Virus record (IMG/VR): IMGVR_UViG_3300045988_036009
Direction: 5' to 3' (one strand)
Length of the DNA stretch: 58,752 bases
Origin: a virus
How positions within the stretch are numbered: the stretch's first letter is position 1; every line of letters starts with the position of its first letter. The notes below the pieces were generated by a model that had not been told where the DNA came from, ran no database searches, and worked only from the letters and a program-made list of their open reading frames with translations. Below are positions 1-58,752 of the stretch, in pieces. The position numbers were made by a program, and so were the translations under genes.

Positions 1-46
1 TTCTTAGGATCCTCTTTAGGTTTGTCCTCTGGTTTCTTAGGATCCT
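1..46. repeat. Terminal overlap: nt 1-46 are identical to nt 58707-58752 (circular closure / assembly overlap)
   Basis: Both ends read ttcttaggatcctctttaggtttgtcctctggtttcttaggatcct. Collapsing the overlap joins the two adhesin fragments in frame (1073+362-46 = 1389 nt = 463 codons). Confidence 0.9.
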
Positions 47-125
47 CTTTAGGTTCCTCTTTAGGAGTTTCTTCCTTAGGTTTAGGATCTTCTTTTGGTT
101 TTTCCTCTGGTTTCTTATCCTCTAC
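1..125 (-). repeat. 33-bp coding tandem repeat (Pro/Lys/Glu/Asp-rich 11-codon units), left part, degenerating inward
   Basis: ttcttaggatcctctttaggtttgtcctctggt repeated from nt 1, followed by diverged copies. Encodes KPEDKPKEDPK-type wall-spanning linker of the adhesin. Confidence 0.8.
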
Positions 126-1073
126 CTTAGGTTTGTTTTCTCCATCGGCTTTACCGCTGCCGGTTACAAATTGATAAGGAACATCACGATATTGCGAATT
201 GAAGTTATCTGCACTAAGAACAACGCTATTCAAATAACGCTCAGCTTGTTTGATAACCTTTGTACGATAGCTAATATATAACTGATCTGAGAGTTTATCA
301 GCAGACCAAGTGAAACCATTAGTATGGAATACCGGAGCAATCTTAGTTGCTTCAGATTCTTTTTCTTTCCAAGGGTTATTCGATTCGACAGCCACCATTT
401 TAAAGGAATCTTTAACATATTCTTGGTTTTCGTCCCAAGTGTCAGCCACTTTGACATTGACAAGGTCTTTCTTAGCGTAGTTAACGCGCATTGCCCATAC
501 AATTTCGCCTGGATGTTCTGCGTCCTCGCCTCCCCATTTCATAAGAGTTTCATCTTTACCAATAACACCAGTTTTACCAGTAGTAGTTTCAACCTTACGT
601 CCATTAAAATCAAGAGCTACTTGTTGATTCTCAGAAACCTTTTCGACATTCCATTGAGTTTTGATATCAAGAGAGAATGTTTTATTTAGAGGGTGCGATT
701 CAAAGTAGTCATTGAATACAGTTGTAACTTCATTGTTATCTTTGTTTGCGGTGGCTGTACCAACTTCTGTTCCTTCGTTATTATTAACTGGGAATGTGTA
801 GTTGTTTACTAATTTGAGCTCTTGAGGCAATCCAACAGTAATGCTGTCACCTTTGTTGATTGAAATATCATCTGGGATTTGGATATCATTTACTTTGACA
901 TCTACGTCAGCGTAAATAGTATCATCAGATGTAGTTACTTCAACCGAAGGATTTTGTACACGGATCGTTGTATCATCTTTTGTTACTACAGTATCAGCTT
1001 CATTAGCCAATACGCTTGGTGCAGTCAAAAGGGCAAGTGCAATAGTTCCAGTAAATACGATAGATTTTTTCAT
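1..1073 (-). CDS. Secreted LPXTG-anchored Cna/MSCRAMM-like surface adhesin, N-terminal part (ORF runs off the left edge; C-terminal part is 58391..58752)
   Basis: ATG at 1073 preceded by AAAGGAGA. Own translation: MKKSIVFTGTIALALLTAPSVLA/NEADT (Sec signal peptide), then ...LMKWGGEDAEHPGEIVWAMRVNYAKKDLVNVKVADTWDENQEYVKDSF (collagen-binding Cna-A-type motif), then KPEDKPKEDPK repeats. The frame stays open to nt 1. Absent from the ORF track because it is not stop-bounded inside the window. Confidence 0.8.
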   Translation of the reverse strand, partial: MKKSIVFTGTIALALLTAPSVLANEADTVVTKDDTTIRVQNPSVEVTTSDDTIYADVDVKVNDIQIPDDISINKGDSITVGLPQELKLVNNYTFPVNNNEGTEVGTATANKDNNEVTTVFNDYFESHPLNKTFSLDIKTQWNVEKVSENQQVALDFNGRKVETTTGKTGVIGKDETLMKWGGEDAEHPGEIVWAMRVNYAKKDLVNVKVADTWDENQEYVKDSFKMVAVESNNPWKEKESEATKIAPVFHTNGFTWSADKLSDQLYISYRTKVIKQAERYLNSVVLSADNFNSQYRDVPYQFVTGSGKADGENKPKVEDKKPEEKPKEDPKPKEETPKEEPKEDPKKPEDKPKEDPK

Positions 1074-1086
1074 GATAGTTTCTCCT

Positions 1087-1587
1087 TTAATTTAAATAGT
1101 TCGGGTCAACTACTTCCCGAATCCAGCTCAAAGTGTCATGACCTTTATCGATTCGGTCATACACAGTATCCAATACGTCTAAAAAATAACGAACCTTATG
1201 TTCGTCAACAACAGCATCTTTATGATGATTAAACGGTTCGAAATGGATCCTTTCTCCAATGACACTCTCCATCTCATCATAATAAAATCCCTCCGCGAGA
1301 GATATAATTAACTCATCGACGATCTTTCTGACAACGAACCACAATAAGAGATTGATATCTAATATTTGTACATTCTTAGGTACTGTGAGTAATCCTGCAA
1401 TATAATTGCGATACTCAGAATCCAGACTAGTCCGTCGCCAATTTGTAATCAGTCGATCGATATACCAATCGTCGATGAAAAATAACTCTTTGAGAGGAAG
1501 TTTACGAATACTCGTAACAATATAGTCATCGAATTCTACCTTAGTCAATACCAGGGTAGATTTTCGACAACCCTCCCTTTCACGCAT
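1087..1587 (-). CDS. Hypothetical protein, tandem paralog of 1580..2065
   Basis: 166-aa ORF. The ATG overlaps the upstream stop and GGAGG lies upstream. Block ILDINLLLWFVVRKIVDELIISLAEGFYY matches VLDMDLYYLRVARRIVDNILLSMLETSYY of the neighbour. Confidence 0.7.
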   Translation of the reverse strand: MREREGCRKSTLVLTKVEFDDYIVTSIRKLPLKELFFIDDWYIDRLITNWRRTSLDSEYRNYIAGLLTVPKNVQILDINLLLWFVVRKIVDELIISLAEGFYYDEMESVIGERIHFEPFNHHKDAVVDEHKVRYFLDVLDTVYDRIDKGHDTLSWIREVVDPNYLN

Positions 1588-2065
1588 CCTCTAGTACCTC
1601 CGAATAGTACTTCTCAAACTCCTCACGGAGCTGTTTGGTATTCTTAAATACGCGACTACCATCTTGATTTTCCTCAATTCGATCAAGGAGATCTGATGTA
1701 ACCTCGTAAATAAGATTGTATTGTTCTTTCTCTGCATCTGCGTATCCAAATACAGATTTGTAATATGACGTTTCCAACATAGACAGTAGAATATTATCTA
1801 CAATCCTACGAGCTACACGCAAGTAATATAGATCCATATCCAATACGTGCATCTCTGGTGGAATGGTCATGATGAATTGATAATAAGCTTTGTAATCCTC
1901 TTGTGCAGGACACTCACCTTTATCATTCTTACCGAGCCAGGAATTAATTCCCTCCTCGATATATTGTTTAGGTACGAGTAAGAACTCGTCCAAAGACATT
2001 GCTCGAATAATGGACGTGACTGTGTCTTTGAATTCGGCAGATGTCTTAACAATAGGTGTTGCCAT
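1580..2065 (-). CDS. Hypothetical protein, tandem paralog of 1087..1587
   Basis: 161-aa ORF, TAATG stop/start overlap with the upstream gene, AAGGAG RBS. Colinear similarity to the downstream ORF. Confidence 0.7.
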   Translation of the reverse strand: MATPIVKTSAEFKDTVTSIIRAMSLDEFLLVPKQYIEEGINSWLGKNDKGECPAQEDYKAYYQFIMTIPPEMHVLDMDLYYLRVARRIVDNILLSMLETSYYKSVFGYADAEKEQYNLIYEVTSDLLDRIEENQDGSRVFKNTKQLREEFEKYYSEVLEDA

Positions 2066-2391
2066 TATTTAGTCTCCTTGTATGTTGTTGCGATACCAGT
2101 AAGAGTATCAAATATAGATTTGTCGTTTGGTACTTCTACAGTGTAGGCTTTGAATTGATAAATATACTTTTTACCGACATCTAATTTATTTATTTCACCC
2201 ATGGAAATAATCAAGAATCGCGGTGTCTTGAAATCGTGTTTATCCATGATTGCGTTTGGATTAAAAGATTTACAGTTTTTCATCATGAATTCCCAACGTT
2301 TATATGTTGTTTCTAATAATTTTTCGTTGTCACTTGATACAACCAGAGAAAGGTCATCGTTTTGTACAATTTTGTATGTAGGTGTGGTCAT
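2065..2391 (-). CDS. Hypothetical protein
   Basis: 108-aa ORF with AAAGGAGA RBS 8 nt before the ATG. First gene after the terminator at 2408..2439. Confidence 0.65.
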   Translation of the reverse strand: MTTPTYKIVQNDDLSLVVSSDNEKLLETTYKRWEFMMKNCKSFNPNAIMDKHDFKTPRFLIISMGEINKLDVGKKYIYQFKAYTVEVPNDKSIFDTLTGIATTYKETK

Positions 2392-2407
2392 TATAAAATC
2401 TCCTTTG

Positions 2408-2439
2408 AAAAAAAAATGAAAGGGGCGGTAAACCCCTTT
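2408..2439 (-). terminator. Rho-independent terminator
   Basis: Minus strand reads AAAGGGG-TTTACCG-CCCCTTT followed by CATTTTTTTTT, 5 nt after the stop of 2445..2744. Confidence 0.75.
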
Positions 2440-2444
2440 AGTGA

Positions 2445-2744
2445 TTATTTAAAAATCGCTCGTTGAATCGGACTCCAGAGCTTGGATGCGATAATTCCAG
2501 TATGCTCTACGCCGAGCACAGCAATGCCAGCAGCTCCATTAATCACGGTGTTGAAAATGTCAATTGGCTTAACCTTATGTTTTAACTCCTCATTACGGAG
2601 CGCAATAAGTCGTGCCAACCGCTTTTCAACAGCGATTTGTTCTTCTTCTGTTTTTGCGTCTCGGAGTTTGAGCTTTTCCTTCTCAATCTCGCCTTCCAAG
2701 CTATCGAATGCGATAGCGTAAACAACTTTATCAATATCTTTCAT
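2445..2744 (-). CDS. Hypothetical protein with coiled-coil N-half and C-terminal hydrophobic segment
   Basis: 99-aa ORF, AAAGGAAGG RBS. C-terminal IDIFNTVINGAAGIAVLGVEHTGIIASKLW looks membrane-associated. Confidence 0.65.
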   Translation of the reverse strand: MKDIDKVVYAIAFDSLEGEIEKEKLKLRDAKTEEEQIAVEKRLARLIALRNEELKHKVKPIDIFNTVINGAAGIAVLGVEHTGIIASKLWSPIQRAIFK

Positions 2745-2764
2745 ATTGTTTTACCTTCCTTTCA

Positions 2765-3163
2765 TTATGGCCAATGTTTTTTCTGCGAGATTTGAGGAAC
2801 AGCAGCAAAATATCCACGTACGTTTCCTTCGAAATGTTTGTACTTCGGAGGATTATTAAGTGCAATATGTCCTTCCGGACGAGTTTCATCGACAATCAAA
2901 TCATTAGAATTCAATCTGAATGATACCTCGTATGTACCATATAGTTTACCAGCACTCAAATAACAATGAGTCTTTTTATTCCGATGGAACATATCCTTGA
3001 TCATCTCATAGAGATCTTGAGTAAATGGAATACGGAATTCTACATCATATCCTGGAACGTTATCCGCATACTCATAATCGAAGTTGATAATATTATCACT
3101 CAACAACAACGACATCACTTTCTCACCATTATCACAGATAAGTCTCACAATCCCTTTTGACAT
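2765..3163 (-). CDS. Hypothetical protein
   Basis: 132-aa ORF, TAGGAGGA RBS. Confidence 0.65.
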   Translation of the reverse strand: MSKGIVRLICDNGEKVMSLLLSDNIINFDYEYADNVPGYDVEFRIPFTQDLYEMIKDMFHRNKKTHCYLSAGKLYGTYEVSFRLNSNDLIVDETRPEGHIALNNPPKYKHFEGNVRGYFAAVPQISQKKHWP

Positions 3164-3175
3164 AATATTGTCCTC

Positions 3176-3496
3176 CTATTTGTCTTCTTTCAATAGTTCT
3201 TCAAATGCGCATTCTGGAGAATAATCCAGTTTATCTCCCTCAACATCTGCCAATACCTCCTTCATACATTCGTTCTTAAGGAAGCGTTCGTTGATTTCTT
3301 TGTTACGTTTATTTGTAGCACGTCGGATAACGGCATATGACGCAACCATAATACCGGCGCTTAAGACTGAAATATATGCGCTGTGAAGCTGCTCCTGATC
3401 AATACCATCGTATTTACCTTTAAGATATACAGCGTTAGTGAAATCATCACCAAAGTCAACAGCGTCTACTTTAACAAATTTACCAAAAAGTCCCAT
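3176..3496 (-). CDS. Small single-pass membrane protein, architectural paralog of 3499..3801
   Basis: 106-aa ORF, GGAGG RBS. Layout is GKYDGID...TM (AYISVLSAGIMVASYAVI)...basic/acidic tail, the same as its neighbour. Confidence 0.65.
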   Translation of the reverse strand: MGLFGKFVKVDAVDFGDDFTNAVYLKGKYDGIDQEQLHSAYISVLSAGIMVASYAVIRRATNKRNKEINERFLKNECMKEVLADVEGDKLDYSPECAFEELLKEDK

Positions 3497-3498
3497 AA

Positions 3499-3801
3499 TT
3501 ATTTACCTCCGAAAAACATTTCTTGAAATACATTTTGTGCGCGCTCGTCTCGATGAATCTCACGAAGAACTTCATCGGATGCTTCCTGACGCAATTTACC
3601 AACGTATTTGCTAACTCCGTAAACAATACCACCGGCGATTAATCCAGCTACGGCAATGTTTAATGCACCTTTCTTAGTTTCTTTCTCAAAGGATTCGAGA
3701 GTACTAATATCGTCGAATTTCCCTTGGTATTTGGAAACCACATAAGCCATGTCTTCTTTCTCGATAGACACTTCTAACCCTAGATTATTTTTAATAATCA
3801 T
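3499..3801 (-). CDS. Small single-pass membrane protein, architectural paralog of 3176..3496
   Basis: 100-aa ORF, AAAGGAG RBS. Layout is YQGKFDDIS...TM (ALNIAVAGLIAGGIVYGV)...charged tail. Confidence 0.65.
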   Translation of the reverse strand: MIIKNNLGLEVSIEKEDMAYVVSKYQGKFDDISTLESFEKETKKGALNIAVAGLIAGGIVYGVSKYVGKLRQEASDEVLREIHRDERAQNVFQEMFFGGK

Positions 3802-4091
3802 CGCAATACTCCTTTGTTTAAAATATAGAACTAATTGATAGCTCCTATAGACATATGACCAAATCTAAAAGGAGATTTTGTAAAGTTGTATCAAACGGTG
3901 AAATATGAAAAGATAAAAAATGCAATTAGAAAACGATCTGATCATATGCCCGTAGGAACTATCAATTGTTGAGTTTATAGCCGGCTTCAGACTACACAAT
4001 AGGATTTTTGTATGAAACACAGTGTAAAGAGAGTCTCCTTCTTTAATTATTTTGTACCTAATGTGCAGTATGAAACCGGCTATGCCGATTG
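3802..4091. promoter_or_regulatory. Largest non-coding gap (290 bp) with long-range inverted repeats; candidate regulatory / origin-like region
   Basis: 26-bp arms 3833..3858 (aattgatagctcctatagacatatga) and 3942..3967 are 22/26 complementary with an 83-bp spacer. A second 8-bp pair, atagccgg 3977..3984 / ccggctat 4076..4083. No ORF over 30 codons. Confidence 0.4.
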
Positions 4092-4400
4092 TTATTTAAT
4101 ATTGTAAATAGATTCTATATCACGAAGAGGAATATTTCTATACCCCATGACATAGTGTACTAAATCCATTTTTGTATGTATATCGTATATAGTATTCGGT
4201 GAAACGTCTAAATTATAAGCATTTGGAATTTGATTAGTCTTTGCTAATCCCGCAAAAGACACACCGCCCGCAATTACAAACTTGACATAAAAATCGCCTT
4301 TGATAGGATATGCGTATACCTTTGACAATCCTCCGTCTTTAGCAACAATAGGATTCTGTCTATTGATTTGAGTTGGTCGGGTGTGAAATTTGATTTCCAT
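4092..4400 (-). CDS. Hypothetical protein
   Basis: 102-aa ORF with AAGGAGGA RBS. Last gene before the 290-bp gap. Confidence 0.65.
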   Translation of the reverse strand: MEIKFHTRPTQINRQNPIVAKDGGLSKVYAYPIKGDFYVKFVIAGGVSFAGLAKTNQIPNAYNLDVSPNTIYDIHTKMDLVHYVMGYRNIPLRDIESIYNIK

Positions 4401-4614
4401 TCAAGTCCTCCTTGATTCTAATTAACTCGTTTTCAAGCGTATCTATTTCCTCCTGTTGTTTACCAATAGTACGCTCCAATCGTTGCATGCGAGTTTCCTC
4501 GATTTGGTGTTCACGGAATACTTGAGGTATCATATATGACACAACCAACAACACGCCAACAATTGTGATTGCGATAGACCATGCATATCCACGGTCACTT
4601 TTTGAGTGATCCAT
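4360..4614 (-). CDS. Small N-terminal-TM plus coiled-coil protein
   Basis: 84-aa ORF. TM segment YAWSIAITIVGVLLVVSYMI followed by heptad-like EETRMQRLERTIGKQQEEIDTLENELIRIKEDL. Weak RBS. Confidence 0.55.
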   Translation of the reverse strand: MDHSKSDRGYAWSIAITIVGVLLVVSYMIPQVFREHQIEETRMQRLERTIGKQQEEIDTLENELIRIKEDLNGNQISHPTNSNQ

Positions 4615-4858
4615 TCTTCGCTCTTTCTAACTCGAGTTGTTGCTTGTAATAAGTTGCCGCCTTGTCTCGAGTTTCCCAGCGGGCCTTATACATTTGTATT
4701 TGTTGATCTTTCGATAAGATCTTCTGCTCATATGTATGAGTGAAAGATATAAGAATACCAATAAAGCATAGCCAAGTAAGTCCTTGAATCAGCCATTTGA
4801 TTTTCTTCTCATCTCGCTCCATATCTCTCACAATAATCTCAATTGAAAATTCGTCCAT
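4595..4858 (-). CDS. Small TM plus coiled-coil protein
   Basis: Start moved to the internal ATG at 4858 (MDEFSIE...), which follows CAAAGGAGGTAGAC. TM segment WLIQGLTWLCFIGILISF, then a coiled coil. Confidence 0.6.
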   Translation of the reverse strand: MDEFSIEIIVRDMERDEKKIKWLIQGLTWLCFIGILISFTHTYEQKILSKDQQIQMYKARWETRDKAATYYKQQLELERAKNGSLKK

Positions 4859-4876
4859 GTCTACCTCCTTTGACAG

Positions 4877-4905
4877 AAAAAAGAAAGATACTAAATGTAC
4901 CTTTC
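4877..4905 (-). terminator. Rho-independent terminator directly abutting the RBS of 4595..4858
   Basis: Minus strand reads GAAAGGTAC-ATTTA-GTATCTTTC followed by TTTTTT, then CTGTCAAAGGAGGTA. The same 21-nt junction occurs at 6443..6463. Confidence 0.6.
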
Positions 4906-4999
4906 GCCATTTTATAGTGCTCGAATAATCCATAGCATAATCTTATAGAATATACCATAGAATACAAATTCAAACAACCATTTAATTGCTTTTAACATT

Positions 5000-5182
5000 T
5001 TAGTATCCTTCATTTCTAAGTTTCTTAAGTACTTTATGTACAGTATTTAAACGTTCACGGTGTGGTCCCTCGTCTGATACCATATATCCTTGCTTAACCA
5101 ATCTCTCAATATGAGATTCCTCAAGCACTGCGTATATAGATAAGCAGCGAAAACCAATTTCTCTAAACATTTTTCTGAACAT
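5000..5182 (-). CDS. Hypothetical small protein
   Basis: 60-aa ORF directly downstream of cassette copy P1 with its AAGGAGG RBS. Confidence 0.6.
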   Translation of the reverse strand: MFRKMFREIGFRCLSIYAVLEESHIERLVKQGYMVSDEGPHRERLNTVHKVLKKLRNEGY

Positions 5183-5210
5183 AATAAGTTCCTCCTTAAA
5201 TTATCTTTTC

Positions 5211-5235
5211 ATTATATAACGTGTAATTTCTGCGG
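5211..5235 (-). promoter_or_regulatory. Conserved promoter/leader cassette, copy P1
   Basis: Minus strand reads CCGCAGAAATTACA-CGTTA-TATAAT-GAAAAGATAATTTAAGGAGG-N9-ATG(5182). Overlaps the 3' end of 5212..5493. Confidence 0.65.
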
Positions 5236-5493
5236 AGGCATACCTTTCCAGCAGTCCTCTAAAGGAGCTCCTACAGGAACCGCTAGCAATTTATACTTCT
5301 TGCGAATATCGTTGATCTGTCTATAGATCTCACGAATACGCCATCTCGCCCAATCGCTTGGTCTAAATGTCCATCGTATACCATTCCACCGATGGATTGC
5401 ATCGCTAATAGTATCATAATATACATTAGTACTATCAAACAATAAATAAATCATATCTGTGTCGTTCAAATTAGTATACTTAATTGCTCCCAT
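5212..5493 (-). CDS. Hypothetical protein
   Basis: Start moved to the ATG at 5493 (MGAIKYTNL...), preceded by CAGGAGGGTAAT, 1 nt after the upstream stop. Confidence 0.6.
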   Translation of the reverse strand: MGAIKYTNLNDTDMIYLLFDSTNVYYDTISDAIHRWNGIRWTFRPSDWARWRIREIYRQINDIRKKYKLLAVPVGAPLEDCWKGMPPQKLHVI

Positions 5494-5494
5494 A

Positions 5495-5704
5495 TTACCC
5501 TCCTGGAAATTGTACTTTACGATTGATATTAACCAATACCTCATTATGATAGTCCAACAGCTTTTGCTGAGATTCTATCTTATACTCTAGTTTCTCTATT
5601 CGCTTGTCTTGGTCGGCAATTATACCGGCCATGATTAAATATAGTATGAAGAATCCCACTATACAAAATCCTATTAGTTTGAAATTACGATCTTCCAAAT
5701 CCAT
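5495..5704 (-). CDS. Small N-terminal-TM plus coiled-coil protein
   Basis: 69-aa ORF, GGAGG RBS. TM segment LIGFCIVGFFILYLIMAGII, then KRIEKLEYKIESQQKLLDYHNEVL. Confidence 0.6.
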   Translation of the reverse strand: MDLEDRNFKLIGFCIVGFFILYLIMAGIIADQDKRIEKLEYKIESQQKLLDYHNEVLVNINRKVQFPGG

Positions 5705-5720
5705 CTCTAACCTCCATTCT

Positions 5721-5754
5721 AAAAAAAATAAAGCTAGGTGTATAACCTAACTTT
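5721..5754 (-). terminator. Rho-independent terminator
   Basis: Minus strand reads AAAGTTAGG-TTATACA-CCTAGCTTT followed by ATTTTTTTT. Overlaps the stop codon of 5753..5950. Confidence 0.7.
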
Positions 5755-5950
5755 ATTTTTGATCTGTATTTGCAAATCGCAACACATTAACAGCAATAAT
5801 ACAAAGTCCTCCAACAATAACAGTTCCGTCTACCATCCCTTGAGCAAAACCTTTCATGCAACCTTTAACTAAGCTGTCTTCAGGTTTAACCTCAAGTTTA
5901 GTACCTTCGTAATTGTATAGTCCAAATAGACCTTTATTAATATTGAACAT
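5753..5950 (-). CDS. Small hydrophobic-C-terminus protein
   Basis: Start moved to the ATG at 5950 (MFNINKGLFG...), which carries the cassette RBS AAAGGAGGAACATATT. C-terminal GTVIVGGLCIIAVNVL is hydrophobic. Confidence 0.6.
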   Translation of the reverse strand: MFNINKGLFGLYNYEGTKLEVKPEDSLVKGCMKGFAQGMVDGTVIVGGLCIIAVNVLRFANTDQK

Positions 5951-5978
5951 AATATGTTCCTCCTTTAAATATCTTTTC

Positions 5979-6005
5979 ATTATAGTGTTTGTAATTTCTG
6001 CGAAA
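5979..6005 (-). promoter_or_regulatory. Conserved promoter/leader cassette, copy P2
   Basis: Minus strand reads TTTCGCAGAAATTACA-AACAC-TATAAT-GAAAAGATATTTAAAGGAGG-N8-ATG(5950). Starts right after the stop of 6006..6440. Confidence 0.65.
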
Positions 6006-6440
6006 CTAATATACTTTAGCAAAATCGTATAAGTCACTATCCGACATATACTCGCCTTTGTTGTTAACACTCAACCTAGGGAATTGCATCTCCCCAGAGT
6101 CGATAATATCGCCAAGAGTATCTACATACGCCCTAACCACCATTAGTAAGTTAGGTGCGTCTTTCTTAGATACAAACGCCGTCTGAGCTGTTAGATTCGG
6201 ATTAGGGTTCGGTGTGTGAATATAGATCCCATCGAAATATGATCGATCTGGATCCACGTAACCACGCAACACAATAAGTTGGTCATTAACCGTCATGTTG
6301 ATATATAACTCAATCCTATCTAACTTCTCGTTGTACTCACCCATAATATACTTATATTTAATTGAATATACTGTAGGGATTCTACGAATATTTCCTCTTG
6401 GCTTTCCTTTAGTCTTCTTTCTGACTTTGCTTACTGCCAT
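6006..6440 (-). CDS. Hypothetical basic-N-terminus protein
   Basis: Start moved to the ATG at 6440 (MAVSKVRKKTKGKPRG...), preceded by CAAAGGAGGTAAT. Confidence 0.6.
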   Translation of the reverse strand: MAVSKVRKKTKGKPRGNIRRIPTVYSIKYKYIMGEYNEKLDRIELYINMTVNDQLIVLRGYVDPDRSYFDGIYIHTPNPNPNLTAQTAFVSKKDAPNLLMVVRAYVDTLGDIIDSGEMQFPRLSVNNKGEYMSDSDLYDFAKVY

Positions 6441-6457
6441 ATTACCTCCTTTGACAG

Positions 6458-6481
6458 AAAAAAAAGAGGACAATTGTCCTC
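6458..6481 (-). terminator. Rho-independent terminator directly abutting the RBS of 6006..6440
   Basis: Minus strand reads GAGGACAATTGTCCTC followed by TTTTTTTT, then CTGTCAAAGGAGGTAAT-ATG. Lies 6 nt after the stop of 6488..6853. Confidence 0.75.
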
Positions 6482-6487
6482 GTAGAA

Positions 6488-6853
6488 TTATTTGTGCATA
6501 CTGAATAATTTAGCAGTCAATACCTCAACACCGATATACCAATGCCAATAAATTCGCCATACGGCCCAAATATCACCCGTGTCTTCATAGTGAAATACGT
6601 TTGCCATAATTCGGCTTACGTTGTATTCGATCTTAGAAAGAATCTTAAATTCCTTCTGACCCACAACATGCGCCTTATAAACAGACATTTCAATTTCCTG
6701 TGCAGTATCACGGATAAGTTCAATAGCCTTATCACGTTCCTTATTGTCAATTAGTTTTCGAATAAGTCCTGACCTTTTATTTACAATACGTTTAAGTAAT
6801 AAACCTACGCGTACATAATTGTCGTCTTTTGTGAAAGTTCGTGTATATAGCAT
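6488..6853 (-). CDS. Hypothetical protein
   Basis: 121-aa ORF served by cassette copy P3 and AAAGGAGG RBS. Confidence 0.65.
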   Translation of the reverse strand: MLYTRTFTKDDNYVRVGLLLKRIVNKRSGLIRKLIDNKERDKAIELIRDTAQEIEMSVYKAHVVGQKEFKILSKIEYNVSRIMANVFHYEDTGDIWAVWRIYWHWYIGVEVLTAKLFSMHK

Positions 6854-6879
6854 AATTGCTACCTCCTTTATATCTTTTC

Positions 6880-6909
6880 ATTATAGCACTTGTAAAGAGT
6901 GCGAAAAAA
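6880..6909 (-). promoter_or_regulatory. Conserved promoter/leader cassette, copy P3 (diverged upstream block)
   Basis: Minus strand reads TTTTTTCGCACTCTTTACA-AGTGC-TATAAT-GAAAAGATATAAAGGAGG-N8-ATG(6853). Confidence 0.6.
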
Positions 6910-6978
6910 GAAGAAGAGATGGAGTTGAACCATCGACAACCGTGGTGTTCGGTGCTCTCCCGCTGAGCTATCTTCTTC
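6910..6978 (-). ncRNA. Degenerate tRNA-like element (canonical acceptor, D and T arms; shortened anticodon arm)
   Basis: Minus strand reads (G)AAGAAGA-TA-GCTC-AGCGGGA-GAGC-ACCG-AACACCA-CGGT-TGTC-GATGG-TTCAACT-CCATC-TCTTCTT-(C), then TTTTTT. There is a perfect 7-8 bp acceptor helix and textbook TAGCTCAGCGGGAGAGC and GGTTCAACTCC boxes. Only 19 nt separate the D and T stems, where 22-23 are expected, so the anticodon stem is 3-4 bp and the loop AACACCA lacks U33. Confidence 0.5.
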
Positions 6979-7010
6979 ATTATAGTGTGTGTAATTTATG
7001 CGAAAAAAAA
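6979..7010 (-). promoter_or_regulatory. Conserved promoter/leader cassette, copy P4 (abuts the tRNA-like element)
   Basis: Minus strand reads TTTTTTTTCGCATAAATTACA-CACAC-TATAAT-G, followed immediately by AAGAAGATAGCTC. There is no RBS and no ORF. Confidence 0.55.
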
Positions 7011-7082
7011 GAATAGGCTATAAATTTAACCATCCGGAATCGAACCGGCATTTATATAAGCTTCCTCTCGCGGTACCTATCC
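7011..7082 (-). ncRNA. 72-nt stem-closed structured RNA candidate containing a tRNA T-arm-like hairpin
   Basis: Minus strand reads GGATAGG...TATAAAT-GCCGGTTCGATTCCGG-ATGGTTAA-ATTTATA-G-CCTATTC followed by TTTTTTTT. The outer 7-bp helix is GGATAGG/CCTATTC and the inner 7-bp helix is TATAAAT/ATTTATA. The GGTTCGATTCC box is present. It begins 5-6 nt after the -10 of P5 and has no ORF. Confidence 0.45.
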
Positions 7083-7087
7083 TCTTC

Positions 7088-7118
7088 ATTATAGTGTATG
7101 TAATTTCTGCGAAAAAAA
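7088..7118 (-). promoter_or_regulatory. Conserved promoter/leader cassette, copy P5
   Basis: Minus strand reads TTTTTTTCGCAGAAATTACA-TACAC-TATAAT-GAAGAGGATAGG. The T-run is shared with the terminator of 7143..7559. Confidence 0.6.
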
Positions 7119-7137
7119 GAAAGGGACTTGTGTCCCT
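7112..7137 (-). terminator. Rho-independent terminator
   Basis: Minus strand reads GGGAC-ACAA-GTCCC followed by TTTCTTTTTTT, 5 nt after the stop of 7143..7559. Confidence 0.7.
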
Positions 7138-7142
7138 CAACT

Positions 7143-7559
7143 CTATAGTGATTTATAGAAGTTAACTAATTCATCAGTATCTTTCTCAACTTCTTTAACT
7201 CGTTGATTAATTTGCTCACAAATTTCTTTTACTTCCTTTTCATCAATATCGTTGATTTTCACAAATCCCATTTCTAGATTAGTAGAAATATTTTCCATTG
7301 TGTTCCATGTATCATATACTTTGTAACTACGTGTAAACACTTCTTCATAAGTAACGCAATCCAATAAAGTTTTGAGTTCGCTTCTTATTCTTTTATAAAG
7401 ATTTCGATAATATTCTTTAATGTATAAACTAGCAGTACTATGCGCTAGTCCAATACTCATTAATTTCTCTAACATCTTTTCTAAGTCATAATCCTCGTAC
7501 ATCAAAGCTAATTTGATCATGTTTTCTTGATTTAGTGTAAGTTGTTGTTTTTCAGTCAT
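7143..7559 (-). CDS. Hypothetical protein
   Basis: 138-aa ORF served by cassette copy P6 (AAGGAGGG RBS). Confidence 0.7.
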   Translation of the reverse strand: MTEKQQLTLNQENMIKLALMYEDYDLEKMLEKLMSIGLAHSTASLYIKEYYRNLYKRIRSELKTLLDCVTYEEVFTRSYKVYDTWNTMENISTNLEMGFVKINDIDEKEVKEICEQINQRVKEVEKDTDELVNFYKSL

Positions 7560-7588
7560 GATAATGACCCTCCTTAAATTATCTTTTC

Positions 7589-7617
7589 ATTATCAACCCT
7601 GTAATTTCTGCGAAAAA
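7589..7617 (-). promoter_or_regulatory. Conserved promoter/leader cassette, copy P6
   Basis: Minus strand reads TTTTTCGCAGAAATTACA-GGGTT-GATAAT-GAAAAGATAATTTAAGGAGGG-N9-ATG(7559). Confidence 0.6.
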
Positions 7618-7638
7618 GAAGGGAGCCATGTAGGCCCC
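7613..7638 (-). terminator. Probable rho-independent terminator after the lysin operon
   Basis: Minus strand reads GGGGCCT-ACAT-GGCTCCC followed by TTCTTTTT, which merges into P6. Lies 6 nt after the stop of 7645..8184. Confidence 0.55.
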
Positions 7639-7644
7639 GCTTCA

Positions 7645-8184
7645 TTAGTAACGTAGAGGATCGATAGCTCTCTTATATTTGGTCTTAGCTTTGCTCTTTT
7701 CCAGTTTGGTGGTAGCGCTAGCTTTTTCCTTTTTATATTGAGCTTTAGCCGCTTTATTCTTTTCTAGGTTACGAACTTGCCGCTCGAGTAATCCGGTTGC
7801 GCTATTATTCTTCTTATAGTTGTCCTTAAGTTTCTTAAGCGCAGCATTACGAGATTCCCAGTTCTTATTCTCTAGTTTGGCAATCTTCTTATTATCGCCT
7901 TTCATACGACCAATACGATCTTCCTTATCCGCGTATTCAGCTTTCAATTTCTTCTTATCAGCCTTATACTTCTTCTTGTCACGCCAATATTGCAAATTGG
8001 TTTTTGTTTTTGCTTTTGATGATAGAAATGGGTGCGTGTAAGAATTAACATAAATCTTACCGACGTTACCAGCAGCTCGAACTGCTTTACGAACACCCCA
8101 CTTCATACCTTTTGTTCCGAAATGAAGTAATACATCATCCATATTATCAACGTGGACCAATTGACCTTCTTCAATCAGTTTCAT
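7645..8184 (-). CDS. Basic protein of the HxGxKGMKWG-motif family (member E)
   Basis: 179 aa. N-terminus ...DDVLLHFGTKGMKWGVRK followed by a Lys-rich (KKKYKADKKKLKAEY...) tail. The ATGA start overlaps the endolysin stop. Confidence 0.75.
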   Translation of the reverse strand: MKLIEEGQLVHVDNMDDVLLHFGTKGMKWGVRKAVRAAGNVGKIYVNSYTHPFLSSKAKTKTNLQYWRDKKKYKADKKKLKAEYADKEDRIGRMKGDNKKIAKLENKNWESRNAALKKLKDNYKKNNSATGLLERQVRNLEKNKAAKAQYKKEKASATTKLEKSKAKTKYKRAIDPLRY

Positions 8185-8918
8185 AGTTTACCTTCCATAT
8201 CTTCAGCATCATCAAGATAGTTGTCGTCAATCCATTGCGCAGATTGCGGTGAACCGATACGAGAATATCCGTCAACCTTCTCATAGACACGCACACGAGA
8301 ACCTTTCTTGAATAGTTCTTTTTCTTCAGCACCAGCGAATGGTTGAGCTTCAACCCAATAGTCCTCTGTGATAGTCGCTTCATAATATGGTTGTTCGCTT
8401 GATGGTAGATGTGTACCAACATTCAACTCATGCTCGAAGCTGTTTTCAGCCATCTCAAGTTGAGGAGGGTTAGGGACACGAGCTCCACCGTTGTAACGAT
8501 AGAAGTAGAAGTATGGTTGACCATTATAACCCCAGATTTCATCGTGGTTATTTCGAGTAATACCATTATATCCATAGTTACAGTGGATAATAGTTCCTTC
8601 TGAGTCTAGGAAAATACCTGTGTGACCAAATGCCCCAGCGGAATATCCTTTTTGTCCCCAGATGAAAATATCACCAGCTTGTACGTCAGCTTCCTCATTT
8701 TCTGCCAACAGTACCCAGCCATTTTGCAACAACCAGTCGTGCATTGTCTCAGTCGAACAAGGCCAAGGTAGAGTACTCATGCCACCGGCTACACCAGCAT
8801 AATACATTGATGATGAACAGTCAAATGAGTCTGGGCCTGTACGATGCAACATGGAATATGTCACTCGTCCTTCACGAGCGACCATCCATGCAATCATCAG
8901 TGCGGGATTTACTGTCAT
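8181..8918 (-). CDS. Endolysin: Pal-type (Amidase_5 family) N-acetylmuramoyl-L-alanine amidase with C-terminal SH3-like wall-binding domain
   Basis: The N-half ...GRVTYSMLHRTGPDSFDCSSSMYYAG...GDIFIWGQKGYSAGAFGHTGIF...IIHCNYGYNGI...GQPYFYFYRY is colinear with the pneumococcal phage Dp-1 Pal amidase module as I remember it. The C-terminal 80 aa look SH3b-like. GGAGGA RBS. Confidence 0.8.
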   Translation of the reverse strand: MTVNPALMIAWMVAREGRVTYSMLHRTGPDSFDCSSSMYYAGVAGGMSTLPWPCSTETMHDWLLQNGWVLLAENEEADVQAGDIFIWGQKGYSAGAFGHTGIFLDSEGTIIHCNYGYNGITRNNHDEIWGYNGQPYFYFYRYNGGARVPNPPQLEMAENSFEHELNVGTHLPSSEQPYYEATITEDYWVEAQPFAGAEEKELFKKGSRVRVYEKVDGYSRIGSPQSAQWIDDNYLDDAEDMEGKL

Positions 8919-8932
8919 ATTAAGTTCCTCCG

Positions 8933-9334
8933 TTAAATTTGTGGTTTGGTTTTCAATGATGACATCTTATTCACTTTGTTTGCTCGAGCTTTCCATTGAG
9001 CAACACGATCTTTTCTAGATTTTACTTTATCGTCAATCAATTTACCATAGGCGTTCTTTTGGAATTTTTCCATCATTTGACGAGTAACTTTATTTTTACC
9101 ATAAATCTTCTCAAGGGTCTTATAGTCTTCAGGGCCATTAAGAGCTTGAGTATCTTTGTATGATTTGATCATGGTTCTATCGCGCCAGTCATCTTTTCGT
9201 TCCTGATCGGTAGCTACGTCTAGGGGTAACATTTCCCGTCCTTCAATGTCCGCACGATTTTTACGCCATTTCATACCCTTTTTACCATAGTGTTGGATTA
9301 CGCTGCGTGAGTCGTCAATTGCTGTGTATGCCAT
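8933..9334 (-). CDS. Basic protein of the HxGxKGMKWG-motif family (member D, diverged)
   Basis: 133 aa. N-terminus ...SRSVIQHYGKKGMKWRKNR, with a Lys/Arg-rich remainder. GGAGGA RBS. Confidence 0.7.
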   Translation of the reverse strand: MAYTAIDDSRSVIQHYGKKGMKWRKNRADIEGREMLPLDVATDQERKDDWRDRTMIKSYKDTQALNGPEDYKTLEKIYGKNKVTRQMMEKFQKNAYGKLIDDKVKSRKDRVAQWKARANKVNKMSSLKTKPQI

Positions 9335-9336
9335 AT

Positions 9337-9858
9337 TTAGTTTCCTCCAGTTTCTGCTGCTTTCTTAAAGTCGTTCGGATTTAAGTGAACGACGTCTTGC
9401 CACTTTAAAATTTCTACGATGCCGTTCTTGTGGTAATCCGAGAACAGTTTGTAGATATCCGTAGTATCTTTAGGGATTGTGAGTGGCTTATTCATAGTAA
9501 CCATAGCATAGTCACCTTCCCAACCCTCAGCTTCGTAATTAGGGATACGAAGTTTGATTTGAGATCCTGGGAAATATGACTCACCAATCTCACCTTCTTT
9601 AAGGTATTGAATAAGCGTAGCAAATTGGTTGTCATAAATAAATGGAGAACGCAAGTTAACATCTAGCAAAGTAGACATTAACGTGTGTTCGTCACGGTGT
9701 TGAAGATCTTGAATAAGATATTTACCAATTTCTTCGTCGGTTTGTTGCTTCATATCTTCTGTTAAGACATAAGGATATTCGTAGCGGAAATATGGATTGT
9801 TATCCACAACCGCTACTTTAGTCCCTTCTTCATCTTCGAAGCGTTCTAGTTTAAACAT
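9337..9858 (-). CDS. Hypothetical protein (tail-fibre-associated by position)
   Basis: 173-aa ORF between the collagen-like fibre gene and the lysis region. No motif recognised. Confidence 0.65.
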   Translation of the reverse strand: MFKLERFEDEEGTKVAVVDNNPYFRYEYPYVLTEDMKQQTDEEIGKYLIQDLQHRDEHTLMSTLLDVNLRSPFIYDNQFATLIQYLKEGEIGESYFPGSQIKLRIPNYEAEGWEGDYAMVTMNKPLTIPKDTTDIYKLFSDYHKNGIVEILKWQDVVHLNPNDFKKAAETGGN

Positions 9859-9870
9859 AAATTAACCTCG

Positions 9871-12417
9871 TTATCTAGTAATTTGGTCTGGCCACGGATC
9901 GTCCGTGGTATAAGTCATAGTTGTAAATCGAATATCCCCAATATCACGATCTGTTGGTACGTCGTTCAGGAATTGCAAGCGCACTTGTCTAGAATCAGTA
10001 ACACCACCAACATAGAATGTACCGTAAGGAACACCTTTATCGTTTGTCATATTCCCAAGTTTAGATCCTGTAGGGATAAAGCCTTCTTTAAGACCTCCTT
10101 GAGGAATGATAGTTACAAATTTGTTACGGTCTGATGGGTGATCTGCATATCCAGCAGCGCCTCTTCGTTTAATACCGAACCAACCCCATGCCAATCCACC
10201 CCAAGTCAATTCAACAGTGGAATTGATACGCCGGAATGTCAATACTGCACCGTTTAGAGGAGAACCTGTCATCGGTAATATAACATTTCCAGTATCACCA
10301 TATAACACACGCCAACAATTTCGTGCCTGATTACGATCCGCATTCTCAGCATACATCTGAGTCTTGATCCATTTCAATGCACCGTTCTTACGAAGTCGGT
10401 CGACATATACAGATCCGATTGGAATATTCTTGAGAGTGGCAATATTATCACCATCATATGGGTAATTATTACCAAAGACGGTATCCACATCATTACCAGC
10501 AACAATGGTCGTACCCCCACCAGATCCACCGTTTACAGCTTTAATAGCCTCAGTCATCCGTGACGTGGTCACAAATGGATCTCCACCATTACGCAACTTA
10601 TCATCAACCACAGCATCGATACCAAGAGCTAAGTGTTGGGTCTTGATATTGGTTGTCATTTGGGTTAGAAGATTTTCGTATGTTGGGAAAATAGCATACA
10701 AGTCATTGAGCTTCTTGTATTCTGATGGGATTTCAACAGTTGGAGCGGGTTTGTTCTCAAGAGTTGTAACCCGTCCATCAACGTCACTAACTTGTGATTG
10801 GATACCAGTAACGTCAGATTTAACCTGATTGAGCTCTGGCTTAGTCGCAAAGTTAGTAGTATCGATAGTTGGAGATTCTCCGGGAGGACCGGCCGGTCCC
10901 GCTGGTCCCATAGGACCTGGTTGTCCATCTTCACCTTTAGGGCCACGCTCGCCAGGTTCTCCTTTATCCCCCTTAGGACCCGGAGGTCCAGGAGGGCCTT
11001 GGATACCTTGTTCACCTTGAGGGCCAGGAGTTCCTGAGCCACCACCGCCGTTTGTTTTGAGTTCTTTAAGGTTAATTTCGGCGGTACCAACTCGACCGTT
11101 TAGAAATTCCAAACTTGACCGAAGTTGATTAACCTCAGAAACACTAGGACCTGGCGCGGGAAGTTTTAACAGTACATTTGCACCATTGTATAAAGTTCCT
11201 CCTCCATCAATATCATCGACCATTCGCAAGTCAGAGTCTTTGACAAAGTCATCAAGCTTACCAGCAGTCTTAATATCGTTCCACAAAGTTGTAACATAAG
11301 AATCGTCCTTCTTAAGAATTGTAGTAATATCTTGAGAAGTAAGTTGATCCTTCAGTGTCTTTAAGATCGCCTCAGAAATACTTGCAGATAACTTCTGCTC
11401 AATACCTTCTAGTTTGGTGTTGATTCCAGTGATGTTTGATTCGTTAGTCTCGATCTTGGTAGTAAGTTCGGACTTAACCGTGTCAGCATATCCATGTGTA
11501 TCCACCCCAGCAATTGCCCGTTGGACAATCGGATCGATAAATTCATTTGATTGGAGTTTCTCGTTAATTGTGGAGGTCACACTATCCACAATAGCTTGTT
11601 TCTCCTCTGTGAATTTAGAGTTAACCAAAGCTGTCAAATCCAATTTAAGCTGAGGAATGTCGACGGCATTAACAATCTCCGCTTTAATTTGCTCTGTTTT
11701 GGTGTTGAACTCACTAAGGATATTTGTCTTAATTGTATCCACGTCAATACCAGCAACTTTAGATTCGACGGCTTGAATCTTACTGTCCTGATTTTGCATG
11801 GATTTTGATTGTTCTTCTTTGATTGCATCAACCTTAGCTGTTACAGCCGTAAGAACATCAGATTGGATCTTAGCGGTGTCGATAGACTTGATCACACGAT
11901 TGAAAATGTCATTCTTAAGAGCGACAGTATCAATTTCAACTCCATCTTTGTCCGATAGTCCAGATTTAGCAATAACTTTGTCAATGACACTACGCAAGAA
12001 ATCAGTGTTCACTACGTCGGATCCCACCTCGACATAGATCGGTGATTCGTTTGTGTTGAACTCACGGACAAATAAGTATTTATCAGCTCCAGTATAACCA
12101 CGGTCTGCCCCATCTTCATCTTTTGGTGAAAATACGTCAAACTTCATGGTAATTGAGTCTGATAAAAATGATGATTTTGGAATAACAATCTTGGCATATC
12201 CAGAATAACCAATTAGGTCGTTAGGAATATCCAAATTTAGGCATCCAGTAGTAGGTTCCCATTTTGCTTGTAATTCCGTTGATGTATCATGAGATGTCCG
12301 GAACAAAACACCGGAGATAACCTCTGTATCCCCGGCACTTGGTTCGGCAAATTTGATACTTAAGCTACGATCACTACCATCATCAACGATAGTGACCGGC
12401 GTGTCTAAGTACCGCAT
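9871..12417 (-). CDS. Collagen-like tail fibre / receptor-binding protein
   Basis: 848 aa, AAGGAGGA RBS. Long coiled-coil-like N-half, 18 uninterrupted Gly-X-Y triplets, then a globular C-terminal domain. Lies downstream of Tal. Confidence 0.75.
10873..11034 (-). repeat. Collagen triple-helix repeat (18 x Gly-X-Y)
   Basis: Translation [55 protein letters not shown] locally GC-rich patch in an AT-rich genome. Confidence 0.9.
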
Positions 12418-12433
12418 TTAAATCCTCCTTGGT

Positions 12434-13042
12434 TTATTGAGTAGGAGTGTTCTCCTTAGCGAATGGGTATGAAACAGCAATACCGTTTTGACCGAAATAT
12501 CCTGTTTCAGTGAATTCTGAAGCTGCTTGGCCAGAATATGTGAAGTCACGATTTGCTTGAGCAATGACAAGTTTACCTTCACCATCAACTTCTGTGTGGT
12601 TAGGATCTTTGATTGCGAAGATATCTCCAGCTTTGATAAGTTTACCTTCTTCGGCTAGAGGGATCTGTTCGGCAAATTGTTTGTAGACAACACCGTATTT
12701 GACACCCTCGCTCATTACTGTGTTGAGAACAACAGTATGAGTTAGCTTGTTGATTTTTGCGATAGCTTCTGCGTTACTGTCGGATTTCGTATTCGCATTA
12801 TCAATCTCCTTAACAATTTCTTGTTGCGCAAACTCTGAGAAATTCGTGTAGAATTCTTGTCGTTTGATTTGACGCAACAGATCATCGTGTTCTTTTGATG
12901 TTTGGTCACCGTTAAGAACATAATCCATCACAGCGAAATATGGATTTTCCTGTTTGATAGATACTACAGTTCCGACGACAGCGCCATCAGAGCCATAGCG
13001 AGGATATACGTTTGTTACTTTGTATTCACCATAAATACCCAT
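12434..13042 (-). CDS. Hypothetical structural protein (baseplate/fibre region)
   Basis: 202-aa ORF, TAATG overlap with the upstream gene. Confidence 0.65.
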   Translation of the reverse strand: MGIYGEYKVTNVYPRYGSDGAVVGTVVSIKQENPYFAVMDYVLNGDQTSKEHDDLLRQIKRQEFYTNFSEFAQQEIVKEIDNANTKSDSNAEAIAKINKLTHTVVLNTVMSEGVKYGVVYKQFAEQIPLAEEGKLIKAGDIFAIKDPNHTEVDGEGKLVIAQANRDFTYSGQAASEFTETGYFGQNGIAVSYPFAKENTPTQ

Positions 13043-13320
13043 TATTTATTTTCCTCCGTAGTGTGTGGATGAGGATCTGGTTCACCTTCTAGTTTACGCA
13101 GATCTTCCATAAGTTCGTTATTTTTATCGAGTAAAGCGTTGTACTCTTTTCTGAGTTCCTCTTTTTCATCGATAAGTTTTTTGTGTTCTTCTTGGAGTTT
13201 GTTATACTCCTCAAGGTAGAACTCGGCTTGAGCCTTTACCAATGCAACGTCACTCTCTGCGCGAGTTAATAGTGTTTGCATTTCTCCAAAAGCTCGTTTA
13301 TAAAGTTGTTCTTCGTTCAT
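13042..13320 (-). CDS. Small coiled-coil protein
   Basis: 92 aa, almost entirely heptad-like (LEEYNKLQEEHKKLIDEKEELRKEYNALLDKNNELMEDLRKLE). Start overlaps the Tal stop. Confidence 0.65.
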   Translation of the reverse strand: MNEEQLYKRAFGEMQTLLTRAESDVALVKAQAEFYLEEYNKLQEEHKKLIDEKEELRKEYNALLDKNNELMEDLRKLEGEPDPHPHTTEENK

Positions 13321-16300
13321 TATAGTCCACCTAATTGTGCGACTCCTTGGGAAATCGAAGCATTAACCGAAGCATTGTTCTTTTTACTGAGCATTGCGGG
13401 GGTCATTCCGTTTCGCCAATGGACCCATAGTTCACATAATCCTTTCAATATTCCGTATAAATCATAGTATGTTCCGAATGCTGTTGGACGAATTATCAGC
13501 CCTCTAGCAGATGTGAATGAGTCTGTAAATACCATTCTATCCCCGTATACTTCAATTTGGTCTATCTTGGCGTCGTGAGATGCGCCTCTAGCAGATTGAC
13601 GGAAACAACGAATTCCCGCAAATCGTCCTGAAGATTGTGAATTAATTCCATCGCCTGAAGAGGTTATACCGAACCCGGCATATAAGGAGCCTTTAAACTG
13701 ACCAGATCTTAACTCATCAAAATGCATAAACGCAGTATGTATTTTATCGGGGGTTTGACGAAAAATAGTATTAGAATCATTATAGAATTGAATTGATCCT
13801 CCGTTAAAGAAATTTAACTTCGATCCATTTAAATCAAACTTAACATCTCCATTAAGAGATGACAAAATCCCGCCTCTAATATGTGATGCGCTCATTGTAC
13901 CAGACACAATATTATTTGCGTTTAGGTTTATGACATCAACATTCGCAGCATTAATTTGTCCTGAAGTAATCTTAGACGCATTCAAATCTTCAATCCAACT
14001 CTCTTTGATAAAAGCTGTACCATTGGCTATGACGTCCCCATCAAGAACAATGCTTTTACCTTTAAGACGTAGTCCTGAGCGATCGGCATTGATAGCGGTG
14101 ATGACATCTTTAGGTCCTGAGAGAGTTAATGCCCAGGCATCATTCTTCTGAGATATGACAGTTGAGGATACACCGCCAGATGGTTTATACCGTCCAACAG
14201 TTTCTCCACGCACAAGCATAATCTCCTTAATACCAAATCGACCTTCTCCGGTTAATTTAATACGGAATGAGAATCGACCATTATATCCGTTGACATTATC
14301 GAATATATGCTGACCGACTACATCGAATGTATCTTTGGTGTAGGTTTGGTATTGATAGCCAGGTTGAGCTGTCAGTCTTTTAGTATATACCGGCGTTCCA
14401 TTGTTATCGATAATTTGCAATTCGACATTCATATCTTTATTGCCTCGATAAACTCCGGTTGCGTCCATGTGGTATTTACAATAGAAAGTGTACTTATCAC
14501 CATCTTCCATTTTGTCTATCACAAGAGGTAATGACACAAATGCGGAATTGTTTGAATATGTTCCGTCGTAACTTCCTTTAGAAAAATAGAAGTACTCAGC
14601 ACTTCCGTAATTTCCAGGTCTGGCAGATATGGTGTATCCATCAACTCCATTAGTGAAGCCACTTAATTTTGCAGATAAGAATGTATCAGTATCGACAATT
14701 AGGTTATCGGTGGATTGTGATGCATTAGTGATAACCGTTTTGATCTCATCACTTGATTGGATTAACTGAGAAATAGATGTGGTGATCCCATTTTGAGTAG
14801 TACCCAAAGTCCGTTTGTAAATATCAACGGTCTGTAGAACCTCTTGGAATTTCTCACTAGATTCTAAGTCAATGTCCTCATATGCCGGAGCATAGTCTGT
14901 CCACAAATCCCCATCCCACATCATTGCATCTTTGATGTCGACAGCAACGTTAGTTCCTGCTGGTTTACCACCTATGTCAATACGGAATCGGATTTGTGCG
15001 CCCTCATTAAGAGTCTTCTCGGTAATATCAAACCATCCGACTTTCGTTTTGTATTCGTTTGACGTGGAAATATCCCAGTTGTCTTTTTTATACTCAGATG
15101 GTAGACCAAATCTAGTTTCATGACCTACAATCCATTGAATATAACTTGTCGGGTTATAAACTTCACACGAGACTCGCATACTTGTGATACCGGGAGTGGT
15201 TGTACGAACTTTGTATTGGACATTCAGACGGTCACCAACCTTGTACCCAAGAGCCTTCAGTGTCTTCTTGTCAATAAACCAATATCCATTAATAACATCC
15301 CAGGCATTATTACCTTGTGCGTTTTTAATCGGTCCATTGAAATTGATTTCGGTCTTAGTCTTAGCGAGTAAGTTTCGACTACCATATTTCTTAGGAATCT
15401 TTTGGTCAATAACAGAAGATAACTCAGTCTTAATTCGACCAGCCTCCTGTGTAACACGAGTAGCTAGATCTGAAGTCCTAGCGTAATCAGTTAATCTGGT
15501 GTTGATTTGGGTTTGGATCTTGCCGTCAACCAAATTGAATTTGGTATCGGTATAGGACTTTGCTTCACTTGTAGCCGAGGGTAGGGCATTATACTTAACG
15601 TCGTTTATAGACTCCCTAACAGAAGCGACTGAGATCATGATATTGTCTTTGGCTTGTTCGATAGCCGACGATACAGCAGATGAGATCCTACCATCCACAT
15701 CTCGAGTAACGCTATTGACTGACGTTTGAATACCGTCGATCCTAGCGTTCAAGCTTGTCTCAACGGCAGTTACTTTCCCGCTAACTGTATCCAAATCAGT
15801 ACGAGATACCTTAGCGGAAATTGAGTCTTTGATGACCTTCAGTTCCGCGGCAGTGCTCGTCGCATTGCCATCAACCTTCTTCTCCAGGTTTTGTGCAGCG
15901 ATTTTGATTTCGTTCGCCTTCTGGTCAATAGAGGTTGACATCTTCGAGATCTCGCCATCAACCGTCGATTTGTATTGGCTTATGGCAGTGGAAATCTTGT
16001 TTGGAACTAGATTTAGTTCTGCTTTAGCACTTTCTATCTCACCGTCTAGATGGTTTACTGTCTCTTGATCGGCTTTAGCGGCCAATCCAGTATTAAGATG
16101 TTGGATCTCAGTGGAGTTGGTAGTAACTCGGCCCTCAGTGTCGGTAATCCGTCTCTTCATAGACGCCAAATCACCATCAACAGTGGATTTGTAGTTCTTC
16201 CACTTCTGCTCACCATCAGCGGCACTAGGTACCCAGCCAGTAGCTTTGTTGCCTTCTTCAACTTTCCACTTGTATGTGTATATGTTGGCGCCGTCGATAT

Positions 16301-18350
16301 ATGCAGTTTCCTTAATCGTCAACTGAGTTCGTCCATTAATTCTTGGATATGAGACGGTAATGTACTTCTCAGTACCACCAGACAACTCAAATATAGCTTC
16401 ACCATTAGTTGGAACCAAGTCCACACCATCCACAGTCACTTTGTCAGTAGCCGGGTCAAATGGTTCTAGCTTGATTTTAGAGTTCATACCTGTAGTATTC
16501 TTAACAAAGAATGACCAAGTATATGGTATACTGTAATTCTTGGACTCAAATGGCATCCAGAAAATATTTGAGTTCGGAGATGTCGAAATTTCATCAATTA
16601 ATAAATTTCGAGCACCAAGTAGTTGACCATTCTGCATTCCTCCGCCGCCTTGAACGACATTCCAAAGTAGACCGCCACCAGCATTCATCTCTAATGTACC
16701 GTCAAGTAAGTTGGGATTCCCTGGTTTGATTCGTTCTAGTTGAGAAGCTAGCTGATCCTTAATATCTCCGACCTTGACATTAATATCATCGTCGATTTTC
16801 TTAAGTTTCTCATCAAGCTCATTCTGAATCGGGGTAAGATCTGGTCTCCATCGCTTCTCAGCATCAGCAAGAGCAGCATTAACAGTAGCTTGCACATTGG
16901 CATTAATATCCTGTTTAGCTGAGTTAATAGCGTCATTAACTTTGTCAGTAACCTTCTGTCCGAAATTAGCGTCAATGACAAGAACCCATTGTTCTCCGTC
17001 GAAACGCCACATCTCAACTTCACCCTCACCACCAACAGGTTTAAACCACAAATCGTCTTTGGATACTTTCTCACGAGGAGGTTCCTCAGGACCATAGAAG
17101 TTTTTGTTTTTATTATTGGCGCTGGTTAGGATTGTATGGATTAATCCGTCCTTCTCCCCATAGATAGCATTGTTGACAATCTTGTTTGTCAAGTCTTGCC
17201 ATTGGGCTTTCTGTTGATCGGCCAAGCTAGCTCGACCAGAACCACTTGAACTTGCCTCGATTTTGATGATTCGCTCACGAAGAGCGTCATACACAATCTT
17301 ACGGACTTTGACAGTAACGTCGCAGTCAATCTTAGGCACATAGACATCAACAGTATCACAAAGTTGGATCTTCTCCAAAGCTTGAATGATTCGACGATCC
17401 CATTCGGTAGAGTCTTGGAGTGGAATCATCTCAACTTCAACACTCAAATCTGGTTTATCAGCATCTTTGTTCTTAGATGTGAAATATGATTGTGCTTTAG
17501 CTGTAACTTGAGCTGGTGTAGGAGCTTTCTTTTTGGCTTCTTCACCCTCTTTATGGGTAGAAGAGTCGTTGAACTCCGAGCTCAAATCAAGAGGCACAAT
17601 ACGTTTGACGAAATAATCGTCATAGTGTGGCGACTTGATAATATCCCCGTAGATTACTTGTTCTGGTTCATTCTCACCTTCAGGAGTGAATGTTACATAC
17701 GGTAAAATACGAGTGAATTTACCAGCCATAGATGATTTGACTTTCACATTCTTGAGGTTCTTACGAGGTCTGATCGTTGTAACATGATCTTTCCCACGTT
17801 TGGAATATAAGAAAATCGTATTGTTAGTACGTTTAATTTCTCCACCCCAAGTGTCAATAAATGATCCTTCTTCTCCGGCAATAGCATTCAACACATTACG
17901 GATATCCATGTTTGTGTCTTTTGCTGTTTGAATATCGGAGATGAAATTGTATTCAATTGGATCGACTGCAACACGTTTGAGTTGTTCCCAAGCAGCAGAC
18001 GGTGTAGCAGATTTAATAGATAAAGGCTTGATAATATTACCAGACAATTCATCGGTCTTAGTAACGGCCTTTACAGTGATTTGATTTGAATCAACCTCTT
18101 TCTCAACTTCGTAAATACGAAATGCGTGAGGTTCATCATAGTCATTTGGCTTAACCAAAATATAACGGTTTTGAGTGAGCGCGCTGGCCCACTCTCCACC
18201 GACAGGATATTTTAGTTCAAGCTCAAATTCTGCATTACGAACTTCAGTGACTTCAGCAGATATAGTATCGTGCAAGATACCCATACCATTAGTATCGAAG
18301 ACCCGTTCGTTCTGTTCATATAAAATTGGTCTCAAACTAATACCCTCCAA
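13320..18350 (-). CDS. Tail-associated lysin-like protein (Tal) / baseplate hub with long C-terminal extension
   Basis: 1676 aa. The N-terminus ...NGMGILHDTISAEVTEVRNAEFELELKYP...HAFRIYEVEK is typical of the siphovirus Tal / prophage-tail N-terminal domain. It follows Dit. TTG start overlapping the Dit end. Confidence 0.75.
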   Translation of the reverse strand: MEGISLRPILYEQNERVFDTNGMGILHDTISAEVTEVRNAEFELELKYPVGGEWASALTQNRYILVKPNDYDEPHAFRIYEVEKEVDSNQITVKAVTKTDELSGNIIKPLSIKSATPSAAWEQLKRVAVDPIEYNFISDIQTAKDTNMDIRNVLNAIAGEEGSFIDTWGGEIKRTNNTIFLYSKRGKDHVTTIRPRKNLKNVKVKSSMAGKFTRILPYVTFTPEGENEPEQVIYGDIIKSPHYDDYFVKRIVPLDLSSEFNDSSTHKEGEEAKKKAPTPAQVTAKAQSYFTSKNKDADKPDLSVEVEMIPLQDSTEWDRRIIQALEKIQLCDTVDVYVPKIDCDVTVKVRKIVYDALRERIIKIEASSSGSGRASLADQQKAQWQDLTNKIVNNAIYGEKDGLIHTILTSANNKNKNFYGPEEPPREKVSKDDLWFKPVGGEGEVEMWRFDGEQWVLVIDANFGQKVTDKVNDAINSAKQDINANVQATVNAALADAEKRWRPDLTPIQNELDEKLKKIDDDINVKVGDIKDQLASQLERIKPGNPNLLDGTLEMNAGGGLLWNVVQGGGGMQNGQLLGARNLLIDEISTSPNSNIFWMPFESKNYSIPYTWSFFVKNTTGMNSKIKLEPFDPATDKVTVDGVDLVPTNGEAIFELSGGTEKYITVSYPRINGRTQLTIKETAYIDGANIYTYKWKVEEGNKATGWVPSAADGEQKWKNYKSTVDGDLASMKRRITDTEGRVTTNSTEIQHLNTGLAAKADQETVNHLDGEIESAKAELNLVPNKISTAISQYKSTVDGEISKMSTSIDQKANEIKIAAQNLEKKVDGNATSTAAELKVIKDSISAKVSRTDLDTVSGKVTAVETSLNARIDGIQTSVNSVTRDVDGRISSAVSSAIEQAKDNIMISVASVRESINDVKYNALPSATSEAKSYTDTKFNLVDGKIQTQINTRLTDYARTSDLATRVTQEAGRIKTELSSVIDQKIPKKYGSRNLLAKTKTEINFNGPIKNAQGNNAWDVINGYWFIDKKTLKALGYKVGDRLNVQYKVRTTTPGITSMRVSCEVYNPTSYIQWIVGHETRFGLPSEYKKDNWDISTSNEYKTKVGWFDITEKTLNEGAQIRFRIDIGGKPAGTNVAVDIKDAMMWDGDLWTDYAPAYEDIDLESSEKFQEVLQTVDIYKRTLGTTQNGITTSISQLIQSSDEIKTVITNASQSTDNLIVDTDTFLSAKLSGFTNGVDGYTISARPGNYGSAEYFYFSKGSYDGTYSNNSAFVSLPLVIDKMEDGDKYTFYCKYHMDATGVYRGNKDMNVELQIIDNNGTPVYTKRLTAQPGYQYQTYTKDTFDVVGQHIFDNVNGYNGRFSFRIKLTGEGRFGIKEIMLVRGETVGRYKPSGGVSSTVISQKNDAWALTLSGPKDVITAINADRSGLRLKGKSIVLDGDVIANGTAFIKESWIEDLNASKITSGQINAANVDVINLNANNIVSGTMSASHIRGGILSSLNGDVKFDLNGSKLNFFNGGSIQFYNDSNTIFRQTPDKIHTAFMHFDELRSGQFKGSLYAGFGITSSGDGINSQSSGRFAGIRCFRQSARGASHDAKIDQIEVYGDRMVFTDSFTSARGLIIRPTAFGTYYDLYGILKGLCELWVHWRNGMTPAMLSKKNNASVNASISQGVAQLGGL

Positions 18351-19123
18351 TTAGGAGTTAGAGTTATTGTAGCTGGAGCAGTGCCCTTAGTGGCTGTGAA
18401 ATATACCCGGTTAGTCCGGAGATCATTTCCTGGCTCAAGTTTAAAGAACTCTTTCCCCACAGTATTGTTGTTTTTGTTTGTGATCGTGGATCCTGACTTA
18501 GAATATACAATGTATCGAGTACTATCAATGATGATTGTCTCATTTTGCATGTCCTTAATTGTCATAGCAGTGGATCCAATAGAAATTTTCAAGTTACCCG
18601 TAACACCAGAGAACTGTATTGTTGGTCTGGAGAAATATAGATTTGGATTATCAATCACTTCACCCGAAGTAACAACTCGAGGTTGATTGTCCACATTATA
18701 TTTAAACGGTTGACATTTTAGTTTCACTTTGAATGAAATACATCCTTGATAGAAGTATTTGTTTTCATAAGTGATTTCGGTCATGATAACTTTGTAAATA
18801 TGACTTTGATCAAAATATGGAATGAAGTCAATCCAGTTACCAACCCCATTGTTAAATAGAAAATTGATTCTATTACGGGCTAGTGAAATATCTCGATCTG
18901 AGTCATTATGACTTCGTCCGTCATAGAAACAGCTTAGCTCGAATTCGGTTGGCTCATAACCTTCATCGTCAAAAGCCAACTCTCCTTCGTAGCCATTTGG
19001 TGACTCGAAAGTCACACGTCGTTTAGGTGTTTCTATATCTGGGCGATCTTGGATAAATACATGATAATCTTCAGACTTGTATCCGTTGATCATGAAATAT
19101 CCAGGTTTTAAAGGCATCACCAT
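18332..19123 (-). CDS. Distal tail protein (Dit)
   Basis: 263 aa. The N-terminus ...FMINGYKSEDYHVFIQDRPDIETPKRRVTFESPNGYEGEL and its position between TMP and Tal fit the siphovirus tail-component family. Confidence 0.7.
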   Translation of the reverse strand: MVMPLKPGYFMINGYKSEDYHVFIQDRPDIETPKRRVTFESPNGYEGELAFDDEGYEPTEFELSCFYDGRSHNDSDRDISLARNRINFLFNNGVGNWIDFIPYFDQSHIYKVIMTEITYENKYFYQGCISFKVKLKCQPFKYNVDNQPRVVTSGEVIDNPNLYFSRPTIQFSGVTGNLKISIGSTAMTIKDMQNETIIIDSTRYIVYSKSGSTITNKNNNTVGKEFFKLEPGNDLRTNRVYFTATKGTAPATITLTPNWRVLV

Positions 19124-22100
19124 AATACTTCTTCACCTTTCCCTCGACGAGCTTGGTCGTCAAAGTCTTTAATATGTTGTTGGATTTCTCTAGCGAGTTG
19201 TTTACCATCAACAGGTTTACCACCATTATCCACTTTAACAGTAATAGAGTATTCTTTATTAGAGTTATCGTAGACATTAGTGTTGTTAGAATGTAATGAT
19301 CCAGGCGCTCCAGGATAAGCTGGGCGAGGAACATTAGTTGGGTCGACATTTAGTCCACTTAAAATGTTGCCATTTTGAAGTTTGTCTAGATTGGTTGTAT
19401 CGACTACAGGAGTGATTGTTGGACGGTAATCCATGTCTGCAAGAGAGTCATCGAGTAGCGTTCCAACAGTGTTCACAGCATCAGCTACAGCAGAAGCCAT
19501 ACCATTTGCGTGATCGACAGCAAGAGATGTGACATCGGAGAAGCCATTAGCAAAGGTTTTGCCCATTTGCTTAACGGTTCTAGGCATTTCTTTCGCAATA
19601 CCCATAGCCACCCCTTGAGGGATATACTTACCGACGTTGGCAGCAAATAACCGTGATGGTGATTTGATCTTGGCCTTAGCTCGAGCAGCACGTTCCGCTT
19701 GTGCGACAATCTCATTAGTTGCAGCGATAACAGAACCTAAGTGAGCTCTAATACCGGCAGCAACCCCTTGAGAAATCATCGAACCGACATATACACCACC
19801 AGCATGAGCTATACCAGCAGCAGATCTAACTCCATTTGCGGCTTGCATCATACCAGTCAAGATTGTGACATTAAGCAACGCCATAGCCATACGCATAGCA
19901 GATACCATTTGATTTCCAAGTTGGAACATGGTAGCTTGCATCATAGCGCTTGAGCTACGGATTTGGTTTGCCATTTGCATCATGGCAGTCATGATTGTCA
20001 TCTGCATGGTCATAAATGCCATTTGCATAGATACTCTCATCATGTTTAGAGACATGTTCATTTGAGCATTAATTTGTGACATTGATAAAGACATTGCTTG
20101 AGCAATTCTAGCCATAGATGATGTCATTGCTTGAGCTGCTTGGTTCATGGAGTTTTGGATAGACTGAACAATACCAAGCATACCCATAGTAACCGTTGTA
20201 CGAACCAATGCCATAGATGTGGATGCGCTAACGCCCATCATAGCAAATCCTCTAGCCATACCAGCAGCGGCTTGAGCCATACCTGTAGAAATAACAGTTG
20301 ATACTGATGCTATATTTGTACGAATAGCATTAACAACACTAATCATACCCATATTTACAGCCATAACCACAGATGTCATACTAGTTGCAGCAGACATTCC
20401 CATCATAGCAAAGCCTTGTTGCAATGCGGCACGAGCTTGGTTCATACCGTTATTAACAGCATTAACAACCAAAGTCATAGCCATAGTCATTGCAGTACCT
20501 AACACCGCAAATGATGTTGTAGATCCAGCGGCACTAGCACTAAATTGTGCAAGAGCAGTTTTCGCTTGGTTCATAGCATTGCCGAACGCGGTTGTACCAG
20601 TAGAAATAGATGTAAACGCAGTACTTAGATTTGCAACAGCAGATCCAGTTGTCGTAAATATCATTCCTAATGAAGACATTGAAGCGGCCAATGCTGTAAT
20701 ACGAGCAATAAACTGAGTTAATGTGTTGGCAACTTTCTCGAGACCTGCAGCCAATAATACGATACCAGGAGAAGCACCCATTGATGCTTGACTAATACCG
20801 GATAATGCACTAGCTACGCCCTTAATATTGCTTGCCATACCGCTAGCGGAGGATTTAATCTTCTCAGATGAAGATGCAAATTTCTCTAATGCAGAGGCAG
20901 CACTTGGCGCAGCACTTGAGGCAGTCTTAAGAGCCGAAGCAATATCTTTAATTGCTCCACCAGATCCCTTACGAGTACTCATCTTGTACATGACAGTATC
21001 AAGTTTGTCTAAGTCCTCACGGAATCCGTTCAAGTTACCAGTATATGATGCACCACCCAAGAGGGCGACCGCACCAGATACAGCGGTAATCGCAGCCGCA
21101 GCTTGGAATCCATGATCGGCAATAGGTTTCATACCTTTACCCATCAACTCGATACCTTTACCTACGTCTTTGAATGCTTTACCGACAGCTTCGATAATTC
21201 CTTTAATAGCATTACCAACAGAATCTACGATTTTGGCAACACCATTCATTACGTGCTCGATACCTTTACCGAATCCTTCAGCAAATTTACCAGCACCTTC
21301 GAATGCTTTACCTACTCCCTCAAGAGCAGATTTAATAGCTCCACCGATAGATTGAACTACCGATGCTACACCTTGAAGTGCAGATTGAATACCTTGTCCG
21401 ATACCTTGAGCAGCAGCTCCAATTCCTTCGAATGCTGCTTTAATTGCTCCACCAATCGATTGAACTACAGAAGCCACCCCTTGCAGCGCAGCTTGAATAC
21501 CTTGTCCAATACCGACGAATACGTTCTTGAGTGCTTCACCAACTGATCGAATAACATTAGCAAATCCATTAATTGCTCCGACAATACCTTGCATTACCGA
21601 GTTAACGATAGATGCAATACTCAAGAATATAACTTGAATAGTTTGTCCAAGAGTTTGAACAATAGTTACAAATCCTTCAATTGCAGCTCTGATCGTATCG
21701 ACCACAGCAATAATAACATCGGCAATGGATCTAATAATAGATCCAAGATTTTCCACAATAGCAATAACAGTATCAGCAATTGCTTGTACAACATTTGATA
21801 CTTCTTGAATTAACGTCTTGATAGCGTCAATTAAAGGTACTAAAATAGGTGCTAATGCTTGTGCAATACGCTCAATAACTTGTAGAATTACTTCGATAAT
21901 CGGTTCCATTATATGAAGAATTCCCTCAATAATAGGACCAACAAGCTCTTGAAGAACTTTCAAGATTATCTCTGAAATAACACTAAGTAATTGTGTCAAT
22001 GCAGGGATAAGACGATCTTTAACACCAATCAAAGCTTTACCAAATTCTTCAACGAATTTAGTAGCCATTTCCACAGCAGTCTGTACTAAAATACCCATAT

Positions 22101-25100
22101 TATCAATGATACCTTTTGAGAATTCAACTATAACTTGAACTCCGGAATCGACTAATTTATGAGCATTTTGTGCTAGACCATCTAACAATGCGATAATCAT
22201 TTGTACTGTGGCAGCGATTATTCGAGGAATACCTTGAGCCAAACCTTCTACAAATTGAACGATCAACTCAATACCGGCTTTCATCAACCTAGGACCGGCT
22301 TGGACAAGTGATTCGACAAATACAAGTAGCCCTTGGACAATGTTTGCAAATGCCGCAGGAGCGGTTTCTGCCAAATTCTTAATTGCCATACTGAATGCCA
22401 AGAATCCGATACCAGCAATAGCGATTGATGATGCGGCCATAATTGAGGACGCACCGAATGACAGTAACGTCTTAGACAATATAGCCATACCTCTAGCGGT
22501 ACCTTGAGCTAATTTAGCGGCACCGATCAAGAGAATCAAGTGACCCGCCAATGCACCCAAACTGATACCCACAGCAATCAAGTTAAGAGATGCTAATAAT
22601 GCAATTGGAACTGCTAATGCCATCAGAGCAACAGATAGAATAAGTAATTTACCGGCATCACCGACGCTTACTTTTTCTAGACTCTTAGACATAATTACCA
22701 ATCCACCCATCGCAGCACCCATAGCCACTGTAGCAGCTAGGATACTTTGCCATGGATAGTTAGCAACTTTGGATAAGGCATTACCTATTGTGTTAACGGC
22801 ATTTGATAATGCGATGATCGCAGCAATATCTCCAGCACTAGCATCGACTTTAGTCATTACTTTGGAAATATAAACGAATCCCGCTAATACAACACCAATA
22901 GCCACAGTAGCGACCGTTAGACTTTGCCATGGCACTTTAGCTACCTTCTCCAAAGCATTACCAATGGATCCGAGCAATCTTGAGAATTGTTCAAATATAG
23001 CGGCAGTGGCCAAAGTTTGTTGGATACTACCAGACATTCCACTAACTTGTTTAGCGGCAAATCCTAAGGCCACAATAACTGCACCAACTCCAGCACAGGC
23101 TGCAGCCAAATTCTTCCATGGAATCGTGGACAGTTTCTGAATGGTTTTACCAATAGAGTATATTGCTAAGGTAAACGCCATCAGAGCGAACATCGACTTG
23201 TAATTAATTTTAATGGATTTCAATAAGTGAGCTACACCTATCAATTCAGCCATAATGGTTGTGATTGTGCCGAGTGCTAATAACACACCGTCCAGACTTA
23301 AAGTAGATAATCCTTCCACAGTCTTACCTAAGATAAATACTGAACCAGCAAATGCAATCATACTGAAAATAGATTTGGAATCTGTTTTTATGCCTTGTAG
23401 AGCGTTCATCACAATAAGCATTTCGCTTAGTAATATACTTATTGTACCGATTGCTAGTAATAACTCATCCCACTTGAATTTAGCCAACTTCTCAACAGAT
23501 AATGCTAAAATATAAACTGATCCAGCAAATGCTATCATAGACATTATCATTTTGTTTTCGAATTTGACGTTACCCATACGTTTCATCGAATGGGTCATAA
23601 CTTCCATCAGACCGCCAACGGAAGCTACTGCAGGAATCATTGTATCAATTGGTAACTTAGCTAATTTCTGAACAGCCAATACGAGGATTCGCACAGATAT
23701 AGCGAAACCAATCATTGACGCCAGAGTTCTACCACCAACAACTGTGCCATTAAGCTGTTTCATACAAAGAACTAAAGCTTCCATTAAGGCAGCAGTTCCT
23801 AGCAATCCTTGTATTGCTGCTTCTGGTTGTAATTTAGCAATTGCTTTGACAGACATTACTAAAATACGTAAAGATATAGCAAAACCAATCATTGAGGCTA
23901 ATGTACGTCCACCTACAACAGTTCCGTTGAGTTGTTTCATACATTGAACTAAGGCTTCCATTAAAGCCACCGTTCCTAATAATCCTTGAAGAGCTGATTC
24001 TGGTTGGAGTTTGGCAATAGCCTTAATAGACATTACTAAAATACGAAGAGAGATCGCGAAACCGATCATAGATGCCATTGTTCGTCCTCCAACAACAACG
24101 CCATTCATTTTCTTCATACATCTAGCAAGCTCTTCCATCAATGCTCCAGCTCCGACCATACCAATAACGGCACCCTCAGGATCTAGTTTAGCGATTGCGG
24201 AAACAGAGCTTACAATTATTCGCAATGCAATAGCAAAGCCAATCATTGCTGTGGCTCCGCCTTTATTGTAGCTTACTTTATCCAGTTCTTTCATGCTATC
24301 AGTCATTGTTCGCATCAAAGCACGAACTCCGACCATAGCGACACCGATCTCAGCTACACCCATGCCTTTTAGTTTGGCAAGGGCGCCCACAATAATACGC
24401 ATCGCAAATGCGAAGGCAATCATCTTGGTAATACCGGCTTTAGATGTTTTCTCAACCTCAGAAAGTCGTTTCATAGACTTAACTAGACCGTTCATGACGA
24501 ATCGAATACCAGCGACAGCAGTTACCATGCTATCCATATCCATACCTTCGAGCTTCTTGAGAGCTCCAGCAAGAATACGAATTGCAATAGCTATACCGAT
24601 TAGAGTGAACCCAGCACCTTTAGGAATTCCGTCAATCGCACCAAGTGTCTTGACTATCTTCATCATTCCGGCCATAGCTGCGCCCATAGCAATCATTGCT
24701 TTAGATAGATCTTTCATATCGATCTTAGACAATTTGTCTAACGATACGGCAAGCATCAAGCAGGCTACAGAAATACCAATAAGGAGACCGACTTTAATAC
24801 CTTTAGAAAAGTCGTTTAGAGCTCCTTTGAAATCATCTAATACCTTCTTAACGAGAGGTACAGACTCTTTACCTTTATCGAGGAATTTGTCAAACATTCC
24901 TTCAAAGCGGTCTAAGAATTTAGTAACTAGAGAGTTATCTCCAGATTTGAATTTAAGCCACTTATCAAATGCAAATAATCCAATTAAGGCTTGAATAATA
25001 TCTGCTCCATGGAATGACTTGAAAATATCTTTCAATAAGTCATAACCCTGTTTCGCCATGTTAGCGATACCAGAGAATACTGATTTGATAGTTCCACCAA

Positions 25101-27417
25101 TTTGTCCAACAATATTGGATAATCCAGATTTGACAGACGATAGAGAATTCTTTAGTCCTTCTCCAATATTGCCAAAGGCTTTACCCACAACATCTTTTAC
25201 TTTACCAAAGTTATTCTTAACTCCAGATAAAATATTAGACATACCAGTATCCAATCCATCAATAAATGATCGCATACTTGGCGAAATAGCCTTAAGACCG
25301 TTCTTAATAGAATTTCCTATTTTGGCAAATATACCGTTATCGGAGAATGTCTTAGGAAATGCTTTGGCGATAGATTTGAATCCATCGACAAGTTTAGGAA
25401 CCATACCTTGGAATAATCCACTAAATGCTGTCAATATTCCTTTGAACACACCAAACTTCTGGATAGAAGATCGCAATCCTTCTACGAATTTTCGAATACC
25501 ATCCGTAATCTTAACCAACATGTCAGTGAATTTAAGCAATCCACCACCACTGTTAGTTCCGAAATTAAACAATGAGAAGAATCGTGATACGATATCTGCA
25601 GCGATTTTGAATAATGTCCCTAGAATGCTCAACATATTACCAATCACTTTACCAATGTTGACAAAGCTTTGCATAATGTTATGGTTCTGGCGCATAGTGT
25701 TTAAGAATTTAGTAATTCCGTCGGCAGCTCTTTTGAATACGAGAATAACCCCGTCCATAGATCCGACTGTTGAATTAAATCCTAAAGATAGTTTATGAAC
25801 AATCGTCCATACAGTGTTGAACACAGCACCAAACATTCTACCAAGAGAAATAAGTGTCTCTTGAATAGCAGCATTCTTCTTCAAGTTCTCAGTGAAGTTT
25901 CTGAAACCTTCGGTAACACTCAATAATCTTTTAGCAGACTCTTCGTACGTACCAATGGACTCACGGAAGCCCTCACGGAAATTAGTCATGGACTTGAATA
26001 CAAATTCAAAACCATTCTTGATTGAGTCAAAGAACGCTGTTTGTCCACCCATGTCTTTCCATGTTTTCAACATGGCATTTCGGTAGTTACCTAGACTACG
26101 CTCCATGTCAAGAACCGTGTCATGATAAGTTCCTTGAGAATCGTCGAAGAATTTGTTAACAATTTTTCCGACGTCGGTCCAAAGTGCCTTAGCCTCTTCA
26201 AATCCACCAAATAAGTATTCCCAAGAAGTGGCCCATCCAGAACCAATTGCTTCTTGTACGGTGTCTACCAGTTGTCCAAAGGATTTGATTTGAGTTGCGG
26301 CATTTAACATCGCCTCATCTACTGAGAATTCTTTCAAAGTATTAATCAATACTTCGGATGTTAACCAACCGCTTTTCAAAGACTCACGGAATGATTTAGT
26401 CATATCCCGAGCATTACCCATCTTCTCAGCCATTTGAGTCAATCGGTCTTGGAATAACTTACCACCCATACCGGCATTTACTACAGAGTTCCAGTCCTGA
26501 AGACCTACTTTACCTGAAGCCAATGCTTGAGACAATTGGTACATTGCCATAGAGGCTTGTTCTGTGTTTGACCCAGATGCTGCGGCCAAGTTGGAAATAC
26601 CTTTAATCGCAGTGGCTGAATCTTCTAGACCCACACCGGCTGCAGTAAATGTACCGATGTTTTTGGTCATATCTTTGAATGAGTAAATGGTTTTGTCGGC
26701 ATACTCATTCAAGTCCTCTAACACTTTAGAGGTTTTACGCATACGCATACTTTGATCCGGAATTTCCCACTCAGTATTCGTCATGATTGTTTGTACAGAT
26801 CCGAGTTTCTCTTTGTACTCGTTTAAACCATCAACTGGTCCAGCAAAGAATTTAGAACCGAAGTTGATAGCTTTCTGTAGCATGTTACCCATGACAATAC
26901 CCATAGCGACATCCATTGCATTAAGAGATCCTTTAACGGAATCTGCTGCTCTAGAAAATGCACCAGTAAGTGGGTTCAGATTGATACCAGATGCTTTTGT
27001 ATTTAAGCTGTCAATAGATTTGACAGAATTGGGAAATCCCTGGTGATTATCCGCCTTTTGAAATATACCTTTCAACCGGGAGAGAATACTAGATGTCTTA
27101 GACGTTCTGCTAGCAACATCAGTATTCATCTGCTCGATTGATTTAGCAGCACCGGTCATGTTAATTCCTTCGGTACTACGAGTAAACATTCCTTTAAGAC
27201 GAGATAATAGGCCTTGGGATTTTGACGTTGATTTTGAAATTGCGTCAGGGATTGCGTTCATCTCCTTGGCAATGTTCTTTGATGCGTTACCGCCATTGAT
27301 CTTAGCGAAGGCTTGCTTCATCTTCTCAAGAGCGGAGATTGTGTCAGTCGCGTTTTTGGTAAAGCCCTTATTATCCAGAGTTACCTTGGCGACTTTCTCA
27401 TCAACATATCCGGCCAT
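19117..27417 (-). CDS. Tape measure protein (2766 aa)
   Basis: Largest ORF, located between the chaperones and Dit. Helical low-complexity sequence, about 12 tandem 59-aa hydrophobic repeats, Gly/Ala/Ile-rich repeats and a Met-rich segment. Confidence 0.9.
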   Translation of the reverse strand: MAGYVDEKVAKVTLDNKGFTKNATDTISALEKMKQAFAKINGGNASKNIAKEMNAIPDAISKSTSKSQGLLSRLKGMFTRSTEGINMTGAAKSIEQMNTDVASRTSKTSSILSRLKGIFQKADNHQGFPNSVKSIDSLNTKASGINLNPLTGAFSRAADSVKGSLNAMDVAMGIVMGNMLQKAINFGSKFFAGPVDGLNEYKEKLGSVQTIMTNTEWEIPDQSMRMRKTSKVLEDLNEYADKTIYSFKDMTKNIGTFTAAGVGLEDSATAIKGISNLAAASGSNTEQASMAMYQLSQALASGKVGLQDWNSVVNAGMGGKLFQDRLTQMAEKMGNARDMTKSFRESLKSGWLTSEVLINTLKEFSVDEAMLNAATQIKSFGQLVDTVQEAIGSGWATSWEYLFGGFEEAKALWTDVGKIVNKFFDDSQGTYHDTVLDMERSLGNYRNAMLKTWKDMGGQTAFFDSIKNGFEFVFKSMTNFREGFRESIGTYEESAKRLLSVTEGFRNFTENLKKNAAIQETLISLGRMFGAVFNTVWTIVHKLSLGFNSTVGSMDGVILVFKRAADGITKFLNTMRQNHNIMQSFVNIGKVIGNMLSILGTLFKIAADIVSRFFSLFNFGTNSGGGLLKFTDMLVKITDGIRKFVEGLRSSIQKFGVFKGILTAFSGLFQGMVPKLVDGFKSIAKAFPKTFSDNGIFAKIGNSIKNGLKAISPSMRSFIDGLDTGMSNILSGVKNNFGKVKDVVGKAFGNIGEGLKNSLSSVKSGLSNIVGQIGGTIKSVFSGIANMAKQGYDLLKDIFKSFHGADIIQALIGLFAFDKWLKFKSGDNSLVTKFLDRFEGMFDKFLDKGKESVPLVKKVLDDFKGALNDFSKGIKVGLLIGISVACLMLAVSLDKLSKIDMKDLSKAMIAMGAAMAGMMKIVKTLGAIDGIPKGAGFTLIGIAIAIRILAGALKKLEGMDMDSMVTAVAGIRFVMNGLVKSMKRLSEVEKTSKAGITKMIAFAFAMRIIVGALAKLKGMGVAEIGVAMVGVRALMRTMTDSMKELDKVSYNKGGATAMIGFAIALRIIVSSVSAIAKLDPEGAVIGMVGAGALMEELARCMKKMNGVVVGGRTMASMIGFAISLRILVMSIKAIAKLQPESALQGLLGTVALMEALVQCMKQLNGTVVGGRTLASMIGFAISLRILVMSVKAIAKLQPEAAIQGLLGTAALMEALVLCMKQLNGTVVGGRTLASMIGFAISVRILVLAVQKLAKLPIDTMIPAVASVGGLMEVMTHSMKRMGNVKFENKMIMSMIAFAGSVYILALSVEKLAKFKWDELLLAIGTISILLSEMLIVMNALQGIKTDSKSIFSMIAFAGSVFILGKTVEGLSTLSLDGVLLALGTITTIMAELIGVAHLLKSIKINYKSMFALMAFTLAIYSIGKTIQKLSTIPWKNLAAACAGVGAVIVALGFAAKQVSGMSGSIQQTLATAAIFEQFSRLLGSIGNALEKVAKVPWQSLTVATVAIGVVLAGFVYISKVMTKVDASAGDIAAIIALSNAVNTIGNALSKVANYPWQSILAATVAMGAAMGGLVIMSKSLEKVSVGDAGKLLILSVALMALAVPIALLASLNLIAVGISLGALAGHLILLIGAAKLAQGTARGMAILSKTLLSFGASSIMAASSIAIAGIGFLAFSMAIKNLAETAPAAFANIVQGLLVFVESLVQAGPRLMKAGIELIVQFVEGLAQGIPRIIAATVQMIIALLDGLAQNAHKLVDSGVQVIVEFSKGIIDNMGILVQTAVEMATKFVEEFGKALIGVKDRLIPALTQLLSVISEIILKVLQELVGPIIEGILHIMEPIIEVILQVIERIAQALAPILVPLIDAIKTLIQEVSNVVQAIADTVIAIVENLGSIIRSIADVIIAVVDTIRAAIEGFVTIVQTLGQTIQVIFLSIASIVNSVMQGIVGAINGFANVIRSVGEALKNVFVGIGQGIQAALQGVASVVQSIGGAIKAAFEGIGAAAQGIGQGIQSALQGVASVVQSIGGAIKSALEGVGKAFEGAGKFAEGFGKGIEHVMNGVAKIVDSVGNAIKGIIEAVGKAFKDVGKGIELMGKGMKPIADHGFQAAAAITAVSGAVALLGGASYTGNLNGFREDLDKLDTVMYKMSTRKGSGGAIKDIASALKTASSAAPSAASALEKFASSSEKIKSSASGMASNIKGVASALSGISQASMGASPGIVLLAAGLEKVANTLTQFIARITALAASMSSLGMIFTTTGSAVANLSTAFTSISTGTTAFGNAMNQAKTALAQFSASAAGSTTSFAVLGTAMTMAMTLVVNAVNNGMNQARAALQQGFAMMGMSAATSMTSVVMAVNMGMISVVNAIRTNIASVSTVISTGMAQAAAGMARGFAMMGVSASTSMALVRTTVTMGMLGIVQSIQNSMNQAAQAMTSSMARIAQAMSLSMSQINAQMNMSLNMMRVSMQMAFMTMQMTIMTAMMQMANQIRSSSAMMQATMFQLGNQMVSAMRMAMALLNVTILTGMMQAANGVRSAAGIAHAGGVYVGSMISQGVAAGIRAHLGSVIAATNEIVAQAERAARAKAKIKSPSRLFAANVGKYIPQGVAMGIAKEMPRTVKQMGKTFANGFSDVTSLAVDHANGMASAVADAVNTVGTLLDDSLADMDYRPTITPVVDTTNLDKLQNGNILSGLNVDPTNVPRPAYPGAPGSLHSNNTNVYDNSNKEYSITVKVDNGGKPVDGKQLAREIQQHIKDFDDQARRGKGEEVLW
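21331..21513 (-). repeat. 108-bp (36-aa) tandem duplication inside the tape measure gene
   Basis: GIGQGIQ(A/S)ALQGVASVVQSIGGAIK(A/S)A(F/L)EG occurs twice. The DNA copies start at 21331 and 21439. Confidence 0.8.
22500..24621 (-). repeat. About 12 tandem 177-bp (59-aa) repeats inside the tape measure gene (outer copies diverged; the left boundary is approximate)
   Basis: Central copies are nearly identical, e.g. GGRT(M/L)ASMIGFAISLRILVMS(I/V)KAIAKLQPE(S/A)A(L/I)QGLLGT(V/A)ALMEALV(Q/L)CMKQLNGTVV. Equivalent ATG codons lie at 23763, 23940 and 24117, a period of 177. Confidence 0.85.
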
Positions 27418-27430
27418 TAATTACCTCCTA

Positions 27431-27958
27431 TTACCATGAAGTGTTTGTTACATCCTTAATATGACGGCCTGCGTTTCTAGAGCTAGACATGCTAGCGTCT
27501 AGATCTCTTAATAAGTCATTAAGTTTTTGGTGTCTATCGGCGATGTTTGTAAACGCTCCCCTTTTAGTATTTCCTAGATTAGAAAAGCTGTTGTTAATAG
27601 ATGAAGAACTTACTTTCTTAGCTTTTCTTAAAGTGGAAACATTATTCTTTAGGCTTTCAGAATTTACGTTAAATCCTTTTTTATACCCAACGGTCTTATT
27701 AAGAGGACGGCTACCGCCACTTCCATCGAATAAAGATGCATAATGTGAAGATAGTTCACGTATTAGTTTGTTTCTTTTATAGCTGTTATATCCTTTATAC
27801 CCAGCATATGCAGCGGCACCAGCAAGAGCTATTCCTCCACCGATCATTGCAGCCTTCTTCAGTTTTTTCTGGGTAGATCTTCTAATTCCCCATTTCATTC
27901 CTTTGGTTCCAAAGTGTTGGATTACGTCATCGGAGTGAATAATAAACGAAGCATCCAT
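27431..27958 (-). CDS. Basic protein of the HxGxKGMKWG-motif family (member C) with one TM-like segment
   Basis: 175 aa. N-terminus MDASFIIHSDDVIQHFGTKGMKWGIRR, then AAMIGGGIALAGAAAYAGY and a Ser/Asn/Lys-rich tail. Confidence 0.75.
   Translation of the reverse strand: MDASFIIHSDDVIQHFGTKGMKWGIRRSTQKKLKKAAMIGGGIALAGAAAYAGYKGYNSYKRNKLIRELSSHYASLFDGSGGSRPLNKTVGYKKGFNVNSESLKNNVSTLRKAKKVSSSSINNSFSNLGNTKRGAFTNIADRHQKLNDLLRDLDASMSSSRNAGRHIKDVTNTSW
27888..27934 (-). repeat. 47-nt perfect direct repeat with 28670..28716
   Basis: ccccatttcattcctttggttccaaagtgttggattacgtcatcgga is identical at both sites. It encodes SDDVIQHFGTKGMKWG. Confidence 0.9.
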
Positions 27959-27973
27959 AGTGCCCCCCCTTTT

Positions 27974-28333
27974 TTATTTTAGATAGTCTTTCAAGACTTT
28001 ATCGATTGCAGATTTGTAGGCCGAATCGATAGCTTTAATAATATATGGGTGTGGAGGAACATAGCCTCCCGTACCAGTTCCGTGACCATAGTGAATTATT
28101 ATAGCGATATTAACACCCTTATTAATATGAGTGTTAAATATCTCTAGTTCTTCACCACGACCAGTTTTGTTGATTTTATAACCCCACGAATTAGCTGTTT
28201 TACCAGATTTGTATGGAGTTGCGGCTTTTAGAGCCTCGACAATAGCTTTACCTAGTGCATCTAAAGAGACCCTTCGATCTCTCTTTAAATACTTTTCTAG
28301 ATTATTGAACGAACCGCTTGTTGTTATTCTCAT
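27974..28333 (-). CDS. HK97 gp10-like head-tail/tail-completion family protein
   Basis: 119 aa. ...ALKAATPYKSGKTANSWGYKI...IAIIIHYGHGTGTGGYVPPHPYIIKA matches the gp10-family pattern (TP..tG.l..sw ... yG ... PF/Y..A). Confidence 0.6.
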   Translation of the reverse strand: MRITTSGSFNNLEKYLKRDRRVSLDALGKAIVEALKAATPYKSGKTANSWGYKINKTGRGEELEIFNTHINKGVNIAIIIHYGHGTGTGGYVPPHPYIIKAIDSAYKSAIDKVLKDYLK

Positions 28334-28743
28334 TCACTTCGTTCCTTATAACTTTTCTTAAGATCTTTCTTAGCAGTCTTATATGCTTTCTTAAGAGCCT
28401 TATTACGTTTCTTGAACTTGTGTTTATACATATGACTGCCGTCCATAGATCTCATCGCAGCTTCGGCACCAATGCCCATTGCTCCGTATCGGGTCAATAA
28501 GTTGTTGCCTGTGAGAAGTCCACCATACATAGAAGCGATACTAGTTTTATAACCTAGTCGTCTCCAAAAATCGGGTTTCTTACCTTTGTATAGTTCTTTA
28601 GACTTTCTGAGTGATTGTTTGTAGTTCTTTTTAAGAGCATGCTTATCACTCATATAGTTTTTACGAACTCCCCATTTCATTCCTTTGGTTCCAAAGTGTT
28701 GGATTACGTCATCGGAATGAATTATAATGGTTGGATCGATCAT
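28330..28743 (-). CDS. Basic protein of the HxGxKGMKWG-motif family (member B)
   Basis: 137 aa. N-terminus MIDPTIIIHSDDVIQHFGTKGMKWGVRKN, with a Lys-rich remainder and a Gly-rich hydrophobic patch. Confidence 0.75.
   Translation of the reverse strand: MIDPTIIIHSDDVIQHFGTKGMKWGVRKNYMSDKHALKKNYKQSLRKSKELYKGKKPDFWRRLGYKTSIASMYGGLLTGNNLLTRYGAMGIGAEAAMRSMDGSHMYKHKFKKRNKALKKAYKTAKKDLKKSYKERSE
28670..28716 (-). repeat. 47-nt perfect direct repeat with 27888..27934
   Basis: Same 47-mer as at 27888..27934. The two copies bracket the gp10-like gene. Confidence 0.9.
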
Positions 28744-29306
28744 TTATTCTCCCTTCTTCTGCGTTCTTCCTCGCGTCGTTTCATGATAATAGCACGTTGC
28801 TCTTCCATGGCTTCAGCCCTAGTCATTTTCTTAGGAGGCTCTTGTAGTGAACCTACGCAATTCAGAAGCATAATTAATTTATTCAAATTTCGATTTTCCC
28901 AATCGAAAGGGATATGGTTCAAAGCCATCATAGCATAAATTATCTCAGACGTATATACCTTTTTACGTTGTGCAACTCCTCTAGCGCTACCTTTCTCTTT
29001 AGGAAAAACAGTTGCTGATGGGGTCTTTTTAATATACTCAACAATCTCTTTATAATTGTTAATCGAAAGCAAATTGGGATCAATGTCCTCATCACACATT
29101 GTAACTATGAAATCTAACATTTCAGCATCAGTAATATTATCAGAGTTATCTATGAATCTTTTAAGATGCTTTGATTCCCACTTATCTAGATTTTTTAGAG
29201 TGTATCGAAACGTGCACTTAACACCATCCTGGGTTACGAACTCCTCTTTTAAGTCGTCCCAATATTCTATATCGTCTAATTGTATAGTTAAAAACTCCGG
29301 ATCCAT
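28740..29306 (-). CDS. Tail assembly chaperone-like protein with basic C-terminal tail
   Basis: Start set at the ATG at 29306 (MDPEFLTIQL...), 8 nt after GAGGTG. Located just upstream of the TMP region. C-terminus KRREEERRRRENK. Confidence 0.5.
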   Translation of the reverse strand: MDPEFLTIQLDDIEYWDDLKEEFVTQDGVKCTFRYTLKNLDKWESKHLKRFIDNSDNITDAEMLDFIVTMCDEDIDPNLLSINNYKEIVEYIKKTPSATVFPKEKGSARGVAQRKKVYTSEIIYAMMALNHIPFDWENRNLNKLIMLLNCVGSLQEPPKKMTRAEAMEEQRAIIMKRREEERRRRENK

Positions 29307-29330
29307 GATATACACACCTCAAAAAATTTA

Positions 29331-29364
29331 AAATAAAAAGGAAGAGCGGTAAAAAATACCGCCC
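29331..29364 (-). terminator. Rho-independent terminator after the major-tail/chaperone pair
   Basis: Minus strand reads GGGCGGTA-TTTTT-TACCGCTC followed by TTCCTTTTTATTTT, 6 nt after the stop of 29371..29772. Confidence 0.7.
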
Positions 29365-29370
29365 ATTCCA

Positions 29371-29772
29371 TTATTGTGCTGCAGGAGCAGCCGCTGATTC
29401 TAATCCACGAATTGTTGAAGTGATACCTTGAACGAATTTGCCAAGAGTTTGACCTTCATCGTCGAAGAAGCTTTCTGTAAGAGCTTCATAAGCCAATGAT
29501 GTGCGGAACTCTTCTTTGAGTTCTTCACTCTTGATGAATCGTTTACCATCTTCAGATTTCTTACCGTATGCTGTAAGAATGATATCGTTAAGCAAGTCAT
29601 GAATTTTACCGAAGTCTTCTTCTTGTGTGATTCGTTCGATGTATTTAGCCATGTCATCTTTGCCATAGCGAGCCTGCATAGCGATCAATTCCATACGGTT
29701 GATATTGAAGTACAAAGTTTCTGTTTGTTCAACACCATCGAAGTCCAAATATTTAACGTTTTGTTTTAACAT
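29371..29772 (-). CDS. Tail assembly chaperone (gpG-like)
   Basis: 133-aa acidic protein immediately after the major tail gene, the typical position and size for a siphovirus chaperone. Confidence 0.55.
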   Translation of the reverse strand: MLKQNVKYLDFDGVEQTETLYFNINRMELIAMQARYGKDDMAKYIERITQEEDFGKIHDLLNDIILTAYGKKSEDGKRFIKSEELKEEFRTSLAYEALTESFFDDEGQTLGKFVQGITSTIRGLESAAAPAAQ

Positions 29773-29802
29773 ATGAGTAAATACCTCCTTTAATCAGTAC
29801 TA

Positions 29803-30453
29803 TTAGCCAAGCAATTCGATTACTTTTTCTGGTAATGGAAGATATGCATCAGCATCATCTGTACCATAGATAGCGTCAAGAACTTTTTGCAATTTAGTTG
29901 CTTCTACTTGAGTAGAATCAATTGTGATTACAGAAGTTGGTTTGTGGCCAGGTACAACTACTGGAGTTGAAGAAATTGACCATGATGGGTTTTGTGGTTC
30001 TGGGCTGTCGTTAACAGTTGCGTGTGAACGTTCTGATGGAGCAGCTTTACATCCGTACCACAAGTGAAGTTTGTATCCATATTCGTTACCTTTGGTATCG
30101 TTACCAAGGATTGATTTGAATGCGAAACCAAATGGACGGCGGTTTTGTTGGTGAGCAACAGCCCCTTTAACGATTTGTTTCATACCGTCACATTCGTCAA
30201 ATTCTGCTGGAGAGCTGAATGCTTCGATAGTACCTTCAAAGTTTTCAGCACCAGTAAGAGACAAGTATTTGATGTTGTCTGCATATTGGTCGTTTGCTTC
30301 AGCTCCTGATGGAGATTCGTTAGCAGCGGTGATACCATTCCAAGCTACACCGTGTGGATATGCACCAGACGCATCTTGTGGGAACAATACTGCTTCGGAT
30401 ACACCAGTTTCATAAAAACGTTTTCCAAGTTCGTCAAACTTAAGTTTAGCCAT
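29803..30453 (-). CDS. Major tail protein (phi13 family)
   Basis: 216 aa. MAKLKFDELGKRFYETGVSEAVLFPQD...GVAWNGITAANESPSGAEANDQYADNIKYLSL...FEGTIEAFSSPAEFDECDG matches the phi13-family signature. Confidence 0.8.
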   Translation of the reverse strand: MAKLKFDELGKRFYETGVSEAVLFPQDASGAYPHGVAWNGITAANESPSGAEANDQYADNIKYLSLTGAENFEGTIEAFSSPAEFDECDGMKQIVKGAVAHQQNRRPFGFAFKSILGNDTKGNEYGYKLHLWYGCKAAPSERSHATVNDSPEPQNPSWSISSTPVVVPGHKPTSVITIDSTQVEATKLQKVLDAIYGTDDADAYLPLPEKVIELLG

Positions 30454-30781
30454 TAGCTAATCCTCCTGTGTTAATCTTTAAAATTGTGTTATGCATGTTA
30501 TCGACTATGAACTCATTCTCGTAGACACAATATTGTTCCTCGAGAAGAATATCAATAACCGGTGACTCGACACGTTTGTCAATGACCGTAATCTGATAAC
30601 TCTCATGAGTATGATATCGGAGATTGTCTGCATGTCTTTGTCTTACAGCAGATCTCTTGTACAGAATACAAGGATAGCTGAGGTTTGTGTTACCAACGGG
30701 ATTATAAAAGAGTTTATAATCCTCTTTAGACTTCTGAATTGCTTTCGTCAGAATGTCCCGGATAAGCATTCTCTTGCTCAT
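30446..30781 (-). CDS. Head-tail joining / tail-completion protein (by position)
   Basis: 111-aa ORF between the capsid and major tail genes. Start overlaps the upstream ORF. Confidence 0.5.
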   Translation of the reverse strand: MSKRMLIRDILTKAIQKSKEDYKLFYNPVGNTNLSYPCILYKRSAVRQRHADNLRYHTHESYQITVIDKRVESPVIDILLEEQYCVYENEFIVDNMHNTILKINTGGLANG

Positions 30782-31097
30782 TATAAACTCCTCCTAAATC
30801 CACGATAACTCTAGGGGCTTTACCTACATCGAAACTTTCGACTTTCCATTTCACCCCTTGGTATTCCATATAAAGCAAATTCGAAATGTGCTTCATAAAG
30901 AATTGGTCAGCAACTAATGAAATTTGGTTGGTAATGCGGATATTGTCAATAGTAGATTTGTCGCCATTTTGATCGCGTCGGTATCTAGAACTGATCACAT
31001 CTCCGCGCACTCGTTTAACAACCAATTGTGGTTCATAAACATCTGGTTCGACTTCAACATCCTTTAATCGAAAACCAGCATTACCAAAGTATTTCAT
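30726..31097 (-). CDS. Head-tail connector / head-closure protein (by position)
   Basis: 123-aa ORF starting on the stop of the capsid gene. Confidence 0.5.
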   Translation of the reverse strand: MKYFGNAGFRLKDVEVEPDVYEPQLVVKRVRGDVISSRYRRDQNGDKSTIDNIRITNQISLVADQFFMKHISNLLYMEYQGVKWKVESFDVGKAPRVIVDLGGVYNEQENAYPGHSDESNSEV

Positions 31098-32995
31098 TAT
31101 CCACCTACTCGAGTAGCTTCTGTTCCGCTAGTTGCAGCATCTTCAGCACGAGCGCCTTTAGCTTTAGGTTTGAAGTAAACCGCAGCTTTAGCGCGAACAA
31201 GAGCACCTGAAAGACGAGTTTCAATCAAGTATTTCTGTTTGTTGTAGTCGATATCAAAGTGTTCGAATGTGTTAACTTCACCACCCTTGTTAGTACCGAT
31301 TTGGTAGTCAGCAAGGTTAACCATGATCATTTCGTCAGGTTTCAAGAAGTTAGTTTCAACGATTTCAGCAACACCAAACAATGAAGCAAGATATTCTTTA
31401 GTGGCAGGTTGTTGCCCACCGAATACCCATTGTTCGTTCTTGTTGCGGAGGAAACGAAGTTTAGTCAAGAACAAAGGATTCACGTAAAGTGATGGAGTTC
31501 CTGAACCAAGCATCTTAGTTTTCTCAGTTGCAACAGTTTCGAACAAGTCAAGAAGCATGTCTGGGTTGTAGTCAGCTTTGATTGTGTAGAAGTCTTCGTC
31601 CTTAGTAATAGGGCGGATCTTATCTTCTTTGATCTTAGCAGCGTCACCAGTAGCACGTCCGTCAGATACCAAGATTGCTTGCGCAATTTCGTCATTCAAC
31701 TTGATGCGCATTTCTTGGTTGAAGAATGCTGCAACGTTCAATTGTTGGCCGATATCGATAGCATCGTCACGGTCGATTGATTGTTTTTTATAGATCGTTT
31801 GAGGATCAGTTTTACGAGAAAGGAATGAAATGATTTGTTCTTTCTTTTCAGTTCCTTTGATGTAACCTTTAGCACGAAGTTGTTCGTCAGTAAGGTCAGA
31901 CAAGTCAGTCATGATAGACTTAACAAATGCTGTTGGCACTTTAGTTACACGAGACAAGATGTGTTCTGTCGCAGTGTTTGGTGAGTAGATTACTTGAACC
32001 CCACCTTGAAGTTGGTGATCCGGGAACAACTTGTCGATGTTGTTCATTGAGTGTTTAAGGACATCTCCACCATCAACTTCAGCAAGAATGTTACTTAGTT
32101 TGAGACCACGTTGTTGAGCAGTTTGCATTGCTTCTGTCAACGAATGACGGATCTCTTCGTTGTTGTTTGTGTTTTGTTCAAATGCGTTGTAGTGCATCAA
32201 AGTTCCTCCATTGTCAGATTGTTCGATTTCTTCATCGTCATCTTCTTCGTCAGCTTCTGCTGCGATTTCTTCAAGAATTTCGTCAACACGAGCATCAACT
32301 CGGTTATCGATTTCTTCGGCAATTGAAGCTTCATGTGCTTCGAGGGCGGCATTCGCTGCAGCTTCAGTCAAGATAGCTACTGCTTCTTGTTGATCTTCGT
32401 TCAAAGTTCCTAAAACTTCATCAAGAACTTCGCTCTCAGTTCCTTCGTCAGCGTGTTGGATACGGTCGAATAGACTTACACGATCATTACCAACCAAGAC
32501 GTCGCTCGCTGAGTGAATAAGTTCGTTACTTTCCATTAAAATAACTTCTCCTTCGTCTGGGTTCTCTGAGTGTTGTAACACTTCAGTGATGACTGCTCCA
32601 GGATTTGCTCCTGCAAGCACTAGCGATACTTCATAGATGTTACCATGAATTACATCATTTGCTGGAGTCCGCTTAATACGGTTAGCCCCAATAGACATAT
32701 GCATGATATCACCATGTTGTACAAGTTCCTTGGCGTTTTGGGCTTTTTGGGTATTATTGAAATATCCTCGGCCGTAAACACCTTCATCCGCATGTTGTAG
32801 CTCAACATGTCCAATGATGTTTTCTGGAGTGCTCGGGTCGTGTGACCAAACCAGAGGCACTCGCTTTCCATCATTTTCTTTGAAGGCTCCATGACGGATA
32901 GTGACACCGTCTGTACAACGCATGTCATTTCGGGTTACGTAACCCGCGAAATCATACTTAGGATGTTTTCCCATTATACGATTAACCTCCATCAA
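31097..32995 (-). CDS. Prohead protease (HK97/S78 family) fused to an acidic scaffold-like linker and an HK97-fold major capsid protein
   Basis: The N-terminal 150 aa (...DGVTIRHGAFKENDGKRVPLVWSHDPSTPENIIGHV...MSIGANRIKR) match the S78 protease pattern. aa 150-270 are acidic (DEEDDDEEIEQ). The C-terminal 350 aa (...FFNQEMRIKLNDEIAQAILVSDGR...KIKEDKIRPI...) are capsid-like. The start is ambiguous: TTG 32995, ATG 32992 or ATG 32974. Confidence 0.75.
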   Translation of the reverse strand: MMEVNRIMGKHPKYDFAGYVTRNDMRCTDGVTIRHGAFKENDGKRVPLVWSHDPSTPENIIGHVELQHADEGVYGRGYFNNTQKAQNAKELVQHGDIMHMSIGANRIKRTPANDVIHGNIYEVSLVLAGANPGAVITEVLQHSENPDEGEVILMESNELIHSASDVLVGNDRVSLFDRIQHADEGTESEVLDEVLGTLNEDQQEAVAILTEAAANAALEAHEASIAEEIDNRVDARVDEILEEIAAEADEEDDDEEIEQSDNGGTLMHYNAFEQNTNNNEEIRHSLTEAMQTAQQRGLKLSNILAEVDGGDVLKHSMNNIDKLFPDHQLQGGVQVIYSPNTATEHILSRVTKVPTAFVKSIMTDLSDLTDEQLRAKGYIKGTEKKEQIISFLSRKTDPQTIYKKQSIDRDDAIDIGQQLNVAAFFNQEMRIKLNDEIAQAILVSDGRATGDAAKIKEDKIRPITKDEDFYTIKADYNPDMLLDLFETVATEKTKMLGSGTPSLYVNPLFLTKLRFLRNKNEQWVFGGQQPATKEYLASLFGVAEIVETNFLKPDEMIMVNLADYQIGTNKGGEVNTFEHFDIDYNKQKYLIETRLSGALVRAKAAVYFKPKAKGARAEDAATSGTEATRVGG

Positions 32996-34327
32996 TTATT
33001 CGCCGCCATTTTGAAGGTAGTCTAGGTATTGTTGATAGCCGTCAGGATCCAGTTGTGAGGGATCCATACCTTGACCTTCTTCAGGGGACGCGACCGACCC
33101 AGGTACAGAAACATCTTGATTATTATCAGCAATGTTTGGATTATACAATTGATCGGCCATAGGATCCGAAATTGGACCATAACCGATAACCGCACGAAAC
33201 TCATTTGAGGTAAGAATACGGTTACGAAGCAATGAATCACCAATTGTCGCAAGTTGACTTGTCGGAACAAGTTTAAATGGATCGTTATAGGTAACAATCC
33301 GGTGTCCTTGCGTATATCCAGTCTTTGTGATAAATTTTCTTTGGAATTCTTCTTGAATACGCGTTACAATTGGATCAATTGTGCGTGTATAATAGTTTTG
33401 CATTTGTTCAGCATTGGCTGTACCATCAAATACGGCTTTGGTCAAACCGATTTGCGAAAGTAATTCCTCAGTTAGATATTTAATCTCCTCCATAAGATTA
33501 GTATTGATTGGTCTATTTAACTGAGTAATCTTTTCGTCGGCAGCAACATATGCAATACCAGTCGAAGATTTCGATAGCTGTTCTTCAATATCTTGAATAC
33601 GGGCGTCGGCTTCTTTACGCTTGATGTCATTACGGACAGGTACTGGTAATTGTAGAATCATGTTCCACTTATTAGCAATAGCCTCTCTGTCATGAGCATC
33701 TAAAACAGCTAACTTCTGTAATAAACGAGCCATCGTTGGGTTTTCAGAACCTACGATGTTTGCCAAAGGATTCTCGATAATCGCACACATTTTCTTAGGC
33801 ACGATAATCTCAGAGAAGTCTCCTTTTTCCTCGTTGTAAATTTTAACACGTACTTTCGTAGGATACCATTCCAAAATCTTACCGACCCGCATTGACTTGA
33901 TATCATACGAATCAGATTTAGACGGGTCTACAGTCGCTTCCAATGGGACTGCTGCGACTACTCCATCGTCAAATAGTGAATACACTAAATCGTGGAAGAA
34001 GTCGGTTGAAGATTGGTCAAGGTTCATCTCGACATCAAACAGTCTCTGTAACGCTGAGTTCTTTTGCACCTCTTGGTTTTCACCATCGGGAGCTAACTTG
34101 ACGTGTTGGAATTTAACCATAGCAGCATCCATAGCAATACGGTTAAAGATCATTGATGCAATCGACGAACGACTAAAGGAACGACCCGGAATAGAAGTGT
34201 TAGGACTCAATGCACGGGGTTCCAAAGACAATTGAAATGGTTCGTCAGTCTCAACAAGATTTGAGGAGGATTGTGTTCGTGAAAACATAGCCCAAGCATG
34301 AGTCAATCCATCGGTAAAAATACTCAT
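32996..34327 (-). CDS. Portal protein
   Basis: 443-aa ORF between large terminase and protease/capsid, with an acidic C-terminus. Assigned mainly by position and size. Confidence 0.7.
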   Translation of the reverse strand: MSIFTDGLTHAWAMFSRTQSSSNLVETDEPFQLSLEPRALSPNTSIPGRSFSRSSIASMIFNRIAMDAAMVKFQHVKLAPDGENQEVQKNSALQRLFDVEMNLDQSSTDFFHDLVYSLFDDGVVAAVPLEATVDPSKSDSYDIKSMRVGKILEWYPTKVRVKIYNEEKGDFSEIIVPKKMCAIIENPLANIVGSENPTMARLLQKLAVLDAHDREAIANKWNMILQLPVPVRNDIKRKEADARIQDIEEQLSKSSTGIAYVAADEKITQLNRPINTNLMEEIKYLTEELLSQIGLTKAVFDGTANAEQMQNYYTRTIDPIVTRIQEEFQRKFITKTGYTQGHRIVTYNDPFKLVPTSQLATIGDSLLRNRILTSNEFRAVIGYGPISDPMADQLYNPNIADNNQDVSVPGSVASPEEGQGMDPSQLDPDGYQQYLDYLQNGGE

Positions 34328-34337
34328 ATTGGCCTCT

Positions 34338-36068
34338 CTAAGCCGCGTATAGATCCATGTTGCGTTTAAACGCTACCCATGCGTCGATCAGTGCGGCTAC
34401 GTTATCGATCTTTTCATCAGATCTTCGTTTCGATAACTTGTAGTTACCGTTATTATCCTGAATAGCGACAGCATTACCCATCGCAAATTTCATTAGCTCT
34501 TCGTCAAATATTAATTGACGTTCCATAGCCAAGTTCTTCAACTCGCCCATAGGTACAGATTCTGTACGAGACCCTTGGATAATCTTTTCTACGCCATACT
34601 CACCGTTATCTCTAGACCAACGCTCAACAAATTCTCGAGCATTATATGGGTCGAAACCAAATGAGTAAACGACGTAGTTGTGTCTATAAATAAAGTTTGT
34701 TAGATCATCGTATACCTTATTCATATCTAATACAACGTCCGGCATGACAATAAGTGTACCTTCATCAATGAAAGTGTCATACTTATTGCGCATCGCAGAA
34801 GTCAATTTCTTAAGCTTAGACTCACATACATAAGATCTGGTCTTAACACCAAATCTACCACGGCCCAATGGGAATAAGAATGTAAATGCACAGAAGTCAT
34901 CACCTTGAGAAAGGTCTCCTCCCATTGCACATTCCAGTCCATCGAAGTTTTGAGGTCTATGAGGAATAGTCTCTTCGTAAACGAAGAAGTAAGTGTATCC
35001 CTCAACCGGTATTCCGAAACGTTTAGCCAGAGTATCAGCACGAGTTGATGGTTGAGTCTCTGCTCGTTCCACTTCTCGTCGATAAGTCTCGTAGCTAACA
35101 GTTGCTCCCAGGTTTGGATTGGCCTTAAGCCATGTTTCTGGGTGTGCTACCTCACGAACATCATCAAGTCTGTAGTACCAGATTGATACATGAGGGTTGA
35201 AATACCGACCTTCTAGTATGTCAGTTAGCTCCATTTTGATTGTATCACCAACACCGTCCCGGGCCGTACCTTCGGACGACGTGGCTATGATAAGGTAGTT
35301 GTCATTCTTAGATGCACCCTGTTCGATCGCGCCGATAACATTATCTCGAACTTCTCCGGATAGCCATTCGTCAACCGCTGCATACTTACAACGTAATCCT
35401 TGAAGTTTATCGACCGACATTGGGCGAATCTCTAACAAACTGTTTGTTGCGAAGTTCTCCACACCTTTCTTGGTTGATGCTAGCAACTGTTTCTGGGTAA
35501 GATTCCCAGTCATCTTAGATCCTTGGACCATATACCGAATCATTGGGCCTTTAGCTCGACTCAAAGCCGTTCTGAATGGACCCATAATTTCCTCGGCCTG
35601 TTTCATTGTAGGGGCACAGACGATTTGGTGTGTTGTAGCTGTATCTATCAGTAACATGTAAGCTTGCATGTACGTAGAATACATTGACTTCGCAGCTCCC
35701 CGTCCAACAATTAGAAATTGTTTATTGACAAGTCGCTTGAATTTTGATTTTATCTCCCATTTACCTAGTTTAGGATTGTAAACTTTGTCTTCTGAGACAT
35801 AAAACCATGCAAGGGCACATTCGGCCCAGAGTTTAAACGACGGCAGAAGAGTTACGTCACTACCGTCGGTGAGGGTCATTTCATTTTCGCAAAATCTTAC
35901 AAAGCCCTCAATCGCTTTACTATCATAGTAATAATCCGGCGACTCGATTAAGAAATCGATACGGTTCATTTCCAGTGATACCATCCGATTGACCGGAATT
36001 TCACCTCTAAGAACTTGCTCCTTAAACTTCATATACTCTTCCGGATATGCTTTGTTCGAAAGTACCAA
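34338..36068 (-). CDS. Terminase large subunit (Terminase_1-like)
   Basis: 576 aa, TTG start after AAGGGAG. Walker A FLIVGRGAAKSMY, N-terminus ...FVRFCENEMTLTDGS...LLPSFKLWAE typical of this family, plus a C-terminal nuclease-like half. Confidence 0.85.
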   Translation of the reverse strand: MVLSNKAYPEEYMKFKEQVLRGEIPVNRMVSLEMNRIDFLIESPDYYYDSKAIEGFVRFCENEMTLTDGSDVTLLPSFKLWAECALAWFYVSEDKVYNPKLGKWEIKSKFKRLVNKQFLIVGRGAAKSMYSTYMQAYMLLIDTATTHQIVCAPTMKQAEEIMGPFRTALSRAKGPMIRYMVQGSKMTGNLTQKQLLASTKKGVENFATNSLLEIRPMSVDKLQGLRCKYAAVDEWLSGEVRDNVIGAIEQGASKNDNYLIIATSSEGTARDGVGDTIKMELTDILEGRYFNPHVSIWYYRLDDVREVAHPETWLKANPNLGATVSYETYRREVERAETQPSTRADTLAKRFGIPVEGYTYFFVYEETIPHRPQNFDGLECAMGGDLSQGDDFCAFTFLFPLGRGRFGVKTRSYVCESKLKKLTSAMRNKYDTFIDEGTLIVMPDVVLDMNKVYDDLTNFIYRHNYVVYSFGFDPYNAREFVERWSRDNGEYGVEKIIQGSRTESVPMGELKNLAMERQLIFDEELMKFAMGNAVAIQDNNGNYKLSKRRSDEKIDNVAALIDAWVAFKRNMDLYAA

Positions 36069-36084
36069 AAATTAACTCCCTTAC

Positions 36085-36489
36085 TTAATTCTTCTTTTTA
36101 GATGCTGACCCAGCAACTGCATCGAAACCGGAGTTTACAGATTTCTTGACTACAGATCCTACCGCAGTACGGGCCATATCACGGAAGAAACTATCTTTAT
36201 TAGATGGTTTCATAGTAACTTGAGCATTACGTTTAATTTGTTCCGCGAAATCATTTTCCAATCTTAATCGTTCTGTTGCTCTACGTATGTCCTTATCGGT
36301 CATAGAAGCACGATTCTGATATTTCTTTTTCCACTTGGCAGTGGTTCTTGCAGAGTTTTTGGCTCTTCGTCGAGCCCGAACATTAGATGCTCGGTTCTTT
36401 CTAAAACCCCACTTCATGCCTTTGATACCAAAGTGTTCGATAAAATCGGAAGAAGAATCTACTGAAACCAACTCATTCTGGTTTTGCAT
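36085..36489 (-). CDS. Basic protein of the HxGxKGMKWG-motif family (member A)
   Basis: 134 aa. ...SSSDFIEHFGIKGMKWGFRKNR followed by an Arg/Lys-rich segment (RARRRAKNSARTTAKWKKKYQNR). Confidence 0.75.
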   Translation of the reverse strand: MQNQNELVSVDSSSDFIEHFGIKGMKWGFRKNRASNVRARRRAKNSARTTAKWKKKYQNRASMTDKDIRRATERLRLENDFAEQIKRNAQVTMKPSNKDSFFRDMARTAVGSVVKKSVNSGFDAVAGSASKKKN

Positions 36490-36823
36490 TGTATACCTCC
36501 TTCTGAATAATAATCCTATGCGACAAATTGTTTAAACTTGTCGTTAAGGTTGTTAATACAGAACCTGTAGGAGGATCGAATACAATTCTCACAGAGATGT
36601 AGATAAATTGCTTAACCAATCTCAATAAATGTTTGTCTGAAGAATGTAACAGTTGATCCCATGTGGTTTCTTTTGTTACTTCGACTTCGGGATGGACATT
36701 TGTAAGTTGTGATAATGTACCTAATGCTCCATCGATCTCTAGAAGTAATCTAGAGTCGAATCCTGTATCTTCTTCGGAGGCAAAATCCAATGTTGTTTTA
36801 ACATCGTCTAAAATTTTAGACAT
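36473..36823 (-). CDS. Hypothetical protein
   Basis: 116-aa ORF. The acidic N-terminus with ...DSRLLLEIDGALGTLSQL faintly resembles gp6-type head-tail connector proteins, which I could not verify. Confidence 0.6.
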   Translation of the reverse strand: MSKILDDVKTTLDFASEEDTGFDSRLLLEIDGALGTLSQLTNVHPEVEVTKETTWDQLLHSSDKHLLRLVKQFIYISVRIVFDPPTGSVLTTLTTSLNNLSHRIIIQKEVYNAKPE

Positions 36824-36832
36824 ATACTTACC

Positions 36833-37255
36833 TCACCATAATTTAGTATCTCCTGGTTGGCGTTCGACAAGTATGGATTGGGATCTATCACCGTAGTGGA
36901 TTATGTTATGAGTGTTTCTAGAAGTTGTTATTAGAAGGTCGGGATTAAGCAAGATGTCTTCTCGCCATTCCAATATGTCATCCTCTTCAAGAGGAATCAT
37001 ATGGTGAACGATAATATCTTGCTTATTAGGTATTTGAATACCGGGTACTCCAAGATCGTATCCTAGATCTCGTGCTATGATTTCTTCTCGTAGATCACGC
37101 CAAATCCGAGACTTGTAGAATGGATTTGACATGTGTCTTGGTGATCTATACCCACGTTTGAATAACGATAAGTAATTGAGTCGATCTCCAAAGCTGTCTA
37201 AGGTTAATAGTTTCTTGTAAGAAAGATCTTCAAACATACTTCTATCTCTCATCAC
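36833..37255 (-). CDS. HNH endonuclease
   Basis: 140 aa. ...DIIVHHMIPLEEDD...NPDLLITTSRNTHNIIHYG gives the H-N-H spacing. Located in the terminase neighbourhood, as in cos-type HNH-dependent packaging systems. Confidence 0.75.
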   Translation of the reverse strand: MMRDRSMFEDLSYKKLLTLDSFGDRLNYLSLFKRGYRSPRHMSNPFYKSRIWRDLREEIIARDLGYDLGVPGIQIPNKQDIIVHHMIPLEEDDILEWREDILLNPDLLITTSRNTHNIIHYGDRSQSILVERQPGDTKLW

Positions 37256-37566
37256 AATTCCTCTGACGGCATATAACCACGGATAGCGTTTATAACTTCC
37301 TGGCTATCACCCTTTCCTTTTACTTCGCTATCAATTAATGAGACACGAGAACTATCTAGTTTGTTCTTCGTTCTCAAACTCTCCAACTGGAGTTCATTCT
37401 CGACTGTTCCGTACTTGAGTAACGCGTTTAATGTACTTGGCGCGATAGTACCATTGTCGAGTTGTCTTTCTGCCAGATCGAATGCCTTTTTTGTTAGTTT
37501 TAGCATTCTTCCTTCTGGAGTTAAAGCTTGACGGATGTCGTCCGTTTCATTTCGTCTTCGGGGCAT
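37252..37566 (-). CDS. Hypothetical protein; possible small terminase subunit (position and size only)
   Basis: 104-aa ORF with a basic N-terminus (MPRRRNETDD), upstream of HNH and TerL. Confidence 0.55.
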   Translation of the reverse strand: MPRRRNETDDIRQALTPEGRMLKLTKKAFDLAERQLDNGTIAPSTLNALLKYGTVENELQLESLRTKNKLDSSRVSLIDSEVKGKGDSQEVINAIRGYMPSEEL

Positions 37567-37894
37567 TGTTAGATACCTCCGTATTCGGCTTCACTTCACC
37601 CTGAAGTCTGCGTAAAGCTTGGACAGCATGCTCGATATAATCTTCAGCTTGAGTAATTGATAAACGAATACCAACCTCGTTAGCAAAGCTTGTTAATTTC
37701 CCGAGAGCTTCTTGTTTCTTAGCTTCATTCGCGATACCTAAGGAATCAAGTGAAGAAACGATAATCATCGCACGTTCCGCAAGAGTCGAAACTTTCTTAT
37801 TGTTGGTTAATGCTCCGATGTATTTAATCAATTCAACAACGACTGGTAAAACTACACCAAGTGCAACCAACAAATTAACTACGTTTTCTAACAT
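37547..37894 (-). CDS. Holin, LL-H-family-like
   Basis: Start set at the ATG at 37894 (MLENVVNLLVALGVVLPVVVELIKYI...). One N-terminal TM segment, then a helical soluble part ...LSITQAEDYIEHAVQALRR, as in LL-H-type holins. Confidence 0.5.
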   Translation of the reverse strand: MLENVVNLLVALGVVLPVVVELIKYIGALTNNKKVSTLAERAMIIVSSLDSLGIANEAKKQEALGKLTSFANEVGIRLSITQAEDYIEHAVQALRRLQGEVKPNTEVSNNAPKTK

Positions 37895-38345
37895 TGCGTT
37901 TTCCTTCTTCCTTGATATTATTCTCGTCAACATAATCGTTAACTATACGACTGACATATGAATTACCACCCTTTTGTGAGTAGCTATCATACATATGCAG
38001 TATCTCGTTGTTGGATAAACGTCCAGAATGGATCCCTGTGATGATTTGTAATCGCAGAAAGTCCAGTTCTTGCGTCTTTCGCATCTCTTCAAAGCTTATA
38101 GCTAACGCTGTAATAGAATTTTTGATCGCTTCGATCTCTTGATTCTGCTTTTCCTCCAGTTTTGCCCATAGCTTCTTAAAGACTCTAGTGGCAAAACCAA
38201 TGATTGATGCTCCAATACCAAAGTATAGTCCAATCTGTGACAGAACTTCAGGAGATAGTAGCCACTTTAGTAGACCATGGATGTGGTCTTGTACTTCAGG
38301 GTGCATACTTATCTCGCTTTCTATAATAGTTACCCCATACTTCAA
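37875..38345 (-). CDS. Membrane protein (possible second holin/lysis regulator); start uncertain (TTG 38345 or ATG 38306)
   Basis: 156-aa ORF. TM segment VLSQIGLYFGIGASIIGFATRVF, followed by a coiled coil. First gene after the GC-rich island. Confidence 0.55.
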   Translation of the reverse strand: MKYGVTIIESEISMHPEVQDHIHGLLKWLLSPEVLSQIGLYFGIGASIIGFATRVFKKLWAKLEEKQNQEIEAIKNSITALAISFEEMRKTQELDFLRLQIITGIHSGRLSNNEILHMYDSYSQKGGNSYVSRIVNDYVDENNIKEEGKRNVRKRS

Positions 38346-38371
38346 ACCCAGTTTTAGGTTTGAAAACCACT

Positions 38372-38444
38372 CCGGGGAAATTTTGGAGAGGTGCGGCGAT
38401 GCAGGGGGGTGGGGAGTCTCTGCTACCCCTCCCCTTAGGGGGTG
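38372..38444. other. GC-rich structured island (candidate cos/packaging or processing site)
   Basis: ccggggaaattttggagaggtgcggcgatgcaggggggtggggagtctctgctacccctccccttagggggtg. GGGGTGGGG at 38406..38414 is complementary to CCCCTCCCC at 38427..38435. It has no T-run, contrasts sharply with the AT-rich surroundings, and lies just upstream of the holin/TerS/HNH/TerL block. Confidence 0.4.
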
Positions 38445-38466
38445 TCACTTGAAATGGTTTGATTTT

Positions 38467-38895
38467 TTATCCATTTTCAAATGTCACGATTCCGGACTGC
38501 GTTGTCGGAAGACGAATGGGCGTTGAAACGTTCTTCTTGATCGTTGTCCATACGCCTTCGATTGGACCTTCATCGATGATCCAGTTCATAGCCACAGCTG
38601 TTCGCTGAGCTTCCTCAACAGCATCGAGCGCGTCTGATGTGTCACCAATAGCCATTGCTAATAGTTCTGGTGTGTTGTAACCATTGTCTTTGTCCCATTG
38701 CCACCAAGCATCGTAGTTGTCGTAAGGGTTGTAAGGGTTGTCGTATGTAGTTAACATAGCATCAACAGTTGTCTCACGTTCATACTCAGCATCAGTTACT
38801 TGATCGTCTGTATGATCACTCATAGCATCAGGCATAGCATCGTGCATGAGCTCGTTAGAGTCTTCATGCTCTAGTGGTTGTGTAGTGTACGTCAT
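38467..38895 (-). CDS. Acidic hypothetical protein
   Basis: 142-aa ORF. Very acidic N-half, with ...TTYDNPYNPYDNYDAWWQWDKDNGYNT... aromatic-rich motif. Confidence 0.65.
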   Translation of the reverse strand: MTYTTQPLEHEDSNELMHDAMPDAMSDHTDDQVTDAEYERETTVDAMLTTYDNPYNPYDNYDAWWQWDKDNGYNTPELLAMAIGDTSDALDAVEEAQRTAVAMNWIIDEGPIEGVWTTIKKNVSTPIRLPTTQSGIVTFENG

Positions 38896-38909
38896 GCATG
38901 GCCTCCTTT

Positions 38910-41522
38910 CTATGATAGATCCTGTACAGTAGACACACTGATACCTAGTGCATCAGCTACTTCTGCATAGGTGTGACCGTTCTTAAGCATGGTCTTAGCA
39001 CGACTAGCAGTAGATAGGCTAATAGACTTCTCTGTACGTGGTGTAGCTAGCTGCTTAACACGATCACTATCAGCGAATCGTAGTACATCAGTTAGCATCT
39101 TACTAGAGACAGCCCCAGATTGAATAGCTTTCCACTCATCATCGTCAATAGAGATGCGTGTAGACTTACCATCAGCACCAGTCTTAACACGGGCTGCTGC
39201 AATAGCCTGTTGTTTAAGCTTCTTGAGCTGGTCTTTGCTCATGTCAGGAGTACGTTTTTCAGCAATAGTCTTGTTAGCCATGAGCTGAGCTTGACGTTCT
39301 CTAGGAGAGTTGTACAAAGCGTCGTTAAGCTTCTTCTGTAGAGACTCAACTTGTGTCTTGTACTTGACTTTAGCATCCTTAGACATGGTCATGTTAGGCG
39401 TCTTGCTAATGATAGACTCACCTTTTGTACGCATCTTACCAAGAGCATTAATGTAATTACCATACATGTTCTCAATAGCTGTACCAGAACCTAGTTTCTT
39501 AGCATCATCTACCATATCAACAATAGGTGTAAATGAAATGGTTTTAGTTTTCTTGATCTTAGGAGCTAATCTAGGATTAGCAGCTAGTTCTTCAGCAGTT
39601 CTTTCCTTATACCAATGCTCGGTCTCACGATAGTCGGTCTTCGATCTAGAAATAAGAGTTGATGCTCCGCTGGATATCTTTCCTGTTACAACATCATAGT
39701 GTTCTTGATATTTCTTTTTAAGCTGGTCTATATTATTCTCTCTTTCAGAACGTTTATAATCCAAGCTATGTTTTTCAGCATCAATAACAACCATTGAATG
39801 TTTAACAGCTCTAGCAATTTCAGATTGAGATGCGCCTTTAAGAGTCATATCAGTAATAAGATTCGATACAACTCCCATTTGTTTTTGCGTATCAATCTTC
39901 GGTGGCTTAGGAGTATAATAACTTTTCGAATCGAAGTTCTTTAATTCTTTTAAAGAACGACTAGTTTTAATTCCATTATTGTTGTTAGGAATAACCATAA
40001 CTGAGTCACCATCGAAATCAGCACCAGATAATTTAGATGCTACAGATGAATCAATACCGATTGCATCCTTTGCACCCTTCATAAATTTAGCCGGGCCTTT
40101 ATCAAGTTTATTATTAACAGTTAATTCTGGTAACTCGAAAATACCACCATGAGGATAACGAACAAGTACAACCTTTTCTCCATTCTTAAAGTTAGGAGCA
40201 TATACTTCATTAGCTTTAATACCAGATAAAGGTAATAATACTTGTCCTTTCATTCTGTCAAACCCAACCATTTTAAGATGTTGTCGTTTAACAGTGAGGC
40301 CATCAACAAAATCCTGCATCATAACTTTCTTGACTACTGGATTTGTTAAGGCATTGATCTCTTCAAACTCTTTCTTTAATTTATCGTATGTCTTTTCGAT
40401 ACGACCTTTAACCAAAGCTGGTGGTTGTTTAGATAAGAATTGTGAAGATAATGTTTTCGACCAAGAATTCCAATCGCCTTCCTCATTAACTTTATTAATA
40501 GCTCCAGCTTGTTTCTTGATCGTTGCACCAAATGGATTATCCGGATCATCTTTTAAAGGTTTGAGAACTTTTTCTTTAGGAGTTCCTTGTTTCTTGTTGG
40601 TGTTGAAAATAACATCGACACCTTTAGGGAAGTCTTTTGGATCTCCATAAATAGCCATACCTTTTAAATAATGAGTTCCGTTTACACCGATACGAACCTG
40701 AGCATATCTGGATTTACCTAAGTCCAAGTCTTTTACTCCTGGACGTAATTCCATTACACCATCTTTATCCGTACCGCCTTGCTCGTCATATCGAATACCT
40801 ACACGTTTCCAATCAATATGTTGAATAGGTTTCAATCCCAGTGAGGATTTACCTTCAGCATCTGTATGAATATGAGGAGGTGTGATTTCATGCTTGTGTT
40901 CCCTAACAACAGCAGGGTCTGCTTCTTTAGTTAACACTTTCATTTCAACCCAGTGATCATCATTTGTAGCATTCTTAACATATACTGTATGCCTGTGATA
41001 TCCTTCGGATTCCAATTGTTGTACAGCACGTTTAAGAGTACTTTCATTCACACCAAGTTGTTGTGCAGAACCTAAACCAACGTCAAGATATGGATTCTTT
41101 TCAATAAGACCTTTAATATCAGTCTTAATTTGTTCCATGCGATTTACATTGTTACGTACTTTCGCATCTAAATTCATACGAACAGTTGATTCAGGAATAC
41201 CCGTTCTACGAGATATCTCAATAGATCCTAAACCTTGATCGGCGAGCTCTTGAATTCGACTAATATTGTATAATCGAATTTCATGCTTAGCAATATTATT
41301 CCGTTTACGGAATTCAGTAGTTGTAATACCGAGCTTCATAGCAATTTGCGTATCAGATAATCCTGATCGCCTGTATTTAACAACTCTGTCGGACCATGAA
41401 GTAGCCCGCTGAAATGAATTCTCGCCAGATCCCCAAGCATATCGTCCACTATGTGGAATACTACCTTGGTGCGGGGTTCCTCTATGTTCGAGCATATCAC
41501 TATATGCTTCTTCCAAGTTCAT
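38910..41522 (-). CDS. Candidate single-subunit two-barrel RNA polymerase (YonO-like) with N- and C-terminal HTH modules
   Basis: 870 aa. aa 499-512 SGADFDGDSVMVIPN (nt 40005..40019 encode DFDGD) resemble the beta-prime loop NADFDGDQMAVH. aa about 455-475 KVVLVRYPHGGIFELPELTV resemble beta-prime LLNRAPTLHRLGIQAFEP. HTH-like segments: LSDTQIAMKLGITTTEFRKR, GSIEISRRTGIPESTVRMNL, LGVNESTLKRAVQQLESEG and C-terminal HTYAEVADALGISVSTVQDLS. Confidence 0.55.
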   Translation of the reverse strand: MNLEEAYSDMLEHRGTPHQGSIPHSGRYAWGSGENSFQRATSWSDRVVKYRRSGLSDTQIAMKLGITTTEFRKRNNIAKHEIRLYNISRIQELADQGLGSIEISRRTGIPESTVRMNLDAKVRNNVNRMEQIKTDIKGLIEKNPYLDVGLGSAQQLGVNESTLKRAVQQLESEGYHRHTVYVKNATNDDHWVEMKVLTKEADPAVVREHKHEITPPHIHTDAEGKSSLGLKPIQHIDWKRVGIRYDEQGGTDKDGVMELRPGVKDLDLGKSRYAQVRIGVNGTHYLKGMAIYGDPKDFPKGVDVIFNTNKKQGTPKEKVLKPLKDDPDNPFGATIKKQAGAINKVNEEGDWNSWSKTLSSQFLSKQPPALVKGRIEKTYDKLKKEFEEINALTNPVVKKVMMQDFVDGLTVKRQHLKMVGFDRMKGQVLLPLSGIKANEVYAPNFKNGEKVVLVRYPHGGIFELPELTVNNKLDKGPAKFMKGAKDAIGIDSSVASKLSGADFDGDSVMVIPNNNNGIKTSRSLKELKNFDSKSYYTPKPPKIDTQKQMGVVSNLITDMTLKGASQSEIARAVKHSMVVIDAEKHSLDYKRSERENNIDQLKKKYQEHYDVVTGKISSGASTLISRSKTDYRETEHWYKERTAEELAANPRLAPKIKKTKTISFTPIVDMVDDAKKLGSGTAIENMYGNYINALGKMRTKGESIISKTPNMTMSKDAKVKYKTQVESLQKKLNDALYNSPRERQAQLMANKTIAEKRTPDMSKDQLKKLKQQAIAAARVKTGADGKSTRISIDDDEWKAIQSGAVSSKMLTDVLRFADSDRVKQLATPRTEKSISLSTASRAKTMLKNGHTYAEVADALGISVSTVQDLS

Positions 41523-41536
41523 GAATATGATCCTTT

Positions 41537-42112
41537 CTATTTAGGTTTACTTTCAAGAATTCCCGAGAACTCTTTAATTGTATGATATACGTCATACACG
41601 TCTTCTGCTTCAGGAATATAAGTCTTGATGTCATTGCCTTGATAAATACGGAGTTCAAAATCCGTCTTCTCAGGCTTGACGCCATACTCCAAACAGAAAT
41701 AAGCAGCATAAACTAATAGCTGCTCCATTTTAGGTTTGGTAACACCTGTCTTCAAATCATGAATCCTAAGAAATCCACGAGGATTATCTTTCTTAGGAGG
41801 ATCATAACGAATAGCATCGGCAGTACCAAATGCATATGGACTGTAAAATAAGAGTACTTCACTATCCATACGATAACCAATGGCATCATTTACAAAATTA
41901 GCAACAGCCGGGTGAGTGTTACCTGGCAATAATTTAATTTTGTGGTGAATTGCTTCACTAGCAAATTCATGCAACTCAGTGCCTCGTTGTTTAGCTTGTT
42001 CGTTTTCGAATCTGGTAATTATCTTATCGGGTGTATAATTTAACCAGTGACACTGACTAGCGCTGAGAAATGAGTGACGACCCTCGTACTCTGGATGTCT
42101 GTTCCATTTCAT
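41537..42112 (-). CDS. PD-(D/E)XK (RecB/Cas4-like, DUF2800-type) nuclease
   Basis: Start set at the ATG at 42112 (MKWNRHPEYEG...) after AAGGAGG. Motifs ...GTELHEFASEAI..., FGTADAIRYD and LRIHDLKTG (D...D.K). Confidence 0.65.
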   Translation of the reverse strand: MKWNRHPEYEGRHSFLSASQCHWLNYTPDKIITRFENEQAKQRGTELHEFASEAIHHKIKLLPGNTHPAVANFVNDAIGYRMDSEVLLFYSPYAFGTADAIRYDPPKKDNPRGFLRIHDLKTGVTKPKMEQLLVYAAYFCLEYGVKPEKTDFELRIYQGNDIKTYIPEAEDVYDVYHTIKEFSGILESKPK

Positions 42113-42383
42113 TGAGTACTTCCTCCTTGTTCTCTGGATAAATGGTTCGGGCCCATCCACCATTTGTATTATAGTGATTTAAATAATACTCTTGGTTTGG
42201 TCGATATGGGGCCTTAGCCGATTTCTTAACTTCCAAATGATAGGAATATGGACCAACATCAACAGATAAATCAGGAATACCTTGAATATAGTTAGGATCG
42301 TTCTTCTTAACAATAGCTTCAGGGATTCTTGTCTTAATATCTTTAATCAATTGCTTTTGGAAATCTCGTTCCAATTTGGACAT
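42057..42383 (-). CDS. VRR-NUC domain nuclease
   Basis: Start set at the ATG at 42383 (MSKLERDFQKQLIKDIK...) after GGTGGAG. ...IQGIPDLSVDVGPYSYHLEVKKS...RPNQEYYL fits the VRR-NUC pattern (E.FQ, G.PDL, E.K, Q). Confidence 0.7.
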   Translation of the reverse strand: MSKLERDFQKQLIKDIKTRIPEAIVKKNDPNYIQGIPDLSVDVGPYSYHLEVKKSAKAPYRPNQEYYLNHYNTNGGWARTIYPENKEEVLNEMEQTSRVRGSSLISQR

Positions 42384-43519
42384 ATGTTCTCCACCCAATT
42401 CCTTTCATTAAATTTCTTTTTGCTTCGAATGGAGCGTTCGATAGCATCATCAATAGAAGCCGGGGATTTCAAGTAAACGTAGTACAAATCTTTAAAGGAG
42501 GTATTCACTCGATTAATTCGTCCTTCCGATTGCTCCATTATTCGGTAAGAATAGTTAAGCGAGTAGAATAAAATCGTATCAGTAGTAATGCAGTTCCATC
42601 CCTCGGCTCCGGCCGTATATTGCACAAGATATACCCAGGTTTCAGCGTCTGGGATAGCTTCATGCTTTTGACCATTCCATTGATAATATGCCCTATCTAA
42701 TTCTTGACAAATCTCTTTGAGAATATCAAGCTCGTAGGTGTAGTTATAAAAGACAATAACTCTATCTCGAGTCATGATCTCTTGTTTCGCATGAATTCTA
42801 CGGCGCTCACTTGTATTTACAATACGACGAAGCACTTGCGTGAATTCTGATGCGTTCATAATAGGTTCTTCAGTATATGGATTAAACCTACTCTTAACAA
42901 CAGACTGATATAGTTCTTTGTCAAAGTCGGTATTAATATACTTACGATGCAAATTGGTTGTCCTAAAATCTTGCATAGGAACAGCCAAATAACGTCGGAA
43001 CCTTTCTAGTTTATCGGTCTTGTGATATCGTCTGATCTGAGGAAACTTAGAATATGGATTGTACTCCACATGTTGATCCACAAAATCAGTTTTGTTTCGA
43101 TAGAAATTATTGGCTATGAAAATACACATCCAATCCATCCAAACATCACCAGGTGTGGCGGTTAACATAATCCAATTGTTCTTACGAGCAATATGTATAA
43201 ATGCTAAACCCCATTTACCATAACCGATTGCGCGTTGTTCGTCAAATATAAAGAATGCGTCTTTCACATCAGTATACTTTTCGATATTGTTCCAGGAATC
43301 AACAACGCCATCAATTCCTAAGGCTTCAAAATCTCTATGCCATTCTCGGTCATTCCTTTTCTTGGCGACCGTGATGATATAGAGAGGTTTATCTATATGG
43401 TTCTCCATATAATAAAATAGGCCGGTCAAGGATTTCCCTGAGCCGACCTTTCCGCACAATACAGAACCGTTATGAAGTCTATCAACCGCCTTTCGTTGAT
43501 AGTCATATAACTCAATCAT
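42347..43519 (-). CDS. SF2 (SNF2/DEAD-like) helicase
   Basis: 390 aa. YDYQRKAVDRL, motif I CGKVGSGKSLTG, motif II FIFDEQR, motif III MLTATPG, C-terminal ...QYTAGAEGWN...EQSEGRINR. Confidence 0.8.
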   Translation of the reverse strand: MIELYDYQRKAVDRLHNGSVLCGKVGSGKSLTGLFYYMENHIDKPLYIITVAKKRNDREWHRDFEALGIDGVVDSWNNIEKYTDVKDAFFIFDEQRAIGYGKWGLAFIHIARKNNWIMLTATPGDVWMDWMCIFIANNFYRNKTDFVDQHVEYNPYSKFPQIRRYHKTDKLERFRRYLAVPMQDFRTTNLHRKYINTDFDKELYQSVVKSRFNPYTEEPIMNASEFTQVLRRIVNTSERRRIHAKQEIMTRDRVIVFYNYTYELDILKEICQELDRAYYQWNGQKHEAIPDAETWVYLVQYTAGAEGWNCITTDTILFYSLNYSYRIMEQSEGRINRVNTSFKDLYYVYLKSPASIDDAIERSIRSKKKFNERNWVENICPNWNEISKSN

Positions 43520-44064
43520 TAATAACCATACTTACGTTCAAGTGGATTTGGAGCTACGTGAATATACGCATTCTTCAAATCAAGACGAGCGTAAGTCCCT
43601 TCATCACTTGGTTCGCGACGACGGATAGTCATATCAACGCATGACATTTCCATTTCATCAATCAATTGGAATTGATCTTCTGTCAAGAACTGACGATCTT
43701 GCGAACATACTGGATCATCAACATCACATACTTCGCCATCATTATCATAAATGAGTGCAATTGATGGAATTGAGAATTTAGTATACACTTTCACCTTGAA
43801 GTAGTAAAATGGTTGATACATGTCAGGGTTTTCAGCCATCTTTTTAGCCATCTCGTCATCTCGTGGTTTAGGCTCCCACAATTTAACGTTAACCCCATAC
43901 TGTTCGGCGAGGATTTGAGCGTCTTCTTCAGACACGACAACGTTAAAATAACGGTCTCCTGTACGATTGTATCGTTCTTCACGTCCTGCGAAGTTTGGTT
44001 TAAAGGCAAACTCAACATCTTCGAGGATAAGTTGATGGTTAGAAGCTTGTAATAATTTTGTCAT
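43519..44064 (-). CDS. Possible ssDNA-binding protein (DUF2815 / T7 gp2.5-like) by module context
   Basis: Start set at the ATG at 44064 (MTKLLQASNHQLILEDVEFAFKPNF...) after AAAGGGA. Sits in the DUF2800/VRR-NUC/SNF2/polymerase module where such SSBs usually occur. The motif match itself is weak. Confidence 0.4.
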   Translation of the reverse strand: MTKLLQASNHQLILEDVEFAFKPNFAGREERYNRTGDRYFNVVVSEEDAQILAEQYGVNVKLWEPKPRDDEMAKKMAENPDMYQPFYYFKVKVYTKFSIPSIALIYDNDGEVCDVDDPVCSQDRQFLTEDQFQLIDEMEMSCVDMTIRRREPSDEGTYARLDLKNAYIHVAPNPLERKYGY

Positions 44065-44155
44065 GATAATGTCCCTTTCTATTTTGACGTGATTGACAAA
44101 TTGCAACAAAAAATAAAAGAAGCGCGAAAATCGTTGAATTTTCTTGTTCCTTTCT

Positions 44156-44182
44156 ATTATGTGCCATGTAATTTCTGCGAAG
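44156..44182 (-). promoter_or_regulatory. Conserved promoter cassette, copy P7 (upstream block intact, leader diverged)
   Basis: Minus strand reads CTTCGCAGAAATTACA-TGGCA-CATAAT, followed by a 91-nt leader containing a T-rich tract before ATG(44064). Confidence 0.55.
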
Positions 44183-44214
44183 TTTTTTCAAACCCCGAGC
44201 GACTGCCCAAAAAG

Positions 44215-47200
44215 TTAGGCCGCCAATTCTTGAGGTTGTTCTTCGTTTAGTCCAAGTGGTTCGATATAATCTTTAGGTATTTCGTCGACAATCGCGTTGA
44301 TGTCTCCAACCTTCATGATTTTCTTCAAACCAGCGATAGCAATTTTATCATAGTAGTCGAAATCGATATCTTCATAATCAAATTCCGACGTTTGTTTGAA
44401 TTTGAATCCTTTTGTTCCAGTGACAGATTTGAAATTCTCATTATCTTCTGTCCATAGACACTCAGCTCCTGTCTTAGAAGCATAAATAGATCCAACCTTA
44501 CCTACGAATTCGTCTCCAAGATAAATATGACCTTTGGATTGCTTAGTAATGAAGAAATCTTGATCAGTCAATTCTTCTTTTGTCCAAACCCGTTTGAGTA
44601 AATATGGATTAGCGAACTCTGCTCCCGTCGGAGACCAACTGTCATCTTCCAATTGAGCAATATAAACAGCATTATTAATTAACGCCATACGTTTATATGT
44701 ATGCTCATGTTCGAATTTATAGTTGTATTCTGGACGCTTACCGAAATCTTCAATAAGTTTAACAACTTTCGCATCGCCATTTGGAACTTTAACTGAGTCA
44801 GTCTTAATATGACAAACTTGGTAACCTTGTTCTTCCAAATAGAATTTGAGGTCGACCATAAATAAAGCTCCACGTTTAGCAACAATATTGTCGATGTTGT
44901 CTTTATGCTTGAATTTATTATCAAATGATGCTGATGTCATTCCATAAACAGAGTTGATAGCAATCTTCAAAGCAGACACCAATGGTTTGCGGTATTCTGG
45001 GTTATCCACGAATGGCGCCAATTTACCTTCAAACATAGTTTTGACTTCGTCAATCTTATTATGTTTGAGTAATACGCGAACTTTAAGCAAGTCAGCATAT
45101 CGTTGAGTATATGGTCCGAAATAATTCATATTGATTAAACTATTCGGATGCATTGACTCAACGTCTTCAAGAACAATGTCTTTATACACACCCGGCTCCG
45201 CATATACAAATCCACCTTCACCAGTTTCAATCCCACGATATGTTGATTTACCGAATTTGTATTCGTATCCTGGGAATGTCTCGCTCAAGTCTACGTAATT
45301 GAATTTGTCTTGTGGACGAGGATCTTGTCCAAAGATAAATAAAGCTGTAAGCTGATTGTTGGTTGCGTTCATGGATCCTTCGGAAATAGTCGCCAGGATT
45401 TCACGAGCAACATAGTCAGCATATGTAGCATCAAATACTTTCTCAGTAGCCATTACGTCGTTGACACAGTATTCAACAACAGTGTCTACCAATTCGTCAG
45501 GTACTGGTTGATCCCAAGGGATTTCCATTTCGACGTGGTTAATTCCCAAATCGACTTCCCAACGCTTAAGCGACTGTTTCTTCTGTGCGTACTCATAAAT
45601 ATCAGCATAGCTCAATTCATAAGCTGCAGCATACATACCAGTCTTCGCATTCTTCTCGTTGATAATTCTTTGGGACTGTCGGAATAACTCCATGTTTGTC
45701 CCTCCGAGCAAACGAGCGTAGAGAATATGGTTATCGTATCGACGGTTGTTGAAACCGACTAATGGAAACGAACACAAATATTCAATTTGGTCTGCTGATG
45801 GATTTACCCAACGAACGAATTCGTCTTCACCATACTTCTTCCAGACAACGACAAATAGATTTGGATAGACCTCAATATCGAAGAATACGATTTCTTCTTT
45901 GGCAACAATCTTAGTTCCTGTTGTCAATTCGGTCTCAGTCTTTCCATCGTCATCGCGCATCGAAGACCAAGGGATCTTCATAAATACGTCCAAGCAATAA
46001 TCTTTGTTGTTCGTTGATTGTAACGCTCGAAGAAATACCGAATGCTTAAGATCGGACAAATCGTATTTCAATCCCATGTCATATGCTTTATGAATTTCAT
46101 GAGAAATCCAATCGATTGTTGGTTTAGTATTCGCATGACTCGGTTTCTCTCCTGGAATAAGTCCCAGTTGTTTCTTAACAAATTTACGGAGAGTCTTCTC
46201 GGTATAGGTAATATCTTTTACGTTTTCATACATCGTTGTCTCCTTCTTCTCTTTCATCGGCAGTCCCGACGAAATATGAGATACTTCAAGATTGTTCGAT
46301 GCATTATCAATCCGTCGCAAAGACGCCTTTCCCTTATAAACTTTAATTTCGACATTGTCTTCAACGACGTTGTCTAATAAATTCACATCACCATCATATA
46401 AATAATGCAGGTGAATACCTTTGCCGGATTTAGATACTTCAGCATATGTCGGGGGATACTTCGACGCAGCCTCTTTATTTAATTCCAGACTTTTCTCTCC
46501 GTTCTCATCCTTGATATCAAAGTCGAGAATAATATGTTGTAGTGGGACTTTAACCCAGTGTAATTTACGAGTATCAATTTCTTTTAGTGTTGTAATAACA
46601 TCATCCCATTTCTGAGATGGGTTTCCATTCTCCAAAGATGGTTGGGCAGGATAATCGGCAGCCAATTTATCGAACACCTCATTGTGATAACATAAATCAA
46701 GCCAATCCTTAACTTCGTCTTCAGGGATATCCATACCGACTACACCTTCAGGAAATGCTACAGACCATCTAAATCCTTTGAAATAATTACGAACACGAAC
46801 GCCATCGACTCGTTCCACGTTAACCATCGTATCGAAATATCGTAGGGCTTCGCGTTTGATCGTGGCTTTATATCCGTCTGTCTTCCATCCCATATCTTCC
46901 AAATAGTTTTTATACAATTCAGAAAGTTGTTTTAAACTAATACCATCTTTCATTTGCATTGCTTCACTTCGAATGAAATCAAAGATATGGTCAGTCTGCT
47001 CAGCCATACTAACATCGAAATAATCATCAAAGAAATCGGGTCCTAGTTCTTCGAATCTCTTAATGGCCATGTCAGCAATATAAGGCAACTCGTATTTGAT
47101 TTGGTTCATCAAAGAATCATATTCCCTATGAGTAACTTTTTCACCGCTTGGATTTACTACAACAGCACGTCGAGTAATACCAGAGTCGACGTTTCGGACT

Positions 47201-48042
47201 TTATATCGTTGGTTTGATGCAGTAATAAGTAAACCGCTAAATGTAACATCATACGGTTCTTTGTACTTTTGGTTGACAGAAATGGTTTCGTGACTTGTCA
47301 GTTTCAATAACGGAGTATCGTTATAAATATGACTGATGTCAGTATCCTCATCGATCAACAATGGAACTTCTTTAATTTGTCCGGTCGCGAATGGATCGCC
47401 ACTCGTTAACAATTTTAAATCGACAGTTCCACAATATTTCTCAAACAACCATCTGAATATCTTAAGTACAGTTCCTTTACCACTACCTTTCGATCCGTAC
47501 AAATACATGAACTTCTCGATCTTGTACATCTTGTTGGTAAATAAAGCTCCCATGAACCAAAGAATTTTGTCAAGTTCTGGTGGAGCATATAGAGTACCGA
47601 TCAATTTCTTAAAAGCTTCAGGTTCTCCCTTGGTTGGTGAATATGACAACTGAGTTGTAGCATAATCCTGTCGCTTCATTTGGTGATCCGCGAATAGTAC
47701 TTTCTGGTTGAATGGAATATCGTTTTGTTCGGTGGCTTTACAATAGTCTAGAAATAATCGGAACTTGCCACCAGAAGCTTTCCGAATTTCTTTCACTTCA
47801 ATCCGAACCCCTGGGCCCTCTTCTTGAAGCTCTTTCGCTTTATTCCACAACTGACTATCAATATCATAGAATAAATTTCGTTGTAATGTGTCCCATCTAT
47901 GTCCATTCCAATATGCATAGAACTTACCACCCTTTACAACTAAATCCTTGGCATCCCCAAAGATAAAGTCGGGCGCCACCTCATAATCACATGATCTGTT
48001 ATTAGAATGGAACTTTTTGACGGAAACGTCCAAAAAATCCAT
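44215..48042 (-). CDS. Fusion protein: SF3 (D5/VirE-like) helicase + AEP-type primase + family B DNA polymerase with 3'-5' exonuclease
   Basis: 1275 aa, AGGAGG RBS.
- Helicase: Walker A LYGSKGSGKGT (aa 181-191), Walker B PLLIDED (227-233), motif C ITASN.
- AEP primase: ILDFDIKD (505-512) and SKSGKGIHLHYLY (537-549).
- Exonuclease: Exo I FFDIEVYPN (720-728), Exo II GFNNRRYDNHIL, Exo III YCVNDVMATEKVF.
- Polymerase: motif A EDVESMHPNS, motif B KIAINSVYGM, motif C HIKTDSV. Confidence 0.85.
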   Translation of the reverse strand: MDFLDVSVKKFHSNNRSCDYEVAPDFIFGDAKDLVVKGGKFYAYWNGHRWDTLQRNLFYDIDSQLWNKAKELQEEGPGVRIEVKEIRKASGGKFRLFLDYCKATEQNDIPFNQKVLFADHQMKRQDYATTQLSYSPTKGEPEAFKKLIGTLYAPPELDKILWFMGALFTNKMYKIEKFMYLYGSKGSGKGTVLKIFRWLFEKYCGTVDLKLLTSGDPFATGQIKEVPLLIDEDTDISHIYNDTPLLKLTSHETISVNQKYKEPYDVTFSGLLITASNQRYKVRNVDSGITRRAVVVNPSGEKVTHREYDSLMNQIKYELPYIADMAIKRFEELGPDFFDDYFDVSMAEQTDHIFDFIRSEAMQMKDGISLKQLSELYKNYLEDMGWKTDGYKATIKREALRYFDTMVNVERVDGVRVRNYFKGFRWSVAFPEGVVGMDIPEDEVKDWLDLCYHNEVFDKLAADYPAQPSLENGNPSQKWDDVITTLKEIDTRKLHWVKVPLQHIILDFDIKDENGEKSLELNKEAASKYPPTYAEVSKSGKGIHLHYLYDGDVNLLDNVVEDNVEIKVYKGKASLRRIDNASNNLEVSHISSGLPMKEKKETTMYENVKDITYTEKTLRKFVKKQLGLIPGEKPSHANTKPTIDWISHEIHKAYDMGLKYDLSDLKHSVFLRALQSTNNKDYCLDVFMKIPWSSMRDDDGKTETELTTGTKIVAKEEIVFFDIEVYPNLFVVVWKKYGEDEFVRWVNPSADQIEYLCSFPLVGFNNRRYDNHILYARLLGGTNMELFRQSQRIINEKNAKTGMYAAAYELSYADIYEYAQKKQSLKRWEVDLGINHVEMEIPWDQPVPDELVDTVVEYCVNDVMATEKVFDATYADYVAREILATISEGSMNATNNQLTALFIFGQDPRPQDKFNYVDLSETFPGYEYKFGKSTYRGIETGEGGFVYAEPGVYKDIVLEDVESMHPNSLINMNYFGPYTQRYADLLKVRVLLKHNKIDEVKTMFEGKLAPFVDNPEYRKPLVSALKIAINSVYGMTSASFDNKFKHKDNIDNIVAKRGALFMVDLKFYLEEQGYQVCHIKTDSVKVPNGDAKVVKLIEDFGKRPEYNYKFEHEHTYKRMALINNAVYIAQLEDDSWSPTGAEFANPYLLKRVWTKEELTDQDFFITKQSKGHIYLGDEFVGKVGSIYASKTGAECLWTEDNENFKSVTGTKGFKFKQTSEFDYEDIDFDYYDKIAIAGLKKIMKVGDINAIVDEIPKDYIEPLGLNEEQPQELAA

Positions 48043-48292
48043 TTATACCTCCTGTGCACGTTTTTCACACTTTTTGGCCCATTTTGCCCATTGTTATATA
48101 TAATAGTTAAAATTTTAACTGCCTTCTACAACAATATACATTCTGAACGATTTTTCGTGTTTTTGTGCGCCACTTTTTGCCAATTTCACGATTTTACCCC
48201 GAAATAGGCCCAATATCAGGCTAAAAAGGCTATTTTTCGTGTTTTTCGAACACAAAGTGACACAAGAATTTTTGTGTCAAAATGTGCTGAAA
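48043..48292. promoter_or_regulatory. 250-bp intergenic control region upstream of the replication genes (repeats, palindrome, hairpin); candidate promoter/operator or origin
   Basis: - Perfect 16-bp palindrome AGTTAAAATTTTAACT at 48105..48120, next to TATATATAAT.
- 15-bp direct repeat atttttcgtgttttt at 48150..48164 and 48232..48246.
- Repeated CAC(N)TTTTTG(G/C)CC motifs at about 48066 and 48171.
- Hairpin gacacaa/ttgtgtc at 48259..48278. Confidence 0.45.
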
Positions 48293-48556
48293 TCACCAAA
48301 GAATACGAAATTCCAGCCCATATTCGCTAGTTTTTTCGTCCAAATCATGCCAAAAGTCCCTCTCAAATACCAAATCATACTCGAATCCAAGGACTTCTGC
48401 ACGGAAATATTGCCCTGGTTCATACGTATCTTTCAGCTTTTCAGGCCCTTTATACATGAATTTGAACCCATTAATCTGGCCAATACTATCTTTTCGATAG
48501 ATAATACCAACCCAATTATGATCTTTAAAGACCTTGAAATCAATGCTCTTTCCCAT
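48293..48556 (-). CDS. Hypothetical protein
   Basis: Start set at the ATG at 48556 (MGKSIDFKVF...) after GAGGAG-N7. Confidence 0.6.
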   Translation of the reverse strand: MGKSIDFKVFKDHNWVGIIYRKDSIGQINGFKFMYKGPEKLKDTYEPGQYFRAEVLGFEYDLVFERDFWHDLDEKTSEYGLEFRILW

Positions 48557-48959
48557 CGATTTGCTCCTCATCAATATGAACAATACGACCATCTGGCAAT
48601 TTCACAGCAACGGTTTCATTGTTCGCTTTAATGGTAGTAGTTACTTTATCAACTTTAGGTTTCTGGATACGAGTTGAATTAATAACAACATTAAATTCAC
48701 GGTCAAGACCACCAGTAATAGTGATAGTGTCACCTTCGTCCATATGTGTAATCAACTCATCAATAAGTTCATTGACACGCTTAACTCCCATAATATCATG
48801 AGTACCCAAACCATTATATTCTCTGTTCATCATCTTTTCTCCTATAGTCCCTTTACTAATTTTCGGAAATCCAGCAGCCTCTCTAGACCAATTTGGAATA
48901 ATCACATGATCTGGATTATGTGTAATTCCGTACAATGCTTCATCAATTTTATTGTCCAT
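48540..48959 (-). CDS. Hypothetical protein
   Basis: 139-aa ORF in the same-strand array. No motif recognised. Confidence 0.6.
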   Translation of the reverse strand: MDNKIDEALYGITHNPDHVIIPNWSREAAGFPKISKGTIGEKMMNREYNGLGTHDIMGVKRVNELIDELITHMDEGDTITITGGLDREFNVVINSTRIQKPKVDKVTTTIKANNETVAVKLPDGRIVHIDEEQIDGKEH

Positions 48960-49134
48960 CTTGTTCCTTCAATTCTTTCCGTCCAGGAAATTGAAAATCG
49001 GGGAATTTAATCAACTCCCCGGTCTCCGAATTAAATGCCCACCGTCGATCATGGCTTGTCCACCATTTGCTAACGGCTTCGCCAGTTATTCCACGGCTCT
49101 CAAGTTCCTTACAAACAGGATTTTTATTAGTCAT
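48949..49134 (-). CDS. Hypothetical small protein
   Basis: Start set at the ATG at 49134 (MTNKNPVCKELESRG...), overlapping the upstream stop. Confidence 0.5.
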   Translation of the reverse strand: MTNKNPVCKELESRGITGEAVSKWWTSHDRRWAFNSETGELIKFPDFQFPGRKELKEQDGQ

Positions 49135-50026
49135 CGTCCAATCCTTCTTTCTCAAAGAAAATGGTTTCACCTTCCTTATCCACAATTTTATCGAAAGGAC
49201 AATCAGTCTTCTCGAAATATGTAGTGAAAGATCCATCACCATTAGCCACAATACGAACAACCTCACCTTTCTCAATACGAGATAACATCATATCAAGCAT
49301 AACGCGATCGTTCTCTTTTTTAGCTTCTTCTTTTTGCATCTCACGAACGTAATACGAGATTGCGTCGATACCGTCGGGGAATTCATACACAGCCTTATGA
49401 CCGTAATCCACCTTAACAGATTTAGGCAATGTACTAGGATGCAGTGCGTTTGAGATTTCGAATAATTTATCCTGGTCAACTTCGAGATTTAACTCCAATT
49501 TCTCAGGGCCTTTTAAATGAATCCCAGAGAACTGAGGTTGGTATTTAATACCCTTATCCGCAAGGCCTTCTTCAATTGCTTTTTGGAGAGAACCGGTTTT
49601 ACCATCACGACGACCGGGAATAAAAACCATAGCTTTTGATTTGGTTTCATCGATAGATTTCACAACCGAAGTATTAGCCTTCTTAAGAATATCCTCAATG
49701 TTACCATCGAGCTCTTTTAGGCGTAATTCCTTCCATTCAGCCGCCTTTTTACCTTTCAACCAGCATGCAGCCATCGCAGCATAGTTGGACAGGTCTTCTA
49801 AGGTGTCTACAAGGCTCTCAGAGGCGATCTGAGCGTCTTTATTCGGATCATTGAGTGAAACTAAGCGCTCGAATTTGTCGCTCATACGGACGATGCCAGC
49901 CACCAATCCGAACGTGTCTAAACTCTTCTCAAATGAGTTCCCATAGTCGTGATTTTTACGTTTGAAGGTCTCAAGTTGGTGATTATATTGGTCTTCCATT
50001 GATTTAGGTGTTACTTTATCAGTCAT
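49127..50026 (-). CDS. Hypothetical protein with DUF1599-like N-terminal domain
   Basis: Start set at the ATG at 50026 (MTDKVTPKSMEDQ...) after GGAGGA. ...KRKNHDYGNSFEKSLDTFGLVAGIVRMSDKFERLVSL resembles the K..DYG...G..G...R..DK..RL signature as I remember it. Confidence 0.5.
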   Translation of the reverse strand: MTDKVTPKSMEDQYNHQLETFKRKNHDYGNSFEKSLDTFGLVAGIVRMSDKFERLVSLNDPNKDAQIASESLVDTLEDLSNYAAMAACWLKGKKAAEWKELRLKELDGNIEDILKKANTSVVKSIDETKSKAMVFIPGRRDGKTGSLQKAIEEGLADKGIKYQPQFSGIHLKGPEKLELNLEVDQDKLFEISNALHPSTLPKSVKVDYGHKAVYEFPDGIDAISYYVREMQKEEAKKENDRVMLDMMLSRIEKGEVVRIVANGDGSFTTYFEKTDCPFDKIVDKEGETIFFEKEGLDDD

Positions 50027-50582
50027 TGTCGTATTTTCCTCCATTAACATTTACTTTAATATCTTTTATTCCTGAACGTTCAATTAGTATCGACTTAATA
50101 TCATCTTCCGCAAACACATATATTGCATCAATACCACTCCAAACGAGACCCGCATCTTTGTGGACTGTATAAATAAGAATTTTATGACCACGCAGATCAT
50201 GATCCCACTTACGCTCCATCTTAAATACACGGTCGAAACGGAATTCTGTATGATCGATCTTTCTATGAGAAACAATTGTTACTCTACTAATATCGTTATT
50301 ATACGGGAAGAAGCGGATCTTTTCAAAATCAGTCCCAGCAGTACGCTCAGAAATAAACATCTTAGCTTTCTCAGCATCAAAATAATTCATATCATTAACC
50401 TGAATATTATCCACTTCATTCATAGTGATGATTTTAGTATCAAGACGATCCAAAGTCTCATGATAACGAAGTAAGATATAGTTCTCATGATACTCAATAT
50501 CGACCACCAAATCAATCCAATCCTTACGACGTGGAGCAATATAATCAATGGTTACGGTCTTATATTGTTGTTTGCCTCTCAT
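50019..50582 (-). CDS. Hypothetical protein
   Basis: Start set at the ATG at 50582 (MRGKQQYKTV...) after AAAGGGGAG, 1 nt after the upstream stop. Confidence 0.6.
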   Translation of the reverse strand: MRGKQQYKTVTIDYIAPRRKDWIDLVVDIEYHENYILLRYHETLDRLDTKIITMNEVDNIQVNDMNYFDAEKAKMFISERTAGTDFEKIRFFPYNNDISRVTIVSHRKIDHTEFRFDRVFKMERKWDHDLRGHKILIYTVHKDAGLVWSGIDAIYVFAEDDIKSILIERSGIKDIKVNVNGGKYDND

Positions 50583-50583
50583 C

Positions 50584-50979
50584 TTACTCCCCTTTCTCAT
50601 TAGCATATCGAAGAATGTTTGCAACGGCGTGAAGATGTGGGACGACGAAATCCAATGAATTATAGTCATCACCATCACCTAGATGGTTACAATCAAATCC
50701 TACGACAGTACAATCGTCTTCATTCTCAAGATATGTAATTCCACCATGGATGAAATCATCAACATCTTCAAGAGCGTCAATGTCCGCTCCATAGAATTTG
50801 TCGCCTTTTGGTATATATACGTATCCAGTATACCACCAAACACGCATAGACATGTCTTCGTTTCCTGGCATGGCAGAAATTAATCTGATGTTATGTATAT
50901 CAAATGAAATACGTTTAACCACACATTTATAGCCGTTACTAATGAATTGTTTTACAACATCAATACCTGCTTTACTCAT
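50584..50979 (-). CDS. Hypothetical protein
   Basis: Start set at the ATG at 50979 (MSKAGIDVVKQ...) after AAGGAG. Contains ...FIHGGITYLENEDDCTVVGFDCNHLGDGDD, function unknown. Confidence 0.6.
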   Translation of the reverse strand: MSKAGIDVVKQFISNGYKCVVKRISFDIHNIRLISAMPGNEDMSMRVWWYTGYVYIPKGDKFYGADIDALEDVDDFIHGGITYLENEDDCTVVGFDCNHLGDGDDYNSLDFVVPHLHAVANILRYANEKGE

Positions 50980-50992
50980 TACTCTATTCTCC

Positions 50993-51241
50993 TTAATCAT
51001 ATGGTCGAGGATAAATTTCTCTGAAATCTTCCTCAGTCTCAAAATATTCCACTAGTCCGATGTTGGATGTGGGAATATATACACACTTACGGGCATTATT
51101 AACCAATTCAATCTTTAAAAATCCAGCTTGATCTCTTAAGAAATAGTAATCGCTGACATCGAAAAAGATGTGAATAGGTAAACCCTTACCCGTCGTTGAC
51201 TTTTTATCGTCAATATAGTTGACGACCATAACACCGGCCAT
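50993..51241 (-). CDS. Hypothetical protein
   Basis: 82-aa ORF with TAGGAG RBS. Confidence 0.6.
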   Translation of the reverse strand: MAGVMVVNYIDDKKSTTGKGLPIHIFFDVSDYYFLRDQAGFLKIELVNNARKCVYIPTSNIGLVEYFETEEDFREIYPRPYD

Positions 51242-51250
51242 GATAAACTC

Positions 51251-51739
51251 CTATTTATTCAATATTAATTTCACAAATTCCTTGTTTACAGCACCAAGTT
51301 CCAACATGTCATTCAAATATGCTTCACCACGCGCAATTGTTTCTTTATCTACATGTGCGCTTTTAGCACTGATTGTGTCTAGACGCTTGAATGTGAAGAT
51401 ATCAGCGTTTGGTTCCATTAGTTGTTTACAGAAAATGAGCGGAAATTCAATAGTTTCGTCATCAGAAATCTTCAATTGTGACAATACATCAATATCCCAA
51501 CCAAAGAAATGGTCTTTAGCTTCAATTTTCTTACCTGCCATTTGGCGCAGCATAGCAACTGTGATTTTACCACCGTATTTAAGGTAGTCCATCATTGTGC
51601 TGAGGTTTAATTCAAGTTGGTCGTATTCACTAGACCCATAAGAACCTGGGTTGATTGCGTTAATGAATTCTGCTTGCTTTTTGAAGTGTTTAGTTTTCAA
51701 TACTGGAATGCGTGTAATATCCATTTTAATTGTAGTCAT
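51251..51739 (-). CDS. Hypothetical protein
   Basis: Start set at the ATG at 51739 (MTTIKMDITR...) after AAAGGAGAA. Confidence 0.6.
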   Translation of the reverse strand: MTTIKMDITRIPVLKTKHFKKQAEFINAINPGSYGSSEYDQLELNLSTMMDYLKYGGKITVAMLRQMAGKKIEAKDHFFGWDIDVLSQLKISDDETIEFPLIFCKQLMEPNADIFTFKRLDTISAKSAHVDKETIARGEAYLNDMLELGAVNKEFVKLILNK

Positions 51740-52457
51740 TATGTTCTCCTTTAACAATATCAATGCATGTGTTTAAAATGTCGTGCTCCATAAGTAATAA
51801 ATCCTTAGGAGTGTAGTGTAGACTGCTTTTTGTCTTAGAATATAACCCGTAGTGACTATTGTAGTCAATATCAGATACATCCGGCCAATTAAAGCGTCCG
51901 TCAATGCGTGAGTTAAATAACTCGTCTGTAATTTGTGAGTGAGGTGGAATTTTGTATCCACTAATATATGGGATCTTGTATCCGTGCTGAGGCACATAAC
52001 AATTATTCGAGCTGTCATGCTGCAAGCGAATAGATACGAAATATCCTTTACTAAGACCATCCGCAATGTAGTTATCGAATTTGGTTTTGGAGTTACGAAT
52101 ATCCATCAGGAATTGTTTCATAGCGGCAGCCTCAGAGAATATGAACATTCTCAAGTCGCGGTTACGCTCAGATAATAATAGATAAGGAAATGGGATTCGC
52201 CAAAGCTTGTTTGTGAAATATCCAACCATCACATCGCAATACCCAGGAACGTAAATGTTTACACCTGGAGAATTCCGAATTCGATGTAAAATCCCACCCC
52301 GGGCAATTTTTGATAAATCGATTTCCGGATCAAGTGGTTTAAAATAGATACACTCAGTCAGAGCCTGCATAAGAAAAGACCCACGGTATTTGAGGGCCTC
52401 TTCTGTGTAGTCAGGTTCACTAAATGGTTTGAGGATTCCAATGTTTTCAATACCCAT
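51726..52457 (-). CDS. Hypothetical protein
   Basis: 243-aa ORF with TAGGAGGA RBS. Confidence 0.65.
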   Translation of the reverse strand: MGIENIGILKPFSEPDYTEEALKYRGSFLMQALTECIYFKPLDPEIDLSKIARGGILHRIRNSPGVNIYVPGYCDVMVGYFTNKLWRIPFPYLLLSERNRDLRMFIFSEAAAMKQFLMDIRNSKTKFDNYIADGLSKGYFVSIRLQHDSSNNCYVPQHGYKIPYISGYKIPPHSQITDELFNSRIDGRFNWPDVSDIDYNSHYGLYSKTKSSLHYTPKDLLLMEHDILNTCIDIVKGEHNDYN

Positions 52458-52466
52458 ATCGTCCTC

Positions 52467-53117
52467 CTATTTAAACATCTTCTCAGGAATATATAATCCC
52501 AGTCCTTCAGTCACTGTGTTATTATCTCCAAAAGTATATACCGCAGGAGCATTAGTTTGTTCTTGACGATACATGGAGAAGATATCACAGTGTGAGTTGA
52601 TCCAATGAATAACTTTACTTTCATCAAGTACCATCAGGTTAACCAACTCATCAAAAGAATTATCACGGTCACGAATAACACAGATGACAGGATCTTTCAA
52701 TTCTGGAGTCTTAACGCAGAAGAATTTGTGCATGCTCATCATGTCCAACTTATCCTGTAGTACACCGGTAGCGTTATGTAAAATCACCATACCGTTGAAG
52801 TCAAAACGTTCCTCAGAGCCCATTAAATAGTGCAGCACACCATAGCATTCTGAGTAATATGACTTCATGCCAGGATCAAGACTGTTATCTGCTGGAATAT
52901 TATCCCACCAATGTCCACCTTTCTTAGGTTTAACCCATTGGTTGAGGATTAATTTGTTTTTCCAGACCCAGTTAACTGCCCATTTGCTTACTTTCTTTTT
53001 AGTATTCTCCGGCAATTTCTCATGCCACTTCTTACGAAGAATAAAGAGGGCAAAAGAAGTAATAATATTCTTAAACCCTCGCACGATACCAGAGACGATT
53101 TTATTCATCGTCGTCAT
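52467..53117 (-). CDS. Hypothetical protein with N-terminal TM segment
   Basis: Start set at the ATG at 53117 (MTTMNKIVSG...), 6 nt after GGAGGA. TM segment NIITSFALFILR. Confidence 0.6.
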   Translation of the reverse strand: MTTMNKIVSGIVRGFKNIITSFALFILRKKWHEKLPENTKKKVSKWAVNWVWKNKLILNQWVKPKKGGHWWDNIPADNSLDPGMKSYYSECYGVLHYLMGSEERFDFNGMVILHNATGVLQDKLDMMSMHKFFCVKTPELKDPVICVIRDRDNSFDELVNLMVLDESKVIHWINSHCDIFSMYRQEQTNAPAVYTFGDNNTVTEGLGLYIPEKMFK

Positions 53118-54204
53118 CTTCGTCCTCCATGTCGTACACATATAGTTCAGGTTCTAATTTACCTTCCAAGATATCACCAATAGCTACGCCGCATTCACGA
53201 TATAGTGATTCAGCTTTGTCGTAGTCTTCTTTGGAGATATGGAATAATCCATAAGTACCATCATCATTTGCTCGCTTGCTTCCACGGTCATGCTCAATAT
53301 ATGAGACAAGAGTATCGTGGATTACTGGATCAATATCAGACTCGAAGTCTAGACCAAGAGTCTCTACAATCCAACCTGCGAATTCTTGTACGGTACCGAT
53401 ATCACCAGTGTCTGTGGATAAGCGGTCAGCGTATTCGAGAATAGCCTCAGCGACAGATGCGAAGTCAATATATGTGTTACCGAATGTGAAGTACTCAATA
53501 CGACGAGCAATAATATCTTCACGACGTCCCCAGTCACCGACCTTAGTCTTGCTAGGAAGGAATTCCCATGAGAACAATGCAATAAGATCCCGACGGAGAT
53601 TCTTATCTGTGATACCGTATCGATCTAGGACGAGGGCTTTGTAGTAGTCATATGCATCTGATGTGTTTTTGTCGTAAATAAGACGATCGTGTTCCATATC
53701 TGCTCCTTTCAATGTGGCAATTTGACGTGCCATGTCTTCAACTGACTCAAGAATATCGCGGATAGGACGATCAGCCTCACGATAATTATAGAAACGAGTC
53801 TTGTCTACATCCAATTTCTGAACGTATTCGTTTGTCAATCCATCAAGATCCATTTCTTGGATAATTTCCTCAGTAAGAGGATCGTATTCAGGGCCAAAGT
53901 TGATCTCGTATGGGCTCAATGTACGACGAATAAATCCGTCTTCTGTCTTGAACCAATCTAGCCCGTCATCTGGAAGACCTTCTAATTCACGTAGGTGTTT
54001 CTCGTTTTCGATCATACGAGCCTCGCGCTCTTTAGCTTCTTCTTCCAATTGCTTAGCCTCGGCTGCAGCTACGAGTTCGTCATAAGATAACCCGTCCGCC
54101 TCAAGCTCTTCCTCTTCTTTCCACCATTTGTAAATGCGGTAGGCGCCGTAACCGACGCCAGCTGCACCTGCAACACCTAATAATACTTTGACCAATGCTT
54201 TCAT
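53101..54204 (-). CDS. Hypothetical membrane-anchored acidic protein
   Basis: 367 aa, AGGAGG RBS. N-terminal anchor MKALVKVLLGVAGAAGVGYGAY, a Glu-rich coiled coil and a poly-acidic C-terminus DMEDEDDDDE. Confidence 0.65.
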   Translation of the reverse strand: MKALVKVLLGVAGAAGVGYGAYRIYKWWKEEEELEADGLSYDELVAAAEAKQLEEEAKEREARMIENEKHLRELEGLPDDGLDWFKTEDGFIRRTLSPYEINFGPEYDPLTEEIIQEMDLDGLTNEYVQKLDVDKTRFYNYREADRPIRDILESVEDMARQIATLKGADMEHDRLIYDKNTSDAYDYYKALVLDRYGITDKNLRRDLIALFSWEFLPSKTKVGDWGRREDIIARRIEYFTFGNTYIDFASVAEAILEYADRLSTDTGDIGTVQEFAGWIVETLGLDFESDIDPVIHDTLVSYIEHDRGSKRANDDGTYGLFHISKEDYDKAESLYRECGVAIGDILEGKLEPELYVYDMEDEDDDDE

Positions 54205-54222
54205 TTTATAATACCTCCTGTA

Positions 54223-55083
54223 TTAAGCCAATTCTTTACGACCTGGAATAAGATCCCGGAAGTTTGTCGTAGCGTACAAGTTACGTGGGCACTTCCAGCG
54301 AACATAGATTTGTGGCTCATGCATTTGTTCTTCTGCATTCCACACTTCCATGATATCGTATTCAATATAGAATCCATCAGTATCTGTCCAACCAAATGGT
54401 AGAGCAGCCTTAGGTACATCGAATCCTAGTTGATCCAACATATCAGAGAAGTTCAATACACCTTTACGTGCAATCTTCTCTTCCAATGCCCGAGTGGATT
54501 CACGGATCCATTGTTCGTTGTATTCTGGACTATCTGATGCGTAGTTCGCAGAATATTTGAACCAGTTACCATACATCAATCCTTCCTTAGGAACGAATGA
54601 TTGTGCTTCTTTACCATCTTCTTCGATCGTCACTTGATCCATTGGTGTGTCGATCTTCTTAAATGTTTCTTCATCTAAGACTTCTTTACATTGTAGACGG
54701 TAGCGAGCGTGTTCTTCAGTAACTGCAGTAAGGGCAGCAGATACAGCTTTAAGACGGTTTGTTTGGATGGCAAATCCCAATCCAATAGCAGCAGTAGATG
54801 CGACAGCAATAGCAACTGGTACAGCAACGTCTTTAGTTACGTCTTTGATAACGTCCATACGAGTGTATTCTTCACCAGCAGCATCTTTAGCTTCGTATTT
54901 TGCTTTGGTTGCTTCGAGTTTCTTACCAGATTTGATACCTTGATATACGGCAATACCATATCCAACAAGTCCAGTAGTAACCAAAGCGATAGGTGCGTAC
55001 TTCTTGCCCAAGATTTTAGCTGTGTTGTATGTAGTTTTAGTAGCTGCTTTGATAGCTTTTGCATTAAATTTAGGTAATTTCAT
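54223..55083 (-). CDS. Hypothetical membrane protein (two TM segments)
   Basis: 286 aa, AAAGGAGAA RBS. TM segments APIALVTTGLVGYGIAVY and VAVPVAIAVASTAAIGLGFAI. Confidence 0.65.
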   Translation of the reverse strand: MKLPKFNAKAIKAATKTTYNTAKILGKKYAPIALVTTGLVGYGIAVYQGIKSGKKLEATKAKYEAKDAAGEEYTRMDVIKDVTKDVAVPVAIAVASTAAIGLGFAIQTNRLKAVSAALTAVTEEHARYRLQCKEVLDEETFKKIDTPMDQVTIEEDGKEAQSFVPKEGLMYGNWFKYSANYASDSPEYNEQWIRESTRALEEKIARKGVLNFSDMLDQLGFDVPKAALPFGWTDTDGFYIEYDIMEVWNAEEQMHEPQIYVRWKCPRNLYATTNFRDLIPGRKELA

Positions 55084-55101
55084 TTTGTTTCTCCTTTTCT
55101 C

Positions 55102-55353
55102 TTAACCACGATTGATTCTAACATTCTCTGAAAATGATTGATGATCTTCACTATTCTCATATAAGAATGTTAACCCTGAACTGTTGACACTTGAAAAATG
55201 ACTTGTGGCAACACACGATTTGTTTTTGTTGATATGATCAATATGATTGAATGTAATGCTCCAATCATGCTGATGAATATGTAGATCCACATTTGTTACT
55301 TTCTCAAATAACAATGGACGTTGATCACCTTTAGGATAAATTCTAAGTCGCAT
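55102..55353 (-). CDS. Hypothetical protein
   Basis: 83-aa ORF with GGAGGAA RBS. Confidence 0.6.
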   Translation of the reverse strand: MRLRIYPKGDQRPLLFEKVTNVDLHIHQHDWSITFNHIDHINKNKSCVATSHFSSVNSSGLTFLYENSEDHQSFSENVRINRG

Positions 55354-55609
55354 AAAGTTCCTCCATTAGCTTATCGACTGCGCTATCGATAGCCTTCTTT
55401 CTTTTACAACTAAATGTGAATTCAGGAATATCGTAAAACGGATAAACCTTGAATCCATCAGTAACTCTGAATATGTATTCGTGTCCGTCAACAGATATAG
55501 TATAAATACTATTATCCTCAGACAATGAGATATTATCTACGTCATGGAATGTATCGATGTACATGTTATCCATTAGTAATATAACATTAAGTTTTACTTC
55601 TACTTTCAT
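55343..55609 (-). CDS. Hypothetical protein
   Basis: 88-aa ORF with GGAGG RBS. Confidence 0.6.
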   Translation of the reverse strand: MKVEVKLNVILLMDNMYIDTFHDVDNISLSEDNSIYTISVDGHEYIFRVTDGFKVYPFYDIPEFTFSCKRKKAIDSAVDKLMEELYAT

Positions 55610-55787
55610 AAGCAGCCTCCAATACTAGTGCAGCTATTGTCAGCTCAAATAAGAAGAACACTCCACAAATAACCCACACTAATGTCCATGCTTCAAATGC
55701 TTTAAACCAAATGAATGCGTAAAACAAGAAGATATGAGTTAACATAATGGGTATGGAAAGTAGTAATGCTTTTAAAAACTTTACCAT
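55587..55787 (-). CDS. Small two-TM membrane protein
   Basis: 66 aa, almost entirely hydrophobic (LLLSIPIMLTHIFLFYAFIWF...TLVWVICGVFFLFELTIAALVL). Confidence 0.55.
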   Translation of the reverse strand: MVKFLKALLLSIPIMLTHIFLFYAFIWFKAFEAWTLVWVICGVFFLFELTIAALVLEAAYESRSKT

Positions 55788-55790
55788 TTA

Positions 55791-55880
55791 CTAATCCTCT
55801 CTTACCCAAAGATATGCCAGCACGAACCAACCGAATGGTGGTGTGCACAATAAAAACAAAGTTCCCAAACAACTACGCAT
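55791..55880 (-). CDS. Possible 29-aa hydrophobic peptide
   Basis: ATG at 55880, 6 nt after GAGGAGG (MRSCLGTLFLLCTPPFGWFVLAYLWVRED). Below the ORF-track cutoff and overlaps the end of 55873..56040. Confidence 0.35.
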   Translation of the reverse strand: MRSCLGTLFLLCTPPFGWFVLAYLWVRED

Positions 55881-56040
55881 CTTTGACCTCCTCAGCTGTA
55901 CCAGCCATGATATCGACCCAGAATCTTTTACCGGATTTAGAATCGTGATACATATCTCCATCCTGATCCCATCCACCTCTAAAGAAAACCTCTTTCAATT
56001 TTTCAAACGGTGGTAACTCTTTTGGCCATTCCTTTGTCAT
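55873..56040 (-). CDS. Possible 55-aa protein
   Basis: Own translation MTKEWPKELPPFEKLKEVFFRGGWDQDGDMYHDSKSGKRFWVDIMAGTAEEVKDA. The ATG lies 2 nt after the upstream stop with AAAGAGGA upstream. It fills an otherwise unexplained gap better than track ORF 55791..55976. Confidence 0.45.
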   Translation of the reverse strand: MTKEWPKELPPFEKLKEVFFRGGWDQDGDMYHDSKSGKRFWVDIMAGTAEEVKDA

Positions 56041-56042
56041 AC

Positions 56043-56303
56043 TCAGTCCTCTTTCTTCTTAAATTTGCAGCAGATTTCCCATTTAGATCCGTCAGCTAAC
56101 GGTCTAATATCAACTTTGGATTTGAGCCAAAGATAATCAAAGTCCCGTGGATCAAATCTGTCTTCTGGAAAATCCAGAAGTATTTTAAAATCACGTAATG
56201 TCATCTCATCAACTGTATCCATATGACCGACAATACGTTTAAGCTTGGCAATGTCAGAGGTTACTAGACCTTGTGACATTATCCTATTCCAATGATTGCC
56301 CAT
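56043..56303 (-). CDS. Hypothetical protein
   Basis: 86-aa ORF. The ATG overlaps the upstream stop. Confidence 0.6.
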   Translation of the reverse strand: MGNHWNRIMSQGLVTSDIAKLKRIVGHMDTVDEMTLRDFKILLDFPEDRFDPRDFDYLWLKSKVDIRPLADGSKWEICCKFKKKED

Positions 56304-56551
56304 TATTTCTTCTCTCGAAATCGCTCCTGCAATTTCTTAATCCTTCCTATTTCACAAATTTCTAGAAAAATGTAAAATGCGGCTACTAAAAAACCTAAAA
56401 ACCATAATGTTGCAAATTGAACTTGTAACCAAAGATGCTTTCCGCTTAAAACGATCGCACAATACATAAAGATTCCAAACAATATAAATACTATCGCATA
56501 GAATACTATGTTGGTTAACTGATTGAAATATGGTTTGATTTTATCCTTCAT
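56303..56551 (-). CDS. Small three-TM membrane protein
   Basis: Start set at the ATG at 56551 (MKDKIKPYFNQLTNIVFYAIVFILFGIFMYCAIVL...), adjacent to the upstream stop. Confidence 0.6.
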   Translation of the reverse strand: MKDKIKPYFNQLTNIVFYAIVFILFGIFMYCAIVLSGKHLWLQVQFATLWFLGFLVAAFYIFLEICEIGRIKKLQERFREKK

Positions 56552-56552
56552 C

Positions 56553-57206
56553 TTACACCTCCACTGGTTGTGGAAATTGGATTTTGTATCCCCCACCACG
56601 AGCCGCAACAATACGTGCTCCATTTAGACCACCGCTTGATACAGACCAGCCGTATGAGTGATCAGTAAATGACGCTGCGTTATCTGTGAGTTCGTAATAA
56701 TCCCCAACAGTAACTACATCATATTGGTTGAGATTTGCCAGAAGTACATTAAATACTTCCTGTGCCTCTTGTCGAGTCTCGAACGCAATATCATTCACAA
56801 TATTACTAGCTCGAGTATTCCGATGGGCAAAGCTCTTAGTGTAATCCGTTTGCTTTCCACGATATGTATCCATACGGGTTACGTTATTACCACGTCCCCA
56901 GAACGATCCTACATTTGCTCGACGGTGAATATAGTCATCACCAAAAATGGCTCTCTGCACAGCTGTGACCAATACGTCAGCCACGGTGTTTTGAATAGAT
57001 GGTACAATAACTTCTTGTACCATATGTGTAGCAGCTCCACGGAATCCTTCTTCACCAAATAACACATGACTAAACCATTTACCAACACCAGGCTTCTCAA
57101 TACGCCCTTTAGCTACTGGTTCGATGTGTTTCTCGGTGAGTTCATGGTCTCCGACATTAGCCGTACGTAATTTGACTTTATCATAGTCTGTCTTTTTATT
57201 ACTCAT
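56553..57206 (-). CDS. Hypothetical protein
   Basis: 217-aa ORF with CAGGAGAA RBS. No motif recognised. Confidence 0.65.
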   Translation of the reverse strand: MSNKKTDYDKVKLRTANVGDHELTEKHIEPVAKGRIEKPGVGKWFSHVLFGEEGFRGAATHMVQEVIVPSIQNTVADVLVTAVQRAIFGDDYIHRRANVGSFWGRGNNVTRMDTYRGKQTDYTKSFAHRNTRASNIVNDIAFETRQEAQEVFNVLLANLNQYDVVTVGDYYELTDNAASFTDHSYGWSVSSGGLNGARIVAARGGGYKIQFPQPVEV

Positions 57207-57453
57207 TAATTCTCCTGCTTTCTATAGTTGCGATCCATCGTGCATCATCCATTTCCATATGCTTCTGTACTCCGGATACTGCATAATATCGCTCACCCTT
57301 GAACATCATCATATTATGATAGACGTTCAACTCCGTCGCAATATCCGCTAATGCGATATCACGAGGGCCATCCAATGGGATGACAAATGTGAAATGATTT
57401 GGTAGATGGTTCTTAACCTGAACAACCCCATAATCTTCCAAAATAACTGCCAT
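57199..57453 (-). CDS. Hypothetical protein
   Basis: 84-aa ORF. Weak RBS, but it fits the array. Confidence 0.55.
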   Translation of the reverse strand: MAVILEDYGVVQVKNHLPNHFTFVIPLDGPRDIALADIATELNVYHNMMMFKGERYYAVSGVQKHMEMDDARWIATIESRRINE

Positions 57454-57458
57454 AAATA

Positions 57459-57644
57459 TTATTTACTAGCGCTATCTTTAGCCATGTATCCCCACATGAA
57501 CAATAGAATGCCCTGAATAGAGCCTGTGAAACATACGGCAAATCGTGGATCGAGTTCGAAAAATACAATAAACATTGTATAAATCATCGCGCTCAACAAT
57601 GCTCCAATAACTGCCAACATAACGGCTCCAGCTAAAACTCTCAT
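57459..57644 (-). CDS. Small two-TM membrane protein
   Basis: 61 aa, AAAGGAGAA RBS. MRVLAGAVMLAVIGALLSAMIYTMFIVFF...GILLFMWGYM. Confidence 0.6.
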   Translation of the reverse strand: MRVLAGAVMLAVIGALLSAMIYTMFIVFFELDPRFAVCFTGSIQGILLFMWGYMAKDSASK

Positions 57645-57672
57645 TCGCTAGATTCTCCTTTCTTTTTAAAAC

Positions 57673-57707
57673 AAAAAAAGAATGAGGAGTGTGTAAACCC
57701 CTCATTC
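57673..57707 (-). terminator. Rho-independent terminator
   Basis: Minus strand reads GAATGAGG-GGTTTACACACT-CCTCATTC followed by TTTTTTTG, 10 nt after the stop of 57718..58023. Confidence 0.75.
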
Positions 57708-57717
57708 AGTGAAACTT

Positions 57718-58023
57718 TTAGTCTTTGTCATCGAATGTTTCGAAGTCTCCTTCAATAACATCATCTTCGTCCTGCTGTTTCGATGCGTTGTAGATAGCGC
57801 AGACAACTGATCCAATAGCAACTCCTGTTAGGAATCGTAGTGCTGGTTTGCGGTATTTAGCGATGAAATCAGCGGTCTTTTCACCAAATGATTTCTTCAC
57901 CTCAATACTCTCAATTTTCACTTCGGGTTCCTTTTCGGTAGCTACTTCTGTAACTTCGTCCTTTACTTCCTCAACTGTATCAACAACAGTTTCCTCGATT
58001 TGTTTTGAAACTTCTTTTGACAT
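57718..58023 (-). CDS. Acidic protein with C-terminal TM segment; first gene after cassette P8
   Basis: 101 aa, AAAGGAGGA RBS. Glu/Val-rich N-half, TM segment LRFLTGVAIGSVVCAIY. Confidence 0.65.
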   Translation of the reverse strand: MSKEVSKQIEETVVDTVEEVKDEVTEVATEKEPEVKIESIEVKKSFGEKTADFIAKYRKPALRFLTGVAIGSVVCAIYNASKQQDEDDVIEGDFETFDDKD

Positions 58024-58050
58024 TTCTTTGTCCTCCTTTTATTTCGTTTC

Positions 58051-58075
58051 ATTATAGTATGTGTAATTCCTGCGG
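58051..58075 (-). promoter_or_regulatory. Conserved promoter/leader cassette, copy P8
   Basis: Minus strand reads CCGCAGGAATTACA-CATAC-TATAAT-GAAACGAAATAAAAGGAGG-N7-ATG(58023). Starts right after the stop of 58077..58391. Confidence 0.6.
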
Positions 58076-58076
58076 A

Positions 58077-58391
58077 TTATTGATCAAGTCGACTCAAATA
58101 TTCGATTCGTTCTTGAATCATTTCCGCATTGGACATAGCATTAATAAGATCATTTGCGATCTGAACTGGATTCGCTTGTACGAATTTATTCGTGATTTCC
58201 TCAATGTCTTCACTAACGCCATTATTTAATTTCATTTCACGCCAGTTAACCAAAATATATGTTATTACTGCTCGCTCAATAGGATCAAGATCAGCAAACA
58301 TATAATCATACACCATTGATTTAAATAATGATGTTAAATTTAAATCTTGTGGCGCATTCAGAATTTCAGGATCTTTAACCCAGCTTCTCAT
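58077..58391 (-). CDS. Hypothetical protein
   Basis: 104-aa ORF. Its ATG shares one base with the adhesin stop codon (TAATG). Confidence 0.65.
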   Translation of the reverse strand: MRSWVKDPEILNAPQDLNLTSLFKSMVYDYMFADLDPIERAVITYILVNWREMKLNNGVSEDIEEITNKFVQANPVQIANDLINAMSNAEMIQERIEYLSRLDQ

Positions 58392-58752
58392 TATTTAGTC
58401 TCCTTGCGTTTGATAACAACAGCAGCAGATGCCAAGAATACACCAGTAGTAATAAGAGCAAGCTCTAGGCTAGATCCAGTATTTGGCAAAGTATGAGTTT
58501 CAACTTGTTTGGTTGCTTCAATTACTTTAGCCGGGATATTACGCACAACAGGTTTCTTTTCTTCGTATTTACGAATAACAACTTGTTTAGGTGCAGGTGG
58601 TGTTTGAGGTTTAGGAGTTTCCTTAGGCTTATCTGCTGGTTTCTTAGGATCCTCTTTAGGCTTGTCTTCTGGCTTCTTAGGATCCTCTTTAGGTTTTTCC
58701 TCTGGTTTCTTAGGATCCTCTTTAGGTTTGTCCTCTGGTTTCTTAGGATCCT
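58391..58752 (-). CDS. LPXTG adhesin, C-terminal part (continues from 1..1073 across the window junction)
   Basis: Own translation ...KPEDKPKEDPKKPEEKPKEDPKKPEDKPKEDPKKPADKPKETPKPQTPPAPKQVVIRKYEEKKPVVRNIPAKVIEATKQVETHTLPNTGSSLELALITTGVFLASAAVVIKRKETK*. It has LPNTG (58475..58489), a hydrophobic helix and a basic tail, which together make a sortase sorting signal. Stop at 58391..58393. Confidence 0.85.
   Translation of the reverse strand, partial: DPKKPEDKPKEDPKKPEEKPKEDPKKPEDKPKEDPKKPADKPKETPKPQTPPAPKQVVIRKYEEKKPVVRNIPAKVIEATKQVETHTLPNTGSSLELALITTGVFLASAAVVIKRKETK
58641..58752 (-). repeat. 33-bp coding tandem repeat, right part (3.4 units; continues at nt 1)
   Basis: Units start at 58641, 58674, 58707 and 58740 (ttcttaggatcctctttagg(c/t)tt(g/t)t(c/t)(t/c)tctgg(c/t)). 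Confidence 0.85.

Follow-up and report, generated by a model that had tools for sequence, protein, structure and literature searches.

A repeated phage cassette as the probable promoter of the phage's own two-barrel RNA polymerase

Promoters of the T7/T3/SP6 class occur in many near-identical copies per genome and form a contiguous element of 23-30 bp through the start site, with an A/T 'TATA' element directly 5' of +1, a +1 G and a purine-rich initial sequence behind it; promoter and polymerase gene are co-inherited. The cassette described here appears to share all of these features. It differs in reaching further upstream, to -24, and in accompanying a polymerase that is predicted to be two-barrel and QDE-1-like, unrelated to the right-hand fold of T7. 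The closest solved phage structures to this predicted core are the two-barrel polymerases of the Thermus phages P23-45 and P74-26 (gp64/gp62, non-virion; gp96, virion). 5'-end sequencing assigned each of them its own conserved promoter motif, and the term helix-turn-helix (HTH) has no occurrence in the text of that paper (10.1101/2022.12.01.518664). The Thermus polymerases exhibit no detectable sequence similarity to ours, and their mapped motifs, AT-rich and GC-rich, differ from the candidate promoter described here. YonO of the Bacillus prophage SPbeta, the only Firmicute phage polymerase of the single-chain, two-barrel kind to have been characterised, transcribes phage genes and starts upstream of a non-coding RNA (PMC5467207). 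Its promoter is undefined, and hhalign found no similarity between YonO and our polymerase family (probability 1%).

T4 middle promoters likewise lack a -35 and carry a phage-specific conserved block 5' of a -10-like hexamer. In the cassette, however, just 5 bp separate this block from the hexamer, some hexamers are incompatible with sigma, and the start would lie right behind the hexamer. The element itself has very probably been reported before: the Gordonia cluster DJ phages Vardy and Conley carry a '50-bp / 43-base motif' with five intergenic, TATAAT-bearing copies in the central small-gene region. Both announcements take it for a sigma-70 -10, which 'may regulate gene expression' (PMC9671010, PMC10868162); neither connects it with the phage polymerase, with other clusters or with phages of Firmicutes, or proposes a start site. 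Gravy, another cluster DJ phage, carries our motif.

The window, i.e., the whole analysed stretch of 58,752 nucleotides from the IMG/VR virus record IMGVR_UViG_3300045988_036009, contains a 30-base cassette whose repetition is real and far beyond chance. A first-pass annotation had proposed eight copies, and all eight are present where it placed them, on the minus (coding) strand. A weight matrix of the kind it suggested, built from these copies, recovers all of them at 40-49 bits and reveals a ninth, weaker copy at 23.9 bits that had not been listed, while the next-best site in the window reaches 9 bits. The exact 13-mer CGCAGAAATTACA is found five times (5222, 5990, 7099, 7600 and 44167) versus approximately 0.002 occurrences expected by chance (2 x 58.7 kb), and with one mismatch at 6990 and 58062. 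The copies and the units that they would drive are:

7589..7612, minus strand: P1, CGCAGAAATTACA-gggtt-GATAAT, 46.0 bits, putative +1 G at 7588; ORF 7143-7559
7088..7111, minus strand: P2, CGCAGAAATTACA-tacac-TATAAT, 48.1 bits, putative +1 G at 7087; small RNA, no protein
6979..7002, minus strand: P3, CGCATAAATTACA-cacac-TATAAT, 43.0 bits, putative +1 G at 6978; tRNA-like RNA
6880..6903, minus strand: P4, diverged upstream block CGCACTCTTTACA-agtgc-TATAAT, 40.2 bits; ORF 6488-6853
5979..6002, minus strand: P5, 49.1 bits; small ORF with ATG at 5950 and stop at 5753
5211..5234, minus strand: P6, 46.4 bits, overlaps the 3' end of ORF 5212-5544; ORF 5000-5182
2764..2787, minus strand: ninth copy (matrix match 2752-2791), CGCAGAAAAAACA-ttggc-CATAAT-GAAAGGAAGG; ORF 2445-2744; the cassette copy has an orthologous counterpart with the same leader in the closest relative, saliva phage D_HF5_2C
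44156..44179, minus strand: P7, CATAAT followed by AGA; operon of ssDNA-binding/annealing protein, helicase, exonuclease and RNA polymerase
58051..58074, minus strand: P8, CGCAGGAATTACA-catac-TATAAT, 44.2 bits; run of small ORFs whose function is unknown, with an ATG near 58023

Each cassette lies on the coding strand, directly 5' of a ribosome-binding leader and ATG or of an RNA gene. The copies cluster at the front of an early-looking region of small ORFs right behind the lysis genes. Downstream of P7 the weight matrix finds no further copy over 36.5 kb, a stretch that holds the polymerase gene as well as the packaging, structural and lysis genes. As the first-pass annotation had observed, six of the eight copies carry a perfect TATAAT (the exceptions are GATAAT at 7589 and CATAAT at 44156), a distance of 14 bp separates TTCGCA from the hexamer, and there is no TTGACA-like hexamer at 16-18 bp. 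The copies lack a -35 element, and one of nine has an extended -10 (TG). A resemblance to the SP6 promoter (ACACTATA..GAAGAG) was rejected as coincidental, since it is restricted to three window copies, falls within the spacer, which varies across the family, and is 2 nt out of register.

A conserved leader leading into ATG had been proposed for all eight copies. It holds for four of them (7589, 6880, 5979 and 5211), whose leaders, GAAAAGATA..AAGGAGG-N7-9-ATG, are nearly identical. The leader of the 58051 copy is diverged (GAAACGAAATAAAAGGAGG), the 44156 copy has a leader of 92 nt with a hairpin and a U-run ahead of the ATG at 44063, and copies 6979 and 7088 have neither ribosome-binding site nor ATG. 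Directly downstream of the latter two lie RNA genes, so that the view of the cassettes as heads of small accessory gene units does not extend to them. The U-tracts that had been described as fused to the following cassette are indeed found at two terminators, and both small RNAs end in a T-run that adjoins the cassette following it. The RNA features are:

6910..6978, minus strand: tRNA-like RNA, Rfam tRNA match of 46.2 bits (6910-6977), cloverleaf fold
7009..7087, minus strand: another small RNA; T-arm-like hairpin (GCCGGUUCGAUUCCGG), terminal U-run, closing stem that starts at nt +4
44108..44154, minus strand: P7 leader hairpin and U-run, starting at transcript position +2, AGAAAGGA...UCUUUU AUUUUUU
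7121..7138, minus strand: intrinsic-terminator-like hairpin, U-tract adjoining P2
7622-7638: intrinsic-terminator-like hairpin, U-tract adjoining P1
6466-6481: third intrinsic-terminator-like hairpin

The tRNA-like RNA has an 8-bp closing stem that starts at the G right behind TATAAT, a 4-bp anticodon stem without U33, and a U-run behind its 3' end. ARAGORN does not call it, and the second small RNA has no match in Rfam. The P7 leader hairpin is conserved in D_HF5_2C with compensatory changes; it is possibly an attenuator.

These RNAs bear on the start site. In the window, as in D_HF5_2C and FP_oengus, closing stems of tRNA-like RNAs begin 1-4 nt behind the hexamer. The same is seen in 18 of 25 IMG/VR cases, and at least three of the other seven are protein-coding leaders. 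This spacing suggests the conserved G as +1 and is too near for a sigma-A -10. With a start of the sigma-70 type, roughly 7 nt further on, the stems would be cut short. The start 5-9 nt past TATAAT that had been assumed at first is thus at odds with them, and the G adjoining the hexamer is the probable +1, although full-length precursors could in principle derive from upstream read-through. Across lineages +1 G reaches 0.89 and +2 A 0.77, and among 431 unique sites in IMG/VR viral contigs the values are 87% and 88%. The first nine transcribed nucleotides, GAAAAGATA, noted earlier as conserved, bear a close resemblance to the 5' side of the closing stem of the tRNA-like RNA (GAAGAAGATAGC). The hexamer varies in a manner at odds with sigma-A. 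In Faecalibacterium phage FP_oengus it reads CTTTAT in 11 of 14 copies, with A at position 2 in none of the 14, and in Streptomyces phage Scap1 it reads TGTAGT in two of seven. Both variants lack the adenine needed by a sigma-70-type -10, and the hexamer is therefore not a sigma-A -10 family-wide; T at positions 3 and 6 (0.97-0.98) is better conserved than A at position 2 (0.82).

The candidate reader of the cassette is encoded in the P7 operon:

38910..41522, minus strand: RNA polymerase gene, 870 aa, predicted two-barrel (QDE-1-like)

The ORF matches PHROG 4291 'RNA-dependent RNA polymerase' (E 5e-299), and a Pfam RdRP match (PF05183), slightly under threshold, spans the catalytic loop. LSGADFDGD, with the catalytic motif ADFDGD, is invariant in 40 diverse homologues. 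An AlphaFold model of residues 232-670 (pLDDT 78) matches QDE-1 (E 1e-9), Thermus phage P74-26 gp62 (8f5m, E 6e-6), plant RDR2 (E 1e-5) and P23-45 gp96 (8h2n, E 1e-4), while the full-length model gave no significant match in the PDB. The comparison shows a two-barrel fold for the modelled core. HTH modules are located at residues 42-175 and 831-868, three of them N-terminal and one, sigma-region-4-like, C-terminal.

Every polymerase-encoding relative examined, whether a phage of Lactococcus, Faecalibacterium, Arthrobacter, Gordonia or Streptomyces or one from saliva, has 5-14 same-strand copies of one shared architecture, CGC(R)-N3-A/T-rich-ACA-N5-TATAAT-G-A:

D_HF5_2C (saliva phage): 9 copies
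Lactococcus phage P092: 10 copies
Faecalibacterium phage FP_oengus: 14 copies
Arthrobacter phage Mudcat: 7 copies
Gordonia phage Gravy: 10 copies, three with the exact 13-mer of the window
saliva phage contig89: 5 copies
Streptomyces phage Scap1: 7 copies

Their polymerases are just 40-46% identical, and megablast finds no similarity between the genomes. A copy precedes the polymerase-containing operon in six of seven relatives compared, and the P7 variant of hexamer plus AGA is common to D_HF5_2C, P092 and Scap1. When a 42-nt Gordonia phage copy was searched by blastn against 50,697 phage genomes, matches were limited to genera on the polymerase list, and the counts for Gordonia (55) and Rhodococcus (4) equal those of the polymerase tblastn search. 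Bacterial and archaeal genomes totalling 596 Gb yield just 30 hits, and multiple copies occur solely on three short fragments and on two contigs of phage size. The candidate motif and the predicted polymerase thereby show co-occurrence in phages of two bacterial phyla, Actinobacteria and Firmicutes, and the motif, as far as sequence searches tell, is confined to polymerase-bearing lineages.

That the repeat is no promoter at all, serving instead as a recombination or homing target, as a site for a packaging or replication protein or as an RNA processing signal, has the very slightest chance of being right. It is a multi-copy, strand-specific motif with putative binding only, but it always lies on the coding strand directly 5' of a leader and ATG or an RNA gene, often right behind a terminator, and is missing from the 36.5 kb noted above. 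Plain, strong '-10 only' sigma-A early promoters, with block and leader alike through duplication and shared ancestry, are highly improbable. Such a reading would suit the location behind the lysis genes, the perfect TATAAT of most copies and the four near-identical leaders. It disagrees with the absence of a -35 and, in eight of nine copies, of TG, and with the hexamer variants and RNA 5' ends. Moreover, the upstream block is conserved in position over two phyla while the 5-bp spacer and the flanks vary freely, which indicates selection, not recent duplication. Recent duplication of one cassette, an option raised at the outset, was rejected: the same architecture occurs in polymerase-encoding Actinobacteria and Firmicutes phages without other nucleotide similarity, and three Gordonia phage copies hold the identical 13-mer.

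In T4 middle promoters, the MotA box lies about where the conserved block would lie in a sigma-70 frame, at -30 to -18. It is conceivable, though unlikely, that host sigma-A uses TATAAT as a true -10 and that a phage activator bound to the CGC...TTACA block, be it the 870-aa HTH protein or another conserved HTH protein, replaces the -35 contact by sigma appropriation or as a class-II activator. This would explain the motif on early-region genes, would solve the bootstrapping of the polymerase just in part, and agrees with the reading in the two cluster DJ announcements (PMC9671010, PMC10868162). Six of eight lineages have a hexamer that matches the sigma-A -10 consensus perfectly, which would be an odd coincidence were sigma-A uninvolved. 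On the other hand, FP_oengus and part of Scap1 have no equivalent of the -11 A, the tRNA-like RNAs begin 1-4 nt past the hexamer, and G and A are conserved right behind it. One activator would also have to suit the sigma-A of Actinobacteria and Firmicutes, and the sole protein that accompanies the motif in this analysis keeps its polymerase active site intact. The earlier option of a -35-independent host promoter with an operator has become less likely.

The most probable reading, in our judgement, is that the cassette serves as cognate promoter for the polymerase that the phage itself encodes, the 38910-41522 product. We infer that this enzyme, not the host's, initiates at the motif, because the motif travels with the polymerase gene through phages of two phyla. 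The first view, that the cassettes differ from the usual run of independent sigma-A promoters, is borne out, and of the options put forward with it, comparative evidence favours a dedicated recognition factor, for which the HTH modules of this protein are candidates. The promoter would extend from about -24 to +4, with a CGC(R) box at -24 to -21, an A/T-rich stretch ending in a near-invariant C-A at -13/-12, a variable 5-bp spacer, TATAAT at -6 to -1 and a start at the adjoining G (G-A-R-A). The fused HTH modules may read the two upstream boxes, one helical turn apart, and a contrast in one lineage (P092) hints at which module reads which box; the A/T hexamer beside the start may serve as melting element.

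Transcription from the nine copies would yield short units, made up either of a small ORF and a ribosome-binding leader of its own or of a tRNA-like RNA. They lie at the front of the block of small ORFs behind the lysis genes, and many would end in intrinsic terminators whose U-tract adjoins the next promoter. The variant copy with hexamer, AGA, leader hairpin and U-run would head the operon that holds the polymerase gene and leads on into packaging, structural and lysis genes. A search of coding-strand intergenic DNA in the window gave no convincing sigma-A promoter; with the polymerase gene behind a promoter of its own type, the first polymerase molecules may arrive with the virion, or may stem from weak recognition of TATAAT by the host or from a host promoter that was overlooked. 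The searchable literature yielded no 5'-end or transcription mapping for this phage or any relative. Beyond the motif of Vardy and Conley, the present analysis would tie the element to a phage polymerase, extend it to other clusters and to phages of Firmicutes, and place its start site.

All eight copies of the promoter-like cassette listed by the first-pass annotation were recovered by reading the minus strand of 5100-7750, where six clustered copies are visible, by a 13-mer search and by alignment. The eight sites align to CGCAGAAATTACA-N5-TATAAT-GAA and lie on the minus strand, as do all long ORFs of the window. A position weight matrix (PWM) built from them scores these sites at 40-49 bits and finds a ninth one; the rest of the window reaches at most 9 bits. 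By start position, the copies are:

2752-2791, minus strand, ninth and weaker site found with the PWM (23.9 bits)
5211, minus strand, exact 13-mer at 5222
5979, minus strand, exact 13-mer at 5990
6880, minus strand, upstream block diverged at 6880-6903
6979, minus strand, 13-mer with one mismatch at 6990
7088, minus strand, exact 13-mer at 7099
7589, minus strand, exact 13-mer at 7600
44156, minus strand, exact 13-mer at 44167
58051, minus strand, 13-mer with one mismatch at 58062

The ATG of the earlier consensus does not hold for the copies at 6979 and 7088, which have neither a ribosome binding site (RBS) nor an ATG behind them; both precede small RNAs. The copy at 44156 is followed by a leader of 92 nt, with a hairpin and U-run from nucleotide +2, and then by an RBS and the ATG at 44063. 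This leader element (44108-44154, minus strand; also 688-735 of locus L002) begins at nucleotide +2 of the copy that precedes the operon for ssDNA-annealing protein, helicase, exonuclease and polymerase. The hairpin is kept in the saliva phage D_HF5_2C with compensatory changes (AGAAAGG/CUUCUUU vs AGAGAGG/CCUCUCU) and may be an attenuator that controls expression of the polymerase and the late genes. Over-representation of terminator-like hairpins was seen in 1-9000 (13 vs 4.8 expected), and two of them adjoin cassettes. Three units on the minus strand, at 2397-2422, 4862-4887 and 6443-6468, open with an identical terminator U-tract and then CTGTCAAAGGAGG, and carry no copy of the cassette; to be expressed, their genes would need read-through of the terminator before them.

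The proposed reader of the cassette is the 870-aa product of ORF 38910-41522 (minus strand). It was found by tblastn in 250 phage records, among them phages of Arthrobacter (95), Gordonia (55), Streptomyces (54) and Lactococcus (13), further phages of Rhodococcus, Microbacterium, Curtobacterium and Faecalibacterium, and saliva-derived contigs. Metagenome protein sets hold at least 8,000 homologues. The closest polymerase is that of D_HF5_2C, with 78% identity. The same motif architecture was observed on the coding strand of every relative fetched, so that the motif is present in eight out of eight polymerase-encoding genomes from seven host groups. The polymerases of the compared genomes are 40-46% identical, the genomes are otherwise without nucleotide similarity, and a megablast of the region against phage genomes gave no match. 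In the relatives, the copies are concentrated where the small-ORF block begins, behind the tail and lysis genes; six out of seven also have one ahead of the polymerase-containing operon, and in Gravy none was found at this place with a search pattern that may have missed it.

Motif copies in relatives that encode the polymerase (phage; copies; form of the motif)
Saliva phage D_HF5_2C; 9; sequence as in the window
Lactococcus phage P092; 10; TTTAAGTTTTACA-taccc-TATAAT-GA
Arthrobacter phage Mudcat; 7; CGCGTAAATTACA-cgggc-TATAAT-GA
Gordonia phage Gravy; 10; three with the exact 13-mer of the window
Saliva phage contig89; 5
Streptomyces phage Scap1; 7; CGCAAGTTTTACA-N5-TATAGT/TGTAGT/TATGAT-GAGACCCC
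Faecalibacterium phage FP_oengus; 14; CGCGAAAAATACA-N5-CTTTAT-GGA

A family logo, in which each genome is weighted equally, exhibits C-G-C-R at -24 to -21 followed by an A/T-rich run, C (0.98) and A at -13/-12, and C at -7. Within the hexamer, T at positions 3 and 6 (0.97-0.98) is more conserved than A at position 2 (0.82). The nucleotides directly 3' of the hexamer are conserved family-wide, with G at +1 (0.89), A at +2 and A at +4; G at +1 also occurs in 87% of 431 IMG/VR sites. This is a multi-copy, contiguous consensus which includes the initiating nucleotides, as expected of a phage-polymerase-specific promoter of the T7 class.

The association holds in wider searches. Blastn of a 42-nt copy from a Gordonia phage against 50,697 phage genomes returned 112 records, from Gordonia (55), Streptomyces (42), Arthrobacter (10) and Rhodococcus (4) phages plus D_HF5_2C, and no others. 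All these genera are on the polymerase list, and the counts for Gordonia and Rhodococcus are identical to those of the polymerase search. The pattern CGCAGNAWTTNCA-N5-TATAATGA occurs in at least 120 stretches of IMG/VR, many on contigs of 56-59 kb, and in only 30 stretches of 596 Gb of bacterial and archaeal genomes, where only two phage-sized contigs and three short fragments have more than one copy. At the level of genomes and genera, the motif thus occurs only together with the phage polymerase gene. The fetched IMG/VR stretches carry a family marker in 40 out of 120 cases and the polymerase in three, being too short to show an association of motif and polymerase. The 57,216-bp contig CAURMP010000001.1 (loci L141/L147), with four motif copies, belongs to the bin of an uncultured Streptococcus genome. 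It provides the sole indication of a host for the window, a weak one that agrees with the saliva origin of the closest relative and with a G+C content of 38-40%.

The position of the start can be judged indirectly from small RNAs downstream of the motif. Rfam reports a tRNA match at 6910-6977 (46.2 bits vs a gathering cut-off of 29). When the RNA of 6910-6978 (minus strand) is folded from the G after TATAAT, a cloverleaf is the minimum-free-energy fold; its closing stem of 8 bp begins at this very G, and the 3' strand runs into the U-tract. The anticodon arm is non-standard, with a 4-bp stem, the loop AACACCA and no U33, and the anticodon arms of the relatives' tRNA-like RNAs are likewise shortened. 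The unit after the copy at 7088 is a second small RNA (7009-7087, minus strand) with a T-arm-like hairpin. In the window, as in D_HF5_2C and FP_oengus, the closing stem of a tRNA-like RNA begins 1-3 nt downstream of the hexamer. Among 449 IMG/VR motif sites, 25 distinct downstream sequences carry a T-loop-like motif, and in 18 of these the closing stem starts at nucleotides 1-4 and ends at a U-run. GAAAAGATA, the first nine transcribed nucleotides that had been described as conserved, is very similar to GAAGAAGATAGC, the 5' strand of the closing stem in the tRNA-like RNA. Since the tRNA-like genes are bracketed exactly by the presumed +1 of the promoter and the U-run, the 5' strand of the closing stem, GAAGAAGA, is also the initial transcribed sequence.

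Genes of this type with shortened or abnormal anticodon arms were noted at 6910-6978 and 7009-7087 of the window (both minus strand), at 27876-27960 of locus L001, at 8613-8679 and 9001-9067 of L003 and at 2936-3005 of L006. ARAGORN calls no tRNA in the window; there and in most relatives the genes are missed, or called 'tRNA-???' with a 2-nt anticodon. The RNAs might be anticodon-nuclease decoys, mimics or primers.

Two readings in which the host enzyme recognises the TATAAT have to be weighed here. Plain sigma-A promoters are rejected. A consensus scan revealed no -35 element for the cassettes, and its overall count is not above that of shuffles (29 found vs 32 expected). TTCGCA sits 14 bp from the hexamer, and the TG extension is absent from eight out of nine copies (TGnTATAAT in one only). 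A strict sigma-A search on the coding strand of the window returned only intragenic candidates and no convincing host-type promoter in intergenic DNA. The second reading, a host holoenzyme that uses the sites with the help of a phage activator, is kept alive because TATAAT is perfect in most lineages. All nine copies of the window have A as the second and T as the sixth nucleotide of the hexamer. Sigma-70-family proteins flip out the adenine at -11 when they recognise a -10 element. The orthologous motif of FP_oengus has A at position 2 in none of its 14 copies (CTTTAT in 11), and the hexamer of two out of seven Scap1 copies is TGTAGT; FP_oengus and part of Scap1 are thus without the equivalent of this adenine, yet the remaining motif is kept. 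Judged from the tRNA-like closing stems, the start probably does not lie at the distance typical of sigma factors, about 7 nt (range 5-9) after the hexamer, where most of the 5' strand of these stems would be lost.

Among the three readings offered by the first-pass annotation, a dedicated recognition factor, possibly the HTH modules of the polymerase, is best supported. We consider it likely that the cassette is a promoter specific to the HTH-fused two-barrel polymerase of the phage.

For the polymerase itself, ORF 38910-41522 matches PHROG 4291, 'RNA-dependent RNA polymerase', with E = 5e-299, and Pfam RdRP (PF05183) over the catalytic loop with 21.1 bits, below the cut-off of 23.8. An HHpred RdRP match of 95.7% has been reported, and a polymerase with terminal HTH domains was already predicted by HHpred in this phage group, with promoters unmentioned (10.1101/842583). 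The N-terminus has HTH matches, and the C-terminus an HTH that resembles sigma-70 region 4. The metal-binding loop DxDGD is present as GADFDGD (residues 500-506), and LSGADFDGD shows no variation among eight diverse relatives or across a 40-sequence alignment. An AlphaFold model of the core (residues 232-670, pLDDT 78, pTM 0.65) matches QDE-1 of Neurospora (E = 1.4e-9), gp62 of the Thermus phage P74-26 (6e-6), plant RDR2 (approximately 1e-5) and P23-45 gp96 (1e-4). Matches to AR9 beta' (0.011), crAss-like gp66 (0.033) and cellular beta' subunits are weaker and non-significant (at least 0.011). The full-length model (pLDDT 73) has no significant match in the PDB, and its sole return from BFVD, a collection of predicted viral protein structures, is another unannotated 'RdRP'. 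Sequence and profile searches of the PDB yielded HTH matches only, plus AR9 beta' at E = 0.37. Because the core model matches solved members and the catalytic loop is kept, the protein is, by its predicted structure, a two-barrel polymerase of the QDE-1-like branch.

Membership in the YonO-like group was rejected, because hhalign of the 40-sequence profile against YonO detects no similarity (probability 1%). The yonN-yonK gap of SPbeta, where YonO is reported to start, contains no motif copy. On the minus strand of this non-coding gap of 1.7 kb (L159, NC_001884), GAAATTACATACCC is found without a TATAAT after it; it matches the block of the window plus the P092 spacer, probably by chance. A resemblance to the SP6 promoter (ACACTATA..GAAGAG) was dismissed as coincidence: it concerns three out of nine copies, lies in a family-variable spacer and is shifted by 2 nt in register, and the polymerase here has an unrelated fold.

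The Pfam domain DUF7211 was observed in five small ORFs on the minus strand (7645-8184, 8933-9334, 27431-27958, 28330-28743 and 36085-36489), which are spread over the lysis, tail and packaging modules and share the 25-aa N-terminal motif IQHFGTKGMKWGVRK. One weak PHROG match points to 'virion structural protein'. The N-terminus of the polymerase (LxHYG..GRYPWGSG; family LxHYGTPRHSGRYPWGSG) looks like a distant version of this domain, and testing it as such gave only partial matches below threshold, in two relatives. The DUF7211-type motif could be a shared targeting signal. A tape-measure-like protein of 2,766 aa (19117-27417, minus strand) contains five tandem repeats of 177 nt (59 aa) at 23494-24248; in P23-45, the tape-measure protein carries a fused polymerase domain.

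Both window ends (4-147 and 58611-58742) carry the same 33-nt coding repeats, with a single repeat-rich ORF running across the junction, so that the window is probably a complete, circularly permuted genome of approximately 58.7 kb, in which the small-ORF block running from 7600 to 1 continues into 58752 to 48100. D_HF5_2C is likewise circular, with 57.8 kb.

In the mechanism we propose, the phage polymerase would bind the promoter via its HTH modules, with the CGC box and the TTACA box, 10 bp apart, presented on the same helix face; it would melt the A/T hexamer and initiate at the next G. P092 is the sole genome without a CGC box in its promoters, and also the sole one whose second N-terminal HTH is without the recognition-helix motif E-S-[ST]-[VI]-R, having PGSVT instead. 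As a single contrast between sequences, this fits the HTH reading of the CGC box and argues for it weakly. The genome would open its small-ORF block with a series of short units that run from promoter to terminator, and a variant promoter (hexamer plus AGA, leader hairpin, U-run) would head the operon for the recombination proteins and the polymerase. No further motif copy follows this variant for 36.5 kb, which comprise the packaging, structural and lysis genes.

The polymerase gene itself is located downstream of a cassette copy. As it stands behind this proposed promoter and no convincing host-type promoter is found in intergenic DNA, the first round of transcription needs another source. 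This could be polymerase delivered with the virion, a strategy known from N4, crAss-like phages and P23-45 (its virion polymerase); alternatively, the host may weakly recognise copies that bear TATAAT, or our scans may have missed a host promoter. A further-reaching version is put forward tentatively, as possible rather than probable: the 870-aa protein may be a self-sufficient, sigma-independent two-barrel polymerase, whose HTH modules read CGC at -24 and TTACA at -16 to -12 and which starts at the G after TATAAT as melting element. It would form a one-protein system with a promoter of approximately 30 bp in phages of Actinobacteria and Firmicutes, and might be delivered with the virion, so that the whole genome could be transcribed without host RNA polymerase.

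That phage polymerases can have promoters of their own is established. The two-barrel phage polymerases of P23-45 are a precedent with own promoter motifs (10.1101/2022.12.01.518664), and the YonO promoter was stated as unknown in the YonO paper (PMC5467207); none of the papers found on YonO together with promoters concerns the present family. Genome announcements of Vardy and Conley, Gordonia phages of cluster DJ, report a 50-bp (43-base) motif that occurs five times and has TATAAT as '-10 sigma-70 promoter', and suggest that it may regulate expression (PMC9671010, PMC10868162). Our search, with most subscription journals outside its range, found no literature that links the motif to the polymerase family or notes its conservation across phyla, and the searchable literature holds no description of activity, promoter or start site for this family. 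What is new here, probably, are such promoters for an uncharacterised family of HTH-fused two-barrel polymerases.

With at least 8,000 metagenome homologues and 250 sequenced phages, this family includes many SEA-PHAGES actinophages and human oral and gut phages. With a defined consensus, the enzyme can be tested directly by means of a single purified protein and a short template. If the reading is true, 'sigma-70 -10' annotations in these phages need to be re-read, and the system could serve for orthogonal expression in Gram-positive bacteria of two phyla. A minimal two-barrel polymerase would then find its promoters without sigma, through built-in HTH modules, which would bear on the evolution of promoter recognition in the lineage from which cellular RNA polymerases arose.

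Follow-up and report, generated by a model that had tools for sequence, protein, structure and literature searches.

Phage tRNA genes are usually viewed as a codon supply or, more recently, as replacements for host tRNAs cut by defence nucleases. Some tRNA-shaped RNAs whose anticodon arm is short or defective, such as the vtRNAs of murine gammaherpesvirus 68 and the MALAT1 mascRNA, take no part in translation; these are eukaryotic, and either Pol III makes them or RNase P and RNase Z release them from long transcripts. The tRNA-like domain of tmRNA is an anticodon-less tRNA-like RNA with a small basic protein partner, SmpB, and the bacterial YrlA Y RNAs carry a tRNA-like module and are encoded beside Rsr/Ro. 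Type III toxin-antitoxin loci of the ToxIN kind are laid out as a promoter, a structured RNA of tandem 34-36-nt repeats, a U-tract terminator and a promoter-less protein gene.

We analysed a stretch of phage DNA of 58,752 nucleotides (the window; IMG/VR record IMGVR_UViG_3300045988_036009), focusing on the interval 6880-7137. An earlier note, made from the sequence alone, had read this interval as the order terminator, promoter P5, RNA, U8, promoter P4, tRNA-like element, U6, promoter P3 and mRNA, and both the order and its coordinates proved correct, with all elements on the minus strand (Table 1). The promoters are copies of a 27-nt motif with the consensus CGCAGAAATTACAnnnnnTATAATGAA, of which three lie in the interval, six elsewhere in the window and more than 400 in related contigs. 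The -10 box is a perfect TATAAT, no -35 box was found, a conserved CGCAGAAATTACA stands 5 nt upstream of TATAAT in its place, and P3-P5 did not appear in the promoter-prediction list. The interval was also said to hold no credible ORF, which agrees with our results: ORFs within it reach at most 65 aa, one of them begins inside a promoter at TATA-ATG, and the length differences among homologs of the RNA cassettes are not multiples of three. The interval is best explained as a pair of small-RNA genes, each autonomous, in a phage of streptococcal type.

Table 1. Features of the RNA array and its neighbours, in window coordinates
Feature	Position	Strand	Basis or remark
Terminator (hairpin 7121-7138 + U-tract)	7112-7138	-	Ends upstream 138-aa gene (7143-7559); terminator-like site call
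Cassette promoter P5 (CGCAGAAATTACATACACTATAATGAA)	7085-7111	-	TATAAT 7088-7093; 0 mismatches to consensus; G 7087 is the putative start
RNA2, ~77 nt	7011-7087	-	Fold; identical and diverged homologs
RNA2: outer helix	7076-7083 with 7010-7017	-	
RNA2: inner helix	7050-7056 with 7019-7025	-	
RNA2: T-arm-like hairpin GCCGG-TTCGATT-CCGGA	7033-7049	-	
RNA2: conserved TGGTTAA	7026-7032	-	
U8 tract, end of RNA2, abuts P4	7003-7010	-	Sequence; same cassette junction pattern recurs elsewhere
Cassette promoter P4 (CGCATAAATTACACACACTATAATGAA)	6976-7002	-	TATAAT 6979-6984; 1 mismatch; G 6978 is the putative start
Anticodon-less tRNA-like RNA, type A	6910-6978	-	Rfam tRNA, cloverleaf MFE, family model R1, covariation
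tRNA-like RNA: G-1	6978	-	
tRNA-like RNA: acceptor 5' strand	6971-6977	-	
tRNA-like RNA: D arm	6954-6968	-	
tRNA-like RNA: short hairpin CCG-AACACCA-CGG	6940-6952	-	
tRNA-like RNA: variable region	6935-6939	-	
tRNA-like RNA: T arm	6918-6934	-	
tRNA-like RNA: acceptor 3' strand	6911-6917	-	
tRNA-like RNA: position 73 (C)	6910	-	
U6 tract, end of tRNA-like RNA, abuts P3	6904-6909	-	Sequence; terminator-like call on T arm and tail
Cassette promoter P3, diverged copy, drives 121-aa gene	6877-6903	-	4 mismatches to consensus
121-aa gene (MLYTRTF...), inserted accessory cassette	6488-6853	-	ORF; followed by hairpin 6466-6481 and U8 tract
Conserved basic 144-aa protein (MAVSKVRKK...), phrog_1494	6009-6440	-	tblastn, linkage; no promoter of its own

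The earlier note described a tRNA-like element with a non-decoding arm and proposed checking it with the Rfam tRNA model and ARAGORN. The Rfam model (RF00005) matched positions 6910-6977 of the minus strand at 46.2 bits, above the gathering score of 29 (E = 9.9e-7 over the whole window), and our family model R1 gave 81.4 bits. The minimum free energy fold was a cloverleaf with an 8-bp closing helix, a D arm, a T arm and a 4-bp/7-nt hairpin in the anticodon position (z = -2.0 to -2.7). As in canonical phage tRNA genes, the 7-bp acceptor stem, the D and T helices and the elbow residues (D-loop GG and T-loop TTCRA) are all present. Unlike in those genes, the anticodon arm has a stem of 3-4 bp and the loop AACACCA, with A33 and C37 and hence neither U33 nor a purine at position 37; the promoter is flush with the acceptor stem, whose purine-only 5' strand begins 1 nt after the -10 box of P4, as had been noted; and U6 directly follows position 73 in place of a trailer or CCA, which is not encoded. 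ARAGORN called 0 tRNA and 0 tmRNA genes in the whole window, as fits an anticodon arm of only 3-4 bp. These results confirm the description of the element. In the region 6800-7200, Rfam at permissive E-values gave only chance-level matches besides tRNA.

The AACACCA arm variant is a singleton (best identity to relatives 87%; 0 matches in an exact-sequence scan of viral contigs), and the window copy could therefore be drifting. A search of 185,579 genomes gave only 3 matches, one of them a phage-sized contig, and the element's combination of D arm and T loop was shared by no bacterial tRNA. A host tRNA copy as the origin of the element was rejected on this result.

Comparison with the other described systems revealed partial likenesses. 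Like the vtRNAs and mascRNA, the cassette RNAs have a tRNA-shaped body with a defective anticodon arm and are conserved in this form, and units in which the layout suggests co-transcription of a tRNA-like RNA with the second small RNA (RNA2; L058, L083 and L030) resemble vtRNA-miRNA units; unlike them, the cassette RNAs are encoded by a bacterial phage, have their own promoter and U-tract and show no sequence relationship. As in the tmRNA/SmpB pair, a tRNA-like RNA is genetically paired with a small basic protein, but neither ARAGORN nor Rfam gave a tmRNA or tag reading frame, the protein has no SmpB fold match, and its basic tail is N-terminal. The cassettes resemble the YrlA Y RNAs in that a non-coding RNA whose acceptor, D and T elements are tRNA-like lies beside the gene of a putative partner protein; they differ in having no Y-RNA family match and no long Ro-binding stem, and in a linked protein without a TROVE or other Pfam domain. 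Type III toxin-antitoxin loci have the gene order alone in common with this locus, which consists of single tRNA-like units rather than tandem repeats and shows no ToxN/AbiQ-like fold and no PADLOC match.

The upstream RNA, RNA2, had been described as two nested helices around a T-arm-like hairpin, and both features are present. Its support comes from homologs, since its folding energy alone was no better than that of shuffled sequences (z = -0.7; z = -2.0 with flanks). Identical copies occur in four related loci (L027, L135, L137 and L141) and diverged subtypes in others (L058; L083/L030; L022/L035/L047/L052), and covariation on the long subtypes was counted as further evidence. RNA2 matched no Rfam family, and a metagenome scan for it returned only the same subtypes and chance matches. 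Two readings were rejected: that of a plain tRNA-like RNA, for which the family model gave only 12.5 bits, and a helix in which RNAalifold paired the 5' CCGCGAG with the T arm's 3' strand but which has three mismatches in the L022, L035 and L047 variants. To judge from these sequences, RNA2 is a member of a second, narrower RNA family built around the T-arm hairpin.

We propose that the tRNA-like RNA and RNA2 act in trans, the former as a non-decoding tRNA mimic, and that they probably work together with the basic protein encoded downstream; we hold this reading with about even confidence, its mechanism being inferred. Each RNA would be made from the compact phage-type promoter, starting at the G right after TATAAT, and would stop at its U-tract, with the RNA's own 5'/3' closing helix serving as the terminator stem; both RNA ends would thereby be buried in a helix. 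The tRNA-like RNA keeps the L-shape through its acceptor stem, D arm, T arm and elbow residues, and the short non-decoding hairpin in place of the anticodon arm leaves it unable to read codons. RNA2 is a second structured RNA, and both belong to a shuffled array that usually lies just upstream of the basic protein gene. Acting in trans as abundant tRNA-shaped molecules, the RNAs would engage a factor that reads the tRNA body (acceptor, T arm and elbow) and not the anticodon. That factor would most likely be the basic protein itself, forming an RNP, or a host factor that handles or targets tRNAs, in which case the RNAs could serve as a decoy or competitor in early infection. Against a decoy counts the very large cellular tRNA pool that it would need to outcompete. 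A search for a tRNA-targeting defence or tRNA-repair gene that might hint at the target identified none. Tentatively, and with considerable doubt, we further suggest that the tRNA-like types (at least five), RNA2 and the phrog_1494 protein form a new early-expressed system, in which host factors recognising the body of tRNAs (tRNA-targeting defence nucleases, acceptor-modifying toxins or tRNA-processing enzymes) would be neutralised by anticodon-less decoys or by an RNP, and in which leaderless, self-terminating transcripts would be made by the phage's own YonO-like single-subunit RNA polymerase from a promoter abutting position -1.

The earlier note missed that the array is genetically linked to the gene of a conserved basic protein (6009-6440). 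In relatives, the gene for this protein of about 145 aa usually comes directly after the cassette tRNA-likes: the tRNA-like match ends 18-33 nt before its start codon in 33 of 57 loci and lies within 100-480 nt of it in most of the remainder. In the window the 121-aa gene intervenes; L017 and L137 also carry it, L009 and L027 lack it or have it truncated, and its product had no match in family databases. The basic protein matched nothing in Pfam, PDB (by sequence and profile) or PADLOC. Its AF2 model (pLDDT 82.6) had no match among PDB folds and no recognisable RNA-binding fold, and a BFVD search returned only uncharacterised phage proteins. It is homologous to Gp31 of phage Dp-1, where no tRNA-like RNA lies upstream of the gene; the 1-kb gap upstream of the Gp31 operon carries TTCGA iterons and is free of tRNA-likes. 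The Tpt1/KptA RNA 2'-phosphotransferase that neighbours Gp31 in Dp-1 is absent from the window, and the Dp-1 two-hybrid data were uninformative on the function of the Gp31 homolog. No fused Pfam domain was found in Gp31 or in two other homologs (P0024 and P0037), and the N-terminal "extension" of the longer P0024, the sole one inspected, turned out to be a gene call through tRNA-like DNA.

This linkage also bears on a cis-acting role, which we consider unlikely but to be taken seriously: the tRNA-like fold and its U-tract would form a leader, processing or terminator module that mainly controls the downstream genes, especially the promoter-less basic protein, through transcription attenuation, through cleavage of the transcript by recruited RNase P or RNase Z or through protection of the 5' end of the mRNA, and the RNA once free would do nothing by itself. 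The RNA, its U-tract and the Shine-Dalgarno sequence (SD) of the basic protein gene come in succession within 18-33 nt in most relatives, and no promoter intervenes; the closing helix and U-tract are terminator-like; and the order promoter, RNA, terminator, protein recalls attenuators as well as type III toxin-antitoxin layouts. However, at least five unrelated RNA types fill the slot; tandem arrangements of two or three are frequent, as are separate promoters for the individual RNAs. A whole gene separates RNA and protein in the window and in L017, L042, L085 and L097, and the RNA of L012 and L016 sits at a different place. A terminator, moreover, has no need of conserved elbow residues in the D and T loops.

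The second alternative concerns the arm in the anticodon position. Across about 100 related oral phage contigs of ~57 kb, we found more than 70 homologous cassette tRNA-likes (78 family-model matches in related loci), and this arm alone is hypervariable in them: RNAs that otherwise hardly differ have arms of unlike sequence and length. The arm is replaced by GAAA, GAGA, UAAA or AUAU tetraloops, by 6-nt loops or by long stems. The tRNA body could be a scaffold giving stability and processing to a fast-evolving active arm, which would act by pairing with a specific target or by being bound by one, and some types do have a conserved loop, such as (U/A)GCGAGAUGC on a covarying stem. We regard this as improbable, since many of the arms are no more than short hairpins capped by a GNRA or UAAA tetraloop and carry little information, the loop in the window is a singleton, and no complementary target was identified. 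The longer cassette RNAs matched no Rfam family in 20 related loci, and the tRNA-like RNA and RNA2 occur in differing combinations and positions among close relatives, which speaks for trans-acting cassettes.

To the possible roles listed in the earlier note, our results apply unequally: a tRNA mimic or structured sRNA remains viable, and a decaying tRNA pair is not supported. In the acceptor, D and T helices, 95.3% of alignment cells were paired compared to 72.2% in shuffles and 42-59% in slid controls, and 13 of 16 pairs showed compensatory changes, values reached by 0 of 500 shuffles; the alignment was fitted to the family model and its members are related to one another. Of 40 distinct cassette sequences, 34 keep the elbow (D-loop GG and T-loop GTNCRA). 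None of the 40 has an arm of 5 bp and 7 nt that carries U33 and R37, whereas all 5 non-cassette tRNAs of GC-richer relatives do; these tRNAs have ordinary leaders and canonical arms. The note had also suggested looking for intact tRNAs at this locus in relatives; none was found, and other anticodon-less variants lie there instead. The view that these are tRNA pseudogenes persisting by chance between active promoters draws on the arm, which is 3-4 nt short and lacks U33 and R37, on the rejection of the element by ARAGORN, on the uniqueness of the window variant and on RNA2, which is barely tRNA-like. It is very improbable in the face of the family-wide compensatory changes and conserved elbow, the replacement of the arm by stable tetraloop hairpins rather than by random decay, and the intact promoters and U-tracts in all RNA cassettes across dozens of phages. 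That the elements are functional decoding tRNAs with odd 6- or 8-nt anticodon loops, such as suppressors or tRNAs that promote frameshifting, is hardly tenable: ARAGORN labels some relatives' elements "tRNA-???" with a 2-base anticodon, or Met/Thr, and in the window RNA G-1 pairs with C73 and the loop contains CAC, but none of the 40 has a canonical arm, several carry 4-nt tetraloops unable to present an anticodon, the window stem has 3-4 bp and no U33, and acceptor stems are set by the GAARRR start of the promoter, not by synthetase identity elements.

The cassette tRNA-likes are a conserved family not described before, and a literature search found no description of them. Conserved and diversified phage tRNA look-alikes that are unable to decode point to tRNA mimicry as a strategy of its own. 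Because ARAGORN misses or mislabels them and gene callers translate through them, such elements are systematically overlooked in oral phage genomes. They lend themselves to testing: they are short, their promoters and ends are defined, variants with and without them occur naturally, and only one protein is a candidate partner.

The cassette promoters are also unusual in themselves. Sigma-70-type promoters have a -35 TTGACA about 17 bp upstream of the -10 TATAAT and start about 7 nt downstream of the -10; the cassette promoters have TATAAT with CGCAGAAATTACA 5 nt upstream of it, and SD sequences or helices follow TATAAT by 1-4 nt. The phage encodes an 870-aa two-barrel RNA polymerase at 38910-41522 with a GADFDGD motif and HTH domains. 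Together with the flush promoters, this suggests an uncharacterised transcription system, whose exactly defined RNA ends could serve as a tool; the ends, stability, abundance and processing of the RNAs are predicted here from the DNA. The earlier note had posed a choice between a tRNA-derived cassette leader and transcripts starting inside the acceptor stem. The data agree better with a third possibility: the closing helix begins at nucleotide 1 after TATAAT in 32 of 49 RNA cassettes and the SD begins 3-4 nt after it in 37 of 232 mRNA cassettes, and these positions, with the phage's own polymerase, make a start at the G flush with TATAAT most likely.

The window is about 58.7 kb, the size of a phage genome, with all genes on the minus strand. 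Its lysin was similar to lysins of streptococcal phages, a homolog of Dp-1 Gp31 was found among its proteins, one close relative came from a human saliva assembly, and another was binned with an uncultured Streptococcus MAG. The RNA locus sits just downstream of the endolysin gene (8181–8918), among very short independent transcription units. The order of elements proposed in the earlier note, with two structured RNAs set between cassette promoters (P5, P4 and P3), was borne out when the sequence was read on the minus strand. The longest ORF in the RNA interval was at most 65 aa, and one ORF started within the promoter.

Elements of the RNA locus and downstream genes, in minus-strand order
Feature	Position	Strand	Remark
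Hairpin and U-tract	7112–7138	minus	
P5	7085–7111	minus	27-nt promoter unit
RNA2, then U8	7011–7087	minus	
P4	6976–7002	minus	27-nt promoter unit
tRNA-like RNA, then U6	6910–6978	minus	Rfam tRNA match
P3, then SD	6877–6903	minus	27-nt promoter unit
121-aa gene	6488–6853	minus	downstream of P3 and SD
Basic protein gene	6009–6440	minus	

The tRNA-like RNA scored 46.2 bits on the Rfam tRNA model against a threshold of 29 (E ~1e-6 over the whole window), and its MFE structure was a cloverleaf; the resemblance to tRNA is not due to chance. ARAGORN returned no match for it. Its D and T stems are just 18–19 nt apart, and the 'anticodon' arm was CCG-AACACCA-CGG, or a 4-bp stem without position 26, with A33 and C37. 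The AACACCA arm was found in the window alone, and the best identity to relatives was 87%. A G-1:C73 pair (6978 and 6910, minus strand), the hallmark identity element for bacterial HisRS, was observed in the window RNA, and CAC is included in its loop (6943–6949). This CAC is a His codon, not an anticodon, and G-1:C73 was not kept in relatives, most of which carry U73.

Short inter-promoter units of related contigs shared the 5' half (GAAGAAGATAGCTCAGCGGGAGAGCA) and the T arm, with differing hairpins at the anticodon position (among them CGCA-GAAA-TGCG, CGCA-TAAA-TGCG, TCCTG-ATTATT-CAGGA and TCCG-GCATCATA-CGGA). A covariance model of the cloverleaf core, in which this arm was left unpaired, detected 78 elements in family loci. 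They split into at least five types: A, the form present in the window; B, with a 6-bp covarying stem and the loop (U/A)GCGAGAUGC; C, with a long stem and an AUAU loop, whose D loop carries an inserted hairpin; D, CCGG-UAUAAU-CCGG; and E, UCCA-GAAA-UGGA. Type C occurred in L064, L073, L075, L006, L010 and L098, with D-loop inserts such as GTGTGGATATTTATCCATAT and an 'anticodon' stem of 7–9 bp capped by AUAU or a larger insertion. The versions of L010, L098 and L102 were called a 97-nt tRNA-Gly(ccc) by ARAGORN, probably in error.

In an alignment guided by, and thus fitted to, the model and composed of related sequences, 95.3% of cells were paired compared with 72.2% in shuffles, two-sided changes were present in 13 of 16 pairs, none of 500 shuffles matched the observed values, and pairing fell to 42–59% when the 3' partners were slid. 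The elbow-forming residues (D-loop GG and T-loop G-T-N-C-R-A) were kept in 34 of 40 distinct cassette sequences. None of these 40 had a 5-bp/7-nt arm with U33 and R37, which was present in 5/5 ordinary tRNAs of GC-richer relatives; those tRNAs had normal leaders and G-C-rich acceptor stems, without a flush promoter or U-tract. No tRNA with this combination of D arm and T loop was found in the sampled bacterial genomes. Taken together, these findings argue against both a decoder and a decaying gene, the latter being one of the roles suggested previously. They support the view that a tRNA-shaped body lacking an anticodon is selected for.

The 27-nt unit CGCAGAAATTACAnnnnnTATAATGAA, of which P5, P4 and P3 are copies, occurs nine times in the window (at 58048, 44153, 7586, 7085, 6976, 6877, 5976, 5208 and 2761). 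An exact-pattern scan located it in 104 stretches of viral contigs, mostly of ~55–58 kb, and relaxed matching (up to 4 mismatches) gave 415 copies in those loci. The promoter has no -35 hexamer; instead, TATAAT is preceded at a distance of 5 nt by a conserved CGCAGAAATTACA. Of 49 unique RNA cassettes, 32 had an MFE closing helix that opened with the nucleotide right behind TATAAT, invariably G, and closed just before the U-tract. Of 232 unique mRNA cassettes, 37 had an SD core starting only 3–4 nt past TATAAT. The acceptor pairs covary, including those proximal to the 5' end, so the 5' strand must belong to the RNA. From helices and SDs that begin right after TATAAT, the lack of a -35 and a YonO-like RNA polymerase in the window, we infer that transcripts start at the G flush with TATAAT. 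A sigma-70-style start ~7 nt downstream would remove the flush closing-helix start and the early SD. The earlier note had offered a choice between a tRNA-derived leader and transcription starting inside the acceptor stem; a flush-G start would dissolve it, the 5' acceptor strand having been moulded by the GAARRR start that the promoter prefers and the 3' strand covarying along. The closing helix of the RNA itself, with U6–U8, would take the place of the terminator hairpin of mRNA cassettes.

An 870-aa protein (38910–41522, minus strand) matched Pfam RdRP weakly. It contained several segments of HTH or sigma-region-4-like type, a C-terminal HTH resembling sigma70 region 4 and, around aa 500, GADFDGD, the catalytic motif of two-barrel RNA polymerases. 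The protein is a single-subunit RNA polymerase of the YonO/crAss-like kind with fused DNA-binding domains, and a candidate for reading the non-sigma-70 promoter of the cassettes. Homologs were present in both related loci extending far enough, L094 (GC 0.45; full length, 41% identity) and, in part, L081. YonO is without the flap and lid elements that serve hairpin-dependent termination, and its promoter is not known (PMC5467207).

In relatives, every cassette RNA type, RNA2 included, is followed by a U-tract, an SD and a basic protein of ~145–155 aa (MPVSKKRK... or MAVSKTRKK...), with no promoter between. Among 57 loci with enough upstream sequence, the tRNA-like match ended 18–33 nt before the start codon of this protein in 33, and in most of the others it lay 100–480 nt upstream, with another cassette RNA or an inserted gene between. 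The window copy (88% identity to the L009 version) is separated from the tRNA-like RNA, as in L017, by an inserted P3 and the 121-aa gene with its hairpin terminator. The protein family is confined to this phage group; its sole match was phrog_1494, of unknown function, and no Pfam, PDB-sequence or PADLOC match was obtained. In a confident AF2 model (pLDDT 82.6), the N-terminal tail is basic and disordered, and a single long helix belongs to an otherwise beta-rich domain. The model had no PDB fold match and resembled uncharacterised phage proteins only, among them BFVD entry E7DN95, which we take to be Dp-1 Gp31; direct evidence for the Gp31 homology is a tblastn match. The tRNA-like RNAs are unannotated in GenBank relatives, and gene calls across their DNA give the basic protein spurious N-terminal extensions, as in P0024 and OR148986.1 (CDS at L105 3579–4109).

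Mapping the presence and order of elements (window 5200–7612 against L009, L017, L027, L137 and L141) revealed free reassortment, with genes and RNAs swapping as whole cassettes between close relatives. The tRNA-like RNA lies between the 138-aa gene and the basic protein gene in L009, L019 and L057, with the 121-aa gene added after it in L017; RNA2 precedes the basic protein gene in L027 and L058, and RNA2 and, further on, the tRNA-like RNA precede it in L141. The full order (138-aa gene, RNA2, tRNA-like RNA, 121-aa gene, basic protein gene) was found in the window only. The conserved U-tract/CGCAGAAATTACA junctions are likely recombination points. In L027, the 121-aa gene is reduced to its first ~8 codons, fused to its terminator.

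RNA2 had no Rfam family match, an unremarkable folding energy and only 12.5 bits on the tRNA-like family model. Identical copies were found in L027, L135, L137 and L141, and three diverged subtypes in L058, in L083/L030 and in L022/L035/L047/L052. All share an invariant outer helix ATAGG/CCTAT, a conserved YGGTTAA and an inner helix around a T-arm-like hairpin (GGTTCGATNCC or GGTGCGATTCC); some have an extra variable hairpin. In the six ~80-nt variants, a small sample from which the structure itself was derived, 95.2% of cells were paired, three pairs had compensatory changes, the covariation score was 0.171 vs 0.059 in shuffles (1/500), and slid controls collapsed. A long-range helix proposed by RNAalifold was contradicted by additional variants. 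In L058, L083 and L030, RNA2 follows the tRNA-like RNA in one cassette, directly before the basic protein gene. The middle pair of the T-arm hairpin (alignment A6, columns 31 and 43) was a purine-purine mismatch (G-A, A-A or A-G) in all six long variants (L083, L030, L022, L035, L047 and L052) and a C-G pair in the window subtype.

The anatomy, conservation, lost decoding features, cassette-defined ends and protein linkage fit trans-acting tRNA mimics best. The rival readings are a cis-acting leader or terminator, a scaffold for variable hairpins and, weaker given the covariation and arm data, a pseudogene or an odd decoder. For trans-acting mimics, the functional surface would be the tRNA body and the partner may be the linked basic protein. 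The RNA–protein arrangement is like those of tmRNA–SmpB, Y RNA–Ro and the E. coli tRNA–tufB operon, although no homology to any of them was detectable. Alternatively or additionally, a host factor recognising the acceptor, T arm or elbow may be the partner, in which case the RNAs would be decoys or competitors early in infection. Phage surveys mention 'tRNA or tRNA-like' candidates generically (PMC10690425), and no description of the tRNA-like family, the flush-promoter architecture or the protein linkage was found in the literature.

Upstream of the Gp31 operon of Dp-1 (L124, HQ268735) there was no tRNA-like RNA, and the operon, with annotated products from Gp35 (Tpt1/KptA) to Gp31, had no other gene in common with the window. 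A promoter in Dp-1 (…CCTATAATGAGAAAAAG) was similar to the cassette -10 and start. Between this promoter and the operon lies ~1 kb of unannotated DNA (1260–2300). It holds a short unannotated ORF with a good SD near 2058 and is packed with repeats of TTCGA-containing units, which may be iterons or an origin.

Many other promoter-to-U-tract RNAs of 75–160 nt, with 5' ends flush with TATAAT and paired with the 3' end, were observed in L018, L059, L063, L074, L081, L087, L088, L094, L101 and L001. None matched an Rfam family, and together these phage small RNAs form an entire uncharacterised repertoire. Within the replication module of the window, the stretch 44105–44179 (minus strand) holds a cassette promoter with 3 mismatches and, behind it, a ~46-nt hairpin RNA (AGAAAGGAAC...GCGCTTCTTTT) and then a U-tract. 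The gene for the ssDNA-binding protein (43519–44109) comes directly afterwards, and the hairpin may represent a further small RNA or else an attenuator.

Follow-up and report, generated by a model that had tools for sequence, protein, structure and literature searches.

Five basic proteins encoded by the window (the whole 58,752-nucleotide stretch of viral DNA that was analysed) share a short motif that is already catalogued as DUF7211 (Pfam PF23847). We suggest, with a probability of roughly 0.55, that this motif is a short intrinsically disordered signal for procapsid loading and prohead-protease processing of internal or ejected cargo, as judged from sequence patterns and from analogy with other phages. 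This reading builds on the observed family identity, copy number, gene slots, co-occurrence with a protease::capsid fusion, domain fusions and resemblance to elements of the fusion linker.

The DUF7211 motif and its bearers

The genes concerned, with the leaders of three of them and the constant neighbour on the upstream side of member A, are as follows:

Member A, 36085..36489, minus strand: 134 aa; DUF7211 motif at aa 15-31 (36397-36447); Pfam 38.9 bits
Member B, 28330..28743, minus strand: 137 aa; motif at aa 12-28 (28660-28710); Pfam 37.2 bits
Leader IIHSD of member B, 28711-28725, minus strand; a basic tail comes after the motif
Member C, 27431..27958, minus strand: 175 aa; motif at aa 11-27 (27878-27928); Pfam 31.2 bits
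Leader IIHSD of member C, 27929-27943, minus strand
Member D, 8933..9334, minus strand: 133 aa; motif at aa 11-27 (9254-9304); Pfam 22.9 bits
Member E, 7645..8184, minus strand: 179 aa; motif at aa 17-33 (8086-8136); Pfam 38.6 bits
Leader LVHVD of member E, 8146-8160, minus strand
Connector-like virion structural protein (Phage_connect_2 / phrog_4247), 36473..36823, minus strand: phrog_4247 match, with PF24829 on homologous genes

The five ORFs reported in the first-pass annotation exist at these positions, each with the motif and all among the late genes. They start with ATG preceded by a Shine-Dalgarno-like sequence (5/5) and are packed tightly against, or overlap, the adjoining late genes. 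The string H[FY]GxKGMKW lies near the N-terminus of each protein (its Trp at residue 23-29) and is followed by a divergent tail. A six-frame scan with the regular expression H[FYW]Gx[KRL]G[MQ][KR]W, allowing at most two substitutions, gave exactly five matches, every one inside A–E; less than one occurrence of such a nine-residue pattern is expected by chance in 58.7 kb.

The reported Lys/Arg-rich composition is clear from the Lys+Arg contents (28% in A, 29% in B, 19% in C, 26% in D and 31% in E, against a phage ORF median of 13%), and the whole-protein pI is 9.9-11.0, compared with a median of 6.2. The TM-like segment ascribed to C corresponds to a Gly/Ala-rich hydrophobic stretch at aa 36-54. 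The description of the tails as unrelated is correct in that no similarity can be aligned among A–E outside the motif, but the tail of A is a widely conserved module. Member A has a second conserved motif, W53..KY..R60..D67..RL..EN..AEQ..R87.

The motif had been left without a named family, and the HMM search suggested at that stage assigned it to DUF7211, with A, B, C and E exceeding the gathering cut-off of 27 bits. Member D possesses the core motif and stays below the cut-off because it has no Gly after the Trp; against a purpose-built HMM it reaches 43 bits. The motif comprises 17 residues with the consensus [DE][DE]-[FV]-[LI]-x-H-[FY]-G-x-K-G-M-K-W-G-x-R-[KR], and the residues invariant across relatives include Gly, Gly, Trp and Gly. 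The Pfam entry records no function, and the literature searched on DUF7211 makes no mention of a multi-copy architecture, polyprotein forms, effector fusions or a protease::capsid link.

In the AlphaFold2 model of A, the motif region is disordered (pLDDT about 50), and helices 33-58 and 65-91 form a predicted helical hairpin; low confidence over the motif would fit a peptide that takes up its fold upon binding. Between A, D and E the motif DNA carries synonymous differences, many of them at third-codon positions, with the amino acids unchanged, and therefore conservation acts on the protein. B and C share 88% DNA identity across 75 nt, indicating a recent duplication or gene conversion.

Gene slots and distribution in related phages

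All of the module-boundary positions proposed earlier agree with the PHROG and Pfam annotation of the neighbours. Member A lies between the connector-like gene, which its start overlaps by 17 nt, and TerL. B and C enclose the gp10-like tail-completion gene, upstream of TMP (the tape-measure protein), while D (upstream) and E are on either side of the Amidase_5 endolysin gene, whose stop codon is overlapped by E by 4 nt.

DUF7211 is a lineage-specific multi-gene family and a hallmark of the siphovirus lineage of Lactococcus phage 1706 and actinophages (clusters BI, AM, AU, AW, DJ, CC and EL). Its profile matches 10,053 cluster representatives at E <= 1e-3; in sequenced phages there are 910 copies over 238 phages, typically about four per genome in fixed slots. 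The hosts span two phyla, and the motif is conserved at the protein level in low-GC Firmicutes phages and high-GC actinophages alike. The connector–TerL slot (member A) is filled in 59/62 related loci, the chaperone–tail-completion slot (B) in 19/47 and the tail-completion–TMP slot (C) in 17/42, and a DUF7211 gene is present between TerL and portal in 29/68. Among 21 matches in bacterial genomes, 20 accompany signature genes of the lineage, 19 of these including head genes.

The relatives do not bear out the idea of a strictly N-terminal tag, since they carry the motif internally and in 2-5 copies per protein. Such polyproteins consist of 2-5 modules spaced by ~200 aa, with the motif at every junction, while in single-module relatives it often begins at residue 2-5. 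In chimeric relatives the breakpoints coincide with the motif and the tails are hypervariable. The motif is fused to LigT-like 2H phosphoesterase (21/55) and GNAT (4/55) domains, as well as to a papain-fold Gln-deamidase toxin and CW_7 domains, and the effector-like fusion genes adjoin TerL and portal. In one natural variant a frameshift splits the motif from its cargo, so that one member or more may do without the tag. ORF7 of phage 1706, labelled “structural protein” in its database record, has two motifs and occupies the same pre-TerL slot as A; in phage P118 it is represented by two separate genes. Phage 1706 also has small “structural” proteins without the motif, which counts against the suggested signal.

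The protease::capsid fusion and putative processing elements

Three further features are of importance here:

S78 prohead protease::scaffold-like linker::HK97-fold capsid fusion, 31097..32995, minus strand: 632 aa; Peptidase_S78 40.2 bits; phrog_3270
YonO-like RNA polymerase, 38910..41522, minus strand: 870 aa, DFDGD; weak Pfam RdRP match and HTH domains
RNA polymerase N-terminal motif variant DMLEHRGTPHQGSIPHSGRYAWGSG, 41424-41498, minus strand: aa 9-33

The Pfam and PHROG matches uphold the earlier statement of a prohead protease–capsid fusion. The co-occurrence analysis recommended with it revealed this fusion in 53/53 DUF7211 loci with enough flank; the protease part is included in 62/63 fusion ORFs, and in the reverse sample, chosen by the fusion alone, DUF7211 precedes TerL in 3/3 loci.

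The fusion linkers contain conserved h-x-H elements at His142, 161, 181, 268, 284 and 315; over 45 homologues, H142 is invariant, and conservation reaches 90% or more for H161, H284 and H315. In the AlphaFold2 model they fall between the protease (16-127), a helix (200-250) and the capsid domain, which starts near residue 320. His142, 268, 284 and 315 are in segments with pLDDT below 50, predicted to be disordered, whereas His161 is on a short strand (pLDDT 60-71) and His181, with a pLDDT of about 51, ends a short helix. The h-x-H-S elements of the linker are similar to D-h-L-x-H, the first half of the motif. An h-x-H-S/A element also occurs in three of the leaders (B, C and E), as well as some 10 residues ahead of internal motifs; A and D are without it. 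The pattern [LIVMF]xH[SAVT][DENSA] occurs 13 times in the window proteome (19 kaa), five times in the fusion and three in the B, C and E leaders. At 329 internal polyprotein junctions, this pattern was found in 32%, against a background of 4.1%, with a peak 9-12 residues upstream of the motif in the context L/V-x-H-S-D.

From this conservation alone we infer cleavage after His; we know of no S78 protease that uses a site with His at P1. The T4 prohead protease site is L/I-x-E, and the rule of a hydrophobic P3 and a fixed P1 suggested here would match other assemblin-fold prohead proteases. For example, gp245 of SPN3US cleaves after A-x-E, with Ser favoured at P1' (PMC10052503).

On the suggested reading, the motif would tag whole proteins, or the individual modules of polyproteins, for procapsid incorporation and trimming by the S78 protease, and the fusion would both process the tagged proteins and provide their docking site. 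During head assembly, protease domains lining the procapsid would recognise the first half of the motif (h-x-H) and, likewise, the optional h-x-H-S-D ~10 residues upstream, both being similar to the fusion-linker elements. The cut would be made at the leader or the inter-module junction, and the basic or hydrophobic cargo would remain with the DNA and exit with it at infection. A–E would then be packaged, cleaved and ejected. Trimming had been expected after the motif, while a cut before or inside its first half now seems likely. The original guess of a capsid-targeting or protease-processing function gains indirect support from the ORF7 label, the fusion co-occurrence, the linker-like elements and the effector fusions, and loses its strict N-terminal form. 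This scheme gives no account of KGMKWGxRK, the second half of the motif, which is strongly conserved.

A YonO-like protein is the RNA polymerase of the lineage (bioRxiv 10.1101/842583). In the window its N-terminus carries the first half of the motif, which is conserved in homologues and was aligned by hhalign to DUF7211 with a probability of 88.6% (P = 2.6e-6 over 14 columns), so that the polymerase is a possible sixth bearer of the signal. Sigma-70-like promoters with a perfect TATAAT precede putative early genes.

Alternative explanations and known systems

A rather low probability attaches to docking onto a partner other than the capsid (terminase, portal, connector or tail/TMP), whereby the paralogues would bind TerL or portal through the same peptide and A could be the missing small terminase (TerS) of the lineage or a packaging accessory. 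Indeed, A fills the classical TerS position directly upstream of TerL, TerS is recognisable nowhere else in the module, and B and C adjoin tail chaperones and TMP. Member A is also very basic with a predicted long helical hairpin, as found in TerS oligomerisation cores. However, sequence searches of Pfam, PHROGs, NCBIfam and the PDB gave A no TerS family match, the virion-structural label carried by its phage 1706 homologue is not usual for a TerS, and docking leaves the effector-domain fusions, polyproteins and protease-like elements unexplained.

Less probable is an action in the host cell, where a module common to late-expressed effectors and the phage RNA polymerase would bind a conserved Gram-positive target (nucleic acid, membrane, wall or protein). 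The basic stretches and occasional hydrophobic segments after the motif, the enzyme- and toxin-like domains joined to it, the half-motif on a polymerase whose packaging is not required, and the sigma-70-like promoters would agree with this. Against it, DUF7211 is strictly tied to the head module of the lineage in hosts of two phyla, the A–E genes are all in the late operon, and the motif does not resemble any known DNA-, membrane- or wall-binding motif. An NCBIfam scan of A–E at E <= 0.1 matched no signal-peptide model, including that of the signal-peptide motif KxYKxGKxW.

Still less weight is given to the motif being a mere polyprotein-processing junction, its stand-alone copies being relics for which packaging is not needed. 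Its regular placement in many multi-module relatives and the splitting of the 1706 ORF7 arrangement in P118 favour this, but purifying selection on the motif is clear in single-module genes, as the synonymous differences of A, D and E indicate, cleavage at residue 2-5 would gain nothing, and a bare cleavage site does not need 17 conserved residues with invariant Gly, Gly, Trp and Gly. A DNA- or RNA-level element (recombination linker, promoter or regulatory element), in spite of the near-identical B/C stretch of 48-75 nt and the chimeric breakpoints, is very improbable and already disfavoured by the synonymous divergence of A, D and E and by protein-level conservation across low- and high-GC phages, recombination at the motif being better read as a result of conservation.

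The suggested loading and processing signal has its closest counterpart in T4, whose internal proteins have only the capsid-targeting sequence (CTS) in common; it sends proteins into the prohead core, where they are trimmed by the prohead protease for later injection (PMC3012670). As in IPI/II/III and Alt, a short conserved N-terminal peptide is present on otherwise unrelated, basic, hypervariable proteins, and T4 cargo includes enzymes and anti-defence proteins, as DUF7211 relatives carry effector-like domains. DUF7211 differs in having no sequence similarity to the CTS, in being longer (about 17-25 aa) and in that it may be internal and repeated in polyproteins. Its bearers are HK97-type siphoviruses of Gram-positives with the protease fused to the capsid, and packaging and cleavage are here putative. 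T4 internal-protein families are absent among the PHROG and Pfam matches of A–E.

In phiKZ and SPN3US, many internal head proteins have N-terminal propeptides with several P3-x-P1 sites each, and a virion RNA polymerase is among them (PMC10052503). The propeptides, the P3-x-P1 sites, the preference for Ser at P1' and the polymerase are similar to our system, whereas their motif is A-x-E, not h-x-H, no long tag is common to them, and they belong to jumbo myovirus capsids. Their polymerase is multisubunit and its packaging demonstrated, while packaging of the YonO-like polymerase is only putative.

The MuF/SPP1 gp7-type head proteins are fused to polymorphic toxin domains. They share with DUF7211 genes the position next to portal and terminase, as well as the combination of a constant head-association part with variable effectors (GNAT, 2H phosphoesterase and Gln-deamidase in DUF7211). 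However, MuF folds into a domain of roughly 300 aa, DUF7211 being a linear motif, and Phage_Mu_F had no match in any DUF7211 protein scanned with Pfam profiles.

Member A, nearly universal, is the core of the family, and we propose that B–E represent accessory cargo in variable slots; counting against this, the siting of B and C among tail genes and of D and E next to the endolysin would fit functions in the tail lumen or in lysis as well.

Gene order and the five motif proteins

The window has a G+C content of 39.5% and carries nearly all of its genes on the minus strand. A repeat with a 33-nt period, which encodes a Lys/Pro/Glu-rich peptide on the minus strand, is present at both ends (4-147 and 58611-58742), and because the repeat is the same at both, the window is a circularly closed genome cut within a repetitive ORF. 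The phage genome, about 58.7 kb long, is complete. Its nearest relatives are of human salivary origin, a 57-kb relative (L095) is binned as Streptococcus, and the host is probably an oral Firmicute. PHROG and Pfam searches gave the gene order listed below.

Features of the minus strand, in gene order
38910-41522, minus: YonO-like RNA polymerase
minus, after the polymerase gene: small genes, including an LLH holin (37547-37933)
minus, upstream of A: 104-aa conserved protein, then HNH endonuclease, then connector-like virion protein
36085-36489, minus: motif protein A, 134 aa
minus: large terminase (TerL), then portal
31097-32995, minus: fusion of an S78 prohead protease with the capsid protein
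minus: head-tail genes and major tail protein, then two chaperone-like genes
28330-28743, minus: motif protein B, 137 aa
minus: tail-completion protein
27431-27958, minus: motif protein C, 175 aa
19117-27417, minus: tape-measure protein (TMP), 2766 aa, with internal tandem repeats (3 x 177 nt at 23652-24182; 54-nt repeats at 21311-21513) and one h-x-H-A-N element (h, hydrophobic) close to the C-terminus (aa 2634)
minus: Dit, Tal, then a fibre with collagen-like G-X-Y repeats (9871-12417)
8933-9334, minus: motif protein D, 133 aa
8181-8918, minus: endolysin, Amidase_5 + SH3b_T
7645-8184, minus: motif protein E, 179 aa

The five ORFs are present on the minus strand as the first-pass annotation gave them; each begins with ATG behind a Shine–Dalgarno-like sequence and, within the late operon, lies directly against the adjacent genes or overlaps them. 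The sharing of the motif was confirmed by a six-frame scan with H[FYW]Gx[KRL]G[MQ][KR]W, two substitutions permitted, which returned exactly five matches, all inside A-E, with the motif Trp at residues 23-29. Beyond the motif the proteins are unalignable with one another, as had been claimed, and their tails are indeed basic (Lys+Arg 19-31% vs a median of 13%; protein pI 9.9-11 vs a median of 6.2). The membrane-like segment ascribed to C was recovered as a Gly/Ala-rich hydrophobic stretch (aa 36-54), C being the only one of the five with a hydrophobic segment. Their placement at module boundaries also holds: A lies before TerL, B and C flank the tail-completion gene, and D and E flank the endolysin.

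The motif, which had been left outside any nameable family, belongs to Pfam DUF7211 (PF23847), a model of 25 positions with a gathering cut-off of 27 bits and no known function. A (38.9 bits), B (37.2), C (31.2), and E (38.6) score above this cut-off, and D (22.9) falls below it because its “KWRKNR” lacks the Gly after Trp. D retains H-Y-G-x-K-G-M-K-W and reaches 43 bits against an HMM built from copies of this phage lineage, so that on its sequence we regard it as a divergent member, not a non-member. A-E are therefore new members of an already catalogued domain family. What appears undescribed is how its genes are arranged in the genomes, the existence of polyproteins and effector fusions, the connection with the protease–capsid fusion, and the polymerase variant: no mention of DUF7211 or of its motif was found in the searchable literature, the Arthrobacter phage papers (Klyczek; Giantsbane) included.

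The family is very widespread. Its motif is common to many PHROGs of unknown function; tblastn detected 910 copies in 238 phage records (3-8 per record among the matches listed) from Arthrobacter, Gordonia, Streptomyces, Rhodococcus, Microbacterium, Curtobacterium, Lactococcus, and Faecalibacterium, and an exhaustive HMM search yielded 10,053 representatives of 50%-identity clusters at E <= 1e-3, abundant human oral and gut phages being represented too. The first homology search, with a 40-aa N-terminal profile, had returned short proteins only (29-76 aa), which are truncated or frameshifted copies and unrepresentative. In the nearest sequenced phage, saliva virus D_HF5_2C (76% identity across the structural genes), five DUF7211 genes occupy the corresponding slots. 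The lineage bearing DUF7211 here is the inter-phylum lineage of Koert et al. (bioRxiv 10.1101/842583), defined by shared genes for HNH, connector, TerL, portal, protease–capsid fusion, helicase, RecB-like nuclease, and the RdRP/YonO-like polymerase.

Recurrent slots and the protease–capsid fusion

In a survey of 79 IMG/VR loci and 21 loci of bacterial genomes or MAGs, DUF7211 ORFs fall into a few recurrent slots.

Occupancy of slots by DUF7211 ORFs
connector to TerL (slot of A): 59/62 loci
TerL to portal (0-7 genes): 29/68 loci
chaperone to tail-completion (slot of B): 19/47 loci
tail-completion to TMP (slot of C): 17/42 loci
downstream of the tail genes (slots of D and E): recurrent, no ratio

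This occupancy marks A as the core of the family and B to E as accessory members. The sole locus found outside a morphogenesis module, L107 (9965-10390), is on a 173-kb contig of a Faecalibacterium MAG; the DUF7211 protein encoded there has 141 aa, the nearest 10 kb contain no head genes, and an integrase gene and homologues of the window’s early-region genes 56553-57206 and 54223-55083 are nearby. A DUF4258-like toxin guessed in its cargo was not confirmed by Pfam.

The first-pass annotation had pointed to the fusion of the prohead protease with the capsid protein, which is present, and to its possible co-occurrence with the motif. The fusion (592-945 aa) accompanies DUF7211 in 53 of the 53 loci in which a portal gene is followed by at least 2.2 kb, and 62 of 63 fusion ORFs include the protease part. 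Reverse sampling agreed, DUF7211 being found before TerL in all three loci picked by distant fusion homologues (about 42% identity).

Alignments of 55 and 45 fusion homologues revealed conserved His residues in hydrophobic-x-His (h-x-H) contexts between the protease and capsid parts.

Conserved His residues of the fusion
His142: invariant, V-L-x-H-S-D
His161: conserved, L-I-H-S-A-D
His268: conserved, M-K-H-N-V-F
His284: conserved, L-x-H-S
His315: conserved, L-x-H-[GS]-I, just ahead of the capsid domain

The AlphaFold2 model of the fusion (45-sequence alignment, mean pLDDT 74.6) shows the protease domain (16-127) with confidence, then a long helix (200-250) and, from about residue 320, the capsid domain; His142, 268, 284, and 315 lie in segments with pLDDT <50, and the short strand that bears His161 has a pLDDT of about 60-71. 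The linker (residues 128-320) holds a 50-residue acidic helix and five or six conserved h-x-H(S) elements, which lie for the most part in segments of predicted disorder.

Similar elements occur in the motif proteins. The pattern [LIVMF]xH[SAVT][DENSA] has 13 occurrences in the window proteome (19,011 aa), five of them in the fusion; three others, IIHSD in B and in C and LVHVD in E, fall within residues 1-13 of these proteins. In polyprotein relatives, [LIVMF]xH[SATV] is found at most 30 residues upstream of the motif in 32% of 329 internal junctions vs 4.1% of random windows, with a peak 9-12 residues before the motif His in the context L/V-(K/E)-H-S-D. DUF7211 shows this form too, in its own first half, [FV]-[LI]-x-H-[FY]-G. 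Fusion linkers, the B/C/E leaders, and polyprotein junctions have candidate h-x-H(S) sites in common, and we infer that those of the linker are probably autoprocessing sites with His at P1. To our knowledge, this specificity has been recorded for no S78 protease. Hydrophobic P3 and fixed P1 are typical for prohead proteases of the assemblin fold, as in the sites of T4 (L/I-x-E) and herpesvirus (V/L/I-x-A|S) proteases. SPN3US gp245 cleaves after A-x-E and prefers Ser at P1' (PMC10052503).

Polyproteins, putative cargo domains, and the polymerase

The best-scoring relatives contain 2-5 motifs per protein, spaced by about 200 aa (IQR 176-229). The consensus of 407 copies is [DE][DE]-F-L-x-H-[YF]-G-V-K-G-M-K-W-G-V-R-[KR], in which His, the two Gly before Trp, and Trp itself do not vary, the Gly following Trp is 99% conserved, and the flanks are acidic before and basic after the motif. 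For example, a 760-aa polyprotein with four motifs is encoded between the connector gene and TerL. ORF7 of Lactococcus phage 1706, in the slot of A, has two motifs and the database annotation “structural protein”; its region corresponds to two separate genes in phage P118.

Of the 55 longest relatives, 21 contain a LigT-like 2H phosphoesterase domain and four a GNAT acetyltransferase; a papain-fold glutamine-deamidase toxin domain and CW_7 occur in one each. In cultured phages, LigT-like domains are joined to DUF7211 in the slot of A in Gordonia phage OhMyWard (gp16) and Rhodococcus phage ReqiPepy6 (gp013), and the TerL–portal slot houses OhMyWard gp18 (DUF7211–GNAT–DUF7211) and two more deamidase-toxin fusions. 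LigT-like domains are fused upstream of DUF7211 polyproteins or of the polymerase variant motif (L080 2107-5235, L087 5491-7212, L005 10681-12276, and proteins P0087 and P0091). The LigT-like domain is a candidate for an injected enzyme against RNA-based or cyclic-nucleotide-based defence.

In chimeric relatives, the breakpoints fall at the motif, and in P0017/P0040 one and the same tail is joined to D-type or E-type leaders, so that the motif serves as a recombination breakpoint between paralogues. A natural frameshift uncouples motif from cargo on three contigs; in L088 (2501-3549, a relative of C), a 1-nt deletion right after GMKWGV leaves a motif-only ORF of 32 aa and, with a Met of its own, a cargo ORF of 322 aa. 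In several other relatives, stops directly follow W-G, in a TGGGG run. The DNA of B and C is 88% identical over 75 nt, being nearly identical over leader and motif (27878-27958 vs 28660-28740), which suggests a recent duplication or gene conversion.

The motif region of A is disordered in a low-confidence AlphaFold2 model (pLDDT 61.6); a second conserved motif of A, inside a predicted helical hairpin, is also the final module of the polyproteins. Foldseek found no significant match to this model in BFVD, and the motif is absent from every PDB chain.

The other possible carrier of the motif is the 870-aa YonO/RdRP-like single-subunit polymerase, with DFDGD and HTH domains at both ends. Its N-terminus, DMLEHRGTPHQGSIPHSGRYAWGSG, is kept in homologues (SLQHYGTKRHSGRYPWGSG in phage 1706, TLAHYGTPRHSGRYPWGSG in locus L026) and follows L-x-H-x-G-T-[PK]...SGRY-x-WGSG, the first half of which matches DUF7211 (profile–profile probability 88.6%, P = 2.6e-6, first 14 columns); in a global alignment W-G is aligned after a 4-residue insertion. 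In L080, one of the relatives, this variant motif follows a LigT-like domain, in the same way as DUF7211 does in polyproteins. A 33-nt element with a perfect TATAAT, TTTCGCAGAAATTACAnnnnCTATAATGAAaAG on the coding strand, has eight copies (plus-strand coordinates 5205, 5973, 6874, 6973, 7082, 7583, 44150, and 58045) in front of small, putative early genes, and by its sequence resembles a family of sigma-70-type promoters. This points to host RNA polymerase as the enzyme that starts infection, and so counts against packaging of the phage polymerase.

Proposed function of the motif

We suppose, with a probability of about 0.55, that A-E are procapsid cargo with a shared loading and processing signal, by analogy with the T4 capsid-targeting sequence (PMC3012670), which is likewise a short N-proximal peptide common to otherwise unrelated basic proteins. 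This reading is based on the strict coupling to the capsid-fused protease, the positions in the head module, the annotation of one homologue as a virion protein, the shared protease-like elements, the disorder of the motif region in the AlphaFold2 model, the chimeric breakpoints at the motif, and the hypervariable basic or hydrophobic tails or enzymatic cargo. It does not account for the invariant second half of the motif (KGMKWGxRK), the tail-side and lysis-side positions of B to E, or the natural frameshift. None of the T4 internal-protein families is among the Pfam or PHROG matches, and Phage_Mu_F, the domain of the MuF/SPP1 gp7 toxin fusions, was matched neither by the five nor by the roughly 80 relatives scanned.

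Alternatively, the motif could be a docking peptide for terminase, portal, or tail, A being similar to the small terminase (TerS). No TerS match for A was obtained in Pfam, PHROGs, NCBIfam, or by PDB profile search, which leaves this an unlikely, minor rival. A host-directed binding module is a slightly poorer candidate. As for secretion, a KxYKxGKxW signal peptide (NCBIfam TIGR03715) was rejected: in the NCBIfam scan at E <= 0.1 no signal-peptide model was matched by A-E, and the hydrophobic segment is restricted to C. A lysis role for D and E is needless, the holin and endolysin being already present, and in the nearest relative the E-type gene is away from the lysin. Slightly less probable than the host-directed module is that the motif is purely a polyprotein junction, for which the multi-motif relatives would speak. 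A DNA-level repeat or recombination site is practically ruled out, since the motif codons of A, D, and E differ at synonymous sites, which indicates selection at the protein level.

More tentatively, the procapsid-cargo reading may be extended: it is possible, if rather doubtful, that DUF7211 with h-x-H elements represents a general modular cargo-loading system of this widespread Gram-positive siphovirus lineage. Protease domains on every capsid subunit would capture any protein with a tag of roughly 20 residues, which would be trimmed, packaged with DNA, and injected. The cargo would comprise anti-defence or host-takeover enzymes (2H phosphoesterase, GNAT, glutamine-deamidase toxin), membrane-active and DNA-binding proteins, and, through the variant N-terminal tag, the YonO-like polymerase; these siphoviruses would then be comparable to N4, crAss-like, and jumbo phages, which have virion RNA polymerases, and the virion-enzyme status of this polymerase would become directly testable.

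If the procapsid-cargo model is right, it would represent a new form of the capsid-targeting and internal-protein theme in common Gram-positive siphoviruses and predict an h-x-H specificity for the capsid-fused S78 protease. A short portable tag would load foreign proteins into Gram-positive phage capsids for delivery, display, and phage-therapy engineering. A very large family would gain a function: its clusters exceed 10,000 in number and extend to phages infecting Streptomyces, Arthrobacter, Gordonia, Rhodococcus, Lactococcus, and Faecalibacterium, and to abundant phages of the human mouth and gut. Injected proteins have been documented so far mainly for T4, P22/T7-like, and jumbo phages; ordinary-sized HK97-type Gram-positive siphoviruses would also carry a diversifying set of them.
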